Shown piece by piece: positions 1 through 64,000 of a stretch of 64,000 bases of DNA. Source of the stretch: Bacteriovoracaceae bacterium (GTDB lineage: Bacteria > Bdellovibrionota > Bacteriovoracia > Bacteriovoracales > Bacteriovoracaceae); the NCBI GenBank assembly GCA_048270185.1, contig JBLWTJ010000001.1:384001-448000 (forward strand). The letters are read 5' to 3'. The translations under genes and the position numbers were made by a program. Within the stretch, counting starts at the first letter, position 1, and each line of letters opens with the position of its first letter. The notes beneath the pieces are model-generated. The model had not been told where the DNA came from. It saw only the letters and a list, made by a program, of their open reading frames with translations, and ran no database searches.

Positions 1-107
1 CTATAGCAGTCGAAGTCGGGCACGCATCCGTTAAGACGACAGGAGAATACGATAAGAGACGTAACAAAATTAAGGAATCTCCGGCCTTAAAATTAACTTG
101 GGAATAG
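1..107 (+). CDS. Tyrosine recombinase/integrase, C-terminal fragment (gene truncated by window start)
   Basis: Frame from nt 3 reads IAVEVGHASVKTTGEYDKRRNKIKESPALKLTWE*. VGHASVKTTGEY matches the box II motif LGHxxxxTTxxY with the catalytic Tyr. Confidence 0.75.
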   Translation, partial: IAVEVGHASVKTTGEYDKRRNKIKESPALKLTWE

Positions 108-145
108 TCCTTTTCAATTTTTCGCACCCCATCGTTCGTATATTT

Positions 146-194
146 TCACAAGATATAGTAGTGTCAAAAATTCTACGGCCACAATATATGGTAT
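146..194 (+). promoter_or_regulatory. Tandem NrdR boxes
   Basis: TCACAAGATATAGTAG (146-161) and CCACAATATATGGTAT (179-194) match acaCwAtATaTwGtg. They are 33 bp apart and lie upstream of the RNR genes. Confidence 0.8.
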
Positions 195-544
195 GAACAC
201 ATTGTGTTAGAACCTACTGAAACATCTAAAAAATAGATGACAGAAATTTTTAGATGAAGATTTTATACCAGAAAAAATATTGTCAATTCTTCTCTACACC
301 CTATTTAATAGGCTCTAAAAGACATACCTAGACAATCAAGTATAAAAATTAGAGTTCGTCTCAAATAAAGTCAAAAACATGACCCGTTGTATGTTGATAT
401 TAAACCCTCAAAACCATAAACTAAATTAGAACACACAACACGATCTTTTATTAATACAAAACTAAGAGATTTATATTTATTTTTATGAAACTTAAGTTGC
501 ATGCAAACGCACACACGGCATTTGTAAAAGTTAAGGAGGAACTT

Positions 545-1516
545 GTGACTTCAAAAATTCTAGCAGAAAACGAAGACAGATTTGTTCTATTTCCAATTGA
601 ATACAATTCAATCTGGGAAATGTACAAAAGACACATGGCGGTTTTTTGGACAGCTGAAGAAATCGACTTAGAACAGGACTTAACAGACTGGGAAAAGTTA
701 AATGACAACGAGAGACACTTTATCACTCACGTTCTTGCATTCTTTGCAGCAAGTGACGGGATTGTTAATGAAAACCTAGCGGTACGTTTTTACAATGACG
801 TTCAAAACCCAGAAGCGAGATGCTTCTACGGTTTCCAAATCGCAATGGAAAATATTCACTCGGAAACTTACTCACTTCTTATCGACACTTACGTAAAAGA
901 CGCTAAAGAAAAAGATCGTCTTTTCCACGCTGTTGATCACTTTGAGCCAGTTAAGAAAAAAGCTGATTGGGCCATGAAGTGGTTACGTGCAAAAAATACG
1001 TTTGCCGAAAGACTAGTAGCATTTGCAGCGATCGAAGGTATCTTCTTCTCTGGATCTTTCTGCTCTATTTTCTGGTTAAAGAAAAGAGGGCTTATGCCAG
1101 GTCTATGTACTTCTAACGAGTTTATTTCTCGTGATGAAGGGCTACACTGTGAATTTGCAGTACTTCTACACTCACTACTTGATAAAGAAGAGCAATGTAC
1201 GAAGGAAACAATTAAATCAATTATCACTGAAGCAGTAGAAATTGAAAAAGAATTCATCTCTGAAGCAATTCCTGTTTCACTAATTGGTATGAATGCTGAT
1301 CTAATGAAACAATATATTGAATTCGTAGCAGACTTCTGGATGCAACAATTCGGACTTGAAACTCACTATGGTTCAGCAAACCCATTTGACTGGATGGAGC
1401 TAATCTCACTAGAAGGAAAGACTAACTTCTTTGAAAAGAGAGTTTCTGAATACCAAAGACCAGGTATTCTTTCAGAAAAATCAGAAAACACTTTCACATT
1501 AGACGCGGAGTTTTAA
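545..1516 (+). CDS. nrdB: Ribonucleotide reductase class Ia beta (R2) subunit
   Basis: Motifs [46 protein letters not shown] and NFFEKRV. Start is probably GTG 545 after RBS AAGGAGG (ORF track starts at 485). Confidence 0.97.
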
Positions 1517-1519
1517 GAA

Positions 1520-3889
1520 ATGTACGTACAAACGAGAAGTGGCGAAAGAGAGCCAATTAAATTTGATAAAATTACAGATAGAATTTCATCTCTAGCATTT
1601 GGTTTAGAGAATTCAGTTGACCCAACTTTAATTACTCAAAAAGTAATCGAAGGTATCTACGATGGGATTACAACTTCAGAACTAGATAACCTAGCAGCTG
1701 AAACAGCAGCATACCTTGCAACAAAGCACCCAGACTACAATGTACTTGCTGGACGTATTGCCGTTTCAAACCTTCACAAAGAAACAAAGGGATGTTTTTC
1801 TGAGAATGTTAAAGAAATGTATCACTACGTAAACGCTGCAACAGGTGAGCACGCTCCTCTTGTTTCAAAAGAACTTTATGAAACAGTAATGGAGAATGCT
1901 GAACTATTAGACAAAACTCTAGTTGATAAGCGTGACTTTGGTTATGACTACTTTGGTTTCAAAACTCTTCAAAGATCATACCTTCTAAAAATGGATGGAA
2001 AAATCGTTGAGAGACCAGGTCAAATGCTACTAAGAGTATCTGTTGGTATGCACATGAACGATATGGAAGCGGCCATTGAGACATATAACTTAATGAGTGA
2101 GAAATACTTCACACACGCAACTCCTACACTATTTAACTCGGGAACAAATAAGCCACAAATGTCTTCTTGTTTCCTACTAACAATGAAAGATGATTCAATT
2201 GATGGAATCTACGATACTCTAAAGCAAACTGCTCTTATTTCTCAGTCTGCAGGAGGGATCGGTCTATCAATCCACAATATCCGCGCAAAAGGTTCATTTA
2301 TTAAAGGAACTAACGGTACTTCGAACGGAATCGTTCCAATGCTTAAAGTCTTCAACGATACTGCTCGCTACGTAGATCAAGGAGGTGGAAAGCGTAAAGG
2401 TTCATTTGCAGTTTATCTTGAGCCATGGCACGCAGATATTTTTGAATTCTTAGAAATGAAGAAGAACACTGGTAAGGATGAGCAAAGAGCGCGTGACCTT
2501 TTCTACGCACTTTGGACTCCAGACTTATTCATGAAACGTGTTGAAGAAGATAAAGAGTGGTCATTATTTTGTCCACACGAGTGTCCAGGTTTAGCTGACT
2601 GTTATGGTGCTGAATTTGAGGCCCTATACACTCGCTATGAAAAAGAAGGTAAGGCCAAGAAAACAATTCGTGCCCAAGACCTTTGGTTTGCAGTTCTTGA
2701 ATCTCAAACTGAAACTGGTTCTCCTTATATGCTTTACAAGGATGCGGCCAATGAGAAGTCAAACCAGAAGAACCTTGGAACAATCAAGTCTTCTAACCTT
2801 TGTACTGAAATTCTTGAATACACAGCTCCAGATGAAGTTGCAGTTTGTAACTTAGCTTCTGTTGCTCTTAATAAATTTGTAAAGACTGATGCTGAAGGTA
2901 ATCCAACTTACGATCATGACCACCTTTACAAAGTTGTCTACAGAATGACGAAGAACCTTAACAGAGTAATTGATGTTAACTACTACCCAGTACCAGAAGC
3001 GCGTAACTCAAATATGAGACACCGTCCAGTTGGTCTTGGAGTACAAGGTCTTCAAGATACATTCTTTATGATGAGACTTCCATTTGAGTCTGAAGCTGCA
3101 CTTAAGCTAAACAACGATATCTTCGAAACGATCTACTTTGCAGCTGTTACTGCTTCAAAGGATCAAGCAAAGATCGACGGGCCATACTCAACTTATGAAG
3201 GTTCACCAATTTCACAAGGACAACTTCAGTTTGATATGTGGGGACACACTGAGCACTCAGGACGTTGGGACTGGGATGCACTAAAAGCGGAAATCAAAGA
3301 GCACGGGGTAAGAAACTCTCTTCTTGTTGCTCCAATGCCAACTGCTTCGACATCTCAAATTCTTGGAAATAACGAGTGTTTTGAACCGATTACATCAAAT
3401 ATCTATGTAAGACGTGTTCTTTCAGGTGAATTTGCAGTTGTTAATAAGTACTTAGTTCGCGACCTAATTGATCGTGGCGTGTGGGATGACAATATGAGAA
3501 ATGAAATCATTGCTAATAATGGTTCAATTCAATCAATTGAAAGAGTTCCAGAAGACTTAAAAGCACTATACAAAACTGTATGGGAAGTTAAACAAAAATC
3601 AGTAATTGATATGTCAGCAGGCCGCGGGCCTTATATTGACCAAGGTCAATCACTAAATATCCACATGGAAAACCCTAACTTCGGTAAACTTTCTTCAATG
3701 CACTTCTATGCTTGGAAGAAAGGACTTAAGACAGGAATGTACTATCTACGCTCACGTGCTGCAGTTAACGCTGTTCAGTTCACAGTTAAGAACGAAGAGA
3801 AGAAAACTCCTGAGCAACTTGAGCAAGAAGCGGCAGCAATGGTTTGTTCAATCGAGAACCCAGAAGATTGCCAAATGTGTGGAAGCTAG
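1520..3889 (+). CDS. nrdA: Ribonucleotide reductase class Ia alpha (R1) subunit with ATP cone
   Basis: N-terminal ATP cone, [34 protein letters not shown] and a C-terminal CxxC. Confidence 0.98.
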
Positions 3890-3947
3890 GCCAAGAGCTT
3901 AGACAAAAATTAAAATAACGGTCCATGAAAGTGGCCCGATGCTAGAA

Positions 3948-3993
3948 GAAGGCCCAAGCGACGATTGATTGTCCCTTGGGTCTTCCTTTTTTT
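3948..3993 (+). terminator. Intrinsic terminator after nrdA
   Basis: GAAGGCCCAAGCGAC...GTCCCTTGGGTCTTC imperfect hairpin followed by a T7 run. Confidence 0.7.
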
Positions 3994-4003
3994 AGGTAAC
4001 AGC

Positions 4004-4672
4004 ATGAATAAAGTAAAAGAAATCACAGTCAATCAAATCGAAGATAATTCAGAGTTTTGGAAGCAAGGATGGGAAAAAGGCTTCACGGGATTTCATCAAA
4101 ATGAATACAATCCAACCCTCCTCGAGTACTTTAAAGACAAAGACCTTAAAAATAAAACAATCTTTGTTCCACTGTGTGGAAAATCACTCGATATGATTTA
4201 TCTTGCAGAACTTGGGGCCAATGTCATTGGTGTAGAAATTGTAAAGGAACCAGTTGAGCAATTCTTCATCGAAAATAAACTCGACTACCAAATTGAAGGC
4301 AACAAGTATTCATCTAGCACACTTAATGGAAGAATAACCATCATCAATGATGACATCTTTAAGCTACAAGAACTAGGGGAAGTTCACTACCTCTATGACA
4401 GAGCATCAAATATTGCTCTTCCACAGTGCATTCGAGAAGATAAGTACTATCCAACAATAAAGAAGTTGATTACAGATAAAACAGGTATTCTGCTTTTAAC
4501 AATAGACCATGAAGGTAGCAGAGACTTTGGACCACCATATCCTGTAACAAAAGATGAAACACTACAACAGTATCCTGATCTTATCTTACAGAATGAAAGT
4601 ACAGTAAAATCACAAGATAGATTTCAAAAAGAAGGAATTGATAAAATACAAAGAATTATTTGGGCCAAATAA
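4004..4672 (+). CDS. Thiopurine S-methyltransferase family protein
   Basis: FWKQGW..GFHQ, FVPLCGKSLDM, YDRA and GPPY motifs. ATG 4004 is more likely than TTG 3965. Confidence 0.88.
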   Translation: MNKVKEITVNQIEDNSEFWKQGWEKGFTGFHQNEYNPTLLEYFKDKDLKNKTIFVPLCGKSLDMIYLAELGANVIGVEIVKEPVEQFFIENKLDYQIEGNKYSSSTLNGRITIINDDIFKLQELGEVHYLYDRASNIALPQCIREDKYYPTIKKLITDKTGILLLTIDHEGSRDFGPPYPVTKDETLQQYPDLILQNESTVKSQDRFQKEGIDKIQRIIWAK

Positions 4673-4680
4673 ATGGCCCA
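4661..4680. terminator. Hairpin between convergent genes
   Basis: TGGGCCA-AATAAA-TGGCCCA inverted repeat. Confidence 0.5.
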
Positions 4681-4689
4681 AAGATAATA

Positions 4690-5007
4690 TTAACCATCGC
4701 TCTTTTCAAGAAGATGTAAACACTCAAGTTCGTCGTAATCAAAATCTGAAAAATCTTCTAAACAAGTAGACAGAGCAGCTTGTAATTCAACTGACATTTC
4801 TGATCTTTCCTCGTCACTTATAACACCGTCGGCAGCAATTCGACCAGCTTCTTCATATTCGTTTGTTGTAAATAGATCAACGACTGCTTCAGTTGTCGTA
4901 TAAAAAGGTGCTACAGTGATAACTGTCGAAAGCTCCGATTCACTCATCCCTTCCGCAGACGCTGATAATCCAGTCAGCAAAGTAAGTGCTAATAGTAATT
5001 TCTTCAT
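4690..5007 (-). CDS. Small secreted acidic hypothetical protein
   Basis: Signal peptide MKKLLLALTLLTGLSASA and RBS AGGAG. Confidence 0.75.
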   Translation of the reverse strand: MKKLLLALTLLTGLSASAEGMSESELSTVITVAPFYTTTEAVVDLFTTNEYEEAGRIAADGVISDEERSEMSVELQAALSTCLEDFSDFDYDELECLHLLEKSDG

Positions 5008-5025
5008 AAACTCTCCTTTTTGTTC

Positions 5026-6402
5026 TTATTTAAAGTCGTTCTTTGCAATTTTCATATAATGACCAATAAGTGTGATTTCACTTATGACATCGTTAAAATT
5101 ATTTTGATAAAACTCATTCATTTGTCTTGTGACCGTATTAGCAAGTGGAGACATTCCAAGCCTTGCACGTTGAGCATTTTGTGCAAGCCAATCTTTATAA
5201 CTACTTGCAAGTAAAAAAAATTTCTTTTGCTTTTTCTTATCCTTAAAATTTGATGCCGCCTTCATCATGTCGTCTTGTAATTTGACAAGGGCCATCTTCT
5301 CTAAAAAGATATATGAGTTTTTTATAAGAGATAAATTCGCTTTGGCCCTCTCTTTAGCAAGTAAAAATCTTTCCTCAACAGAGCTGGCATAATACTCTTC
5401 AATACTAGCAAAACCAATATTCCCTAAGTGATTGGCGACTAAACCTGATTTTTCTTTAAAGAATCGGTTCGGTGTCTTAGCAATAATTCCATCTCTTTTA
5501 AGATCTTTTAAAAGTCCTTTAGGCGTTAATGCATTTCCAACTAGTTTTTCCTTATCAATTGAAGCCTTCAAAATCTTGAGAGATTCTGTTGCACAATTTG
5601 ATGAAAAGAACTTGTAGCGTCCCATATTCTTATCAACATACAGCTTAGTAGCGTGGGCAATAAACCTTAGTTTATCTCGTTCAGAAATATTTAAGTCGTA
5701 TTGTTCTAAGTCTCTATACTCATCATAATTATATTTTTGCTTTACTTGAGCTAGTGTCATGAAATCAAGTTTAGTCGCATATCCACCGAAGATCCCCTTC
5801 AATAAGCCTGGCGAAAAATCATCCACATCTGCCGCAATACCGATAATGAATTCTGTTTGTTTTTTTAAAGGACAATTCTCGATATCTTCCTTACATGCTC
5901 TGATATAAAACATACTGTGGCCAAAGCGACTCATGGCACTTTCACCATTAGATGCCATTAGATAAGAGAGCTTAATAATACGGTTCTTATAAAAGCTTAT
6001 TTCTTTAAAACCAGAGTAAAGATTAACAAAAGTAGAAAAGTAATTGTCACACTTCACTGATTCATGAATATTCATTCCTGTAATATCAACAAAGAATTCA
6101 TAACGGGCCAAGTCTTCACATTTATAATTTTCTCGATTTAAAAATTGATTAAGATTATCTTCAAATTCTTCTCCAGGATTCTTAAAATGATTTCCTTCTT
6201 TAAGCGATCGATAAAAGACTTCTCGCTTGCGATCACCACCAGCTTTAATAGTTCTTATATATCTCTTCCAATTAGTTAGAGCTAAATACTGCTTTCTTTC
6301 AGTCTTAGTTAGCTCGCTAAAGCTTATAACTGAAGCTTGTGTTATCTCACTAAATAGCGTGAGAGCGATAATGAAAGGAGCTAAATACCTGAAGTAAATC
6401 AT
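5026..6402 (-). CDS. DUF4105 (Lnb N-terminal-like, papain-like) domain protein
   Basis: Signal peptide plus SRFGHS and YKFFSSNCAT motifs typical of DUF4105. Confidence 0.75.
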   Translation of the reverse strand: MIYFRYLAPFIIALTLFSEITQASVISFSELTKTERKQYLALTNWKRYIRTIKAGGDRKREVFYRSLKEGNHFKNPGEEFEDNLNQFLNRENYKCEDLARYEFFVDITGMNIHESVKCDNYFSTFVNLYSGFKEISFYKNRIIKLSYLMASNGESAMSRFGHSMFYIRACKEDIENCPLKKQTEFIIGIAADVDDFSPGLLKGIFGGYATKLDFMTLAQVKQKYNYDEYRDLEQYDLNISERDKLRFIAHATKLYVDKNMGRYKFFSSNCATESLKILKASIDKEKLVGNALTPKGLLKDLKRDGIIAKTPNRFFKEKSGLVANHLGNIGFASIEEYYASSVEERFLLAKERAKANLSLIKNSYIFLEKMALVKLQDDMMKAASNFKDKKKQKKFFLLASSYKDWLAQNAQRARLGMSPLANTVTRQMNEFYQNNFNDVISEITLIGHYMKIAKNDFK

Positions 6403-6530
6403 TGTTATTATTTACAACAAATTAGCGCGTGAAGGCTTATTTTTGAAAAGAAGAAATCGACCGTCCAAGAACTGAACAGTCGCTTGTTTTATCGATAACT
6501 TAGACGGATTTGCAAGTCGTTTTGAAGTCC

Positions 6531-7385
6531 TTAATTTGCATTTGCGCTGGCCTGAACAAAGCTATAGTAGAAAACAGCATTAGGATCATTTGAAACTCGC
6601 TTAAGCTCAACCTTCATTTCATCGACAGTTTGCTGATCGACCCTTCCCTCTTTAACAAGCTGAGGGGCCGCAGATAAAAGAAGTTCACACCAATAATCGA
6701 TAAACTCCTTTCTCTTATCAGGACGTCGATTATCAAGATGCCAAGTCTTTGATTCAACCTTAATATTTCTAAAGCCTTGTTGCATAAGAAGGTTACCAAG
6801 CTTTGCTCCAATAAATGGGTCTCCACCCATATCGTATTGATAATCATTAAAGGCCTGCCAATACTTCCAAGTGCTAGGAGAATATGGATCAAGTAAGAAG
6901 CTTGAATTCATCACTTCTGTAATATAGATTCGGCCACCAGGACGTAAAACTCTTCTTGCTTCTGAAAGAACTTTTGCAGGCTCTGGTACGTGCTCAAGAA
7001 TCCAACAAAGAAAGGCACCATCAAATTTATGGGAATCAAAAGTTAAATTTGTGGCATCCATTTGATGAAGAGTGAAACGATTCTTAAAGGAACCATTCAA
7101 TGTTTCACCAAGAAATTCTTTTGCCGAAGCAAGTTGATGCTCACTTCGATCAACACATGTAATATGCATTTCAGGAAAGCGTCTTAGTAAGATCTCAGTT
7201 TGAGCACCAACACCACTTCCTATTTCCACTAATTCTTTGACGCGAGAAAGATTAATATCTTTATAGACTGTCTGCTCTGCAAACCTTGCTTGTGCGCGAA
7301 GGCGATCTTGTTCGGCCTTATCAAAGCCGTGTAAATATGGGAACTCACTTGGATTTATTTTATTATCATTACTATTATTAGACAT
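6531..7385 (-). CDS. Class I SAM-dependent methyltransferase
   Basis: VEIGSGVG motif I, LEHVPEP, RVLRPGG. Confidence 0.9.
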   Translation of the reverse strand: MSNNSNDNKINPSEFPYLHGFDKAEQDRLRAQARFAEQTVYKDINLSRVKELVEIGSGVGAQTEILLRRFPEMHITCVDRSEHQLASAKEFLGETLNGSFKNRFTLHQMDATNLTFDSHKFDGAFLCWILEHVPEPAKVLSEARRVLRPGGRIYITEVMNSSFLLDPYSPSTWKYWQAFNDYQYDMGGDPFIGAKLGNLLMQQGFRNIKVESKTWHLDNRRPDKRKEFIDYWCELLLSAAPQLVKEGRVDQQTVDEMKVELKRVSNDPNAVFYYSFVQASANAN

Positions 7386-7480
7386 AATCTACCTCAATAA
7401 AGTTTAGAAGATTATAACATGGATGGCCCTTATGTAATAGATTTGCTAAATTAGGGCCAAATAATTAAACGGAGTATGAT

Positions 7481-8056
7481 ATGCAATTAATATTAGGTAG
7501 TTCTTCACAGTTTCGCCAAGCACAACTAAAGCAGTTAGGTTTAGAGTTTAGCTGTGTATCCCCAAATATTGATGAAGAAGCAATTAAGACTCAAGGCCTA
7601 ACTCCATATGAAGTCTCACGTGAGTTATCACTCCAAAAAGCACAGGAAGTTTTAAAGTCAAATCCAAACGCTATCATCATTGGTGGCGATCAAGTCTTAA
7701 ACTTTAAGGGCGAAATATTCAATAAACCAGAAACAATTGAAAATGCAATTAATCACCTAAAGAAGCTTCAGGGTGAAACCCATGAGCTAATCACTAGCAT
7801 TGCCGTTATCACAAATGAAAAAACTATTGTTGAAACTGTTGTTTCAAAAATGAAGATGAAGGCCCTAACTGATGCACAAATCAAAAATTATGTCCTAGCG
7901 GATGAGCCACTATGGAGCTGTGGTGCTTACAAGCTAGAAACACTTGGAATCGCTTTATTCGAAGAGATCGAGTGTCCTGACCACTCTTCAATTATTGGGC
8001 TTCCCCTAATGGCCCTAACAAGAATCCTGGAAGACTTTGGAATTAAAGTACTCTAA
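7481..8056 (+). CDS. maf: Maf-family nucleoside triphosphate pyrophosphatase
   Basis: LILGSSS..R, IDEE, GGDQV, KP, GAY and IIGLP motifs. Confidence 0.92.
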   Translation: MQLILGSSSQFRQAQLKQLGLEFSCVSPNIDEEAIKTQGLTPYEVSRELSLQKAQEVLKSNPNAIIIGGDQVLNFKGEIFNKPETIENAINHLKKLQGETHELITSIAVITNEKTIVETVVSKMKMKALTDAQIKNYVLADEPLWSCGAYKLETLGIALFEEIECPDHSSIIGLPLMALTRILEDFGIKVL

Positions 8057-8090
8057 ACTACTAATATCTAAAGGATTACATTAATCTGAC

Positions 8091-8118
8091 TCAATAACTC
8101 CACTAAGTATGCCGATAA
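8091..8118 (+). promoter_or_regulatory. Sigma28 (FliA)-type promoter
   Basis: TCAA-N16-GCCGATAA with a perfect -10 element, ending 28 nt before ATG 8147. Confidence 0.65.
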
Positions 8119-8146
8119 AGTGAATTGAAATACCTGTGGGGGAAAA

Positions 8147-9763
8147 ATGTTAAGAAAACAATCAATGGCCATTGTCATGTCGGCAATACTACTCGCTTCT
8201 AGCTGTACTAATAAACAAGAACAATATAATAATCGAGTTATCTCTTCTGTAAACTTATACGGCCCAGAAGTTGAAACGTATTACGATCATGAACACTTAG
8301 AAAACTTTCAAAATAGAATTGAAGAAATCCTCGTATGGCGCCACAAGGCCATTGACTTCATTATCGAGTTAGAAAATCAAAAAGTTTTAAAGAGTAATCA
8401 AATAACAAAAATTCATGAAGAAGGTACTGAAACATATAAGAGTTTTCGTGATGCTGTTTGGCCTAATGTCGAAGACGCCAAATGGATTACAGATAAGTAT
8501 AATGAAATAAATATTATCAAAGAAGGAAGAACTGAAATTCTCAAAAAGAAAAAGAAAGTCAAAAAGCCTGGTCCAGGAAATCGAAAACATGACTCACAAA
8601 ATTATCGCTGGGTAAAATACAAAGAGATTAATATCAATCCACAAGATGAGCTTGGTAAGAGTCTTATCTATGATATCAAAACGGCCATCGCAACTTCCGT
8701 TGTAATGTATGACAACTACATGATCGTCTTATCACAAATTCAAGAGATGAAAAAAATTCGCCACCTCATTAACTATGACAATGCCGAACTTAAGAATCAA
8801 TTAGCAAAGATTACTTTCAGCTATAACAAATATGATAATTATAATCGAATCGAAAGAGGTCTAAATCTCTATAATGAGTTAAATGCATACAATATTGAAA
8901 ATGATATTATCCCTGATCGAGCTAATTACTATCTTGACTCACTCATTCAATCTTCTCAATCATTTGTAAAATTGAATAAAGATTTTAAGAAAGGTATTTT
9001 TGGCCGTAAGGTTACAATGATCTGGCGCTATATTAAGGACTACTTTAAAGAGAGTAAGAATAATACTACTCACATCATTTCAAAAGGCTTCGGAAATGGA
9101 GCAGGACTTGTGCAAACAAGAAAGGGAAAACTATATAACCCATCTCCAGAAAGAGTCGCAGAACTAGAGTCGCAATTAGAACCACTAGATGTCCTATTAG
9201 AGAAAACTCCATTTCGTCTAACCGATAAGTTTATCCCAGGACACTGGGGCCATGTAGCGATTTGGACAGGAAATAAGAAACAATTACAAGAGTTAGGAGT
9301 ATGGGATCACCCTGAAGTTGTTCCGTTCCATGACGAGATTGAGAATAAAGGAAAGAGAATTATTGAAGCTCTACGCCCCGGAGTTCAGTACAATACTCTT
9401 CATCACTTCATGGATATCGATGATTTTGCGGCCGTTCGATACCAAAAAGAATTAACAAGAGAACAAAAACAAAACTATTTAATCAATGCATTCAAGCAAG
9501 TTGGAAAAGTATACGACTTTAATTTTGACGTTGAAACTGATGAGAGAATTGTTTGTTCAGAACTAGCTTATGTTACATTTGATGACATGGACTGGCCTGT
9601 TGCTAAAGCGGCCGGGCGCTATACGATTTCACCAGATAATGTTGGTGAAAAAGTTGGAGATCAACTTGAGTTCTCTACTGTTGTTTTAATTCATGACGGT
9701 AAAGAAGTTAGTGACAACTTAAATGCAAGCTTTAGAAAACTAATGAAAGATAGTACTTTATAA
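8147..9763 (+). CDS. Lipoprotein with C-terminal YiiX/YebB-like permuted papain-like (NlpC/P60) domain
   Basis: Lipobox LASSC. GHWGHVAIW, IIEA, YDFNFD and IVCSELAY place His before Cys, the permuted arrangement. Confidence 0.85.
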   Translation: MLRKQSMAIVMSAILLASSCTNKQEQYNNRVISSVNLYGPEVETYYDHEHLENFQNRIEEILVWRHKAIDFIIELENQKVLKSNQITKIHEEGTETYKSFRDAVWPNVEDAKWITDKYNEINIIKEGRTEILKKKKKVKKPGPGNRKHDSQNYRWVKYKEININPQDELGKSLIYDIKTAIATSVVMYDNYMIVLSQIQEMKKIRHLINYDNAELKNQLAKITFSYNKYDNYNRIERGLNLYNELNAYNIENDIIPDRANYYLDSLIQSSQSFVKLNKDFKKGIFGRKVTMIWRYIKDYFKESKNNTTHIISKGFGNGAGLVQTRKGKLYNPSPERVAELESQLEPLDVLLEKTPFRLTDKFIPGHWGHVAIWTGNKKQLQELGVWDHPEVVPFHDEIENKGKRIIEALRPGVQYNTLHHFMDIDDFAAVRYQKELTREQKQNYLINAFKQVGKVYDFNFDVETDERIVCSELAYVTFDDMDWPVAKAAGRYTISPDNVGEKVGDQLEFSTVVLIHDGKEVSDNLNASFRKLMKDSTL

Positions 9764-10246
9764 TCGATTTAAAACAGAGAATTTCCAAGCTGGGGAATTC
9801 TCTGTTTTTTCAAAGAATACCTCTTCACTCACACTAAATTCACTTCGGTCAAACTCTGGAAAGAAGACATCCGCTTCCCCCTCAAAATCAACTTCTGTTA
9901 AATAGATGCGATCAACTTTTGGAAGATAGTATTCATAAATAAATGAGCCGCCAATGACCACGGCCTCTTCACAACCGGAATCATTTAAGTCTTTTAAGAC
10001 TTTCACAGGATCACTAAAGACATCACATCCTTCAATAGAAAGACTAGCATCACGAGAGATGACGATATTGCGTCTCTTTGGTAGGGGTCTACCGATTGAA
10101 TCATAGGTCTTTCGGCCCATGATAATCGGCTTGCCCGATGTAATTTTCTTGAAGTTTTTAAGGTCCTCGCTAATATGCCAGAGTAAATCATTACCCTTTC
10201 CAATTTCGCGATTCTTCCCTATTCCAACAATAAGTGACAGGATCAA
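9758..10246 (-). CDS. folA: Dihydrofolate reductase
   Basis: [22 protein letters not shown] and VIGG. TTG start overlaps the thyA stop. Confidence 0.96.
9771..9810 (+). terminator. Terminator hairpin for the 8147 gene, embedded in the folA 3' end
   Basis: AAAACAGAGAATTTCC-AAGCT-GGGGAATTCTCTGTTTT followed by further Ts. Confidence 0.65.
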
Positions 10247-11040
10247 ACTGAAACTTCCCCAGCAATATGTGGATGGGCCACATAGTCTTGAAGTTTAAAA
10301 TCAGCTGAAGTGAATTCAAAGATTGAAGTAATTTCAGGGTTGATCCACATCTTTGGAAGTGAATGCGGCTCACGTGTCAGTTGAAGCTTTGCTTGATCTA
10401 GGTGATTTAAGTAGAGATGAGCATCACCCATCGTGTGAACAAACTCTCCTAATTTAAGGCCTGTAACCTGTGCTAGCATCATTGTCAGCAGTGCATATGA
10501 AGCGATATTAAATGGAACACCTAGGAAGATATCGGCCGAGCGTTGATAAAGCTGGCATGATAATTTCATATCTGGTGAAACATAGAATTGAATGAATGAG
10601 TGACATGGCGGAAGGGCCATATTATCAACATCGGCCGGGTTCCAAGCAGTCAGAATATGACGACGAGAGAATGGGTTCTCACGCAGGCCTTTAACAAGAT
10701 TGGCCACCTGATCAACTTCATCACCATTTGGAGTTTTCCAATGACGCCATTGATAACCATATACTGGGCCAAGATCACCATTTTCGTCGGCCCACTCGTC
10801 CCAGATACGAACTTTATTTTCTTTAAGATATGCAATATTTGTATCACCCTTTAGAAACCAGAGAAGTTCGTGGATGATTGAGCGCAGGTGACACTTCTTT
10901 GTCGTTACAAGAGGAAAGCCCTCTTCTAAATTATAACGGGCCTGATAACCAAAAACTGAAAGCGTTCCCGTACCAGTACGATCTTCTTTCTTTTGACCAT
11001 TTTCAAGCACGTGCTTCATTAGATCTAAGTATTGTCTCAT
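10243..11040 (-). CDS. thyA: Thymidylate synthase
   Basis: [25 protein letters not shown] and HLYLNH. Confidence 0.98.
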
Positions 11041-11173
11041 CCTTGTGTCTCCCTAGTGTTTCGTGTGTTTGTGCGTGTTAATTCTAAATTTTATTATAGC
11101 TAAATCAGCACGATTTTAATAGCTTGCAACTCGTCAAAAAGGCCCATAAAATATTACAAATAAGGAATAAATT

Positions 11174-12364
11174 ATGACTCAAATTAAGATTGGTTTAGAA
11201 CGACTAAGAGATGACGCATCTCTTCAAAATAAAGTAACTGGAAATATTGCTCTTCTGTGCCATAGCGCAAGTATTGATTCAAAATTCAAAGTTGCACCAC
11301 TCATTTTTAAAGAAATTTTTGGCGAGCGCTTCATCAAATTATTTGGGCCACAACATGGCTTTGTCAGTGACGTCCAAGATAATATGGTTGAAACTGACCA
11401 TTATATTCACCCGTACTTCAATATTCCTGTTTACTCACTTTATAGTGAGACAAGAAGGCCAACAAAAGAGATGCTAAAGGATATTGATACTTTTGTGGTT
11501 GATCTGCAAGATGTCGGAACGCGAGTCTATACCTATATAACAACTGTTACTTACCTACTTGAAGAATGTGCTAAGGAGGGAATAAAGGTTATTATCCTCG
11601 ATCGCCCAAACCCAGTAGGACTTGATAAAATCGAAGGCAATATCTTAGAAACTAAATTTAAGTCCTTCGTTGGTGCCATGGAAATCCCTCAGCGTCACGG
11701 ACTATCAATGGGAGAATATGCCCTATACGCAAAGAAGAAACTTGGGCTTGAAGTCGAACTTGAAGTTATCGAAGTCGCAGCTCTTACAAGAAAGATGCAA
11801 TGGAGACAAACTCAACTTTCATGGGTCAACCCGTCACCAAATCTTCCAACTCCAGAAGGCTCACTTACATTTTGCGGTACAGTTCTATATGAAGGCACAA
11901 ATCTAAGTGAAGGGCGTGGAACAACGAGATCACTTGAGGTTATTGGACATCCGGCCATTGAAGCCTATAGCTTTGTCGAAGAGATCGCACCGGCCATCAA
12001 GGAAATTGACAATGGAAGCTTTATTCTACGCCCAGTAAACTTTATGCCAACATTTAATAAACATGCAGGTGTAGCATGTGGTGGTGTTCATATCCATGTA
12101 ACAAATGAAGAAGAATTCAACTCATGGCAATTATCACAAGTACTATGTCGAGAATTTGCAAGAAAACTAGGAGATAAGTTTTCTTGGGATGAGAAAGATT
12201 ATGAATACTCATTTGGTAACCTTGCAATTGACTTAATCAATGGTAGTGAGTTTGTTAAAGAATGGGTCGAGAGATATGGTAGTGTAAGTGAACTTCGAGA
12301 GTTTGAAATCCAAGGACACGAAGCTTATCTAAAAGACATCGAATCAATTAAAATTTACAAATAA
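11174..12364 (+). CDS. Exo-beta-N-acetylmuramidase NamZ/DUF1343 family protein
   Basis: LFGPQHG, DLQDVGTRVYTY, DRPNP, PSPNLP and SEGRGT. No signal peptide. Confidence 0.9.
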   Translation: MTQIKIGLERLRDDASLQNKVTGNIALLCHSASIDSKFKVAPLIFKEIFGERFIKLFGPQHGFVSDVQDNMVETDHYIHPYFNIPVYSLYSETRRPTKEMLKDIDTFVVDLQDVGTRVYTYITTVTYLLEECAKEGIKVIILDRPNPVGLDKIEGNILETKFKSFVGAMEIPQRHGLSMGEYALYAKKKLGLEVELEVIEVAALTRKMQWRQTQLSWVNPSPNLPTPEGSLTFCGTVLYEGTNLSEGRGTTRSLEVIGHPAIEAYSFVEEIAPAIKEIDNGSFILRPVNFMPTFNKHAGVACGGVHIHVTNEEEFNSWQLSQVLCREFARKLGDKFSWDEKDYEYSFGNLAIDLINGSEFVKEWVERYGSVSELREFEIQGHEAYLKDIESIKIYK

Positions 12365-12395
12365 AAAAGGCCTCTTTAAAAGAGGCCTTTTTTTT
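12363..12395. terminator. Bidirectional intrinsic terminator
   Basis: AAAAAAGGCCTCTTT-AA-AAGAGGCCTTTTTTTT between convergent genes. Confidence 0.9.
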
Positions 12396-12397
12396 AT

Positions 12398-13909
12398 TTA
12401 CTTATAAGCTTTCATTTGACCAGATCTAAAACGACTTAGATAATCATTTGTCTTCTCTTTAAGAATATCAGAGAAACAAATCATTCCGATGATATTTGGG
12501 AATGCGATTGAAAGTAACATTAAGTCAGCAAAGTCTAGAACGTGTCCGATCTGTAGAACAGGACCAATTATAATGATGAATACATATATTAAGCGATAAA
12601 ACTTTACACTTGAATAACCGAAACGTTTTTCGAATAAGAATAGAGTTGCACGCTCACCATAGTATGACCAAGAAATAACTGTTGAATAGGCAAAAACACA
12701 AATAGCAATCAGAAGACAATATGGCGCCCATTCACCTAGTGTAGCAAAAGCGTAAGCTGTCATTTCAACACCCTTACCAGCAACACTTGGCTCAACATAA
12801 GCACCTGTCACAAGAAGTGTAAGAGCTGTAATTGTACAAACGATATGTGTATCAATAACAGGCCCAATCATTGCAACAATCCCCTCTCTTACAGGCTCAC
12901 TTGTTTTTGCCGCAGAGTGAGCGATCGCCGCAGAACCAAGTCCTGCCTCATTTGAGAAAGACGCACGCTGAATACCAACTAGCATAACTGCAAACGCCCC
13001 ACCAAAGGCAGCATCAGGATTCATCGCCTCTTTAAAGATAAGAGCAAAGATATGTGGAACTTCACCAATATTTGATAAAATAATTGCAAGACATGTTAGT
13101 ACATAGAATGCACACATAAGAGGGACAAGTTTTGAAGTTACCGTTCCAATTTTCTTAATTCCACCAATAAGAACGACACCAGCAAGGAAAGCTAGCACAA
13201 TACCAACAATCCATGGAGAAGCTTCAGGGTGTTGATCCGCAATGATCTTATAAGTTTGGTTTGCTTGGAAAAGGTTTCCCCCACCAAAAGATGCACCAAT
13301 TGTCATAATAGCATAGAAAATTCCTAGGTACTTCCCTACAACAATGAACTTAGATTTTTTGAAAACTTCAGTTAGGTAGACCATTGGGCCACCAAGCATA
13401 TCGCCATTACTAGTTTTTGTTTTAAACATTTGACCGAATGTAGATGAAGCAAATTTCATCGACATACCAAAGAAAGCAATAATCCACAGCCATAGAACAA
13501 CACCAGGGCCACCTTTACCAATTGCAAGAGCAACACCTGCAATATTTCCAAGTCCAACGGTTGCCGAAAGAGCAGAAGTCAGAGCTTGAAAGTGAGTAAT
13601 ATCACCTTCATCTTCTGGGTTGTCATACTTACCGCGAATAACGTCAATTGAATGTTTAAATAGTCGGACATTGATAAAACCGAAACGCAGCGTGAAGAAA
13701 AGTCCACCTAGTACCATAACAAATAAAATTAATGGCATTTGAATAATTGGGATTTTCCAAAATAGGACAGGAAAATAGTATCCATTAATAGTCCCGAAAA
13801 ATTCATTAACTTTTTCTTGTAGATCCAGCTCATTTTGAGCGTAAGTGCTGAGGCTAATGATAGAGAATATAAGTCCCATCATCGCCCTTGTCATTGCGAT
13901 TCTAATCAT
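12398..13909 (-). CDS. Alanine/glycine:cation symporter (AGCS family)
   Basis: ATVGLGNIAGVA, GGPG, GGPM, FSNEAGLGS and SWSYYGE, with many TM helices. Confidence 0.95.
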   Translation of the reverse strand: MIRIAMTRAMMGLIFSIISLSTYAQNELDLQEKVNEFFGTINGYYFPVLFWKIPIIQMPLILFVMVLGGLFFTLRFGFINVRLFKHSIDVIRGKYDNPEDEGDITHFQALTSALSATVGLGNIAGVALAIGKGGPGVVLWLWIIAFFGMSMKFASSTFGQMFKTKTSNGDMLGGPMVYLTEVFKKSKFIVVGKYLGIFYAIMTIGASFGGGNLFQANQTYKIIADQHPEASPWIVGIVLAFLAGVVLIGGIKKIGTVTSKLVPLMCAFYVLTCLAIILSNIGEVPHIFALIFKEAMNPDAAFGGAFAVMLVGIQRASFSNEAGLGSAAIAHSAAKTSEPVREGIVAMIGPVIDTHIVCTITALTLLVTGAYVEPSVAGKGVEMTAYAFATLGEWAPYCLLIAICVFAYSTVISWSYYGERATLFLFEKRFGYSSVKFYRLIYVFIIIIGPVLQIGHVLDFADLMLLSIAFPNIIGMICFSDILKEKTNDYLSRFRSGQMKAYK

Positions 13910-14092
13910 TCAACAATCCTTTGTTTTTTGTTCGTGTCTCGAAATTACTTAGCGTATTTTCAATCTTTTTAAATTTTTGTGTCTGTGTCTTCAGTAAATT
14001 TTATCGAAAGTTTATCGAACTTGTCACCTTTTTTATTTTATAGTCATTCAAAATCGGTTATTCTAAATTCATTATAAAAAAGGAGTACCCAA

Positions 14093-14302
14093 GTGAGTAA
14101 ACTACCGACACTTGAAGAAGCGATTGAAATTATCCGCCCACTTGTTAAATTTTCTACGATTGATAATCAAAAGCATATCGACCTATCAGTTGCCACTGCT
14201 GACAAGAGAGTACTTAGTCAACAGGCCCTGATGGTTATCAAATCATCAATTGACTTAGGTCAGACAGATCAACAAACAATTAATGAAAAATTAGGGCTCT
14301 AA
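14093..14302 (+). CDS. Small hypothetical protein
   Basis: GTG start after AAGGAG, followed by a hairpin (TAGGGCT...GGCCCTA). Confidence 0.7.
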   Translation: MSKLPTLEEAIEIIRPLVKFSTIDNQKHIDLSVATADKRVLSQQALMVIKSSIDLGQTDQQTINEKLGL

Positions 14303-14460
14303 TAGGCCCTAAATATACTTAAATTATATGCTAAGTCTCTGATTTATTATGAATAAAACCCAGGAATATGCGAATCTATAAATTCGTTCAATTTATAATC
14401 ACTAACGAAATTCTTACACTAGGCCAACGTCAAAGTCTTTGACGATGTTACTATATCCTT

Positions 14461-14799
14461 ATGAAAGCACCACTACTTGCTCTATTGATCATATTATCTA
14501 GCACGCAAATTTTTGCTGCCATCCCATTTAATGGCGACGATGAAAGAACAATTTCAATCCCAACCCAGATTGAAAAGCAAGATATAACAATTGATCGAAT
14601 AACAATGAAGATGAATCTCCTTCTTATAAAATATGGAGAGATTAACAGTGTTCAAGAAGATCTTGATCTTGAGTTCAATGAGTTAGTTGAAGAAGTTGAG
14701 CATTTAAATAATTTTAAGGGTGTTATTGAGCTAAGATACTTAGAAAACCTAGAAGAAAATATTGAATTACTTCATCAAGAAATTAATCTGATGAATTAA
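14461..14799 (+). CDS. Secreted helical hypothetical protein
   Basis: Signal peptide and an acidic coiled-coil-like body. Confidence 0.7.
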   Translation: MKAPLLALLIILSSTQIFAAIPFNGDDERTISIPTQIEKQDITIDRITMKMNLLLIKYGEINSVQEDLDLEFNELVEEVEHLNNFKGVIELRYLENLEENIELLHQEINLMN

Positions 14800-14827
14800 A
14801 AACCTCCCCCCCATAATTGATATTACT

Positions 14828-14859
14828 AAGAAAGCGAGGCCTTAGACCTCGCTTCTTTT
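14828..14859. terminator. Bidirectional terminator
   Basis: AAGAAAGCGAGG-CCTTAGA-CCTCGCTTCTTTT between convergent genes. Confidence 0.75.
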
Positions 14860-14868
14860 GCCTTTAAA

Positions 14869-15567
14869 TTAATTTTTGAATGACTGATAGATCAGAGAGT
14901 AATCACTGCCCCTGTAGTCTCTAATAAAGATTTCACTTTGCTCACGTACCATTCCGTAATAGCGAGAGCTTGAATCAATATCAACACGGTACTGATAAGA
15001 ACGATATAAATAATAGCTACCATCAGAATGCTTTGTATAAATACCGATATCAACGCGATTATCAGCTAAGAAGTGATAAACCTGATAGCGAGCACCGACT
15101 TGCTCTTGCACCTTAGGGATACTTCCAACATTATTAAGAGTGTAGTCACAAATTGTTTTTAGGTAGAGATTGTTATCTGTTGGAATGGCCGTAATAAAGT
15201 CTCTTGTTGAAGAGTTACGAGATGCGAATGTTGGAGTCGACGTGTAATCATTTGGAACTTCAATATAAACCGAGAGATCAGTTAAATTACGAATCGTGCT
15301 ATCTCCATAGACTTTCTTACGACGAGTGAAAGTAAAACTTTCATTAAAAACATTTCTTAATATATCATCATGATGCCTTTCAAGGGCCTCACAAATACGA
15401 GTTGCACGAGTTAGAGAAAGGTCAGAAAGATCTGTATTTGCTATCTTTAAAGCTTCACCAGCACGAATAACAGGTGAATTTCCATTATCTTCTTCGCTAC
15501 CGTAGTCTTCACAGCTAACGAAACCAAATAATAAACATAAAACAAAAACTAAGTTTAACTTCTTCAC
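14869..15567 (-). CDS. Hypothetical lipoprotein
   Basis: GTG start after GGAGG and lipobox FVSC. Confidence 0.75.
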   Translation of the reverse strand: MKKLNLVFVLCLLFGFVSCEDYGSEEDNGNSPVIRAGEALKIANTDLSDLSLTRATRICEALERHHDDILRNVFNESFTFTRRKKVYGDSTIRNLTDLSVYIEVPNDYTSTPTFASRNSSTRDFITAIPTDNNLYLKTICDYTLNNVGSIPKVQEQVGARYQVYHFLADNRVDIGIYTKHSDGSYYLYRSYQYRVDIDSSSRYYGMVREQSEIFIRDYRGSDYSLIYQSFKN

Positions 15568-15630
15568 AAACCCTCCAACTATTAATAGTTAAATTATAAG
15601 TGAAAAACGAAAACCATTTCTTTCAAAGTC

Positions 15631-15834
15631 TTACTTTATAACTCGATAGTCAGCTTCAATCACATCGTCGTCATTTGGGCCAGAATTTGTCTTGTAAGAG
15701 TTTTGTTGAGAATAAGATGGATTTGGGCCACTAGAAGTTTTGGCATTTGAAAGCACACCACTATTCTTTAGAAACTTACGAATCGTGATAAATAACCAGT
15801 AGAAAATGGCGGCCTTAATAAGTGCTGCAATCAT
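15631..15834 (-). CDS. Small membrane protein
   Basis: N-terminal TM segment and C-terminal DVIEADYRVIK tail. Confidence 0.7.
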   Translation of the reverse strand: MIAALIKAAIFYWLFITIRKFLKNSGVLSNAKTSSGPNPSYSQQNSYKTNSGPNDDDVIEADYRVIK

Positions 15835-15945
15835 GCTTAAAATCTAGCATAAAAGTGCTAAAAATATCATTAAAAATCTTAACTACGTGAAATTATTTTG
15901 CTATAGTGTGAGCAATTTCAAAATTATTAAACATATAGGTATCAT

Positions 15946-17523
15946 ATGACACAAAAATTAAATCTTGTTCACTGGGCCGACATGACGGCAGACCGCATTA
16001 TTCGCCAACATGGAGACAAAGATGATTACGTTGTTGCTAGTGGGATCACTCCTTCAGGTGTTGTTCACTTTGGTAACTTTAGAGAAGTCATCACAACTGA
16101 CCTTGTTGCTCGAGGGCTTCGCGCTCGTGGAAAGAATGTTCGCTTCATCTTTTCTTGGGATGATTACGATACATTCCGTAAGATTCCGGCCAATCTGCCA
16201 AAACAAGATGAGCTGCAAGAGTATCTATTTCAACCAATTGTCGACACACCTGATCCATTTGAAGTTGCAGAAAGTTATGCTGCTCACCACGAGCAAAGCT
16301 TTGAAGCACAACTTGAAAAAGTCGGTGTTGCAGTAGAGCCAATCTATCAAGCAAAGAAATACCGTGCAGGTGATTACAAAGACCAAATCAAACATGCACT
16401 TAACAAGAGATTTGAAATTCGCGATATCTTAAATCAATACAGAAAAGAGCCGTATGGAGATGACTACTATCCAGTGTCAGTTTACTGCGAAAAATATAAG
16501 ACAGATAAAACGACAATTCTTTCATGGGACGGAGAAAGCAAGCTGCGCTACAAGCACAACGAACACGACTATGAAGGTGAAGTTGATTTAAACACAACTA
16601 GCTTAGTTAAACTACCTTGGCGAGTTGACTGGCCAATGAGATGGGCATTTGAAAAAGTAGATTTTGAGCCAGGTGGAAAAGACCATTCTTCTCAAGGAGG
16701 GTCATTTACAACAGCAAAGGACATCGTAAAGATCTTTGACTGGGAAGCCCCAATCTATCTTCAATATGATTTCGTCTCAATCAAGGGCCTTGGTGGAAAA
16801 ATGAGTTCATCAAAAGGAAACCTTGTTACTGTAAACGATATTCTAAAAGTATATGAGCCTGAAATGGTTCGCTGGATCTTTGCTTCATATAAGACAAATG
16901 TTGATTTCGCGATTTCATTTGATCTCGATGTTTTAAAAACTTATGAAGACTATGACCGTCAAGAACGCCTCGCATTTGGAGTAGAGGAAGGTAATGAGAA
17001 GAAAGTTGCTATGGCCAAGAGAGTAATTGAGCTATCGCAAATTAAAGAGATGCCATCAGAGTGTCCATTTCAGCCATCTTTTAGACACCTTTGTAACGTT
17101 TTACAAATTAACGATGGTGATATTGAAGCGGCAAGAGCTTACTATGCAGATCAAATCAAGAACGACAGAGATGAGAGACGCTTTAGAGAAAGAAGTACTT
17201 GTGCCCTTCATTGGCTACAAGAAAATGCTCCAGAGGAATTCAAGTTTGCGATCAATAAAGAAGCTGTTGATATGCCACTAGAAGACAATGTTCGCACCTA
17301 CCTCGATAAATTAGTTGCTCTTTGTGAATCTGAGTGGGAATCAATTGCAGATGATAAAGAATTCAATGATAAGATGTATGAGATTATGCATGAGCTTGAA
17401 CTTAAGCCAGCAGATATCTTTGCACCTATTTATCAAAAATTAATTTCTCGTGAAAAGGGACCAAAGCTTGCAGGCTTTATCCGCACTATTGGTAAAGAGC
17501 GAGTGATTAAACTTCTAAAATAA
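15946..17523 (+). CDS. lysS: Lysine--tRNA ligase, class I
   Basis: SGITPSGVVHFGN (HIGH-like), KLPWRVDWPMRW, FEPGGKDH, KMSSSKG and GPKLA. Confidence 0.96.
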   Translation: MTQKLNLVHWADMTADRIIRQHGDKDDYVVASGITPSGVVHFGNFREVITTDLVARGLRARGKNVRFIFSWDDYDTFRKIPANLPKQDELQEYLFQPIVDTPDPFEVAESYAAHHEQSFEAQLEKVGVAVEPIYQAKKYRAGDYKDQIKHALNKRFEIRDILNQYRKEPYGDDYYPVSVYCEKYKTDKTTILSWDGESKLRYKHNEHDYEGEVDLNTTSLVKLPWRVDWPMRWAFEKVDFEPGGKDHSSQGGSFTTAKDIVKIFDWEAPIYLQYDFVSIKGLGGKMSSSKGNLVTVNDILKVYEPEMVRWIFASYKTNVDFAISFDLDVLKTYEDYDRQERLAFGVEEGNEKKVAMAKRVIELSQIKEMPSECPFQPSFRHLCNVLQINDGDIEAARAYYADQIKNDRDERRFRERSTCALHWLQENAPEEFKFAINKEAVDMPLEDNVRTYLDKLVALCESEWESIADDKEFNDKMYEIMHELELKPADIFAPIYQKLISREKGPKLAGFIRTIGKERVIKLLK

Positions 17524-17530
17524 ATTTAAA

Positions 17531-18040
17531 TTAAAATATTTTCTTAAAGACTAGGCCATCCTTTGCGATGGCCTTTATTTCAATTGGGTAATTCCTAAAC
17601 TCTTTTAATCTCTTCACAACTTTCATATCACTTTCAGAAAGCATACAAAGACGCAGCCTATCGTGAGCTACTTCACATTGGCTCAGATGAGTATGAGAAA
17701 GACTAAGCTTAATAACCTCTCCCCCAAATCTTCTTGCCTGTGATTCAAGCTCTAGGGTTTGAGACAGAATTCCAGCATAAGTCGAAACACGATTATGAGT
17801 TCCCTTGATAATTTTAGAAAAGAATTTGTGGCCATTATCTAGTTCAAGACAAATCTGTAGCACTTCTCTTTTGACTAAGCCAAAGAGTGCATAAGAATGC
17901 TTTAGAAGATCATATTCATTGCGAGTAATCGGCCGAATCTCCTGTCCATTAAAGAGGACGCGATTATTAATGGCCTTAAGGCCTTCAAAGGATGCACTCA
18001 GGGCGTGAAACTTAATTTGATCATAAAGACTTAATTCCAT
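17531..18040 (-). CDS. Hypothetical protein with a RadC/JAB(MPN)-like motif
   Basis: E...KGT..HTH...LSESD pattern resembles the JAMM motif E..HxH..SxxD. Confidence 0.55.
   Translation of the reverse strand: MELSLYDQIKFHALSASFEGLKAINNRVLFNGQEIRPITRNEYDLLKHSYALFGLVKREVLQICLELDNGHKFFSKIIKGTHNRVSTYAGILSQTLELESQARRFGGEVIKLSLSHTHLSQCEVAHDRLRLCMLSESDMKVVKRLKEFRNYPIEIKAIAKDGLVFKKIF
17553..17580 (+). terminator. lysS terminator within the 3' end of the antisense gene
   Basis: AGGCCATC-CTTTGC-GATGGCCT-TTATTT. Confidence 0.6.
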
Positions 18041-18290
18041 GACTACTAATCGAAATCCTTAAGATAATCGTTAAAAAATCTATAGATTTTGAATAAAGGG
18101 GCAATTTAGGGACATTTAGAAACCAAAAATGGCCTAATTTTGTAAATTCTACTTAATTAGAATGTCATTTTCCTTAGAATTTCTTACATTCTGCCTTTTT
18201 TTGGCCTTCGTAACTAATTGAAATTGTCACATTTTTAGATAATTCATAAAACTAATTTAACAAAGTAAAAAAACGAGAGGGGTTTTATTT

Positions 18291-18953
18291 ATGAAAAAGT
18301 TTTTAATTGCTGTTGGTTTAGTTTTATCTTCTGTCTCTGCTATGGCCGTAACTTGTAATGCCGAAATGGTTGCCAGGAATGGTCGAGTCATCGATAGGTT
18401 TTCTTCATATGATTACTCTTATGATCAAGCATGTCGTGAAGCATTGAGAGAGTGTCGTTATGAAAAACAAAGACGCTCATACGATGTTGTTGTTCAAAGA
18501 GCAACTTGTGAAGTTGAAAGAAGAAATCCAAACCCAGTTCCAAGAAAAGAAGTATGTTCATTTAACCTAGTCAATTCAAATAACGGGCGTATTGTTGATA
18601 CATTTACGGCCCAAGGACAAAATGAAATTCAAGCTTGTAAGAAGGCCGATGATAAGTGCTTTGATGCAAGATACACAAAAGCTAACCCATGGAAGTTCTC
18701 TTGTGAGAAAGTTCGTGGTGGTGGATATGACCCAAGACCAAGACCAAACCCGACTGTAACAAGATTTTGTACAGTAGACCGTATTGGTAATACTCGCTAC
18801 GGTGGAAGAGTACTTCAATCATACACTGCAAGCGCAACAGGTGTTCAAGGAAGCGGAGTTCTTGCCAGAGCTTGTCAAAAAGCGGCCAGTGACTGTTCAA
18901 TCGATTCACGCTACAGCGGACAACGCGACGCTTGTGTACAAAGAAGACAATAA
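18291..18953 (+). CDS. Secreted cysteine-rich protein with three internal repeats
   Basis: Signal peptide and three units of C..GR(V/I)....ACxxAxxxC...C with Pro-rich linkers. Confidence 0.8.
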   Translation: MKKFLIAVGLVLSSVSAMAVTCNAEMVARNGRVIDRFSSYDYSYDQACREALRECRYEKQRRSYDVVVQRATCEVERRNPNPVPRKEVCSFNLVNSNNGRIVDTFTAQGQNEIQACKKADDKCFDARYTKANPWKFSCEKVRGGGYDPRPRPNPTVTRFCTVDRIGNTRYGGRVLQSYTASATGVQGSGVLARACQKAASDCSIDSRYSGQRDACVQRRQ

Positions 18954-18999
18954 TAATCTCGGGGAAGTGATTATCTCCATTAATTTTTGGTTGTTTAAG

Positions 19000-19027
19000 C
19001 AGGCCCTGATTCAGGGCCTGTTTTTTT
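19000..19027 (+). terminator. Intrinsic terminator
   Basis: CAGGCCCTGA-T-TCAGGGCCTG followed by T7. Confidence 0.85.
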
Positions 19028-19110
19028 AGCTATCCTTTGACGCCCTAATCCCTATTTTGATATGATTACCCCACTAAAATAAGGCTTTAACACAAAGCAC
19101 AGAGGTAATT

Positions 19111-20454
19111 ATGTCAAATCTATCAGATATCGAATTTAAAAATAGAAGAAAGCAACTTCTCGCTTCAATGGAAGATGGGATCGCAGTTATTGCATCAGCA
19201 AGATATGCGCATAAGAGTAATGATACCGAGTTTCCATTTCGTCAGAACTCTAATTTTCGTTACTTAACAGGACTAAATGAAGCAGATTGCATTCTCGTTC
19301 TAAGTAAGAAAAATGGCAAAGAAAAACAAGTTCTCTTTGTTCGTCCTAAAGACGAAATTGCAGAGATGTGGGCAGGAAGAAGATTAGGTCCAGATCTAGC
19401 ACGAGAGCAATCTGGAGTGGACGAAGGTTATTCAATTCTTGAATTTGAAAAGAAATTAGAGGAAATGCTACCAGGCCACAAGAACCTCTATCTTCATCTA
19501 ACAGAAAGAGCAGATGTTACGGCCAAGGCGCGAGAAATTTGTGGAAATCTATTCAATAAAAAAAGAGCACAAGAAGAGCTGCCACCAGATACATTTAAAA
19601 ATCTTGGGCACTTAATTGAGAAGATGCGTTTCATTAAAGATGAAACAGAAATCTCTCAAATGAAACAGGCCATGATCGTAACAGATAAGGCACACCGTGC
19701 GGCCATGGCACTAGCTCGCCCAGGGGCCACAGAACAAGAAGTACACGCACTCATGACTTACTTATTCATGAAAGGACCGACTCAAGGTAGTGCCTATGAC
19801 AATATCATTGCAGGTGGAAATAATGCCTGTATTCTTCACTATGTGAAAAATGATGAAGTATTAAATGACGGTGACCTATTGCTCATCGATGCAGGGAGTG
19901 AGTTAAATAACTACGCAACAGATATTACAAGAACATTTCCAGTTAATGGAAAATTCTCGGGAATTCAAAAAGAAGTTTATAATATCGTTCTTGATTCTCA
20001 ACTTGCTGCCATCGAATTATCAAAACCAGGCAATAACGCACAAATGCTACACCAAAAAGTTAGTGAGATCTTAACTCAAGGTCTTATTGATCTTAAGGTA
20101 CTAAATGGAAGTGTTAGTGAGAATATTGAGAAGTCTAATCACAGAAAATTCTTTCCACACGGAACTGGCCACTGGCTAGGACTTGATGTTCATGATCAAA
20201 ACCCTTACCTACTTGATGGCTCAAGTGACCCTGTACCATTTGCAAAAGGCTGTATCTTTACAATTGAGCCTGGACTTTATTTTCCAAAAGAAGCAACAAA
20301 TATCCCAGAAGAACTAAAGGGGATTGGAATTAGAATCGAAGATAATATTCTTATTACAGATAATGGATATGAAAACCTATCTCATATGATTCCAAAGACA
20401 ATTACTGAAATAGAAGAAGCTTGTTCAAAAGACGTAAAGGATTTTCTAGTATAA
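19111..20454 (+). CDS. pepP: Xaa-Pro aminopeptidase
   Basis: FRQNSNFRYLTG, LHY, IDAG, DITRTFP, HWLGLDVHD, TIEPG and IRIEDN. Confidence 0.95.
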   Translation: MSNLSDIEFKNRRKQLLASMEDGIAVIASARYAHKSNDTEFPFRQNSNFRYLTGLNEADCILVLSKKNGKEKQVLFVRPKDEIAEMWAGRRLGPDLAREQSGVDEGYSILEFEKKLEEMLPGHKNLYLHLTERADVTAKAREICGNLFNKKRAQEELPPDTFKNLGHLIEKMRFIKDETEISQMKQAMIVTDKAHRAAMALARPGATEQEVHALMTYLFMKGPTQGSAYDNIIAGGNNACILHYVKNDEVLNDGDLLLIDAGSELNNYATDITRTFPVNGKFSGIQKEVYNIVLDSQLAAIELSKPGNNAQMLHQKVSEILTQGLIDLKVLNGSVSENIEKSNHRKFFPHGTGHWLGLDVHDQNPYLLDGSSDPVPFAKGCIFTIEPGLYFPKEATNIPEELKGIGIRIEDNILITDNGYENLSHMIPKTITEIEEACSKDVKDFLV

Positions 20455-21599
20455 TGAAAACAATAAGTATTTTCTTCCTATTAACTCTACTAATAACTTC
20501 TTGTGCAAGCAATGAGCGCAGTGAAGATGAACTTCACTTAGTTCATTGGAATATAAAAGAGCTTGATTCAACTAAACTTCGAAAGAAGAATGATCAACTA
20601 AGTAGTGTTAAAAGTATTCTTGAAAAACTAGACTTTGATGCCCTTAGTGTAAACGAGCTTCAATATGATCTACCAAGTGGAAAAAACTTAGAGTTACTAC
20701 TAGGTCAATTAAAAGAAGATACAAGTGAGTTTGCCTTTAGTTTCACTCAGGCCAACACAGGAAACAAGGCCCGTAAAGTAAACGGAAAGTATACAAAAGA
20801 CCGCAAGAATGCTGACCAAGTGAATTACGGCCTATTTCCGGGTCAATATTCAACAGGCTTTGCTTCAAAGCACCCAATCAAAGAAGAAATTATTATTAAA
20901 GACCTTAAATGGAAAGAATTTAATCCTAATGCTGACTTTTCAAAATTTAGAGACGGCAATGGAAAGAAGATTCCTAATGATATTGAACTCTTTGATAAGA
21001 GCTTCACACATCTTGTAATTGAAGTAGCAGATCAAGAAGTAAATCTTATTCTTCTCCACACTGTTCCTAGTTACCACTTTGGTAATCGTCAAACGCCTAA
21101 CTATGAAAGAAATCGTGATCAACTACGTTTCTTAGAGTGGTATGTAACTGGTGCGACAAATTTTAATATTAATCTTCCAAAGAAGTATGAGCATATTAAG
21201 CCTATCAACAAAGAAAAGCGTGTTGTGGTTATGGGAGACTTTAATACTTCCATTTATATGAACAATCCTGGTTCAGTTGTTTTAAGAAGGCTATTTAACT
21301 ACCTTACTCCTTGGCTTAAGAATCCGGGGCCTACAAATGAAAGACAAACATTTGCGGCAAAGCGCAATCCTCTAACACTAGACTATATTGCATACCGAGG
21401 ACTTAAACTCATTGATTCTGGAATTTATAACCCTGAAACATTAGTTGATAAGGGAAATGTTTTCTGTACACCACCAAGTCAGCTTCCAAAGTACATGGTG
21501 AAAGGACTTGATAAGAGAGTTCAGTGTATCGATGATGATGCGATCGAGCTAAAAAAAGCAAGTGACCACTTCCCTATCTGGGCAACTTTTAAATTATAA
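20454..21599 (+). CDS. Endonuclease/exonuclease/phosphatase family lipoprotein
   Basis: ATG overlaps the pepP stop (TAATG). Lipobox ITSC and motifs HWNI, NE, GDFN, LDY, SDHFP. Confidence 0.85.
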   Translation: MKTISIFFLLTLLITSCASNERSEDELHLVHWNIKELDSTKLRKKNDQLSSVKSILEKLDFDALSVNELQYDLPSGKNLELLLGQLKEDTSEFAFSFTQANTGNKARKVNGKYTKDRKNADQVNYGLFPGQYSTGFASKHPIKEEIIIKDLKWKEFNPNADFSKFRDGNGKKIPNDIELFDKSFTHLVIEVADQEVNLILLHTVPSYHFGNRQTPNYERNRDQLRFLEWYVTGATNFNINLPKKYEHIKPINKEKRVVVMGDFNTSIYMNNPGSVVLRRLFNYLTPWLKNPGPTNERQTFAAKRNPLTLDYIAYRGLKLIDSGIYNPETLVDKGNVFCTPPSQLPKYMVKGLDKRVQCIDDDAIELKKASDHFPIWATFKL

Positions 21600-21608
21600 G
21601 AATTAAGG

Positions 21609-22589
21609 CTAGGCCTTGCGATCTAAGATAAAGCCACCGATTAACTCGAGTGGTTTTATCGTCTCTTTTAGACGCTCTTCATTGTGACCATTTTCAAGTA
21701 AGTGAGTACGAATCTCATGAAGAATATCCGTTGCTTCATCAACAAGGGCCTTCGCTTCATTCTTAATATTAGAAACATTTGAAGAGATATCACTTAAATC
21801 AACAATATCGACAAGAGAGCTGCCTGAAACATAGGCATCCATTTTTGTTGGATTATTTGCAAGGTAGTCATAGACCACAGAATTAACTAAGTTTTGTTCA
21901 AGATCTAGGTGTGCATCTTTTAAGCTTTCACCATCACTGAAATCAAGAGTATCGTCAATCATTTGAAAAGCGATACCAAGAAGATGGCCAAAGCGGGCAG
22001 CTTTATTTGCAACTTCCTCATTCTCACTTCCAAGATAGGCCCCAGACCAACAACACCACCCCATTACAGAAGCAGTCTTATGAAAGGCGATCTTTTCAAT
22101 CACTTCTTTTGAGTACTTGCGTGACTCAAGAGCATCCGATTGGATCCACTCACCAATGGCAAGGTCCTGGATAACTTGAGACATACTTTGAAGGACTTTA
22201 ACTGAACCAATTGAAGAAAGACTTAAGATGACATCGGCCAGTAAGTAATCACCAGCAAGAACGGCTTTCTTATTTGAAGCCTCAATATTTATTGATGGAT
22301 TACCACGACGCTGTGTTGCACCATCGATAACATCGTCATGGGCAAGAGAAGCTGCATGAACCATTTCAATCGCTCGAGCACAAATCGTCACATCATTCTT
22401 CGTATGGCAATTGAAGAAATCGGCCATTAGAAATGTAAGCATTGGGCGCAGACGCTTGCCACCAGAGAGAACTGTTTTTTCAAGTACGTCTTTTACGGCA
22501 CTTAGACAGTTTTCGGACTTAATATCGAGGTTGATATTGACCGCTTTCTCTAGGATTTGTGGAGGTATTGATTCAAAAAATTCGTTCAT
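21609..22589 (-). CDS. Polyprenyl diphosphate synthase
   Basis: GGKRLRP, HDDVID..RRG, LAGDYL, KTA and FQMIDDTLD. Confidence 0.93.
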   Translation of the reverse strand: MNEFFESIPPQILEKAVNINLDIKSENCLSAVKDVLEKTVLSGGKRLRPMLTFLMADFFNCHTKNDVTICARAIEMVHAASLAHDDVIDGATQRRGNPSINIEASNKKAVLAGDYLLADVILSLSSIGSVKVLQSMSQVIQDLAIGEWIQSDALESRKYSKEVIEKIAFHKTASVMGWCCWSGAYLGSENEEVANKAARFGHLLGIAFQMIDDTLDFSDGESLKDAHLDLEQNLVNSVVYDYLANNPTKMDAYVSGSSLVDIVDLSDISSNVSNIKNEAKALVDEATDILHEIRTHLLENGHNEERLKETIKPLELIGGFILDRKA

Positions 22590-22718
22590 ATTAATTTCCG
22601 TTTTAATACTAATACCACTTGTCTAAAGGGGCCGTAAATGATTAATATAACGCAAATACAATTGAAAAAAGAAGCCATGCAACATGGCCATTTAAACACA
22701 GTAATATAGGTTAGAAAT

Positions 22719-23432
22719 ATGAGCAATAAAGAATTAGCGACACGTAAAACAAAGTCATTTGAAATTTTTGATAAAATTGCAGGAACATACGATCTGCTTA
22801 ACCACATCCTTTCATTTGGAATTGATATTTACTGGCGTAAGGTTGTTATCGCAAACCTTCCAAAACAAGATAAATTACAATGTCTCGACCTAGCATGTGG
22901 TACAGGTGATCTAACGATTGCACTTGCGAAGGCACCAAATGTTGAAAGTGTAACGGGAATTGATCTTTCAAAAGGAATGATTGAAATTGGAAAGAAGAAA
23001 CTAGAATCGAAGAGGGTTTCACATAAGGCAAAGATGCATATTGGTGATGGTGTTGAAATACCTGCGGCCGATGAGACATACGATGTAACAAGTGTAAGTT
23101 TTGGAATCAGAAACTTTCCAGACTTTAAGAAATCACTTGTAAATATGTACCGAGTGATTCGTCCAGGTGGCCGTAGCTTCGTTTTAGAGTTCTCTATTCC
23201 TAAGAACCCACTCTTTAAAGCAATTTACTTCTTCTACTTCAGATACCTACTGCCATTTGTTGGTAATTTAATCTCAAAACACAAAGATGCTTATACTTAC
23301 CTAAATCAAACAGTCGAAGACTTTCCTTACGGACAAGACTTTGCTGATGAAATGACTAAAGCAGGATTTAAGAATGTTCGCTTTATCCCATTAACTTTTG
23401 GAATTGCAACATTGTATATAGGAGATAAGTAA
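22719..23432 (+). CDS. ubiE: Demethylmenaquinone methyltransferase UbiE/MenG
   Basis: FDKIAGTYDLLN, LDLACGTGD, FGIRN and LEFS. Confidence 0.95.
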   Translation: MSNKELATRKTKSFEIFDKIAGTYDLLNHILSFGIDIYWRKVVIANLPKQDKLQCLDLACGTGDLTIALAKAPNVESVTGIDLSKGMIEIGKKKLESKRVSHKAKMHIGDGVEIPAADETYDVTSVSFGIRNFPDFKKSLVNMYRVIRPGGRSFVLEFSIPKNPLFKAIYFFYFRYLLPFVGNLISKHKDAYTYLNQTVEDFPYGQDFADEMTKAGFKNVRFIPLTFGIATLYIGDK

Positions 23433-24806
23433 TTGCGTTTAGCTGCTTCTAATCTCCAAATTGATATTATCAATCATTTAATTACACTTGATTGTGAGAG
23501 TGAAGATCTAATAAAGGGCCCTGAATATAGCCTATATAAGCTACAGGGTGGATTCAATAATATTTCATCAACAATTGATCTTTTTCAGACATTTCGTAAA
23601 TTCTATTTTTTGAACAAAGACAAAGACACTGAATTTCTTGCTCTAGGAGCTTGGCAAGACTTTACTTCCCTCTATCATTATGAAGAGATTGAGAAATTAA
23701 TAGAAGAGCACGATTTTTTAAAAATTTGTGGGGCCCAACGTTTCAAATCAGAACCAGATTGTCTTGAGTGGCATGGACTTGATGACTGTTCATACTTTCT
23801 GCCAAAGGTAATTATTGAAGCGACTTCTCAAGGTGTCGATATCAATATTATTCTCCCTAACCGATTCTTTATTGATGATGCAAATCGAAAAGAAGTGCTA
23901 CATGAACTTGCAATTTCGCTAGAGCCAAATCCAAAGCATACAATTAGCGACTACAATCAAATTACAAAGAATATTTCAACAACTAGTAAGAACCAGTGGT
24001 CTAAAATCGTCAAAGCCGCTATTTCTAAGATTAATAAAGAGCAATTATCTAAGATAGTTCTTTCCCGAAAGCTTATGGTTTCCTTTAAGAACCCAATTAG
24101 TGCTTATGGGCAATTTAAGATTCTTAAAGAAAACAATAGTCATAATGCATACAATATACTTTTTCAATTCTCGAGTACACAGTGTTTCTATAGCGTAACT
24201 CCTGAAACACTATTTAAACTTAATGAAAGAAAAATAGAAATCGACTCACTTGCCGGAACGATAAATCGCGGAAGTAATAAGCAAGAAGATGTTTTCTTAG
24301 AGCATACTCTACTTGAAAATAAGAAAGAGTTAGAAGAACATCGTCACGTTTCACAATATATTGAAGAAACACTTGATTCACTTGCCGCCGATATAAGAAA
24401 AGTGAAAGAAGAAGAAATTTTAAAACTTAAATATATTCAACATATTCATTCAAAATACGAAGCGGTTTTAAAATGGGACGCAAAAAGAAGTGACCTTATT
24501 ACAAAACTTCACCCAACACCAGCTGTTGCAGGACTTCCAAAAGAGCGTTCAATGGAGCTAATCTCTGATTTAGAGAAAAGTTCACGAGGCCTCTATGCCT
24601 CACCTATTGGCTTCTTTTCGAAATCAAAAACTGAATTTGCAGTAGGACTTCGATGTGCTCTCGTTGATAAGAACGATCTCCACATCTATGCTGGTTGTGG
24701 AATTGTCAAAGACTCTTCGGCAGAAAAAGAATGGAATGAAACAACTAATAAAATGAAAAACTTTACGGAAGTTATCAAGGCCAAATCATGGACAAATTTC
24801 CATTAA
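23433..24806 (+). CDS. menF: Isochorismate synthase
   Basis: KIVLSR, TPETL, LAGT, EH, LHPTPAV and YAGCGIV, inside the men cluster. Confidence 0.9.
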   Translation: MRLAASNLQIDIINHLITLDCESEDLIKGPEYSLYKLQGGFNNISSTIDLFQTFRKFYFLNKDKDTEFLALGAWQDFTSLYHYEEIEKLIEEHDFLKICGAQRFKSEPDCLEWHGLDDCSYFLPKVIIEATSQGVDINIILPNRFFIDDANRKEVLHELAISLEPNPKHTISDYNQITKNISTTSKNQWSKIVKAAISKINKEQLSKIVLSRKLMVSFKNPISAYGQFKILKENNSHNAYNILFQFSSTQCFYSVTPETLFKLNERKIEIDSLAGTINRGSNKQEDVFLEHTLLENKKELEEHRHVSQYIEETLDSLAADIRKVKEEEILKLKYIQHIHSKYEAVLKWDAKRSDLITKLHPTPAVAGLPKERSMELISDLEKSSRGLYASPIGFFSKSKTEFAVGLRCALVDKNDLHIYAGCGIVKDSSAEKEWNETTNKMKNFTEVIKAKSWTNFH

Positions 24807-26509
24807 CACAAAACCTTTCACGCTTATGGGCGTCAGTCATCGTCGATGAGCTGGCAAAGAATGGAATTACAGAATTCTATACGGCCCCAGGAATGAGAAA
24901 CGCTCCTGTTTTAGCTGCTGCTCATTACCATGAAGATATTAATACATTTTCATTCTTTGATGAAAGGGCCCTAAGTTATCGTGCCCTTGGACGCTCAAAA
25001 ATTGCAGATTCTATTCCTCTTTTAACTTGTACATCAGGAACTGCCATGGCCAACTTTGCGCCAGCAATTATTGAAGCAAACAAGTCTGGCCTGCCACTTA
25101 TTATACTTACGGCAGATCGCCCAAGCGAGCTTGTAAAAACAGACTCAAACCAAACAATAGATCAATTAAAAGTAATTGATTCTCATACTTGTTATAATTT
25201 AAGTCTTGAAGCTCCTAATGAAGCACTAAGTGCAACAAGACTTAGAACTCTTATTTCGACGGCCATCGGTCGTGCGAAGATAAATAAGCGTCCAGTTCAT
25301 ATCAATCTACCAATGCGTGAACCACTGGATGCAACAAATGATCCAATGACAAAAGAATACCTAACGAAGACACTTGAGAGTTTTAAAACAAATCAAGCAA
25401 GAGTAATTTCAAGTGCCTATCAAAGTTATCACATGGAGTATGAGCTTCAAGAGAAGCTTGTGGCCGCAAAAAATATACTTCTAGTAGTTGGAAAACTTGA
25501 TGGAAAGAAAGATCTTGGCCACTATCACGACGCTCTTAAGAACCTTAAAATCCCAAAGTATCTTGATATAACTAGTGGTCTTAAGTATCAATTCTGTTTA
25601 GAAGATTACTTAACCCCTAATTTTGATCACCCAGAGGTACTTTCAGTCTATGAGAAAGGGCCACCTGAAATCATTATTCACATTGGTGGTAGACTCGTTT
25701 CAAAGCATTACTATAATTATCTTGAAAGAAATAATTGTGAAGTTATCCATGTAACAAATGTCGACTTTGATCACGACCCAGGATTTTCAAATACTCATAA
25801 AATCATTTGTGACCCCCTATCATTTCTTAATGATATGACAAAGCTTGGATTAAATATTACACCTCCAGTTATGTGGCATGAATTCGTTGAAAAAAAGCGC
25901 GCCATAATTGAAGAAGAAGGTTTAACTCAACCTTTTATTTCAAAGAATATCATTGAAAAGGTTAATATTGATTACGACCTTGTCATCGGAAACTCAACGA
26001 TCGTTCGAAGCTTTGATAACTTTGTCTCAAGTGATTTTAGAAGCCATGTCAATGTCTATACGAATCGCGGAGTAAGTGGCATTGAAGGCTTTGTTTCAAC
26101 ACTAGTTGGACTAAGTGATGAAAACGAGCGCCCAAAACTTCTACTACTTGGCGACATCTCTTTTAAGCACGATCTTAATGCTCTTTATATGCTAAATGAA
26201 CTTGGTGTTAATTCGAGGAATTTAACAATTGTTATTATCAATAATTTCCAAGGTGATATTTTTAACCTTCTTCCAATTGCTAAAGAAAAAGACTTTCTAA
26301 GTCTTTTGACAACGCCACATAATGATCAATTCGGAAAACTTATAAGTGCTTTTGAAAATATTAAATATGATATCTGTGAAGATAAAGAACAATTTAATAA
26401 TCTTGTGGCCCATGCCATAAGAAATAATGGTGTTAATATTATTGAGGCCATAACAGATAATGACTCAAATATTTCTCTATTTAAGAAATTAAAGACGGTT
26501 AAATTATAA
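24788..26509 (+). CDS. menD: SEPHCHC synthase
   Basis: APGMRNAP, DER, TSGTA, TADRP, NRGVSGIEG and GDISFKHDLN. Confidence 0.95.
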   Translation: MDKFPLTQNLSRLWASVIVDELAKNGITEFYTAPGMRNAPVLAAAHYHEDINTFSFFDERALSYRALGRSKIADSIPLLTCTSGTAMANFAPAIIEANKSGLPLIILTADRPSELVKTDSNQTIDQLKVIDSHTCYNLSLEAPNEALSATRLRTLISTAIGRAKINKRPVHINLPMREPLDATNDPMTKEYLTKTLESFKTNQARVISSAYQSYHMEYELQEKLVAAKNILLVVGKLDGKKDLGHYHDALKNLKIPKYLDITSGLKYQFCLEDYLTPNFDHPEVLSVYEKGPPEIIIHIGGRLVSKHYYNYLERNNCEVIHVTNVDFDHDPGFSNTHKIICDPLSFLNDMTKLGLNITPPVMWHEFVEKKRAIIEEEGLTQPFISKNIIEKVNIDYDLVIGNSTIVRSFDNFVSSDFRSHVNVYTNRGVSGIEGFVSTLVGLSDENERPKLLLLGDISFKHDLNALYMLNELGVNSRNLTIVIINNFQGDIFNLLPIAKEKDFLSLLTTPHNDQFGKLISAFENIKYDICEDKEQFNNLVAHAIRNNGVNIIEAITDNDSNISLFKKLKTVKL

Positions 26510-27411
26510 TGAATAAGAATGTGCAAGGATTTATTATTGCTTCTCGCCCAAAGACTCTGCCTGCTGGAGCAGCACCGGTCATTCTGGCAGGATTTCTTGC
26601 AGCAAAGAATTTAGGTGGAGAGGGTTTCAACTATGTAATCTTTGTCCTAACTCTTATTTGCACAATCCTCTTACAAATTTCTTCAAATCTCATTAATGAT
26701 TACTACGATACAAAAACAGGTGTTGATACGAGTGAGCGTCTAGGGCCTCACCGTGTGACAAATACGGGATTTATCGATGCTGAAACTGTTAAAAAATTCT
26801 TTATTGCAACACTCTCACTAGCATTTATCATGGGGATCTACCTCATGTTTCAAGGTGGCACTCTTATTGTCATTTTAGGACTTGCATCCATGGCCGCAGC
26901 CTACCTCTACACAGGAGGACCGTTTCCCTTATCACACTATGCCCTTGGTGAAATTCTAGCTTTGCTATTCTTTGGAAATGTTGCCGTTATCGGAAGCTAC
27001 TACCTCTTAACAGGACAAATTACTAATGAAGCCATTCTCCTAAGTATATTTCCGGGGCTAATTAGTAGCACAATCATGGCCATCAATAATGCCAGAGACT
27101 TAGAAAATGATCGCAAAGCAGACAAGCTTACCATGGCCATAATTCTTGATAATATAATGGGAGAAAAATCTCGCTACCTACCAATGAGCTTTGTGCTTTT
27201 GGCCAATATCATCATTATTGCTCATGCCTATCTTTATGGGCACTGGTATAACGCAATTTCTGTGATTGTGTTAACGACACTCTTTTTTAAAACTTGGAAA
27301 TATATCGCAAAATCAAAACCTAATGTAGAATATAACCAAAGACTTGCTGAAACTGGAAAGTTTCTCTTCATCTCAAGTCTAATCTACGGAGCAATCATTT
27401 GGATAAGCTAG
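26509..27411 (+). CDS. menA: 1,4-dihydroxy-2-naphthoate polyprenyltransferase
   Basis: RPKTL, NLINDYYD, YTGGP and NNARD. Confidence 0.93.
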   Translation: MNKNVQGFIIASRPKTLPAGAAPVILAGFLAAKNLGGEGFNYVIFVLTLICTILLQISSNLINDYYDTKTGVDTSERLGPHRVTNTGFIDAETVKKFFIATLSLAFIMGIYLMFQGGTLIVILGLASMAAAYLYTGGPFPLSHYALGEILALLFFGNVAVIGSYYLLTGQITNEAILLSIFPGLISSTIMAINNARDLENDRKADKLTMAIILDNIMGEKSRYLPMSFVLLANIIIIAHAYLYGHWYNAISVIVLTTLFFKTWKYIAKSKPNVEYNQRLAETGKFLFISSLIYGAIIWIS

Positions 27412-28379
27412 TCTTAAGACTAACATATAACGAAAGAATAAAGCTTAAAAGGCCTCTTGTTGCCCGCTCTAAAAAATTTGAATACCTAGACTACTTTGAA
27501 GCTTGTGTTGAAATTGCAGGAGAAGAGTTCACTAGTTACGTCAATCAATTTAGTTTCTTCTATGAAGGGCAAATGCTTGATGGTGAGTATACGATTAATT
27601 ACGATCTGAAGTCTTTATTAGATGGTGAAATTTTTGATGCAAAGATCATTGAAAAGGGAATTGATAACCCCCTACCGCCAAATATTATTTTGGCCTTTGA
27701 ATACGCTCTCATCAAATACTATCTTCGCTATAATAAGAAAAAAGAAAATTATTTTCATCAGGCCAATACGACCAAGATCAATCTTCTCTTTTTCGAAGGC
27801 ATGAAGCTCAACAACAATAGCGATGAAATCATTAAGTATAAAATTTCAAGAAATAGTGAATTACGTAAAGTTATTAACGACCTAAACGAGCTGGCCGGAA
27901 AGAATAAGAAAATTAGACTTGATGGTAATCGCAATCTCTCCTCATCTGTTCTTGAAAGTATTTTCTACAATCTTCTCCCAAGTACAATTGAGGCAATTGA
28001 GTATATTGAAGAGCCATTTAACGATATCCATACCTGGAGATTATTTAACTGGAGTGATCGAATTAAGATGGCAGTTGATGAAAGTTTTCAATTTGAGCGC
28101 CGTCAAGAATTGCCCGAAGAAATTAATCATGTAATTTTAAAATTTGGGGTCAATATTTCAATTTTTGAATACTTCACTCTAAGACGAGAAAAGACTCCCT
28201 GGAAGATGACAATTACTAGTGGTTTTGAATGTCCTAAATTATTTAATCTGATCATTCACCTCGCTTCACTTGAGCAAAATGCTGCAGGTCTTTCCACATT
28301 TAACTTCTTTGAAAATGCGTTAAAATTATATAAACGCTATGATGAGGAAAGCTGCAGTTTAACTGCCTTCCCTCTCTAA
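27399..28379 (+). CDS. menC: o-succinylbenzoate synthase-like enolase-superfamily protein (divergent)
   Basis: KYK, IRLDGN, YIEEP and AVDES motifs; last gene of the men cluster. Confidence 0.75.
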   Translation: MDKLVLRLTYNERIKLKRPLVARSKKFEYLDYFEACVEIAGEEFTSYVNQFSFFYEGQMLDGEYTINYDLKSLLDGEIFDAKIIEKGIDNPLPPNIILAFEYALIKYYLRYNKKKENYFHQANTTKINLLFFEGMKLNNNSDEIIKYKISRNSELRKVINDLNELAGKNKKIRLDGNRNLSSSVLESIFYNLLPSTIEAIEYIEEPFNDIHTWRLFNWSDRIKMAVDESFQFERRQELPEEINHVILKFGVNISIFEYFTLRREKTPWKMTITSGFECPKLFNLIIHLASLEQNAAGLSTFNFFENALKLYKRYDEESCSLTAFPL

Positions 28380-28395
28380 TTTTCAAGGAGAAATC

Positions 28396-28590
28396 ATGTT
28401 AAGAGTACTAAGTTTAGCTGCATTACTTACATTTGCATCATGTTCATCACACCAACACCACCATGATGGAAAACAATGTTCAAGAGATGGTAAGTCTTGT
28501 TGCCACAAGAAAGATGGTAAGAAGTGCTGTGATGGAAAACAGTGTGATATGAAAAAATCAAAGAAAAAAAGTAAGAAAAAAGCGAATTAA
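28396..28590 (+). CDS. Small His/Cys/Lys-rich lipoprotein
   Basis: RBS AAGGAG, lipobox FASC, HQHHH and four DGKxC repeats. Confidence 0.8.
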   Translation: MLRVLSLAALLTFASCSSHQHHHDGKQCSRDGKSCCHKKDGKKCCDGKQCDMKKSKKKSKKKAN

Positions 28591-28602
28591 TCCAGTGATA
28601 CT

Positions 28603-28632
28603 AGGAGGCTTGCAAAATTTGCAGGCCTTCTT
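28603..28632 (+). terminator. Probable terminator hairpin
   Basis: AGGAGGCTTGCAAA-A-TTTGCAGGCCTTCT. Confidence 0.6.
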
Positions 28633-28679
28633 AATTTCCCTAAATCTCCTATAATATTTCTAACATCATAGGAGTTACG

Positions 28680-28850
28680 ATGAAAAATCTTCTAAGTCTA
28701 ATCACACTTTCTACACTAATTTTATTTGCGACTTCATGTGCATCTTCCACTAGTCGTGATGTTGCCTCAGAAAGTAAGAAATGTAAGGAAGTAAGTGTTC
28801 CTGACCATTCGTCATATTATGACACATACGAAGAATGCAATGACCTTTAA
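28680..28850 (+). CDS. Small lipoprotein, 56 aa (below the ORF-track cutoff)
   Basis: RBS AGGAG, then MKNLLSLITLSTLILFATSCASSTSRDVASESKKCKEVSVPDHSSYYDTYEECNDL*, with lipobox ATSC. Confidence 0.8.
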   Translation: MKNLLSLITLSTLILFATSCASSTSRDVASESKKCKEVSVPDHSSYYDTYEECNDL

Positions 28851-28963
28851 TGTCATTGTAAGTTCTTCACACTAAGCGTCTTAACACAATTCTGTTTTTA
28901 CACATTGTTTAGCATTTGATAAATGTCTCTTTATAATAACGCCAATTTAAGAGAGAGACACAA

Positions 28964-30139
28964 ATGCTTAAAAAATCCCTGTTGATTTCATTACTACTTC
29001 TAAGTAGCTTTACCGCCAAGGCCTATGACTTTAATGTTAAAGCCTTCATGGTTCTAGACCTTCTAACACTACAAAAGATTGATGATAATCCTACTCGTGC
29101 AGAAATGGGATACGGTACAGCAGATATCAAGTTCTATTTTAATCACCAACAGTGGAGTGCAAAATTCAAGCTTGATATTGATGCATCAGAAACAGAAGGC
29201 AATAGTCTTGATCTAATGGAAGAGGCCCTAATTACTTACAAATTCAATAGTAATTGGAAATTAACTGGTGGTAAGGGTAAAGTTCCATTCTATACAATGC
29301 ACTTTGGGATCACAGAAAGAAACCTAATGGATGGTGGATATCTGACTCAAACATACTCAGGAATGAGAGCTGGTTATTTTAAAAGAAAATATCTTCTAAC
29401 TCTTCGCTACGGTGGTTGGAGACAAGGTCAAATTCACGATGTGACATTCTTTGGTAACTCAACTTCAGTTGATCGCGATCGTGATGATCACTCTAAGCCA
29501 AATCTATACGATCCAAGTACAGGCGGAATCAACGCGGGTAAAGAATTAACATATTCAGCAGAGAGAACTTTTAATACAAACTACCAAAAAGGTTTCGGCT
29601 ACAAGGGTCGCTGGATGCCATCTCAAAACCACGAGATCATCTTTGGTGCCTTCTCATACTGGCGTGATATTGACCCAGATGAAGATTATGGTTTCTCACT
29701 TGCCTACCAGTATGACAGCAACAAGTGGTCATTTTGGACAGAAGGTCTTTTTGGTCACTTCTCAAAACATCCAAATGATAAGTACGCAACATTAAGCCAA
29801 GAAACATACAATGCTCAGCTTGGTGTGCTTTATAAGATTGATGATACTTGGTCAGCAGGGATCAACGGTGAATACTCATATGTATACGATCAATCTTGGA
29901 ACAAAGCAGACCTACCTGCAGATTACGGACAAACTCGCTACAACGATGGGAACCTAAGAAAAGTGGCTCTTTGGAGAATCGATTTAGGTGTTCAGTATAA
30001 AGTATCAAGAAATGTTCAACTTAACGGTGGGTTCCTAATTGAAGAGCGTACTGATGAAGAAACAAATACATCATCAGATGGAAATCCTGAGACAACAGAT
30101 GGTTACGGGATTAACTTCTCACTAACTACATGGCTTTAG
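28964..30139 (+). CDS. Outer-membrane beta-barrel (porin-like) protein
   Basis: Signal peptide, alternating aromatic beta strands, GKGKVPF motif and C-terminal FSLTTWL. Confidence 0.75.
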   Translation: MLKKSLLISLLLLSSFTAKAYDFNVKAFMVLDLLTLQKIDDNPTRAEMGYGTADIKFYFNHQQWSAKFKLDIDASETEGNSLDLMEEALITYKFNSNWKLTGGKGKVPFYTMHFGITERNLMDGGYLTQTYSGMRAGYFKRKYLLTLRYGGWRQGQIHDVTFFGNSTSVDRDRDDHSKPNLYDPSTGGINAGKELTYSAERTFNTNYQKGFGYKGRWMPSQNHEIIFGAFSYWRDIDPDEDYGFSLAYQYDSNKWSFWTEGLFGHFSKHPNDKYATLSQETYNAQLGVLYKIDDTWSAGINGEYSYVYDQSWNKADLPADYGQTRYNDGNLRKVALWRIDLGVQYKVSRNVQLNGGFLIEERTDEETNTSSDGNPETTDGYGINFSLTTWL

Positions 30140-30239
30140 CCAACGATTGAGACAGGTAAATCTTAGTCTTAATTAACTTATCTTAACTAACAATCAATCC
30201 GAATTACCTCCTAAAATGAAAATATTTAGGAGGTACTTT

Positions 30240-30491
30240 GTGGCCATTGAACAATTCATTATCATTTTATTTATTGGGGCCATCTCTGGCTGGCTAGCAG
30301 GAAGTCTCTACAAGGGAGAAACTTTTGGCCTTGTAGGAAATATTATCGTCGGTGTCATGGGATCATTCGTAGGAAGCTTTGCCTTCCATCTGGTAGGCCT
30401 TGCAAGCTACGGCCTACTTGGTAGTATCGTTATCTCCACAGTCGGCGCTATCGTCTTTTTAGCGACTCTCCAGCTGTTGCAAAAGATGTGA
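30240..30491 (+). CDS. GlsB/YeaQ/YmgE (transglycosylase-associated) membrane protein
   Basis: IGAISGWLA..GLVGNIIVGVMGSFVG; GTG 30240 after AGGAGG. Confidence 0.85.
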   Translation: MAIEQFIIILFIGAISGWLAGSLYKGETFGLVGNIIVGVMGSFVGSFAFHLVGLASYGLLGSIVISTVGAIVFLATLQLLQKM

Positions 30492-30533
30492 AATTTTCTA
30501 TACAAATGACAGGCCCAGAGCTAGAATACGGGC

Positions 30534-31103
30534 ATGGGCCTAATGTTTATTTTTCCAGTATCTAAAGAAGAACAAGATCGTATCACTATTAACGAAGAGG
30601 GTTTAACTCTTAAGACCTATGGACTTCCGATGGTCTTCTGGGGCTATCTTCTTGCTGCAGCTGTTGTTGTCTTTGCCATGTTTATTGGCGTCAAAGGGCC
30701 AATGGTTAAGCTCTATCAAACAGGTGACACTATCAACCAAGCTCTGGTTATTGCTGTGGCCGCAGTCTTACTTTTCATTCCTTTTGGAACACTTTGCTTT
30801 TATATGTATGAGAAATTCATCACGAAAAAAGATAATAAACTGACTATTAAGCATCGACTTTTCTTCATACCAGTTTTTAAGAAAACATATGAGCTAGATG
30901 CCAAGGATGCCATCACCATAGACCACTATATGGATTCTCCAAATGTTGCCAAAATGAAGCAAGATCCTACCATGAGAGGATTTGAGAATAAGGGCTATTT
31001 TCAACTTCATGCAAAGCTTAAGAGTGGAAAGTATATTTTTGTGGATCGTTCGAATCGAAAAGCGGACCTGAAGAAGATTCAGGCCCTATTAAGTGAGTTT
31101 TAA
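30534..31103 (+). CDS. Hypothetical membrane protein with 2 TM helices
   Basis: Two hydrophobic helices followed by a soluble domain. Confidence 0.75.
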   Translation: MGLMFIFPVSKEEQDRITINEEGLTLKTYGLPMVFWGYLLAAAVVVFAMFIGVKGPMVKLYQTGDTINQALVIAVAAVLLFIPFGTLCFYMYEKFITKKDNKLTIKHRLFFIPVFKKTYELDAKDAITIDHYMDSPNVAKMKQDPTMRGFENKGYFQLHAKLKSGKYIFVDRSNRKADLKKIQALLSEF

Positions 31104-31107
31104 TTTT

Positions 31108-31668
31108 TTATTCTTGCTCGTCTTCTTCTTTGTAGTTTTGCTTAATCCCTTTAGGACGACGGCCACCACCAAGACGTTTTTGTTTTGAGTTATCACGCTC
31201 TTCTTTCTCCCAGTGGTTTTTCCAAACTTCACTTTGAGAATCACGCTCTTCGCGCTTGGCCTGACGTTCACTCATTACTTTTTCAACTTCTTCTTTCTTG
31301 CGAACTTTAAAAGTTCCAGAAAGTTTTGTTTTTGATACTTTCTTCTGCTTTGCCTCACGCTTGGCCTCAACACCTGCTTTTGAGTGTCCTGACATATCAA
31401 CAGTTACTTCACCCTTAACAAATGTCTGGCAAGACATACGCTCTTTCGTGATATGAAAGACATTACCGATTAGTTTCGTTTCAACATCAGTAGGCTCATT
31501 AAGGTTCTCAGCACCAGCGAGGACTCTAACGATACAGTCAGTACATGTACCGTGGCCACCACAGCTTGAATTAATATAAATGTCATTCTTCTTTAGTTGC
31601 TCTAATAGAGATGACTCATCATCAACGTAGATCGTTTCATTTGATGGTGATAGTGTTACTTTGAACAT
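31108..31668 (-). CDS. 2Fe-2S ferredoxin-domain protein with charged C-terminal tail
   Basis: SSCGGHGTCTDC...RMSCQ. Confidence 0.9.
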   Translation of the reverse strand: MFKVTLSPSNETIYVDDESSLLEQLKKNDIYINSSCGGHGTCTDCIVRVLAGAENLNEPTDVETKLIGNVFHITKERMSCQTFVKGEVTVDMSGHSKAGVEAKREAKQKKVSKTKLSGTFKVRKKEEVEKVMSERQAKREERDSQSEVWKNHWEKEERDNSKQKRLGGGRRPKGIKQNYKEEDEQE

Positions 31669-31708
31669 GTTATGCCTTCATTAAATTTATTGAGAAGGAT
31701 TACGGAGA

Positions 31709-31993
31709 CTAAACAGTCCTCTTAATCTTACTCTCAATCGTTTCTAAAATTTTTCCTTTAAGAGGCTTTAGCATGAAAGATAGGTCAAGATCAACCTGAC
31801 AGTAAGAATCTTCAAACTTTAGAGATAATTCAAAGCCTTTTCCTTTAGCTACCATGGAATAATTACCATCATTCTTAGTAACATCGGCCTTGACACCGAA
31901 TTTTGCCACATAATCAGGAGTCACAGCTGACTTAGCTAAATTATATGCTTCTTCTTTATTTGTCGCATTATTGTAATTTACTTTTAAACCCAT
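31709..31993 (-). CDS. Hypothetical protein resembling the polyhydroxyalkanoic acid system protein family
   Basis: Size and pattern (KEEA...GKGF...LSFMLKPLKGKI..TIE). Confidence 0.55.
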   Translation of the reverse strand: MGLKVNYNNATNKEEAYNLAKSAVTPDYVAKFGVKADVTKNDGNYSMVAKGKGFELSLKFEDSYCQVDLDLSFMLKPLKGKILETIESKIKRTV

Positions 31994-32007
31994 AAGTCTT
32001 CCCTTAC

Positions 32008-32475
32008 CTACTTAGTTCCTGTTGAACCAAAGCCACCAGCTCCGCGTTGTGTATCACTTAATTCTTCCACTGCACTGATTCTGGCCTGCCACACAGGTGC
32101 CATTACCATTTGAGCAATACGCTCACCGTGCTTAATCACAAAGTCTTCCTTGCCGAAGTTTCCAAGAATGATCTTAACTTCTCCGCGGTAATCACAATCA
32201 ATTGTTCCTGGAGAATTTACAACGAGAAGATCTGTCTTAAATGAAAGCCCTGAACGAGGTCTTATTTGTACTTCATATCCATGAGGTATTTCAAAGCTAA
32301 GTCCAGTTGGAACAAGAACTCGCGCCCCAGGAGCAATAATAAGACTGTCTTTGTTTTCAAGATGAGCTCTAAGGTCAGCACCTGCTGCACCTGTTGTCTC
32401 GTATTGTGGAAGATCGAAGCTAGAGTCGTAATGCTCTAGCTTCTTCACTTTTAAATCAACTATTCTGTCAATCAT
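32008..32475 (-). CDS. dut: dUTP diphosphatase
   Basis: AGADL, RPRSGL, GTIDCDYRGE and RGAGGFGSTG. Confidence 0.97.
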   Translation of the reverse strand: MIDRIVDLKVKKLEHYDSSFDLPQYETTGAAGADLRAHLENKDSLIIAPGARVLVPTGLSFEIPHGYEVQIRPRSGLSFKTDLLVVNSPGTIDCDYRGEVKIILGNFGKEDFVIKHGERIAQMVMAPVWQARISAVEELSDTQRGAGGFGSTGTK

Positions 32476-32496
32476 ACTTCTTACTTTTGAAATGGA

Positions 32497-34752
32497 TTAC
32501 TTATCACCACGTGGCTTTCTGTCGCCTCTTGGTTTTCTGTCATCACGACGAGGTCTGCGATCACCTCTATCACCATCTCTGGCTTCACGTGGCTCACGCT
32601 TTGGAGCATCTTTTTGTGCTTCAGCTTCAGTCTTACCGTCTTTTCTCGTTAGAGCCTCAACAGCTTTGATTGAAAGTTTAGCGCGTCCCATTTTATCGAT
32701 TTCAAGAACCTTGATCTTAACTGTCTGACCTTCTTCAAGGTAGTCAGCTGCATCAGTAATTCTATCTTCAGCGATTTCAGAGATGTGAACTAGTCCACCA
32801 ACACCTGCTGCAATATCAACGAATGCACCGTAGTCTTTAAGTGAAGCTACTTTTGCTTCATATACTTTTCCAACTTCTGGGCCATTCATTTGTAGAGCAA
32901 CTAGGGCCATACACTCATCAATTGCTTCTTGGTTAGTTGAGATGAATTTAGTAGTTCCATCTTCATCAATTTCGATAGTAAGATCGAAATCTTCTTGAAG
33001 CTTTTTAATATTCTTCCCACCAGGACCGATCAGTCCACCAATTTGGTCTTGCTTGATTTGCATTGACTTCATTACCGGTACACCGTCTTTCAGTGTCTTT
33101 CTTTCAACAGAAATTGTCTTTGCCATCTCTTCTAGAATATGAAGACGACCTTCTCTTGCTTGGGCCATTGCCTTTTCAACAATTTCCTTTGTAAGACCTG
33201 TGATCTTGATATCCATTTGAATTGCTGTAATACCTTCAGTCGTACCAGCAACTTTAAAGTCCATGTCACCTAAGTGATCTTCATCACCAAGGATATCTGT
33301 TAGGATCTTGAATCTTTCACCATCAGTTACTAGACCCATTGCAATTCCCGCCACTGGAGCCTTAAGAGGAACACCAGCATCCATTAGGGCCATTGAACCT
33401 GAACAAACAGAACCCATTGAAGAAGAACCATTTGACTCTAGAACCTCACATACAAGACGAGTTGTATATGGGAATTCTGTAGGGATAACTGCTTTAAGAG
33501 CACGTTCAGCTAGGTTTCCGTGACCTTGTTCACGACGTCCAACACCACGAACACCACGTGCTTCACCTACCGAGTATGGAGGAAAGTTATAGTGTAGGTA
33601 GAATTGATCTTCACTAGTTCCGATAATTCGGTCACTCATTTGAGCACCTTTGCTACCACCTAGAGTAACAGCGGCCATAACTTGTGTTTCACCACGAGTA
33701 AATAGAGATGAACCGTGTGGTACTTTTAAAACATCAATTTCAGTTTCGATTTCACGAACTTCTGCAAGTCCACGTCCAGCGATACGCTTATCTTCATCTA
33801 AGATATCACCACGTAGCATTTCATACATTAGCTCATCAACACCTTTATAGGCTTCTTTACCAAAAGAATCACCTTCAGATAAACCAAAAGCTTCTGGAGC
33901 TTCGGCCATTGCGGCTTTAACTTGAGCTTCGATTGCTTTTACAGCTTTTTGTCTTTCTAGCTTGTCTGTAATTTTCAGTGCTTCACGAGCAGTAGCTGTG
34001 TAGTCAGTTCTAATTTTTGCAAGCATTGTTTCGTTAGCAGCTGCTGAAACGAATTCACGCTTAGCCTTACCAACTTCTTTTTGAATGTCTTTAAGGAATG
34101 AAACAAATCCTTCGATTTCTTTTTGACCAAAGAAGATAGCATCAAGTACATCTTGCTCTGGAGCGATTTTTGCTTCACCTTCAACCATAAGAATTGCATT
34201 GTCACTTGCTGCAACAACGATTTCCATGTCTGAGTTTTCCCATTGATCGTGATCTGGGTTGATCACGAAATTCCCGTCAACACGTCCAACTTTACAAGTA
34301 CCAATTGGTCCTGCAAATGGAATGTCTGAAATAGTTAATGCAGCTGATGCACCAAGTGCAGCCAGAACCTCTGGGTCACCTTCTGGTGAGTAAGAGATAA
34401 CAGTACATGAAATAACAGTATCAAACATATACCCGTGTGGGAAAAGAGGTCTAAGAGGTCTATCAATTAGACGAGCATTAAGAGTCTCACCTGTTGAAGG
34501 ACGACCTTCTCTTTTTAAGAATCCACCAAGGAATTTCCCTGCTGAATAGAATTTTTCAGTGTACTCAACTAAAAGTGGGAAGAAGTCTTGCCCATCTTTT
34601 ACTTCAGTTGCAGATGTTGCAGTAACTAGAACTTGTGTACCACCACAAGATACGATTACAGACGCGTCTGCTTGCTTGGCCATACGGCCAGTTTCAATTG
34701 TAACTTCCTTACCACCAAAGTTGTAAGTAAACTCTCGTTTGTTGTTTAACAT
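32497..34752 (-). CDS. pnp: Polyribonucleotide nucleotidyltransferase
   Basis: Two RNase PH domains (RLIDRPLRPLF, SNGSSS, DMDFKVAG), KH and S1. Start is probably ATG 34752 after GGAG. Confidence 0.98.
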   Translation of the reverse strand: MLNNKREFTYNFGGKEVTIETGRMAKQADASVIVSCGGTQVLVTATSATEVKDGQDFFPLLVEYTEKFYSAGKFLGGFLKREGRPSTGETLNARLIDRPLRPLFPHGYMFDTVISCTVISYSPEGDPEVLAALGASAALTISDIPFAGPIGTCKVGRVDGNFVINPDHDQWENSDMEIVVAASDNAILMVEGEAKIAPEQDVLDAIFFGQKEIEGFVSFLKDIQKEVGKAKREFVSAAANETMLAKIRTDYTATAREALKITDKLERQKAVKAIEAQVKAAMAEAPEAFGLSEGDSFGKEAYKGVDELMYEMLRGDILDEDKRIAGRGLAEVREIETEIDVLKVPHGSSLFTRGETQVMAAVTLGGSKGAQMSDRIIGTSEDQFYLHYNFPPYSVGEARGVRGVGRREQGHGNLAERALKAVIPTEFPYTTRLVCEVLESNGSSSMGSVCSGSMALMDAGVPLKAPVAGIAMGLVTDGERFKILTDILGDEDHLGDMDFKVAGTTEGITAIQMDIKITGLTKEIVEKAMAQAREGRLHILEEMAKTISVERKTLKDGVPVMKSMQIKQDQIGGLIGPGGKNIKKLQEDFDLTIEIDEDGTTKFISTNQEAIDECMALVALQMNGPEVGKVYEAKVASLKDYGAFVDIAAGVGGLVHISEIAEDRITDAADYLEEGQTVKIKVLEIDKMGRAKLSIKAVEALTRKDGKTEAEAQKDAPKREPREARDGDRGDRRPRRDDRKPRGDRKPRGDK

Positions 34753-34787
34753 AAATAACTCCATTTATATTTTTGAATGTCGGTTTT

Positions 34788-34905
34788 GAAATGTATTTTA
34801 GAATTGTTTTGAGAAATCCAAAGAATATGAAAACTTAAAAACAACGAATTTTGCTCCTAAATTTTAATATCCCTTAAATCTCAAACTCTCCTTAAAATCA
34901 ATTTC
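34788..34905 (-). promoter_or_regulatory. Long imperfect RNA hairpin in the pnp 5' leader (putative RNase III site)
   Basis: On the minus strand GAAAU/AUUUC, AUUUUA/UAAAAU, UUUGAGA/UCUCAAA, UUUAAGGGAUAU/AUAUUCUUUGGA and AAAAUUUAGGAGCAA/UUGUUUUUAAGUUUU pair in nested order. Confidence 0.75.
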
Positions 34906-34931
34906 GTTATCTAAATTTTAACTTTTTAAAT

Positions 34932-34962
34932 AAAAAAAAGGAAGCATAAAGCTTCCTTTCTT
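34932..34962 (-). terminator. rpsO terminator
   Basis: AAAGGAAGC-ATAAA-GCTTCCTTT with an A-run that gives a U-tract on the minus strand. Confidence 0.85.
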
Positions 34963-34972
34963 TTGTCTTGGA

Positions 34973-35251
34973 TTACTTTCTTAGACCAAGTTTCTTAATT
35001 AAGTTTTTGTAGCTTTCTTCGTTGTTAGTAGCTACGTACTTAAGAAGACGACGACGACGTCCAATCATCTTAAGTAGACCACGGTTTGAACTGTAGTCAT
35101 GCTTGTTAGCAGCAAAGTGACCTTTAAGGTTGTTGATTCTAGTAGTTAGAATAGCAACTTGAACCGCTGCACTTCCGCTGTCTTTTTCACCTGCACCAAA
35201 TTCTTTTCCGAATTCAGCAACGATTTCAGCTGTTTGAGCTTTTGTAATCAT
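34973..35251 (-). CDS. rpsO: 30S ribosomal protein S15
   Basis: DSGSAAVQVAILT..HF..NKHD..RGLLKMIGRRRRLL..LGLRK; ATG 35251 after GGAG. Confidence 0.97.
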   Translation of the reverse strand: MITKAQTAEIVAEFGKEFGAGEKDSGSAAVQVAILTTRINNLKGHFAANKHDYSSNRGLLKMIGRRRRLLKYVATNNEESYKNLIKKLGLRK

Positions 35252-35332
35252 AATTTTCTCCATACTTACCACAGGACCGAGGATAGAAGTTATTTTCTAA
35301 ACCAAGCCAAGGGCGCTATAATTTTGTGCATA

Positions 35333-36373
35333 TTATCTTATAATATCACTCATGTAAACCTTTAAATTCTCAAGTAAACGGGCCTCGATTTGTCTAATTC
35401 GCTCTCTTGAGACACCATAGTCGTCTGCAACGGCCTGTAGTGAGCGCGGGGCATCATTTAAAAGCCTCTCACGAAAGATTTCTTTATCTCTGGGCTTTAG
35501 GCCTTGAATAAATTGATCCAGGTTATCTTGTAATAATTTCAGAGACTGCTTGAACTCGACATCCAGCGTAAAGTCGTTATCACCTGGTAGCAAATCTCCA
35601 ACAGTTGCTGTTGAGTCACCAATTGGCGTATCGATACTAAACTCAGTACCACCCTCACCTAAGCGCATATCCATCAAGGCAACGGCCTTCTCACTAACAT
35701 CTAGGTTTTGGGCAATAGTCTTGTGATCCGGTTTAATCCCCTGTGCCTCAAGACGTTCTTTTTCACGCATAAGATTATAAAAGAGCTTCTTTTGCTCATT
35801 TGTTGAGCCAAGCTTAACAAGTTTAAAGTTATCTAAAATGAACTTAAGGATATATGACTTGATCCACCAAGAAGCATAATATGATAATTTTGCACCCTTA
35901 TCTGGCTCAAATAATGAGACGGCCTTCATAAGGCCAATATTCCCCTCTTGAATAAGATCCATTACATTAGCATGGGCGCTCTTGTAATCCATGGCAATCT
36001 TCACAACAAGGCGTAGATTTGAAACAACTAGCTTCTTGGCAAGTTCGATATCACCAGTTTCACGAAATTGTTTAACGAGGGCCTTTTCTTGTTCAGGCGA
36101 TAGTAGTTCATAGCGAGAGATTTCTTTTAAGTATTGATTAAGCTTATTATCACTACGACTAGGAACTGGAAGTTTAGAAGATATGGCCGGAAGAGTTTCA
36201 CTGATTAATTCAATTTCTTCTTCAAGAGTAAGACCAGAGTCAATCTTAGGAGAGATATCAACATAGTCCTCTACATCTTCGATATCATCTGAACTTGTCT
36301 CTTCGACAGATGGAAGAATTTCGTAATCGAATTCCTTTGAATCTTTAATATCTTTACTATTAGATTTTGCCAT
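35333..36373 (-). CDS. rpoH: Sigma-70 family factor, RpoH (sigma32) type, with acidic N-terminal extension
   Basis: SNLRLVVKIA, DLIQEGNIGLMKAV, RpoH-box-like QKKLFYNL and SRERIRQIE. Confidence 0.85.
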   Translation of the reverse strand: MAKSNSKDIKDSKEFDYEILPSVEETSSDDIEDVEDYVDISPKIDSGLTLEEEIELISETLPAISSKLPVPSRSDNKLNQYLKEISRYELLSPEQEKALVKQFRETGDIELAKKLVVSNLRLVVKIAMDYKSAHANVMDLIQEGNIGLMKAVSLFEPDKGAKLSYYASWWIKSYILKFILDNFKLVKLGSTNEQKKLFYNLMREKERLEAQGIKPDHKTIAQNLDVSEKAVALMDMRLGEGGTEFSIDTPIGDSTATVGDLLPGDNDFTLDVEFKQSLKLLQDNLDQFIQGLKPRDKEIFRERLLNDAPRSLQAVADDYGVSRERIRQIEARLLENLKVYMSDIIR

Positions 36374-36385
36374 TAAGGCTATTTA

Positions 36386-38080
36386 TCATTTTTTGGACTT
36401 CTCGGCCATAGAATCAATATTATTTAGTACCTCTAAGGACTTAATTTCCTTAGCATCTCGTTCAGAAAGCTCTGATATAACACGCTTATTGCGGATTGCC
36501 ACAAGCGCAAAAGGAGCAATTCGTATATTGACTCTAATACTTACTTGGCGAGATTTTGGCAGAATGAGCTCTTCAAGTGTGTCAAATTGTCTAAGAACTT
36601 CCTTCATCATTACAGTCAATAGATCGGAGTTAACGGAATAAGTGGCAAGAAGATCTTTAACCTTTTCATAATCTTTAGCAATATATGCATTAAGTCTAGT
36701 TTTGAGTAACTCAATACTATCCTCGTCATTAGCATTGACGGCAATTTTATATTGTTCAAAGATCCAATCGAGATCCTTGGCCGGAAATTTAATATCAAAA
36801 TTTAATGTGATCATATTCTCATCATTAGTGGCTCGATCAAACTCACCATTGACAACATTGAAGTTAATTTGTGGACGGCCCTCTGCTCTAATAAAACGAT
36901 CGGAGGCTAAGCGATCAACTTGCATTTCAAGTGCATCTTCATACATGACATAATCCACTCGTCTTGCAAGAAGATCCTTTGCCCAAAAATTCCAAAGCCC
37001 ATCGTTTGAGATAGAGATATATCTTTTAATCATCTCAGAACTCTGGGTCCAAACGTTAAAATCAGGAATACGAGTCAGTAGTGCAATGAACTGTCCTATA
37101 AGACGTTCTTCTTGTTTATCAAATTGTTTTAAATGATCCTTAAAATTCTTATCTATATTTGGAGAATAGCTTTGTGTGGCCGTTTGAAAATTTCGACAAT
37201 AGATAGTAGATAAATCGTAGGCCATATTAGATGAACCAATTGGTTTTGCTATTTCTTGAGTAAAATTACTCAAGGTCTTAGGACGACAAATTTGATTCTT
37301 ACAAAGTGCTACCTTCTGATCTTTTAGCTTGTCATTAAAAGTGTGTGTTTCAAGTCCAGTCATTTCTCTAATAATGTAGCTCATAATAACTGGCGATCTT
37401 AAGAAAGGTGCCATCTTTCGTAGAAATTGAACTTGGCCACCCCATGAGCAAGCATAACTAAAAACACCTGTTGTATAATAGAGTTCATTAACAAGAACTT
37501 CATTTTCACTTTGTACTTCAGATACTTTTTCCGTAAATAGCTTCTTTGATATGTCTTGAGGAACTGAAATCGCTTCTTGCGAATCGAAATCTTGTTTAAA
37601 GAGATACTTCAAAAGTCGATGACTATAGAGAGTTGTATTTTGTGAACAACTACCGATTAGGCCATCAACCAAATTATCGTATTGTTCGCTATCAAATTGT
37701 AGTTTCTTCGCATAGGTGGCAATAGCACTAATCGAATAATTCATCATTTTATATTGAAGAGTTGCAATCATTGAGCGTATAAACTCATCTCTTTCAAAGG
37801 CATTTTTAAAATTAACAGGTGCTTTATTTTCACGACAAAAATAATCAAGATTTTCTGATTCGAGATAAAACTTACGATAATTATCAAGTAAGGTAAAATT
37901 CTCAGGAGTATTTTCAACGCGGGATTTTGAAATAGAAAACTTTAAATTATCAAAGATTTTATTTCCCTGTCTCTCAAGTCCTGAAACGAACTGAGACTGG
38001 GCACAGACACTTGTTGCGACAATAGTTATTAAGGTAAAAAGAAGTGGCCTAAATCCGTTTATACCCACATTGTTTCCCAT
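36386..38080 (-). CDS. Secreted hypothetical protein
   Basis: 564-aa ORF with a signal-like N-terminus and several Cys; ends 12 nt before rpoH. Confidence 0.75.
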   Translation of the reverse strand: MGNNVGINGFRPLLFTLITIVATSVCAQSQFVSGLERQGNKIFDNLKFSISKSRVENTPENFTLLDNYRKFYLESENLDYFCRENKAPVNFKNAFERDEFIRSMIATLQYKMMNYSISAIATYAKKLQFDSEQYDNLVDGLIGSCSQNTTLYSHRLLKYLFKQDFDSQEAISVPQDISKKLFTEKVSEVQSENEVLVNELYYTTGVFSYACSWGGQVQFLRKMAPFLRSPVIMSYIIREMTGLETHTFNDKLKDQKVALCKNQICRPKTLSNFTQEIAKPIGSSNMAYDLSTIYCRNFQTATQSYSPNIDKNFKDHLKQFDKQEERLIGQFIALLTRIPDFNVWTQSSEMIKRYISISNDGLWNFWAKDLLARRVDYVMYEDALEMQVDRLASDRFIRAEGRPQINFNVVNGEFDRATNDENMITLNFDIKFPAKDLDWIFEQYKIAVNANDEDSIELLKTRLNAYIAKDYEKVKDLLATYSVNSDLLTVMMKEVLRQFDTLEELILPKSRQVSIRVNIRIAPFALVAIRNKRVISELSERDAKEIKSLEVLNNIDSMAEKSKK

Positions 38081-38104
38081 TAGTTTTATTCCATAAACTT
38101 TCCT

Positions 38105-38136
38105 TTAAGTTATCGGAATTATTCCCGAAAGGTTTA
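38105..38136. promoter_or_regulatory. Overlapping divergent sigma28-type promoters
   Basis: Minus strand: TAAA(38136-33)-N15-TCCGATAA(38117-10). Plus strand: TTAA(38105-08)-N15-CCCGAAAG(38124-31), a weaker match. Confidence 0.6.
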
Positions 38137-38149
38137 ATAAGGAAATGAA

Positions 38150-39583
38150 ATGAACATAAGAAGAATAAATCTTGCCCTATTCTTAATTTTGATCGCTTTT
38201 AGCTCGCTAGCAAGGCCACTTAATCGCGCGACTAAAACAGAGCTTGATCCTCCATATAATATCTATGGAGAAATTGAAGCTGATTATTTTAATAATGGAC
38301 TTCAAGTAGATAAGCGTGAAACATTTCTTAACCAGTTAAAAATAGCAAAATCGCTACTCATCGATGGCCACTCAAAAGATGCAATTCTAGTATTGAATAA
38401 GTTAATACAAACAACTAAGAGCTACGATAAACGACTTATCATTAATCGATTTTTGGCCTTAGCTTATTTTTCTATTTCAGATATTAATAAGAGTCGAGAA
38501 ATATTGGATTCAATTCCGGATACGGCAACATGGCTCTACCAGAATTGTAGCTTAAAAATTATCTCGACTTTATCACTACCAAAAACACAAAATGATAAAA
38601 TTAATAAAACATTCAACGACTGTATTAATCACTACCGAGTACGAGGTGATAATATTAGAGATACTTGGTTAAGATTAGTTCTTGAAAGAAAAATCAAAGG
38701 CCACGTTGTTAATTATAAAGTAAGAGATTTATTTGCTTCTAATAATTTAGAAACCATCAATACCATTTTAAAATATGGGATTTACTTTGATGAAAATAAA
38801 CAAATATTAAAATTCTACGACTTAATTCCTGTAGAACTATATGCTGATGAACAACTAAGAACTCTCGTAGCAACAAATCTCTATAATAACGCAGAATTCG
38901 ACAGGGCCTTAAAACTAGTCAATAGCTTAAATAATACAAATGCCAATAATATAAAAGGAATTGAAGAAGTAAAAAAAGAAAACTATAAGACAGCTTATTC
39001 TCACTTCATTTCAAATCTATTAACTAAACCATATTCAATCAATGCAAATATTAGCATTCTTGCTTCAGCGATACTCAGTAATAACTACAAACAGGCGAGA
39101 ACTGCACTATCAAAAATTCCTGTATCCTATGAACTTAGACGAGAAAAACAACTACTTCGCATTAATATTCTCCTTAAAGAAGGAAAATTTAAAGAGGCCA
39201 CATACCTAATGAACAATCTTGATATTGACTATAGTAAGAAGCTTCCTTATGAAGCTGCTATTCTAAGTACATATTTGAAATTATTAAAAGATGACGACGA
39301 ATGGAAAAGCTTAAGTGACTCATCTTGCTTAAGTAAGAACGTCATTAGTTGCTGGCTACATATGCAATCTAAAGTATGGCAAAGCTATCCTACTCAAATA
39401 GTTAATAGTGATGAAAAGATGGAAGCTAAGACAATTCAATCAAGACTTAATTCCATGATTACTAAAAAAGAACATAAAGAATTTAATGAGCCGACACTTA
39501 TCTATCAAAAAGATATATATGAATTAGACCTCGTCAGCTATCCTGAACTTAAAAAGAGTATCGATAGCCAAAGTTTACAATAG
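38150..39583 (+). CDS. Secreted TPR-like helical repeat protein
   Basis: Signal peptide and repeated helical patterns (LALAYF, AEFDRAL, NYKTAY, GKFKEA). Confidence 0.65.
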   Translation: MNIRRINLALFLILIAFSSLARPLNRATKTELDPPYNIYGEIEADYFNNGLQVDKRETFLNQLKIAKSLLIDGHSKDAILVLNKLIQTTKSYDKRLIINRFLALAYFSISDINKSREILDSIPDTATWLYQNCSLKIISTLSLPKTQNDKINKTFNDCINHYRVRGDNIRDTWLRLVLERKIKGHVVNYKVRDLFASNNLETINTILKYGIYFDENKQILKFYDLIPVELYADEQLRTLVATNLYNNAEFDRALKLVNSLNNTNANNIKGIEEVKKENYKTAYSHFISNLLTKPYSINANISILASAILSNNYKQARTALSKIPVSYELRREKQLLRINILLKEGKFKEATYLMNNLDIDYSKKLPYEAAILSTYLKLLKDDDEWKSLSDSSCLSKNVISCWLHMQSKVWQSYPTQIVNSDEKMEAKTIQSRLNSMITKKEHKEFNEPTLIYQKDIYELDLVSYPELKKSIDSQSLQ

Positions 39584-41378
39584 CGCCACTCATATCGACA
39601 TCACTGCTATTAGTAGCTGTCGTTGAGATAATCGAATATGAATGATTTAAGTAACTAAATTCCCCATACAGGAAACTGCGTCTATTTAACCAATAATCGG
39701 CCTTAGCTCCAAAGTAAAAGCCGACACCACTTTCGATATTATATTGATCATCTTCATTGGTCATATTGTATTTTAGGCCACCATGGATAAAGAGCGTAAA
39801 GCGCTTTAAATCAATTAATCTAAAACCAACTTCCCCAATAAAATTAGTGAGAGTTGCACTTGTAATTCTATTATCCGCAGTTAAAACAATCGGCTCTTCA
39901 TCAATGGCAATTTGAGTACTTGCATAGAAAGCACCACCAAAATGAAAATCTAGTCCGAGATTCATTTGATAAAATCTTTCAACTTCATTAGAAAGTGAAG
40001 TGAGCTCAAAATTTTCATTTAAAAGTCTAAACTTTGCAAAAGGCCTAAAGCTCCCATTGCCAATTAAGATAATATCAAACTCAAGGCCTCGTTTTGAAAA
40101 CGAATAATCAGCATTATTATATGAGTGAGTATATGACTGATCGACTAAAGAGAGTCCGATGATATTGGCAGAAAAACGCTCAGCTGTGGTCATCTTATTT
40201 CTTTGAGCATTCTTAAAACTAGCTAAAAGAAGATTGCTCTTAAGAAGGTTATTTAGTTTTTGTGAGTTCTCAAGTGATTCATGAGTGTTATTAACAACAA
40301 CAAAACCTCGATTAGGATCAATTCTCAAATTCTTTGGAGGTATGAAATTACCGTTGGCTGCGTTAATACGGCCAATCTCTTTTGGAACGTAAACCTTATA
40401 AACTTCATTAAAGATAGCACTATCCTCAGGTGGAATATAAATACCTGTACGTATATCAACAAGTCCTCCTGCCTTGGGTGCATATTTCTTCTGCGCCTCA
40501 GAGTACTGGCCACGATATAGGGCCTCTTGATCTTTGGGAGCAATGATTTCACCCTTTAGAGGGTAGCTAGCAACTGTTGCTGTCTCATCATCACCACCTT
40601 GGTCATAGCGAGTCATATCAACATAGGTATTGCGATATAAAAGCGTAAATTGAATCGGGTTAATCTTTACAGGAATGGAAACAGGTCTTGCATCGTGGAA
40701 GGTTGCACTATATTGGCCACGTTCAACTAGGCTTACATCTTTTAGTCGATTGCCGAATAATAGCTCGTTAATTAGCGTAGTATGCGTTCTAACAGAATCA
40801 TCATTCATGAATTTATAATTTAGCTTTCTTTCACGAACGCTGCGACGATATGTAAGTCTGCGACCGGCGCTAAATTTGGCAGAACGATCAATCCTCTTAA
40901 GTCGAGACTCTCCACGAAAGGAGATGAGCCCTGAAACATTATTAAAGAGATTATATGAAAGAAGAGCATCACCATCCTCAACGCCAAAGATTGCACTATT
41001 AGTTCTTACATAAATTCGATCATAATGGTTATCAGCAACCTTACGCTGCTTTTTAGCTATAATACGCAATAGTCCATCATGTAATGAAAAGAAATCACCA
41101 TAACGATCATTGGTTAGTTCAACAGTCATTTTTGACTCTGGTGCTAGAATAAGAATATCACCACGATCATTAACTATTCTTGCATATGAGTTATTCGAAG
41201 TAATGACAAGTGAACTACTTGTAACCTCAATTGGGCCAGACATCTCTGAAGTATCAATTTTTTGAACTAGATCATTCTTAATAATAGTGACTTCACCACG
41301 GCCACTTGTGATAACAAGGGCCTCAGTATAAGTTGAAAATAAAAGAATTGATATTAAGAAGATATTTCTTAGAAACAT
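39549..41378 (-). CDS. FecR-like domain plus C-terminal outer-membrane beta-barrel protein
   Basis: Signal peptide, FecR-like ITSNNSYARI/LAPESKM/LHDGLLR/VRTNSAIFGV and a beta-strand C-terminus ending GYRYSF. Confidence 0.65.
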   Translation of the reverse strand: MFLRNIFLISILLFSTYTEALVITSGRGEVTIIKNDLVQKIDTSEMSGPIEVTSSSLVITSNNSYARIVNDRGDILILAPESKMTVELTNDRYGDFFSLHDGLLRIIAKKQRKVADNHYDRIYVRTNSAIFGVEDGDALLSYNLFNNVSGLISFRGESRLKRIDRSAKFSAGRRLTYRRSVRERKLNYKFMNDDSVRTHTTLINELLFGNRLKDVSLVERGQYSATFHDARPVSIPVKINPIQFTLLYRNTYVDMTRYDQGGDDETATVASYPLKGEIIAPKDQEALYRGQYSEAQKKYAPKAGGLVDIRTGIYIPPEDSAIFNEVYKVYVPKEIGRINAANGNFIPPKNLRIDPNRGFVVVNNTHESLENSQKLNNLLKSNLLLASFKNAQRNKMTTAERFSANIIGLSLVDQSYTHSYNNADYSFSKRGLEFDIILIGNGSFRPFAKFRLLNENFELTSLSNEVERFYQMNLGLDFHFGGAFYASTQIAIDEEPIVLTADNRITSATLTNFIGEVGFRLIDLKRFTLFIHGGLKYNMTNEDDQYNIESGVGFYFGAKADYWLNRRSFLYGEFSYLNHSYSIISTTATNSSDVDMSGAIVNFGYRYSF

Positions 41379-41455
41379 TAAGTATCCCAAAGTAAAATTA
41401 CAATTAGTATAATTTTACTGGAAACTAGATATTGGTCAACAAGGAATATCGACGA

Positions 41456-42937
41456 CTACTTGTCTTCTTTAAACTCTATTCCATCATAGAGATAAGTTAG
41501 ATCCTTATCTTCAACGACTGTCGTAATTGATACAGGCCTCTTCCAAATCTTATAAATATTGGCCATTGTTTCATTGGCCTGATTCAGATCGAGATCGACT
41601 CCTTGGTGTACATGTCGAAGAAGAAGTTCACCACGATTTTTATGATTGGCCGACTCCACCTCAATAATAGGTGTTCCAAAATTTGTTAGTTGTTGAAGAA
41701 GTTTTGATTTAATTTCTTTGAAGTCACGAGTTTCGATCTCATTACGCCCTGTGCGTGAATTATACTTGTATGTAAAAAGCTGCATACGATTACAGAACTC
41801 TTCAGTAAAGAATTCATCGATGAATGTAATATCGTTATGACTACGCCTTACTTCAAAGATTTTCTCACGCCCTAGATTCGTTTCAATATGCCAATTTTCT
41901 TTCTCGTATAGATTGGTACACTCTTGATATTCTTTACCAAATTTTCCAGTATTCCAGCGATATTCGATATCGCGCATAAGCTCAATACCAATTTTATATG
42001 GATTAATATTTTGACGACTCATGGCCATAACACCTGAGTGAATATCGGCAAAATCAATAATTTCGCTACTATTAAGAGCTTTCTTTGTTAGGATTTTAGA
42101 GTGCCAATAAGATGCCCACCCTTCGTTCATAATCTTTGTCATTCGTTGCGGAAGAAAGTAATAAGCTTCTTCTCGCAGAATACCAATGATATCTGATTGC
42201 CAATCTTCAATTGGAGCATAATCCATAAGGAACTTCATGATATCTCGTGAACCACGAACTTCATCATCTAAGAGTTCAAGTGTCGTCTTCTTAATTTCAA
42301 TCTTATCGACATCACTTGCGTTTTTACCCATTTTTGAGTTCATGAAAGAGCGAAGAACCTGTGAGCGATCATCTTTATGCTCATAGTCTTCATCTGCTGA
42401 AGTTAGTTGTTTTTCTTCTCTTTGAAAGAGAACATTCACATCAAGCAAGTTTTCAAAAGATAAAACAGTATCAATAAATTGTTCCACCTTATCTTGGCCA
42501 TACTTTTCCATATAGCGACGAACCTTCGTCCCATGATTGGCCATAACGTCCATCATGCGGCGGTCAGTTCCTCTAAACCATGCATTATTCTTAAAGAAGT
42601 CAGCATGGCCATAAACATGGGCCATTACAAGCTTCTGGTCGACATAGCGATTTGAACTTAGAAGATAGGCGTAACATGGGTCTGTATTAATAACAAGCTC
42701 GTAAATCTTTTGGAAACCATATGTATTTCCCTTTGCAAGTTTGTCGTACTCCATCCCAAAGCGCCAGTGAGGATAACGAGTAGGAAAGCCTCCATTTGCG
42801 GCCAAGATACAAACAGTATCGTAATCACAAACTTCAAAGACAACGGGATAGAAATCAAGGCCATAGTCAACGGCATAGCCATGAACTTCGTCTCTTAATT
42901 TTGCTAATTCACCTGAAAGAGGTCTCGTTCTTTCCAT
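41456..42937 (-). CDS. spoVR: SpoVR family protein
   Basis: GFPTRYPHWRFG, IYELVIN, AHVYGHADFFKNN and TKIMNEGWASYWH. Confidence 0.95.
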   Translation of the reverse strand: MERTRPLSGELAKLRDEVHGYAVDYGLDFYPVVFEVCDYDTVCILAANGGFPTRYPHWRFGMEYDKLAKGNTYGFQKIYELVINTDPCYAYLLSSNRYVDQKLVMAHVYGHADFFKNNAWFRGTDRRMMDVMANHGTKVRRYMEKYGQDKVEQFIDTVLSFENLLDVNVLFQREEKQLTSADEDYEHKDDRSQVLRSFMNSKMGKNASDVDKIEIKKTTLELLDDEVRGSRDIMKFLMDYAPIEDWQSDIIGILREEAYYFLPQRMTKIMNEGWASYWHSKILTKKALNSSEIIDFADIHSGVMAMSRQNINPYKIGIELMRDIEYRWNTGKFGKEYQECTNLYEKENWHIETNLGREKIFEVRRSHNDITFIDEFFTEEFCNRMQLFTYKYNSRTGRNEIETRDFKEIKSKLLQQLTNFGTPIIEVESANHKNRGELLLRHVHQGVDLDLNQANETMANIYKIWKRPVSITTVVEDKDLTYLYDGIEFKEDK

Positions 42938-42949
42938 ATATAAATATCC

Positions 42950-44071
42950 TTACTTACCTTTACCTAAGAAATCTTTGATCGAATCAAGAATTGCTTCTTT
43001 ATTTTTTATTTTACTTAGAATGACATCTTCATGTTTCTCTCCAAATTCCTTTGCAAGATCCTTATAGAATTGTCCTGAACCATAACGTGATTCAACTTGC
43101 CCATAGAAAAAAGCATTTGAGTTTGGAATAATTGAATTTTTAAGAATTTCTAAGCATACCTTTGTATCTTCAGCAGACCAATTATCTCCATCAGAAAAGT
43201 GAAATGGATAGATATTCCATTCATCAGAATTATAGTCACTATCGATAATATCCTTACACAGCTTTAATGCAGAAGAAATTAGAGTCCCACCACTTTCGCG
43301 AGTTCTAAAAAATGTTTCTTCTTCAACTTCCTTCGCGGTTGCATCGTGAATAATGTAGCGAATTTCGATATCTTTATACTGCGATTTAAGCCATAGATTA
43401 ATCCAGAATGATTCTGTGCGAACAATTTCTTTTTGCTCATCACCCATTGAACCAGAAACGTCCATCATGTAAATAACAACAGCGGAGTTTTCAAATTCAA
43501 TTTTAGAGTCACTTGAACGATAGCGCATATCACTCTTAATTGGCACAACAACAGGATTCTTAGGATCATAAGTTCCCATTGAAATCTGGCGTTTCAGTGC
43601 TTCCTTGAATGAGCGTTTATAGTGTTTAAGAGAATCTGGCCCAACAGTACCGATGCTCGTGTAGCGATCGACAGTTGACTGCATATTCTTCTTTCCCTTT
43701 GGTTCAATTTTTGGAAGCTCTAACTCATTTCCAAGAATAGAGGCAAGTTCATCAAGGCTCATTTCAACATCTAAGGCCTTCTCACCTTCACCCTCACCAG
43801 CTTCACCTGGCTCCCCTTGTCCTTCTTGTGGTTCACCTTGGCCATCAACAGGATCACCTGGTTGACCATTACCTTGACCAGTTCCCCCTTGGCTCTTATC
43901 ACCAAAGCGGAATTGTGGAGTATTAATAGAAGGCATAGGAACCTTGAATTCACCATTCCCTTTTGGAATTGGCATCTCACCATTAGCGATATACTTTCTT
44001 AAATTATCGCGCACCTTCCCCTTAATGATTTTGCGAAAGCGTGCATGGTCTCTTTTAATCGGGTGATCCAT
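42950..44071 (-). CDS. yeaH: YeaH/YhbH (DUF444, vWA-like) protein
   Basis: Gly-rich linker, [13 protein letters not shown] and FSDGDNW. ATG 44071 after GGAG. Confidence 0.93.
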
Positions 44072-44111
44072 TCGGTCTCCATCTATTTTAAAGTGCAAAG
44101 CACTAAGTCAC

Positions 44112-46166
44112 TTAAGACTTAGCGCTATCACCTTTAGCAAAAATACTTGCAACATAATTAAGAGCATCCGTTGCTGAGATTTCACAGTAACCGTAATTCT
44201 TAATTAGTCTTGACTTGATAACATCGATTTTTTCTTGTGTTTCTTTATCCACAACATTTGAGATAATCGTTGTTAATTTGATTGCATCTTTTTGGTCTTC
44301 AAAAAGTTTTAGCTCAAGTGCACGATGTAATCTTTCGTTCATCTTGTAATCGAATTGTTTTCCTTCAATCGCAAGAGCACCGATATAGTTCATGATTTCG
44401 CGTCTAAAATCATCTTTACGAGATTCAGCAATATCGATTTTCTCTTCGATACTTCTCATGAAGCGCTCATCAGCTTCTTCTAGCTTACCTGTGTACTTGT
44501 TGCGAACTTTCTCTTTTTGAGTGTAGGCCTTTACATTATCGATATAATTTGCACATAGTGTTTCAATTGCAGTCTCATCAAGAGAGATTGCTTTTTGCAC
44601 ATCATTTTTAACGATATCAGTATACTCTTGGCGAACAATTGCTAGCATCTCACGATATTTTTCAACCGCCTCTGGGTTATTTGCCATTGAGTGCTTAAGA
44701 CCACTTTCAAGTTCATTAAAGATCATGAATGGATTTAGAGATCCAGTGTGACCATATTTTACAAGTGCATTTGAAATTTTATCTTGAATATAACGTGGAG
44801 AAATACCTTCAAGTCCTTCTCTTACAGCTTCCTTACGAAGCTCTTTAACATTATCTTCATTGTATCCAGAAAGTGTTTTACCATTATAAAGCTTTAGTTT
44901 TTGAACAAGAGTTAAATCTGCTTTCTTCGGTTCTTCAAGTCTTGTCAGAACGGCCCACATAGCCGCCATCTCAAGAGTATGAGGAGCGATGTGAACATGT
45001 GGGATTTTTTCAGCATTAAAGTCTCGTTGATAAATTCTAACTTCATTATCCAGGCGAGAAATATATGGAACATCAATTTTAACTGTACGGTCACGAAGGG
45101 CTTCCATAAACTCGTTATTTTGGAGTTTTCTAAACTCTGGCTCATTTGTGTGACCTAGAATAACAAGGTCAATATCTGTTTGAGCAAATTTCTTAGGCTT
45201 AATTGATTGTTCCTGAGATGCACCTAGTAGATCATAAAGGAAGGCAACATCAAGCTTTAGCATCTCGATAAATTCGATAATCCCACGGTTTGCAATATTA
45301 AACTCTCCATCAAAGTTAAAAGCACGTGGATCTGAATCAGAACCATATTGAGCGATTTTTCGATAGTTGATATCACCTGTTAACTCTGTCGAGTCTTGGT
45401 TCTTTTCATCTTTTGGTTGGAATGTACCAATCCCTAAACGATCTTTTTCAGAAAGAACTAGTCTTTTAACGCGAATGTGGTTTTCCATAACTTTCATAAA
45501 GTCACCGTCATACTTAACCATATATTCATTTAAGATATATCGATCAGCAGGACAAACTTCACCACGAATTTTAATTTTTCTATCTTTACTTCCCTTATTC
45601 ATTTTTTCGAGAAATTCTTTTCTAACTTCATGAGGGATAAGTTTTAATGGATCTTCATGCATTGGAGATGGGAAAATCTTTTGGCCACCAAGAATATCTG
45701 ATTCTTCTTCGTCATACCATTCAAAAGTATAAAGAGCACCGTCATCAGTTCTTGAATAATGTTCAAGTCCTTTCTTAAGATTTCGAGCAATAGAAGATTT
45801 TGCAGAACCAACAGGCCCGTGAAGTAGTAGAACCCTTTTCTCAGTTCCATAACCAAGAGCGGCCGCTTTGAAAAAGTTCACAAGTTTCATTAAGTGAACA
45901 TCAATACCAAAGACTGCATCCTTTCCACCACCAATTGGATCATCGAAGAAGTGATAACGAGTAATTTCTTTCTTATATTCAAGATACGTACTTGTTCCAA
46001 AAGTCATGATCATGTCATAAATTCTTTGAAATGAGTTACGTGCGATACGTGGGTCTTCAGTAATAAGATCAATATAATCTTGAAAACTTCCATTCCAGTG
46101 TAAGTGAGCAAAGTCTTCAACTCTGTAATTCTCACTCATAAAATCTTTCATATTCATTTTTGTCAT
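44112..46166 (-). CDS. prkA: PrkA/YeaG family AAA serine protein kinase
   Basis: [32 protein letters not shown] and GISPRY. ATG 46166 after GGAG. Confidence 0.95.
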
Positions 46167-46435
46167 ATCTTCTCCATCCATGAGTTTTTAGAATATTTTA
46201 AAGCTTAGCTAGAAAGCTAAATCCTAAATATATTATAACGTTACTTCCTCAGTTAAAGCAAAATTATCTGTAAAAAAAATCATTTATAAGAGAAAAATAC
46301 CGAGTGCGTTTTGGCACTGCTTTTTGCTCAACTAATAGGCAAAAATCTAACGTTCATAATTATTTGACTAAAATCTCTATGAGACTGAAAATATAAGAGA
46401 AACAGGATAATTATTTTAAATGGACAAGGAAGAAC

Positions 46436-47194
46436 ATGGATATTATTTGTGCAGGTGTTTCAGATATTGGACGCAAGAGAGAGACCAATCAAGACTCAAT
46501 TTTTATCGGAAATTCAAATAAACTCTATGTTGTCGCCGACGGCATGGGAGGACACTCTGGTGGAGATCTCGCCTCGACCATGGCCATAAAGTACTTAGCA
46601 GAAAAAGTTAAAGAACTACGCTCTGGAGTTGACATAAAAGAAGCTGAACACGACCAGATTCTAAAAGAATCAGTTCTTTACGCAAATAATAAGATCAAAC
46701 ATTACGCAGATAGCGAGCCAAGCTTAAAGGGCATGGGGACAACTGTAGTGAGTGTCTATTTTGCAAATGAAAAAGTTAATATTGCCAATGTGGGTGACTC
46801 AAGGGCCTATGTCATTACAAATGGACAGATTTTTCAACTTTCAAAAGATCATTCTGTCATCCAAGAAAAGATAAACTTTGGGATTTATACGCGCGAACAA
46901 GCCGCGGCTGATCCAAATAAGAATTACCTGTCTCGTACAGTCGGTTTTGAAGAAGATATTGAGGTTGATCTATTCGAATATGAGCCGTCAAAGAATGATA
47001 TTTTCCTCTTATGCTCAGATGGGCTTCACGGAAAATTGAGTGATGAGGATATTCTCTTTATCATTAAAGATATGATTGACTTTAATAATCTAGGCCATCA
47101 AACAATTCATGACTGCGTGCAAACTTTAGTTCGTCAGGCCAATGAGCACGGTGGACAAGACAATATCTCTGTAATCCTAGCGGTAGTTAAGTAA
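46436..47194 (+). CDS. PP2C-type Ser/Thr phosphatase (Stp1/IreP family)
   Basis: RETNQD, VADGMGGH, MGTT, NVGDSRAY, CSDGL and GGQDNIS. Confidence 0.95.
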   Translation: MDIICAGVSDIGRKRETNQDSIFIGNSNKLYVVADGMGGHSGGDLASTMAIKYLAEKVKELRSGVDIKEAEHDQILKESVLYANNKIKHYADSEPSLKGMGTTVVSVYFANEKVNIANVGDSRAYVITNGQIFQLSKDHSVIQEKINFGIYTREQAAADPNKNYLSRTVGFEEDIEVDLFEYEPSKNDIFLLCSDGLHGKLSDEDILFIIKDMIDFNNLGHQTIHDCVQTLVRQANEHGGQDNISVILAVVK

Positions 47195-47314
47195 AATTAA
47201 CTACCCTAGTCACGTAAACTTAGTCCCATAGTGTCATACATTAATGTCTTGCAAACTGAAATCAAGAAACCTACAATAAACATCAGAAATTATTGAAAAT
47301 TCAAGGATGCAATT

Positions 47315-48430
47315 TTGAGCCGATTTTATACAATAATGGTCATTCCAGAGAAGGAGAAGGGCGTAAAATCCTTTCGTATACCAAGGGTTATTTTTAACTC
47401 TGTGCTCTTCTTTATCGTTATTATTGTTGGTGTTATTGGAATCTTAACTTTTGACTATATTAAGATTCTTAAGCAGGTTTACGAAAACCGACACCTCAGT
47501 ATTGAAAACCGTCAGTTAAAAGAACAAATTCAACTCTTTAATATGAAACTCAATACATTAACTGATGATATTGAAAGAATTCAAAAGATTGAGAGTAAGC
47601 TACGAGTAATCTCAGGCTTTAAAGAATTTGATTTAACAAAGCCTGTGATTAAAGAAACACAAGATGCCAGTGATAGTGAAGATCATGGCCACTCTCACAA
47701 TTCAAGTTCAGGCAGGGATCCACAATCAGTCTTAATATCTCCAAAAGATCAAGAGCTCATGGATCGAGTAAAGTCAGACTTAAAAACACTTAAAACGAAC
47801 GAAGAGTTTAATGACATTAACGATCTCTATGAAAGAAAGATCGCAACGAATTTTGGTTTAACCTCAGGTTATAGTTTTACAAAAGAATGGAGTAGCTTAA
47901 TTAAACAAAGTTTTAAGTTAGCTGAAAACTTCGCGTACTTTGATTATCGTTATTCAATCCTACGCAAGATTTCAGGTGACTTAGAGATTAAAGTTAATGA
48001 GCTTGATCAATATCTTCTCGATCGCGAATCATTCTTGCGATCAACACCAACTCTGCTACCGGCCCGTGGATGGATTACATCTTACTATGGTCCGCGTATG
48101 AGTCACTACTCAAAGAGAGTTAAGATGCACGAAGGCCTAGATGTCGGGGGGCCAATTGGGACAGTTATTCTTGCCCCGGCCGATGGCATTGTTAAAACAT
48201 CAAAGAAAAATTACGGTTTTGGAAACCACGTTGAAATAGATCATGGATACGGTATAACTACACTTTACGGACATAATTCAGAAAACATCGTTGTAAAAGG
48301 CCAAAAGGTCAAACGGGGGCAACCAATCGCCAAGATTGGAAACTCCGGTTTATCGACAGGGCCACACTTGCATTACGAAATTCGTGTAAACGGAACACCG
48401 GTGGACCCTCTTTATTATGTACTGGATTAA
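47315..48430 (+). CDS. M23 family metallopeptidase
   Basis: N-terminal TM and coiled coil, HEGLD, YGH and STGPHLHYE. TTG start. Confidence 0.92.
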   Translation: MSRFYTIMVIPEKEKGVKSFRIPRVIFNSVLFFIVIIVGVIGILTFDYIKILKQVYENRHLSIENRQLKEQIQLFNMKLNTLTDDIERIQKIESKLRVISGFKEFDLTKPVIKETQDASDSEDHGHSHNSSSGRDPQSVLISPKDQELMDRVKSDLKTLKTNEEFNDINDLYERKIATNFGLTSGYSFTKEWSSLIKQSFKLAENFAYFDYRYSILRKISGDLEIKVNELDQYLLDRESFLRSTPTLLPARGWITSYYGPRMSHYSKRVKMHEGLDVGGPIGTVILAPADGIVKTSKKNYGFGNHVEIDHGYGITTLYGHNSENIVVKGQKVKRGQPIAKIGNSGLSTGPHLHYEIRVNGTPVDPLYYVLD

Positions 48431-48445
48431 TTAGGAGAAATTTAA

Positions 48446-51010
48446 ATGTTTAATCCGCTCAAGTCTTTATTTGGTACAAAGCACGATCGCGACATCAAAA
48501 AGCTTATGCCAATTGTTAATGAAATTAATTCTCTTGAAGCTCAAATGGAAAAAATGAGCGATGAAGAACTAAAGGCTCAAACAACTAAATTTAAGCAAAG
48601 AATCAGTGAAGGAGTTTCACTCGATGAAATTCTACCTGAAGCATTTGCGACAGTAAGAGAAGCTTCTAAAAGAGTTCTAGGAATGCGTCCATACGATGTG
48701 CAAATTATCGGTGGTATCGTTCTTTATAAAGGCATCATTGCTGAAATGAAAACAGGTGAAGGTAAGACTCTGACTGCAGCTCTACCTCTATACCTTAAAG
48801 CACTTGAAGGTAAGGGTGTTCACCTTATTACTGTTAACGACTACCTAGCAAGTCGTGATGCCAATGAAATGGGTGTTCTCTATGAATGGCTGGGCCTTTC
48901 AACGGGTTGTATCATCGCCGACATGGAAGATGAGGAACGCCAAGCGGCTTATCGCTCAGACATTACTTACGGGACAAATAACGAATTCGCTTTTGATTAC
49001 CTAAGAGATAATATGAAATTCTCACTTGAAGAATATGTTCAAAGAGACTTTCATTTCTGTATTGTGGATGAGGTTGACTCGATCTTAATTGATGAGGCCA
49101 GAACTCCCCTATTAATCTCAGGGCCAAGTGAAGGTGACTCAACTCTTTATGGAGTTGCCAATAAAGTTATTCCACAACTTTCAATTGAAAAGCATTTCAC
49201 AATTGACGAAAAGGCCATGTCGGCAATTTTCACAGAAGAAGGTATTTTAAAAGTACAAGAGCTCATGAAGGTAGATAATCTTTACGATATCGAAAACTCG
49301 GCCCTTCTTCACCACTTAAACCAAGCACTACGTGCTCACCATCTTTTTAAAAGAGATGCAAACTATATCATTAAAGACGATGAAGTTATTATCGTTGATG
49401 AATTTACAGGGCGTCTAAAGACTGGTTCTCGCTGGTCAGATGGACTACACCAAGCAATTGAAGCAAAAGAAGGTGTTGAAATAAAGCAAGAAAACCAAAC
49501 TCTTGCCTCTATTACTTTCCAAAACTACTTCAAAATGTATGCAAAACTTGCTGGTATGACAGGAACGGCCGATACTGAAGCAGAAGAATTCAAAAAGATC
49601 TATGATCTTGATGTAATCGTTATTCCAACGAATCTTCCAATTGCTCGTGTCGATGAACCTGATGTTATCTACAAAAACAAGAAAGCAAAGTACAAGGCCA
49701 TCATTAATCTTCTAAGAGAGCTTAATGAGAAAGGTCAACCTGTCCTAGTTGGAACAATCACAGTTGATTCATCTAACCTACTTTCAAATGAGTTAACGAA
49801 AGCTGGTATTGAACACAATGTCCTCAATGCCAAGCAACACGGTAAGGAAGCGGGAATCATTGAAAATGCAGGCCGTAAAGGATCTGTTACAATTGCAACG
49901 AATATGGCCGGACGTGGTACCGATATAAAAATCAATGATGAAGTAAAGGCACTTGGTGGTCTTTATATTCTATGTACAGAAAGACACGAGTCACGCCGAA
50001 TTGATAATCAGCTTCGTGGTCGTTCTGGGCGTCAGGGTGATCCAGGTCGCTCAAAATTCTTCCTATCTCTTGAAGATGATTTAATGAGAATCTTTGGAAG
50101 TGATCGTATTGCAAAAGTGATGAATACACTTGGTATGGAAGAAGACGAACCAATTGAGCACAAGATGATTACAAATGCCATCGCAAAAGCTCAAAAGAAA
50201 GTTGAGACACATAACTTTGAAATCAGAAAACATCTTCTTGATTTTGATAACGTTATGAATGAGCAACGTCGTGTTATCTACCGTATCCGTCGCGATATTC
50301 TATCAGATGAAGATAATCTTGGTTTCGTTAGAGAAATGACTGAAGATGTTGCAGACTACCTATTTGCAAACTACCGTCCAGAAAAGAAAGTTCCTTTGGA
50401 AGACCTTCCTTGGGAAGATATGAAGAATGGTTTCAAAACAACTTTCAACACTGATTATGAAGTTAACGCTATCGAATGTTCAGGAAAATTCTCTGGAGAC
50501 GTTAGCAAGTACTTTGAAGAAACAGCAAAGGAAATCCTTGCAAGTAAACTTGCAGGATACGACGAAAGACAAGTGACACTTGCACTTAGAGAAATCCTAC
50601 TTTCAACTTTTGATCAACACTGGAAAGATCACTTAAGAAATATGGATCACCTAAAAGAAGGAATCAACCTTAAGGCCTACGCTCAAAAAGATCCTCTAAC
50701 AGAGTATAAACGTGAAGCATTCCAACTTTTTGAAAATATGAGAGTTGAAGTTAAGAACAGTGTTGTTCGCAATATGTTCACAGTAAGGCTCTATACTCAA
50801 GAAGAAATTGAAGAGTTAAGACGCCAACAAGAAGAAGAGCTTCAGCGTCAACTTGACCTTCTTAAAGCAAAGAGAATTGCCGAAGAAGAAGGACGTGATG
50901 GGCCAGAAGTCAATCAAGCACCACGCTCACGCGGACAAGTAAAAGTCGGGCGTAATGACGCCTGTCCATGTGGATCAGGGAAGAAGTACAAGCACTGTCA
51001 CGGTTCTTAA
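48446..51010 (+). CDS. secA: Preprotein translocase subunit SecA
   Basis: EMKTGEGKT, VDEVDSILIDEARTPL, QLRGRSGRQGD and the SEC-C motif CPCGSGKKYKHCHG. Confidence 0.99.
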   Translation: MFNPLKSLFGTKHDRDIKKLMPIVNEINSLEAQMEKMSDEELKAQTTKFKQRISEGVSLDEILPEAFATVREASKRVLGMRPYDVQIIGGIVLYKGIIAEMKTGEGKTLTAALPLYLKALEGKGVHLITVNDYLASRDANEMGVLYEWLGLSTGCIIADMEDEERQAAYRSDITYGTNNEFAFDYLRDNMKFSLEEYVQRDFHFCIVDEVDSILIDEARTPLLISGPSEGDSTLYGVANKVIPQLSIEKHFTIDEKAMSAIFTEEGILKVQELMKVDNLYDIENSALLHHLNQALRAHHLFKRDANYIIKDDEVIIVDEFTGRLKTGSRWSDGLHQAIEAKEGVEIKQENQTLASITFQNYFKMYAKLAGMTGTADTEAEEFKKIYDLDVIVIPTNLPIARVDEPDVIYKNKKAKYKAIINLLRELNEKGQPVLVGTITVDSSNLLSNELTKAGIEHNVLNAKQHGKEAGIIENAGRKGSVTIATNMAGRGTDIKINDEVKALGGLYILCTERHESRRIDNQLRGRSGRQGDPGRSKFFLSLEDDLMRIFGSDRIAKVMNTLGMEEDEPIEHKMITNAIAKAQKKVETHNFEIRKHLLDFDNVMNEQRRVIYRIRRDILSDEDNLGFVREMTEDVADYLFANYRPEKKVPLEDLPWEDMKNGFKTTFNTDYEVNAIECSGKFSGDVSKYFEETAKEILASKLAGYDERQVTLALREILLSTFDQHWKDHLRNMDHLKEGINLKAYAQKDPLTEYKREAFQLFENMRVEVKNSVVRNMFTVRLYTQEEIEELRRQQEEELQRQLDLLKAKRIAEEEGRDGPEVNQAPRSRGQVKVGRNDACPCGSGKKYKHCHGS

Positions 51011-51037
51011 ATTTAAGAATCGATCTGGAATTAAAGT

Positions 51038-52462
51038 ATGTCAGGTGACGACAAGAAAAATGACCTAACTCGAATCGAAGACTTATCTGAGTTTCTTCAC
51101 CAAGGTGATGATGACTTAGATAAGCTTCTTGCTGACCTTGACAATGAAGAGGAAGAAGCTTCTGCGCCTCAAGGCTTTGACGACGATGAAGAAGACAGCT
51201 ACGAAGACGAGGCACAGGTTGAGTTGACGTCATTTGACTATGAAACTCCAGCAGAAAGTGATGAAGGAGGTTTCGACAATAGTTCCGAAGGGGACTTTGA
51301 TGAAGACTCCGCAGAAGACTCCGAAGAAGACTTCACCAACAACTTCCCACAAGACTCACAAGGCTATGACGCAGACGAAGACCTAGACGAAGGCTTCGAA
51401 AACGATTTCGAAGGCAGTTACGAAGACAACGACGAAAATGACTTCGAAGGAAACTACGAAGACGATCCCAGCGCAGACTGGCAAGACGAAGAAGAAGATC
51501 ATCTGGTAGAACCTCTGGCAGCCCCTCTGGCAGACGACGATAACTCTTCTTTCTCATCAAATGATTTCGAGGCAGAGACAGAAGCCGAAATTGAACTTTC
51601 TCATGAACTCGATGAACAGACAAAAGACGATACTCCCCACGACTCCGGCCCAGATATTGCCGAAGAAACTGATGATAGGACATACTCTCAACCAGAACCT
51701 ACAATTACGATTAATGACAATATAAAAGAAGAGATCGTTGCTGCTAAGGCACAATCACCTTCACAACAAGACTTTAATGAAGTCAGAGATTTTGCAACGA
51801 ACTCAACTTTTGGAAAAGTTGCTATTGGCGGTAACCCTCCATTCTCACTCCTACTCCAGGGCATCAAATCGGAAGAATACGACGAGAGTATTCTTGCGGT
51901 TTTAAATGAAGTTGGATTATTGGCCGGAAACGAAGACCTCTATCGTACAAGTTTAGAAACAGGTCAGCTTCTTATTGCACAAATTGGCGAATACAGTGCA
52001 ATCTATTTAGCAGGAAAGCTTCGTCGCTATTGCCACACAATAAAAATGGGCCTAGCTCACGAAATCCACCAAAGTAGTAATTATGACCACTCTGATCAAA
52101 GAGGTCTAACAAGTGCAAGTTCGGCCACGCAAAATAAATCTCAGGCCTTTGAGAAGACAGACTTAGTCTTTAAGAAAGAAGAAATAATTCTAAGCTCATC
52201 TCACTTTATCCCAGGCTATCTTGTCACTCATAGCCTTGGTCCAATGCAGATCAATGATAAAATTGATGCCAACGAGTTTGATGATATCAGTTCAATTAAC
52301 CTCATTGATTATTTTGAAGATACAATGAGAGAAGAAGCCTTTAAAAAAGGCGCCAATGCCATCACTTCAATTCATTTCACAATTAACAAACAAGAAATGA
52401 ATGATACAAATTACATCCTAATACTCGCTCACGGTGACTACGTCACTCTACGTGAAAATTAA
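51038..52462 (+). CDS. Hypothetical protein with a long acidic low-complexity region and a possible YbjQ-like C-terminus
   Basis: About 200-aa D/E-rich segment. C-terminal IPGY...MREEAFKKGANAI..AHGD resembles YbjQ. Confidence 0.7.
   Translation: MSGDDKKNDLTRIEDLSEFLHQGDDDLDKLLADLDNEEEEASAPQGFDDDEEDSYEDEAQVELTSFDYETPAESDEGGFDNSSEGDFDEDSAEDSEEDFTNNFPQDSQGYDADEDLDEGFENDFEGSYEDNDENDFEGNYEDDPSADWQDEEEDHLVEPLAAPLADDDNSSFSSNDFEAETEAEIELSHELDEQTKDDTPHDSGPDIAEETDDRTYSQPEPTITINDNIKEEIVAAKAQSPSQQDFNEVRDFATNSTFGKVAIGGNPPFSLLLQGIKSEEYDESILAVLNEVGLLAGNEDLYRTSLETGQLLIAQIGEYSAIYLAGKLRRYCHTIKMGLAHEIHQSSNYDHSDQRGLTSASSATQNKSQAFEKTDLVFKKEEIILSSSHFIPGYLVTHSLGPMQINDKIDANEFDDISSINLIDYFEDTMREEAFKKGANAITSIHFTINKQEMNDTNYILILAHGDYVTLREN
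51398..51463 (+). repeat. Imperfect 36-nt tandem repeat encoding ENDFEG(S/N)YED
   Basis: GAAAACGATTTCGAAGGCAGTTACGAAGAC at 51398 and GAAAATGACTTCGAAGGAAACTACGAAGAC at 51434. Confidence 0.7.
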
Positions 52463-52479
52463 ACTATGGTGAAATACAA

Positions 52480-53799
52480 ATGATTAATAAGCTAAGTGAA
52501 GCTCGCGAATTTTACAGTACAATAATTATTGGCGGTGGTATCGTCGGCGCAGGTGTCTTTAGGGACCTAAGTCTACATGATATAGACACTCTCATTATTG
52601 ATAAGAAAGATTTTGCATCACAAACTAGCTCTAAGAGCTCTAAGATGTTACATGGGGGAATTCGCTACCTCGAAAACTTTGACTTTCCACTCGTTTGGGA
52701 GGCTTTACACGAAAAAAATCTTTGGCTAAAACTTGCTCCTCACTTATGCTTTGAGGAAAAATTCTATCTTCCTATTTACTCTGATTCGATTCGTCCAAAA
52801 TGGATGATTCGTATCGGGCTATTCTTATATGACCTACTCTCTAGTTTTCAAAACTCTCCATATGAAATGAAGTCAAAGAATGAAACCCTGGCAGTAAATA
52901 AAGATCTAAAAGAGCAAGATTTAAGAGGAAGTGGTGTCTACCACGATGCCATAGTTGATGATCGAAGACTTACGATTGAAGTAATCCGCGATGGAGCAAT
53001 GAATTCTAATTGTCATGCCCTAAATCACGTTGGAGTCGAAGATTATGTGTTCCTAGAGGATGGGAGCGTTAGAGTTGACTTAAAAGATGAAATTGATGGA
53101 ACTATTAAAACCGTATATTGCCACGACCTCGTCTTTGCTACTGGCCCATTTACAGACCAGCTATTAGCTAAGAGTAATCAGATCCATTGGCGTCCTCAAC
53201 TTCTTCCATCAAGAGGAAGTCATATCTGGATTGCAAAGGATCGCTTAAAGATTGATACGGCAATTCTACTAACTCCAAATGATGGACGTGTAATCTTTGT
53301 CATCCCGCAGGCCGATCGTATTCTTGTTGGAACAACTGAGGCCAAGATTGAAGGTGACTACTTTGATCTTGAGGCCACACCAGAAGAGATCACTTACCTT
53401 CTGGCCAATATCAACCAATACTTCCCAAAAGCACAGATCAAAGAAGAAGATATAATTTCGTCATTTGCAGGGATTAGACCACTTGTTAAAGACGATACAA
53501 CAGCGACTCTTGGCAAGACGGCCAGAGTGCACAAGTATTTTCAACCTTTAAGAAATTGTCATGTTCTACTTGGCGGAAAGTACACTACTTTTAGAACTAT
53601 GGCCCAAGATGTAACAAGAACTATTGTTCACAAGCATAAGAAGGCCTATATACACACAAAAGCGGCACAAGAGTTTCAATTTAAAACTCGCTTTAACCCA
53701 TTTTCTGCCAAAGAAATTACAGCGGATCAAGAAAGAGAGATCCGCCAATATGAATTTATACGAAGTGAAGATGATTTTTTAAGACGTGTTAAACGTTAG
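52480..53799 (+). CDS. glpD: FAD-dependent glycerol-3-phosphate dehydrogenase/oxidase
   Basis: IIGGGIVG, TSSKSSKMLHGGIRYL, AGIRPL and GGKYTTFR. Confidence 0.9.
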   Translation: MINKLSEAREFYSTIIIGGGIVGAGVFRDLSLHDIDTLIIDKKDFASQTSSKSSKMLHGGIRYLENFDFPLVWEALHEKNLWLKLAPHLCFEEKFYLPIYSDSIRPKWMIRIGLFLYDLLSSFQNSPYEMKSKNETLAVNKDLKEQDLRGSGVYHDAIVDDRRLTIEVIRDGAMNSNCHALNHVGVEDYVFLEDGSVRVDLKDEIDGTIKTVYCHDLVFATGPFTDQLLAKSNQIHWRPQLLPSRGSHIWIAKDRLKIDTAILLTPNDGRVIFVIPQADRILVGTTEAKIEGDYFDLEATPEEITYLLANINQYFPKAQIKEEDIISSFAGIRPLVKDDTTATLGKTARVHKYFQPLRNCHVLLGGKYTTFRTMAQDVTRTIVHKHKKAYIHTKAAQEFQFKTRFNPFSAKEITADQEREIRQYEFIRSEDDFLRRVKR

Positions 53800-53811
53800 C
53801 TTATATGCGCA

Positions 53812-54927
53812 CTAAAAACGCATATAAGCACCAGCGATGGCCCTAAATCCACTTAGACTATATGTATTATCAATTGTTGCTGATGAGCCTTCAATTGAGA
53901 ATGTAGAAGATGTCGAAAAGTAGTCACCCTTTGCATAGAATCCAAAACCTGAATCCATTGTATACTTAAGGCCACCACCAAAATTCATATAAGTTCCGGC
54001 CCCTGATAAATTCTCTAAGTTGCTTGAAGTACTATTTTCAGGCATATCGGTAAGGGATGCCATCGAAATTCCAAAACCAACTTCAACAAAAGGTATGAAT
54101 CGATTAGTTGCCATCGGGTTAGTGATATGGAAGTTTACCGCACCACCAAAATCAAGTGATGAAGTTGTCGATTCTCTTACACCATTTGCTCCACTTGAAT
54201 ATCCAATAACGGCCTTAAGAGAAAATTTTTGTAGGAAGCTTTGTGACTTTGGAAAGAGTAATTCAAACTCTCCATTAAAGCCAAGCCCACTCATTTCAGC
54301 GTTAGATTGATCTACATCTGTTTCATAGGTTCCGCTTAACATATTCAAACCAGTTGAGATATTGAGGGCCATATTCTTATCGAGAATCTTACTTGGAGTT
54401 GGACGTTTCTCGGCCTTATGATTACTTGAAAAGCTTGTCGTTTTAATTGCTTCGTATTCATCTTGTTCAACAGGAATATCACTAACAATTTTAGTTTGTT
54501 CACTTTCACGTCTACGCTCAATATCAACAGGCTCCCCCATTTGTCTGCTATCTTTTGGGTAAGTTGGGGCCAAAGACTTAGAGCGATCATTTGTCACCTT
54601 AACAGGAGAAGCAATTTTTAGGTTCGCTACTTTATCACGGTGAATTTCACTTGGTTTCACAATTCGATAAATACTCCAAACTGATCTGGAAGGAGTAGCA
54701 CGAATAACAACGGCCCTCGCGAAAACACCAGTTGTAATAAAGAATTTAGCGTGATCACCGATTGCAAGACCATCTTCTAATCCACGGTTCATAAGAATTG
54801 TCTTCTTTGTATCCGATGTTTGAAGAATTCTAAAAGTTAACTTCTCATCGATATCCAGAGCATTAGCACTAAATGTTGTCATTAGAAGTGTGATCGTTAA
54901 AATTGTTCTTAGTAAACTTCCTGTCAT
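53812..54927 (-). CDS. Outer-membrane beta-barrel protein with a small N-terminal beta domain
   Basis: Signal peptide, NRGLEDGLAIGD motif and C-terminal strands ending YMRF. Confidence 0.7.
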   Translation of the reverse strand: MTGSLLRTILTITLLMTTFSANALDIDEKLTFRILQTSDTKKTILMNRGLEDGLAIGDHAKFFITTGVFARAVVIRATPSRSVWSIYRIVKPSEIHRDKVANLKIASPVKVTNDRSKSLAPTYPKDSRQMGEPVDIERRRESEQTKIVSDIPVEQDEYEAIKTTSFSSNHKAEKRPTPSKILDKNMALNISTGLNMLSGTYETDVDQSNAEMSGLGFNGEFELLFPKSQSFLQKFSLKAVIGYSSGANGVRESTTSSLDFGGAVNFHITNPMATNRFIPFVEVGFGISMASLTDMPENSTSSNLENLSGAGTYMNFGGGLKYTMDSGFGFYAKGDYFSTSSTFSIEGSSATIDNTYSLSGFRAIAGAYMRF

Positions 54928-54936
54928 AGTAATTCC

Positions 54937-56496
54937 TTAAAAATATACACTTAAACTTGCAATAAATTTTACGTTATTTACTTTCTGATTTAACTCATAA
55001 ATCTGGTCGCCCGAAGCGACTTCGTTTAAAGGAGATAAATTTAGTAACTCATAATTTAGCTTTGCTCCTAGACCAAAACTAAATTGATTTTCCTTTTCAA
55101 AATCTCTAAAAGTAGAGATACGAGTCTTAATACCTAAGCTTAAAGATGGAAGAGCTACCGCTTCATAATCATAAGTATAGGCAGATAGGCTTGGTGAAGT
55201 GACCTCACCAGTACCTCTTTTAAACCCAAAGCCAATATAGGCCAGTAGCTTATTTCGAATATAAGGAGCATTGTAGAAGTAATAATTCACATGAGTTGAA
55301 ATATTAACAAATGTCATGCGTCCATTAATACCACCAAGATCCACATTCAAGTTAGAAGCATCAAGACCAAAGTCAACCGACCACTTACCAAGTGAATGAT
55401 GGGCCCTAATGAGATGAAACTCATAGGCAGCAGCAAGGCCATAACCAAGGTTTTGATGATTAGGATCTGAGTCTGAATAATTGGCCAATAAATTTGACAT
55501 CAGACTTAATTGAATTTCATTACCACTTTCAATTGCAAGAACATTTTCACGTCGATATTTTTCACGGGCAATCCCAGAAGCCTTTAAATAATTAGCTAAT
55601 TGTTTACTATTCATATCGGCCGAGTATAGAGGTCCTTCACGGTCAATGACGGCCTTAGTCGCTTTACTAATTTGATTCTTAGCACGTTCACGTGCAAGAG
55701 TTTTTTCCATTGTATTTGGTATCGATATATTAGAGGCAGATCCAGTTAGGCTAGGGGCCCCTGTATAGTACATTTCCTCATAGCCATCTTGAGCAGCTGA
55801 TATTTTTTCCAGTTGGGCCTGATTTTGAACTCCAATATCTTTTGATAATTCTTGTTCAGAGAGTTCACTAACATCAATTGGTTTCAATTTAGAGTTAATA
55901 TACTTGTACTTTATTCTTCCATCTTTAACGATAATCTCATTACCACTTTTAAGAATTGAATTCTCTGTAACCTCGTAACTATTTAGGTCATTATGTTCTT
56001 CTTTATAATTGAGGTCGTTTTCTGCTCCCTTTTCTTGAACAAGATCGGAAGGAACAACTCCATCAATGGCATAACGGTTATTTCTCATAACACGTTTTGA
56101 TTCATGCCCCTTAATCAAGTAGTGTGGAGTCTTTGTTTTACGCCCTTTAGCAACTATTGATCGGATTTGTAACTTGATATCTTTGCCAGTTTGGAAGTTA
56201 TTACGATTAATTTTATCGCCATTGACCTTTTTAAAATACCAGTGAGAATCACGATCAGAAACTTTTAATAACTCGATAGTTCCAAGGAATAAATAACGAG
56301 GCTTTTCAAGTTCACCATAACGAACGGAAACATCGGCGATGTCACCAGGCTTTAGTCCTGCAAGCTTACCAATATCAAGCTTTATTGTTCGGCCTGACTG
56401 ACTTAGTGCAAGAACTTTTGCATCTTGCATAGACCAAGTCTTCAGTGAAATCAGGGCCATTAAAAGTAACATCACAAATTGTTTATATTTATCCAT
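54937..56496 (-). CDS. Outer-membrane beta-barrel protein, paralogous N-terminal domain
   Basis: Signal peptide from ATG 56496, DIGKLAGLKPGD motif and C-terminus LSVYF. Confidence 0.7.
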   Translation of the reverse strand: MDKYKQFVMLLLMALISLKTWSMQDAKVLALSQSGRTIKLDIGKLAGLKPGDIADVSVRYGELEKPRYLFLGTIELLKVSDRDSHWYFKKVNGDKINRNNFQTGKDIKLQIRSIVAKGRKTKTPHYLIKGHESKRVMRNNRYAIDGVVPSDLVQEKGAENDLNYKEEHNDLNSYEVTENSILKSGNEIIVKDGRIKYKYINSKLKPIDVSELSEQELSKDIGVQNQAQLEKISAAQDGYEEMYYTGAPSLTGSASNISIPNTMEKTLARERAKNQISKATKAVIDREGPLYSADMNSKQLANYLKASGIAREKYRRENVLAIESGNEIQLSLMSNLLANYSDSDPNHQNLGYGLAAAYEFHLIRAHHSLGKWSVDFGLDASNLNVDLGGINGRMTFVNISTHVNYYFYNAPYIRNKLLAYIGFGFKRGTGEVTSPSLSAYTYDYEAVALPSLSLGIKTRISTFRDFEKENQFSFGLGAKLNYELLNLSPLNEVASGDQIYELNQKVNNVKFIASLSVYF

Positions 56497-56598
56497 ATAA
56501 TTAATTATAACGAATGGAAGTATTTGAAACAATATGGTAGAGTATGTATATTTTTATTAAAATTTGCCACGGTGCACCATGAGTGAACGGAGGAAAAA

Positions 56599-56784
56599 AT
56601 GGCCAAAAGAAAGAAGAATATCCAGATTTTTCGATATGAATGTCAAATGACTGGCGAAACATACAAGACGACTAAGAAAGCAAAAAATCCTGACGATCTT
56701 GTTTCAGTAAATGCATACTACGATATGCACCCAGAAGAAGATGATCGTCCTGAAGATATCAAGAAAGAATTAGGGATTGAATAA
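56599..56784 (+). CDS. Small hypothetical protein
   Basis: Strong RBS GGAGG, directly upstream of trxB. Confidence 0.75.
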   Translation: MAKRKKNIQIFRYECQMTGETYKTTKKAKNPDDLVSVNAYYDMHPEEDDRPEDIKKELGIE

Positions 56785-56815
56785 TATCTAAATTTAAGTA
56801 AAAACGGAGTTTTAA

Positions 56816-57745
56816 ATGGCACATCATAAAGTCATTATCATTGGATCAGGTCCTGCTGGTTATACAGCAGCTCTATATGCTTCACGCGCAAATCTATCTC
56901 CACTGGTTATCGAAGGACATGAACCAGGGGGACAATTAACAACAACGACAGATGTTGATAACTTTCCGGGATTTCCCGAAGGTATTATGGGGCCAGAACT
57001 TATGGCCAACATGAAAAAACAAACACAGAGATTTGGGACTGAATACCTGAGCGGTTTCGTCACAGATATCGACACATCTAAGAGACCTTTCACTCTAACT
57101 ATTGACGGTGAGAAAACTTACACAGCGGATGCCGTTATCCTAGCAACAGGAGCATCTGCGAAGTATCTTGGTCTCCCAAACGAGAAAGAGCTAATTGGTA
57201 AAGGTGTTAGTGCATGTGCAACTTGTGATGGATTCTTCTATCGCGACCGAGTTGTCCACGTTGTTGGTGGTGGTGATACGGCAATGGAAGAAGCAACTTT
57301 CCTAACTAAATTTGCTTCAAAAGTATATGTCGTTCACAGAAGAAGTGAGCTAAGAGCTTCAAAGCCAATGCAAGAAAGAGCTTTCGCAAATGAGAAAATT
57401 GAATTCGTATGGGATAGCGCTGTTACTGAAATTATTGCGGATGCAACAGGTGTAACTTCAATTAAAGTTGAGAACTTAAAAACTGGAGAAGTTACTGAGC
57501 GTGCCACAGACGGCCTATTTATGGGGATCGGTCACAAACCAAATACAGACTTCTTAAAAGGTAAAATTAACCTTGATGATCATGGATTCATTATCACAGA
57601 AGGTAAGCACCCAGATACAAATGTACCAGGAATTTACGCTTGCGGTGATGTTCAAGATTCATACTATCGTCAAGCAATCTCTGCAGCTGGTTCAGGTTGC
57701 CAAGCGGCCATTCGCGCAGAAAGATTCTTAGAAGAAAACGAGTAA
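56816..57745 (+). CDS. trxB: Thioredoxin-disulfide reductase
   Basis: GSGPAG, CATCDG, GGGDTAMEEA and HRR. Confidence 0.98.
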   Translation: MAHHKVIIIGSGPAGYTAALYASRANLSPLVIEGHEPGGQLTTTTDVDNFPGFPEGIMGPELMANMKKQTQRFGTEYLSGFVTDIDTSKRPFTLTIDGEKTYTADAVILATGASAKYLGLPNEKELIGKGVSACATCDGFFYRDRVVHVVGGGDTAMEEATFLTKFASKVYVVHRRSELRASKPMQERAFANEKIEFVWDSAVTEIIADATGVTSIKVENLKTGEVTERATDGLFMGIGHKPNTDFLKGKINLDDHGFIITEGKHPDTNVPGIYACGDVQDSYYRQAISAAGSGCQAAIRAERFLEENE

Positions 57746-57753
57746 GATATTTT

Positions 57754-57781
57754 TGTGGCCTAGGTAAGAACTTAGGCCACA
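57754..57781. terminator. Hairpin between convergent genes
   Basis: TGTGGCCTAGGT-AAGA-ACTTAGGCCACA. Confidence 0.65.
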
Positions 57782-59667
57782 TCTTCATTCAAGTAAAGTT
57801 CAACTCTATCCACCGTTGCATCAAAAAGACTTTTCACAACCTTACTACCATTTGCCAGTCTTTTAACAATCTCATCGTAATCAATTAAAGCATCACTTGC
57901 CACAGACTTAAGGCCTACGGCACCGTCTTTTAATTGCTTGGCCACATAGAAGTATAAGTATAGATCAGCACATTGCTGCTTAGATAAATCATGTTGCTCA
58001 AATGCCCGAATATTTAAATCGTTAGCATCAAGAGATATTTGAGGCTGGCTATCAATTTCGAAAAGAGGAGCGATTTCACTAGTTCTAATATGGAGGTTAC
58101 CACTGCCCTTATTAAAGATCATAAGTCTAGCGATGCAGGCCTTAAGTTCTGAAATATTCCCTGGCCAATCGTAGTCCAAAAGAATCTCTTGGACTTGATT
58201 TGAAATGCGCTTCTTTGCCGTATGATTCTTTAAGCTGTATTGGGTAATAAAGAAATTTGCAAAGTACAGGATATCTTCTTTTCGATCTTTAAGCGGTACT
58301 GTTTTAAATGACGAAATATTAAAATCTTCTAAGAATTGATTTCCAGTAAGTAAAACACGGTAGCTACCATTATCCACAAGATGATTAAGAACATACTTAG
58401 CAACAGAGCGACTTAATTTATCAAAGCCTTTAATAACCAAATGGCCACCGACTAACTTATCACGAATTTTCTCAATTTGTGCCTCAAGATCAACTTTAGT
58501 CATTTTCTCAGTAGCATTAATAATTTCAACACGTGTATTCTTTGTATTAGAAAAATGAGCTATTTTCTCACAAAGATGATACTTACCGCTTCCCTCGTCA
58601 CCATAGATATAGACTGGGCCTGTCTTTTTAGCGCCTGAATGTTGAGCGATGAAATTCTGGGCCTGTGTCGCAAAAAGACTTACCCCTAAAGGAGTACTAG
58701 CTCTGCCCTGAGCATCTAAGAACTCATCTTCATAATCGATTTCATCATCTTTATTATAAAAATATAGAAGGCCAATTACACGGGCCAAGAACATTGCCTG
58801 CTTCAAATCATTTTCAGTGAATAACTCTCCCTTCTCTTTATTTGAAAAGTTTAAAATCCCAAAAATATTCTCATTCTGATCAAAGATCGGACACATCATA
58901 TAAGTTGAAATTGTCGTATTATTGACAACCTCATACATATTAAAGAATTCATCACTTGAAAGGCTTTGGGAAAATTTTGATTTAATTCCACGAGGATTAT
59001 TATAAAGCTGCTCTAAGATTCCAACTATTGGATATTCAATATCGTGTAACTCATTCTTTTGAAAATCAAATTCACTAAAGGTATGCTCGTCATGACCCAC
59101 GATAAACGCTCTCGCATCACGGGCCCTTACAACCCTTTGAACCTCAATAATAAAGAGCTTGATAAGCTCTATTTTATTTTCAAAGTTTTTAAAAATATGA
59201 AACAAATCTAAAATCATTGAAGTAGATACTTCATCTTCGCTATCAACTTTCGTACTATCATCAAAATTTCCGGCAACTGCTTCATTTAAAACCATATCAT
59301 ACATAAGGTCTCTAAGTCTTAAACGACTCATCGAGGAAACTAAATCAGACATCAACTTCATAATACTTTCAACTTGGTAGTCAACAAACTCAAGTCCTAA
59401 GTAATTATCAGCATTATTGTTTATATTTGGACGATAACGACGAAGTCTTACCGTTTGCATGAGGCGATTCTTCTTAAAGCGAATCTCAATCTTAAAAATT
59501 TGACTATCAACATACTCACCGATTAAAACCCCGATTCCTGTCGTGGAAATATTATCAATGATCACATTAAATGAATTAGACGTCGAATCTCCTACCATTT
59601 CATAGAGGATACATTCAATATCATCACTTTCTCTAAGCTTTATGCGATAATTTCTTAATTTCTTCAA
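57772..59667 (-). CDS. PilZ-like + GAF + degenerate sigma54-activator-type AAA+ protein
   Basis: DNISTTG (PilZ-like), MMCPI..IFGILNFSNK..FTENDL (GAF), GDEGSGK, PLKDRKEDI and YDWPGNISEL. No GAFTGA. Confidence 0.75.
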   Translation of the reverse strand: MKKLRNYRIKLRESDDIECILYEMVGDSTSNSFNVIIDNISTTGIGVLIGEYVDSQIFKIEIRFKKNRLMQTVRLRRYRPNINNNADNYLGLEFVDYQVESIMKLMSDLVSSMSRLRLRDLMYDMVLNEAVAGNFDDSTKVDSEDEVSTSMILDLFHIFKNFENKIELIKLFIIEVQRVVRARDARAFIVGHDEHTFSEFDFQKNELHDIEYPIVGILEQLYNNPRGIKSKFSQSLSSDEFFNMYEVVNNTTISTYMMCPIFDQNENIFGILNFSNKEKGELFTENDLKQAMFLARVIGLLYFYNKDDEIDYEDEFLDAQGRASTPLGVSLFATQAQNFIAQHSGAKKTGPVYIYGDEGSGKYHLCEKIAHFSNTKNTRVEIINATEKMTKVDLEAQIEKIRDKLVGGHLVIKGFDKLSRSVAKYVLNHLVDNGSYRVLLTGNQFLEDFNISSFKTVPLKDRKEDILYFANFFITQYSLKNHTAKKRISNQVQEILLDYDWPGNISELKACIARLMIFNKGSGNLHIRTSEIAPLFEIDSQPQISLDANDLNIRAFEQHDLSKQQCADLYLYFYVAKQLKDGAVGLKSVASDALIDYDEIVKRLANGSKVVKSLFDATVDRVELYLNEDVA

Positions 59668-59695
59668 AATAATAACCCTTAGTGTTTATAAAGAC

Positions 59696-59763
59696 TTATC
59701 GACTAGTAAAAAAGCGAACTTTAACTAACAATTGTATAAAAAAATCAAAGAATAGTCCGATGA
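59696..59763. promoter_or_regulatory. Back-to-back sigma28-type promoters
   Basis: Minus strand: TAAA(59723-20)-N16-GTCGATAA(59703-696). Plus strand: TAAA(59737-40)-N15-TCCGATGA(59756-63). Confidence 0.6.
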
Positions 59764-59771
59764 GCCAAATA

Positions 59772-61502
59772 GTGAAATACAATATTCAAAACTATAAATT
59801 CTTTAAGTCTTACCGCTTTCCTATTGTTGAAGCAGACAGAGTTGTTGCTGAAGTAGTCACTTTTGAGCGAGAAAATATCAAACACAATAATGTACGTATT
59901 GACTCAATTAATCTGTCTGGGCTTAATTTTGTCTGTAATCAGAAGTATTCTATTGGCGAGCAAGTTAAAATAAAGATTACGACAAATCGACTCTTTAATA
60001 ACTGGGACTTTGAATTAACAGGACGAATTATACGATCATTTGTTTACTGTGAAGATGTCACAAAAACAATTTACGGGGTATCGATAGCTCCTAATTCACA
60101 AACAACAGTTCTTAAATATTTCCTTAAAGATTTCCTGTCACACTATAAAACAAAGAAGTTAAAAGATAAGCTCTTTCATATTTGCCAAAATAAAGTGCAG
60201 ATTAGTCGAGATGATGGAGTTGAGCTATTCTCTCTATTTCAAAGTCTAATTCAAACGACTTACAATGGAGAACTAAGTAGTATTCTAAAAGAATTGCCTA
60301 GAATATTTCACTGTGAAAATTATCACATCTTTATTTATGATGCTAAGAATGGCGAATTTGAAATTGATCGCTCGAACTCAGAAACACCAGTTCATTTATC
60401 GAATCTAAAGAGCCTCTTGAAAGAATCTTATTTTAATAAAGTAATTATCAATAAAACTTTTAATGAGAAGAGTGCAACAGGAGTAGAGATTGAAACAAAG
60501 AATATTCTCTTGGCACCGATTATCAATTATCACGGCGAAAGTATAGGAATTACTTGTCTATCAAATACTCTATCGGGTGAGAAGTTTAATTTTACAATGC
60601 TTGAAAATATAAAAATTGTCTCAGGCCTCATAGCCTACTTCTACGAAGGCAAGAATATTGTCAGTGCAGAAAAGATTGAAAATAAAACTCCTGACTATTA
60701 TATCTTTAGTGACCGAACACAAACAGGTCTCTCTATCATCCATAACTTAAATACCATCAAAAACACACGTGAGAACCTCTATATTCGCGGCGAAGAAGGT
60801 TGTGGAAAAAGTGCTTACGCAAATTATATCTGTAACAATTATGACAAGAAACCAGGTGATGTAAAAAATCACATCGATTTCGCTAATGCCGAACATCGTA
60901 ATCTTGACTTAATTAGCGAACTCAACGCCAGTGGTGTGCAAGATTTAATTATAAAGAATATCGATCAATTAACTCTACAAGAACAAGCAACATTCTTTAA
61001 TCTCATCAGTTCACTTCACATGAGAATAATTACCATCTCGACAAAGGATTTAAAGTCTCTTGAAAAGAATGATCTCATCATGACAGAGCTTTATAACTTA
61101 ATCACAACAGTTAAAATAAACATTCCCCCTCTAAGACTAAGAAAGCCCGAAGTTCTTGAGATTGCTCGCAACTATATTCGATATGAATGCGAAAAGAGAG
61201 AGATTTCACTTAAGAAATTATGTCAAGATTCTATTAATTTTCTCGAATCAAATAGCTGGGATTTTAATGCGAGAAAACTTCACTCTTTAATTGTTAAGGC
61301 CATCCTAAAGGCCGACAAATCTGAAACAGTAATCAGAATCACTGAAGAAAAAGGACATTTCGACACTATCATCAAAAGCGACAAAAACTCTCAACTACAA
61401 GATTATATTCTTAGTACGCTAAATACATGTGACAAATCAATATCTTATAAAAGTACCGAGACTATTTTTGTTGAAAATTTAATGACAAAAAAAGCTTCTT
61501 AA
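59772..61502 (+). CDS. PilZ-like + GAF + degenerate sigma54-activator-type AAA+ protein (paralog)
   Basis: DSINLSGLNF..GRIIR..YGV (PilZ-like), LLAPI..IGITCLSN (GAF), GEEGCGKS, IPPLRLR and SWDFNARKL. Start is uncertain (59682, 59760 or 59772). Confidence 0.72.
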   Translation: MKYNIQNYKFFKSYRFPIVEADRVVAEVVTFERENIKHNNVRIDSINLSGLNFVCNQKYSIGEQVKIKITTNRLFNNWDFELTGRIIRSFVYCEDVTKTIYGVSIAPNSQTTVLKYFLKDFLSHYKTKKLKDKLFHICQNKVQISRDDGVELFSLFQSLIQTTYNGELSSILKELPRIFHCENYHIFIYDAKNGEFEIDRSNSETPVHLSNLKSLLKESYFNKVIINKTFNEKSATGVEIETKNILLAPIINYHGESIGITCLSNTLSGEKFNFTMLENIKIVSGLIAYFYEGKNIVSAEKIENKTPDYYIFSDRTQTGLSIIHNLNTIKNTRENLYIRGEEGCGKSAYANYICNNYDKKPGDVKNHIDFANAEHRNLDLISELNASGVQDLIIKNIDQLTLQEQATFFNLISSLHMRIITISTKDLKSLEKNDLIMTELYNLITTVKINIPPLRLRKPEVLEIARNYIRYECEKREISLKKLCQDSINFLESNSWDFNARKLHSLIVKAILKADKSETVIRITEEKGHFDTIIKSDKNSQLQDYILSTLNTCDKSISYKSTETIFVENLMTKKAS

Positions 61503-61598
61503 ATTTGACAGACCATTGGCCTTCTTGAAATAATTTTATAAGCAGATCACGGATCGATCTGAAGTAATTCATTTATTTTGACCAGGGAAGGTACAACA

Positions 61599-62423
61599 AT
61601 GAGCAATTCAAGCAATTTCTTTAATTACAATATCCTTAACGTTTCACTCTCAAGACAAACTCGCACTTGCTTTGTAACGGTTGCGAATGATGGACAGTTT
61701 TTCAATACGACAACGTACTTAAATGAATTAGAGAATCTATTTGACTGGCTTACAAATAAAATTGAAATCAACTCTGTTGTCTTTCGCTATAAAGCAGAAA
61801 AAATTGAATTATTTAAGGCAGAAGAATTAAGATTCTTCGATGAAAAGAATCTAGGCTCAACTCTCCAGCAATTAGCTCGTCTTAGCTGGGCCCAAGTACT
61901 TCTTCCTCAAACTATTATTTGGTCTTTTCAAAAAGAGGCCTGCCCATTTAGCCTTGAGCTTGCCATGGGCGGTGATATTCGCTACTGCGCACCTTCATTT
62001 AGTGTGACTTTTAATCAACTCGATAAAGGCATAACTCCAATGGGTGGAATGAATACCCTTACAAATGAAAAAGGTAATAGCGCAAAAATAATGCAATACC
62101 TTCTTTCATCTCAAAGTGTTGGAGCTGATGCACTAATTAGTTCAGGCCTAATCGGGAAAACACTTTATTCAGAAAATGAAATTGAAGATGTTGTCGCAAG
62201 AATTGCAAAGCAATCCCCTACTGCACGCATTCAAACAAAGAGATCATTTAACAACTCTCTCATTAAACAAATGGAAGAAGTTTTCTTAGAAGAAGTTTCA
62301 TTTGCTAACTCAACACTTGCAACAGGCGACTTTAAGAACTACGCAAATCAGAAGGCCTTCATTAATCCTCGTGAATTTGCTAAAGTTTTAAGAGAGACTC
62401 CAACTGTGGCGGAAGCTGTTTAA
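61599..62423 (+). CDS. Divergent enoyl-CoA hydratase/isomerase (crotonase)-fold protein
   Basis: LELAMGGDIRYC, GITP, ADALISSGLI and IAKQSP..KRS. ATG 61599. Confidence 0.65.
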   Translation: MSNSSNFFNYNILNVSLSRQTRTCFVTVANDGQFFNTTTYLNELENLFDWLTNKIEINSVVFRYKAEKIELFKAEELRFFDEKNLGSTLQQLARLSWAQVLLPQTIIWSFQKEACPFSLELAMGGDIRYCAPSFSVTFNQLDKGITPMGGMNTLTNEKGNSAKIMQYLLSSQSVGADALISSGLIGKTLYSENEIEDVVARIAKQSPTARIQTKRSFNNSLIKQMEEVFLEEVSFANSTLATGDFKNYANQKAFINPREFAKVLRETPTVAEAV

Positions 62424-62441
62424 AGTTTATAACGATATATA

Positions 62442-63344
62442 TTAAACAGGTCTAACTTCATGAGCTTGTAGCTCACTAGGTAGGTTTGAAATATCAGATG
62501 CAAGCCCAAGGAGAAAGCCTCCGCCGCCAGCACCGCAAAGCTTTAGATAGAAGCGATCGTTTTCAAGGCCTTCGGCCCAAAGGTCGCGATAGAGAGCAGG
62601 AATCATCGGGTTGAAATGTTCAAATTGAAAGGCGGACAATTCTTTAAACTTATCCCATAGAAGCTCATTATTATCTTCAATATAATACTTGATACATGCA
62701 TCAGAGATTGGTGATAGAACACGGTCACACAGGTAAGCAAAGTCTTTAGAAGAACATTTTTCCATAAATAAGTTAACAAGAGGTTCAGTTCTTCTTGCAC
62801 GTCCTGTATTTAATAGGAAGAGGCCAGGGCCCGCTTTGGCCTGATTGAGACTTACTTGAGAAAGTGATTTTGTATTATCAATTAAAAGTGGAACATTAAG
62901 ATAACTAATTAGAGGATCAACGCCTGAAGAAGAACCGTGAAAATGAGATTCCATTTCTTTGAAGCAATCCTTTAAGAAAGCGATATCATTCTTATGTTCA
63001 TCACTGATGTGAGCATAGCGATCAAAGACTGCAGCACATAGTGCACCAGAGCTTCCAACACCATATCCTTGTGGAATAGTGCTATTAAAGCGTAAACCAC
63101 TAGAGATATCAAAAGAGAAAGATTGGTGATCAAAGTCAAAGCTTAGCTTTCCCTTCTTGTGCTCATTTTTAAGATATTGAGAGAAAGCTGCAAGTTCTGC
63201 ATCGACTCCCGCATTTTGATCAACTGGAAAAGTTAACTTACCTTCAAAAAGACTATAAGGCATTGCCAAAGCCTTTGAAGATCTAATGATTGAATACTCG
63301 CCAAAGAGAAGGATCTTGGCATTAAATGAGTTTTCACTTTCCAT
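62442..63344 (-). CDS. mvk: Mevalonate kinase (GHMP family)
   Basis: KILLFGEY, IPQGYGVGSSGA, HGSSSGVD and KLCGAGGGG; immediately downstream of mvaD. Confidence 0.85.
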   Translation of the reverse strand: MESENSFNAKILLFGEYSIIRSSKALAMPYSLFEGKLTFPVDQNAGVDAELAAFSQYLKNEHKKGKLSFDFDHQSFSFDISSGLRFNSTIPQGYGVGSSGALCAAVFDRYAHISDEHKNDIAFLKDCFKEMESHFHGSSSGVDPLISYLNVPLLIDNTKSLSQVSLNQAKAGPGLFLLNTGRARRTEPLVNLFMEKCSSKDFAYLCDRVLSPISDACIKYYIEDNNELLWDKFKELSAFQFEHFNPMIPALYRDLWAEGLENDRFYLKLCGAGGGGFLLGLASDISNLPSELQAHEVRPV

Positions 63345-64000
63345 ATTCGACACTAACTCCGCTCCCCATTTCATCGTGAATCACAAGGCCTTCATGACAA
63401 AGTGGTTGGATCTCATTGGCAATAAACTCTTTTGCCTTAATTTTATCTTTAGCAAGGTAGAGAATATGAACATTAGGGCCAGCATCAAGAGTAAAACAAA
63501 TTGCTGTCTTTGTTTGTGCTCTAAAGTTTCTAATCTTTTGAATAATGGCCAAAGTATTTGGCTCCATTAGAATAAATGACGGATTTGAATTCATCATTAG
63601 GCCATGAAGTTCTAGCGCCTCTGCTTCAACAATTTGAGCAAAGCTATCAAAATCCCCATTTCCTAGAGCAAAACAAAGCGAATTAAAGTTATTACACGCA
63701 TTCATAAAACGCGTTTTTGCAAATGGATGATCATTCATAAGAGCATGACCAGCAGTTGAGCTTACCGCCTTCTCACTGGCACTAACAATGGCAATTGAAT
63801 CACAAATACCTTCAAAAGACTCGTGAAATGACTTAAGGGGAACAGCATATTCTTGCGAGCTATCCGCAATCGATTTGCCCCAAATGGCCATCTTTGGATA
63901 AAGAGAGCGACTAGCACTTCCTGATCCTAGGCGGGCCATAAATGATGCTTTTTTAAGATAATAATCTTCGTCATGATCTTCATTTGATATTAATTTTTCC
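63334..64000 (-). CDS. mvaD: Diphosphomevalonate decarboxylase (5' end beyond window)
   Basis: ARLGSGSASRS, KAVSSTAGH and FTLDAGPNVH. The frame stays open to the window edge. Confidence 0.93.
   Translation of the reverse strand, partial: EKLISNEDHDEDYYLKKASFMARLGSGSASRSLYPKMAIWGKSIADSSQEYAVPLKSFHESFEGICDSIAIVSASEKAVSSTAGHALMNDHPFAKTRFMNACNNFNSLCFALGNGDFDSFAQIVEAEALELHGLMMNSNPSFILMEPNTLAIIQKIRNFRAQTKTAICFTLDAGPNVHILYLAKDKIKAKEFIANEIQPLCHEGLVIHDEMGSGVSVEYGK

Follow-up and report, generated by a model that had tools for sequence, protein, structure and literature searches.

The tetranucleotide GGCC is strongly over-represented in a genome of the Bacteriovoracaceae, and this excess is gained at the expense of a single neighbour, GGCT/AGCC. 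Within the family the bias occurs together with a conserved C5 methylase, a previously unannotated nuclease of the HinP1I/MspI fold and a MutL without its endonuclease motif. We think it probable that these are components of an independently evolved, Dam/MutH-like methyl-directed repair at GGCC, whose nickase would also correct T:G mismatches at the outer base. The nuclease and the MutL change carry the explanation, and both lie outside the window, i.e. the 64,000-nucleotide stretch of DNA that was analysed (contig C1:384001-448000).

Results

Abundance of GGCC

At a distance of 64-128 kb from the inferred terminus, the window is in the zone of strongest bias. It holds 301 GGCC sites where base composition predicts 76.4 (about 1.2 per kb), a 3.94-fold excess, and with a maximal-order Markov ratio of observed to expected (O/E) of 2.13 GGCC is the top-ranked 4-mer; CCGG, GCGC and CGCG, of the same composition, occur 30, 59 and 56 times. 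All 32 2-kb bins contain GGCC, with 3-16 copies each. The preliminary description of this DNA, made from the letters, had called GGCC highly iterated across the window, which is borne out, and its manual counts for three segments are exact (Table 1). GGCC is also present within the 65 bases examined at all eight hairpin positions that it had cited, twice at six of them and once at two.

The source genome is that of a Halobacteriovorax-like member of the Bacteriovoracaceae and is 95.9% complete. It contains 12,131 GGCC (O/E 3.23 zero-order, 1.97 Markov), again the top 4-mer. Synonymous-codon shuffling within genes, proposed earlier as a check along with the Markov correction, leaves an excess in all three frames (1.76, 1.77 and 3.22), so that O/E stays well above 1 on either count, and intergenic DNA shows the excess as well (Markov O/E 1.71). 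Genome-wide, no base is conserved at positions -8 to +11, in line with the unconserved flanks first reported, and none of the 5- to 8-mer extensions of GGCC stands out. The sites are spaced nearly at random (mean 261 bases, CV 1.14), without a strand skew anchored at GGCC, and GGCC is found in the 5' arm of 72 of 172 terminator-like hairpins. Density increases from origin to terminus in the source genome; in two complete relatives the gradient is not significant (10 samples each; rho 0.43 and 0.25).

Table 1. Positions of the sites, segments and genes discussed in the text. Plain numbers refer to the window and those with a C1 prefix to the contig.
Feature	Position	Strand	Remarks
GGCC sites	1..64000		301, dispersed, in all frames and intergenic, with a matching GGCT/AGCC deficit
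Test stretch of the preliminary description	53000..56500		GGCC 26; CCGG, GCGC and CGCG 1 each
GGCC cluster	35333..36410		9 GGCC
AT-rich gene, 31% GC	38150..39583	+	6 GGCC
Example hairpin	12369..12387		GGCC on both arms
Further hairpins	4663/4675, 17554/17570, 19002/19015, 57757/57775		GGCC on both arms
C5 methylase, 396 aa	C1:546351-547541	+	PF00145, 241 bits; PCQ motif intact; outside window
HinP1I/MspI-fold nuclease, 349 aa	C1:202701-203750	+	Previously unannotated; outside window
MutL without endonuclease motif, 555 aa	C1:1345808-1347475	+	Outside window
MutS, 885-aa frame	C1:1274715-1275275 (domain V match)		PF00488, E 1.5e-78; outside window

Direction of the bias

GGCT/AGCC is strongly depleted (Markov O/E 0.47 in the window and 0.58 in the genome, where it is the lowest 4-mer), whereas GGTC/GACC is hardly depleted (0.90), so that only one of the two neighbour pairs named in the preliminary description follows the expected pattern. 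Codon choice shows the same preference: GCC/(GCC+GCT) at alanine codons is 0.89 when preceded by G and 0.17-0.30 after other bases, and the frequency of G at the third position is 0.84 ahead of GCC versus 0.13-0.25 ahead of GCT, GCA or GCG.

Synonymous changes were followed among three relatives of about 90% identity, where a third-position identity of 76% means multiple hits at some sites. At the outer position of GGCC, C>T occurred in 13 of 1035 opportunities against a background of 1360/12252, that is at 0.11 times the background rate; the matched control HGCC gave 49/393, and polarisation with an outgroup led to the same outcome (6/636). Transversion losses at this position are not reduced (C>A 34/765, 1.5-fold; C>G 12/765, 1.2-fold), and transversion losses overall amount to 1.2-3.4 times background, the strong suppression being confined to one transition. 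At the inner position suppression is only about 2-fold (17/294), compared with about 9-fold at the outer. Gains of GGCC through the outer base are elevated, both for T>C (3/21, p 0.09) and for GGCA/TGCC>GGCC (14/234, 4.7-fold), and neither C of GGCC is a C>T hot spot. The substitution rate does not depend on distance from GGCC, intergenic substitutions were too few for a spectrum test, and and of 30 differences read from the best-covering metagenome run, among 40 listed out of 500, 3 touch GGCC, which is too few to weigh. The suppressed outer C>T together with the unreduced transversion losses points to repair bias rather than to selection for GGCC.

Range of the bias

With the bias index defined as GGCC*AGCT/(AGCC*GGCT), 39 of 40 Bacteriovoracaceae loci exceed 1.5, and all 20 loci of other families fall between 0.44 and 1.69. 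Genomes within one family are not independent, and the pattern therefore counts as one origin. In one family genome, G001 (95% complete), the methylase and a MutL without the motif are present but no nuclease was detected; we had regarded this genome as a natural nuclease knockout from its first locus (index 0.9), an argument that we abandoned because two further loci are biased (2.9 and 3.7). G290, from the sister family, encodes a diverged nuclease along with a short MutL, yet has only 2 GGCC in 22 kb (index 0.44).

A conserved C5 methylase

A C5 family search of the source genome returned a single gene, which is found in 116 of 120 Bacteriovoracaceae genomes. In a comparison across the phylum it occurs in 42/42 family genomes, and the 158 others gave two weak matches (33-38% identity) and no orthologue. 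The preliminary description had suggested an m5C or m4C enzyme; the former is present and conserved, while the m4C and N6 methylase families, PF01555 included, have no member in the source genome. A motif scan recovered further methylase-like proteins there, one of which, on contig C2, resembles what we take to be a type I M subunit. Plasmid homologues share at most 38.5% identity among the 25 matches listed and are uninformative on specificity, and viral contigs encode no relative of methylase or nuclease.

EM-seq of Bacteriovorax sp. ICPB 3264 reports 5mC "in a CpGGCC context", a wording that is ambiguous on the methylated C in the passage concerned (PMC11789641). The target-recognition region of our methylase does not align to M.HaeIII, so that the grounds for assigning it to GGCC are the bias and this sentence about another strain. 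GGCC is the presumed target of methylase and nuclease alike, and we lean towards the outer C as the methylated base.

A nuclease with a restriction-enzyme fold

The nuclease is present in 42/42 family genomes versus 0/158 others in the phylum; in a wider survey it was found in 223 of 236 genomes and 66 of 70 genera, nearly always as a single copy, and only 3 of 146 high-quality genomes are without it. E38, D126 and S139-x-K141 are invariant in 34/34 members, and by the PD-(D/E)xK pattern E38, D126 and K141 are probably catalytic. Its structure model (pLDDT 90) has HinP1I (E 4.9e-4) and MspI (E 0.022) as best folds in Foldseek, and a second fold search likewise placed HinP1I/MspI first (Z 8.7, rmsd 4.1-4.2, 203-205 residues aligned; next row 5.3); MutH was listed by neither. 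The first matches by language-model features (Atlas) are to RE_HaeIII at 0.97, none of 34 nucleases matches Pfam RE_HaeIII (PF09556), and the HaeIII likeness comes solely from those features. The nuclease profile yielded nothing meaningful against solved structures, and at least 400 matches, 316 of them at E<=1e-30, against 1.84 billion proteins.

Mismatch repair genes

MutL is conserved in 60/60 family genomes, and its endonuclease motif is found in none of 30 family proteins (the best 30 of 61 matches); an intact MutS was verified in the source genome only. MutH (PF02976) is lacking from the source genome and from all 42 family genomes, Dam-family methylases (PF02086, E<=1e-30) are absent from the source genome and present in 3/42 of the family, and NucS-like matches occur in only 4/40. 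Among 49 outgroup loci examined, the MutLs found without the motif are all in genomes with a true MutH (8/8), and seven of the eight also have a Dam-family methylase. The vsr gene that the preliminary description proposed to look for (PF03852) did not turn up in the source genome and is present in 2 of 60 family genomes; DUF559 is likewise missing from the source genome. With one UDG and two HhH-GPD matches, the glycosylase complement of the source genome looks ordinary.

Co-folding of MutL with the nuclease gave a weak signal, 0.40 against 0.00 for the best control. Of 157 solved complexes 116 attain this mark, as do 2 of 215 mismatched pairs; among those that attain it, scores of 0.60 or less comprise only 18 of the 157 solved complexes but both of the mismatched pairs. 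The runs share at least 40% of contacts, with a partner pLDDT of at least 77.

Discussion

How could a repair system enrich a word? We propose that the C5 methylase would mark GGCC with 5mC, that the new strand would be briefly unmethylated after replication, and that a nickase with a GGCC-type restriction enzyme as its ancestor, activated by MutS/MutL, would cut this unmethylated strand. As MutL has lost its endonuclease site, the nickase would supply the nick that MutL cannot make. A T:G at the outer base (GGCT opposite GGCC) would be resolved to C by the same methylase and nickase, so that GGCC would seldom decay to GGCT/AGCC and GGCT/AGCC would drift to GGCC, the word excess being a by-product of repair. 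That the nuclease nicks hemimethylated DNA and that MutL activates it are steps that we infer. A plain MutH model does not predict the difference in suppression between outer and inner positions, and both the biased G001 without a detectable nuclease and the nuclease-bearing, GGCC-poor G290 count against the proposal. The lineage-wide methylation/repair origin suggested in the preliminary description is supported by the conserved methylase, the GGCT/AGCC depletion and the repair-type substitution pattern.

Like E. coli Dam/MutH/MutL/MutS, as described in passages of PMC2965676, the proposed system would combine MutS and a MutL without the DQHA(X)2E(X)4E motif with a methylase that stands alone and recognises a 4-bp palindrome, a single-copy nuclease that is encoded elsewhere and descends (here putatively) from restriction enzymes, and sites every few hundred bases. 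It differs in that its mark would be 5mC at GGCC where E. coli has 6mA at GATC, its nuclease belongs to the HinP1I/MspI fold without matching PF02976, the source genome is devoid of Dam-family genes, and the site is enriched 2-4-fold with a strong one-position bias.

Could the nuclease be a Vsr analogue only? The methylase would then modify the outer C and the nuclease nick deamination T:G for short-patch repair, overcorrection enriching GGCC much as Vsr turns CTAGG into CCAGG, with the general repair nick coming from elsewhere or being weak. Such an enzyme fits a bias centred on a single transition at a single position, and it fits "CpGGCC" as the outer C if, as we read the passage of PMC11789641, the calls were made in CpG context. 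Moreover, GGCC is no C>T hot spot despite the rarity of Vsr, so that something else must repair deaminated 5mC, and the weak co-fold cannot discriminate, since Vsr and MutH share a MutL site according to passages of PMC2715241. Dcm/Vsr, as treated there, is also alike in its C5 methylase, enriched site, depleted T-containing neighbour and resolution of T:G to C (here presumed). However, 58 of 60 family genomes are without Vsr, the candidate folds like a type II restriction enzyme and in most cases is encoded far from the methylase, and the bias acts on the outer C of a 4-mer. A purely Vsr-like role would furthermore leave the intact MutS of the source genome and the conserved MutL without a nicking enzyme, in the rest of the phylum loss of the MutL motif accompanies MutH, and the outer position shows an increase in transversion gains as well. 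We regard this alternative as unlikely.

It is more doubtful still that the two genes form a fixed HaeIII-like restriction-modification system directed at phage or prey DNA, in which case the GGCC excess would be a consequence of methylation unrelated to restriction. HaeIII/HinP1I/MspI-type folds read GC-only 4-bp palindromes, and these systems are alike in combining a C5 methylase with a nuclease of the PD-(D/E)xK type. The catalytic residues are intact, PADLOC REase_II matches 15 of 34 nucleases weakly (best E 2.6e-5), and the genes adjoin in G054, G008 and G018. The EM-seq authors interpret their 5mC signal as restriction-modification (passage of PMC11789641), and the sites of such systems may be over-represented, as with CCGG in Helicobacter (passage of PMC4687349). 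But the genes lie 344 kb apart in the source genome, and the nuclease is inside only 8 of 74 methylase loci; both are near-universal in the family, mostly single-copy, and their divergence largely tracks that of MutL (Spearman 0.86 and 0.52 for the two genes, 36 pairs of 9 genomes). GGCC, the presumed site, is not avoided but enriched, by eye the nuclease has no apparent signal peptide, and neither the loss of the MutL motif nor the one-transition bias is accounted for. The role in telling self from prey DNA suggested in the preliminary description found no evidence, the site being enriched and the nuclease apparently not exported by signal peptide.

Selection for GGCC as a binding or regulatory signal, an idea also put forward for HIP1, would assume that methylation serves in the manner of SeqA, histones or promoters, and could draw on the strict conservation of the methylase, the GGCC-bearing hairpins and the rise in density towards the terminus. 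It should suppress all types of loss, whereas a single transition is strongly suppressed, and with near-random spacing and unconserved flanks we find it very improbable. An artefact of codon, codon-pair or trinucleotide usage, which 7439 of 11117 coding sites in a single reading frame might suggest, is refuted by the Markov, shuffling, intergenic and outgroup results.

In the passages of PMC4390886, Elhai's GmeC-dependent repair model for HIP1 shares with our proposal a dispersed palindrome, an orphan methylase (of presumed specificity here) and deviations at the first and last base, and postulates a methyl-C-directed MutH analogue that works as a ratchet. GGCC itself falls outside HIP1, which the preliminary description had cited as background: HIP1 is GCGATCGC or another frequent palindrome of 5-8 bases, whereas GGCC has 4 bases, about one site per 260 bases and unconserved flanks, in a different phylum. 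A candidate nickase and a MutL change are identified here. The passages of PMC11656739, PMC5760749 and PMC12827227 contain nothing on a GGCC system.

It has long been asked by what means bacteria that have no Dam/MutH distinguish the newly made strand from its template. Methyl-directed repair is commonly presented as a single invention of the Gammaproteobacteria, and a version that reads methylated cytosine, with a nuclease taken from another restriction enzyme, would demonstrate convergent evolution. It is conceivable, and we suggest it tentatively, that the last common ancestor of the Bacteriovoracaceae domesticated a GGCC restriction-modification pair, that the MutL endonuclease was lost thereafter, and that a single nickase fills the roles of both MutH and Vsr, the outer C being perhaps the methylated base; this would be a second and independent invention of methyl-directed repair with 5mC in place of 6mA.

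If methyl-directed repair at GGCC is confirmed, the nuclease would join the known nickases as a new one that is strand-specific and senses methylation, and would fill the place of Elhai's postulated methyl-C-directed MutH analogue; the family would provide a working model for how HIP1-like iterated palindromes arise without selection on the word. The three genes in cultured Halobacteriovorax or Bacteriovorax make the model testable, and repair-driven palindrome enrichment could then be addressed directly in culturable bacteria.

Results

The GGCC excess is real and family-wide. The manual counts of the preliminary description were exact on recount. The window (C1:384001-448000) has 301 GGCC where 76 are expected (Markov observed/expected ratio, O/E, 2.13), and no other 4-mer in it is so over-represented; the whole genome (3.35 Mb, 30 contigs) holds 12,131 sites (O/E 3.23 zero-order, 1.97 Markov). 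Depletion of single-mismatch neighbours, which the preliminary description proposed testing, holds genome-wide for AGCC/GGCT, the lowest 4-mer (0.58), and hardly for GACC/GGTC (0.90). In codon context, alanine GCC is used over GCT in 89% of cases following G and in 17-30% following other bases, and a synonymous purine is G in 84% of cases ahead of GCC and in 13-25% ahead of GCT, GCA or GCG. The inner position shifts little (Gly GGC before C 0.43 versus 0.30-0.33 for AGC, TGC and CGC), so the gain of GGCC is at the outer base pair.

Related genomes carry the bias: the index GGCC*AGCT/(AGCC*GGCT) exceeds 1.5 in 39 of 40 family stretches (range 0.9-119) and is 0.44-1.69 in 20 outgroup stretches drawn from the phylum's other families, the stretches being up to 20 kb long and centred on the methylase in the family, mostly not in the outgroup. 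Of 20 samples taken at even intervals along two complete genomes of the family, 19 were biased too. G001 has no detectable nuclease of the type described below, yet retains a weak bias; G290, from a sister family, has a divergent nuclease and few GGCC. The latter genome is reduced and AT-rich (0.9 Mb), with a nuclease of 265 aa and a MutL frame of 449 aa.

Along the chromosome the bias climbs from origin to terminus, near which it is about twice as strong (C1 0-1776 kb, C4 and window; rho -0.51 against distance from the terminus, 72 bins), with the origin placed at C4 near 177 kb from skew and gyrB/gidA/parB motifs and the terminus at C1 near 320 kb. GCC after G drops from 0.94 to 0.83 away from the terminus, whichever of the three codon-bias classes and whichever strand is considered, and a control fraction drops as well (0.30 to 0.23). 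Two complete relatives also peak near the terminus, the trend not being significant.

Some other features were observed. By z-score, the most depleted 5-mer genome-wide is GTCAA/TTGAC (Markov 0.68) and the most depleted 6-mer TGATCA (0.77). One gene of the window contains a repeat-length variable region, where a near-identical metagenome contig carries insertions (3, 12 and 18 bases). Nineteen small contigs have 0-1 GGCC each and no CCGG, and all six inspected carry phage-like genes, judged by eye; these contigs may represent foreign sequence in the bin, or phage avoiding the host's site. A 20-kb locus of the otherwise biased G003 shows no GGCC bias (index 0.6) and a very high GC skew (0.25), and was possibly acquired recently.

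The substitution spectrum was read from ~180 kb aligned among three genomes of one genus (~90% identical; 76% at third positions), with synonymous changes polarised by majority and three identical bases required on each side. Outer C>T changes in GGCC are strongly suppressed (13/1035 opportunities versus 1360/12252 elsewhere, 0.11x; matched HGCC control 49/393), also with a fourth genome as outgroup (6/636 versus 537/6636), and inner C>T changes less so (17/294, 0.52x). Transversion losses are not lowered, with C>A at 1.5x and C>G at 1.2x for the outer position and 2.0x and 3.4x for the inner one. Among gains, outer T>C (3/21, 2.8x, p 0.09) and GGCA/TGCC>GGCC (14/234, 4.7x) are raised. The spectrum as a whole is subject to multiple hits, few gain opportunities and intergenic data too sparse to use. 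This three-genome synonymous spectrum has a 5mC deamination hot spot at neither cytosine of GGCC. Since one transition is suppressed and other losses are not, a process resolving GGCT:GGCC towards C, rather than selection for the word, is suggested.

The methylase that the preliminary description had considered possible has a candidate in a C5 methylase. It matches 116/120 family genomes (best hits 45-89% identity); at E<=1e-40 it occurs in 42/42, with only two matches (33-38%) in 158 other genomes. Halobacteriovorax records are its closest named relatives (88% identity), and most of the wider set belongs to Bacteriovoracaceae. Its recognition region gave no alignment with M.HaeIII. G006 has a second copy (57% identical) next to vsr and an integrase gene, apparently within a mobile element; additional copies also occur in G013, G049, G052 and G060. 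Marinov et al., using EM-seq on Bacteriovorax sp. ICPB 3264, report 5mC 'in a CpGGCC context' (PMC11789641, preprint PMC10634947); the wording is ambiguous as to position, and if the calls are CpG-context, the methylated base would be the last C of GGCC before G, the position protected here. The supplement, as searched, yielded no methylation text.

A second family-specific gene encodes a putative nuclease, found in 42/42 family genomes and 0/158 others, and overall in 223/236 family genomes and 143/146 high-quality genomes of the class. Pfam gave no fitting match over cut-off; the first hits in Atlas, a language-model search, were HaeIII-family restriction enzymes (0.97), and a PADLOC type II REase model matched 15 of 34 members weakly. 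All 34 sequences compared share E38, D126 and S139-x-K141. Foldseek places the predicted model (pLDDT 90) nearest HinP1I (E 4.9e-4) and MspI (0.022), which are monomers acting on GC-only 4-mers. In a second fold search both give Z 8.7 (next match 5.3), at an rmsd of 4.1-4.2 with 203-205 residues aligned. Trees of 22 pairs agree on most genus-level groups, with deeper branching unresolved and one conflict (G085).

Coordinates of features discussed (C, contigs of the genome studied, G000; other G, compared genomes; L, compared loci; f, families)
Feature	Location	Remarks
HinP1I/MspI-fold nuclease	C1:202701-203750	349 aa; 344 kb from methylase in G000
C5 methylase	C1:546351-547541	single C5 gene in G000
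Second methylase copy with vsr and integrase	L034:7039-11730	G006
Motif-less MutL with MutH	L174-L180, L184, L262-L269	G124, G132, G153, G165, G177, G209, G230 (f5); G224 (f18)
Sister-family loci	L290, L295, L296	G290
Low-index locus	L271 (G003:C1:360001-380000)	
Gene with insertions	window 51038-52462	variable at window 51301-51487
GGCC-poor contigs	C6-C8, C10-C12, C14-C16, C18-C20, C23-C28, C30	

MutS is intact in G000 and MutL is present in 60/60 family genomes. The MutL C-terminal profile is faint in the family (23/42, best E about 1e-7) and found in 155/158 others, mostly strongly. Its endonuclease motif DQHA(X)2E(X)4E is described as supplying the nick when MutH is lacking (PMC2965676). 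This motif is absent from all 30 family MutLs examined (best 30 of 61 hits); it is present in the 30 top-scoring outgroup MutLs and in 10 of 19 chosen mainly among weaker scores. One of the nine negatives is a mis-picked fragment; the eight true ones all lie in genomes with genuine MutH, seven of them also with a Dam-family methylase; in this phylum motif loss therefore accompanies a separate strand nuclease. From its gene content, this f5/f18 group appears to carry a Dam/MutH-type repair system outside Gammaproteobacteria. MutH occurs in 19/158 outgroup genomes and 0/42 family genomes, NucS in 4/40 of the family (weak matches), and vsr, which the preliminary description had brought into play, in only 2/60. 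Judged by sequence, then, Bacteriovoracaceae combine motif loss, no MutH, almost no Vsr and little NucS with one family-specific, restriction-type nuclease. A MutL-nuclease co-fold gave weak support (0.40 versus 0.00 for the best control, with 40% or more of contacts agreeing and a partner pLDDT of 77 or above), at a mark reached by 116/157 solved complexes and 2/215 mismatched pairs, with 18/157 solved complexes and both mismatches at 0.60 or under.

Discussion

What maintains the excess? We consider it probable that the methylase marks GGCC and that MutS/MutL switch on the nuclease to nick the new strand while it is unmethylated. Where GGCT lies opposite methylated GGCC, its strand would also be cut, and T replaced by C. 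Were the outer C methylated, the nuclease would additionally do Vsr's job on deaminated 5mC; were it the inner C, the GGCT strand would stay unmethylated and open to cutting, and a GGCC newly made in error could become methylated and win. Such a ratchet was put forward by Elhai for HIP1 (PMC4390886).

A Vsr-like role alone, with no part in strand-directed repair, is unlikely. Less likely still is a fixed restriction system, or the marking of self against prey DNA suggested earlier. Restriction-modification sites can be over-represented, as CCGG is in Helicobacter (PMC4687349), and Marinov et al. judge their 5mC signal probably restriction-modification (PMC11789641 and PMC10634947); the methylase's neighbours are mostly housekeeping-type genes (53/74 and 48/74 loci, some duplicated), and the nuclease lies inside 8/74 methylase loci, adjoining the methylase in G054, G008 and G018. 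Selection for GGCC as a signal seems quite improbable, because it would lower every type of loss and transversion losses are not lowered. A codon artefact is scarcely credible, since the excess survives within-gene synonymous shuffling in all frames (1.76, 1.77 and 3.22, the third with GGCT 0.32 and AGCC 0.28; genes on C1-C5 among 3108 of our own ORF calls) and in intergenic DNA (Markov 1.71).

In the literature covered, which excludes most subscription journals, we found no GGCC enrichment, MutL motif loss or MutH analogue described for Bacteriovoracaceae. With methylase-marked GGCC as the probable strand signal, the GGCC system of this family would work like Dam/MutH and Vsr, but belongs to neither.
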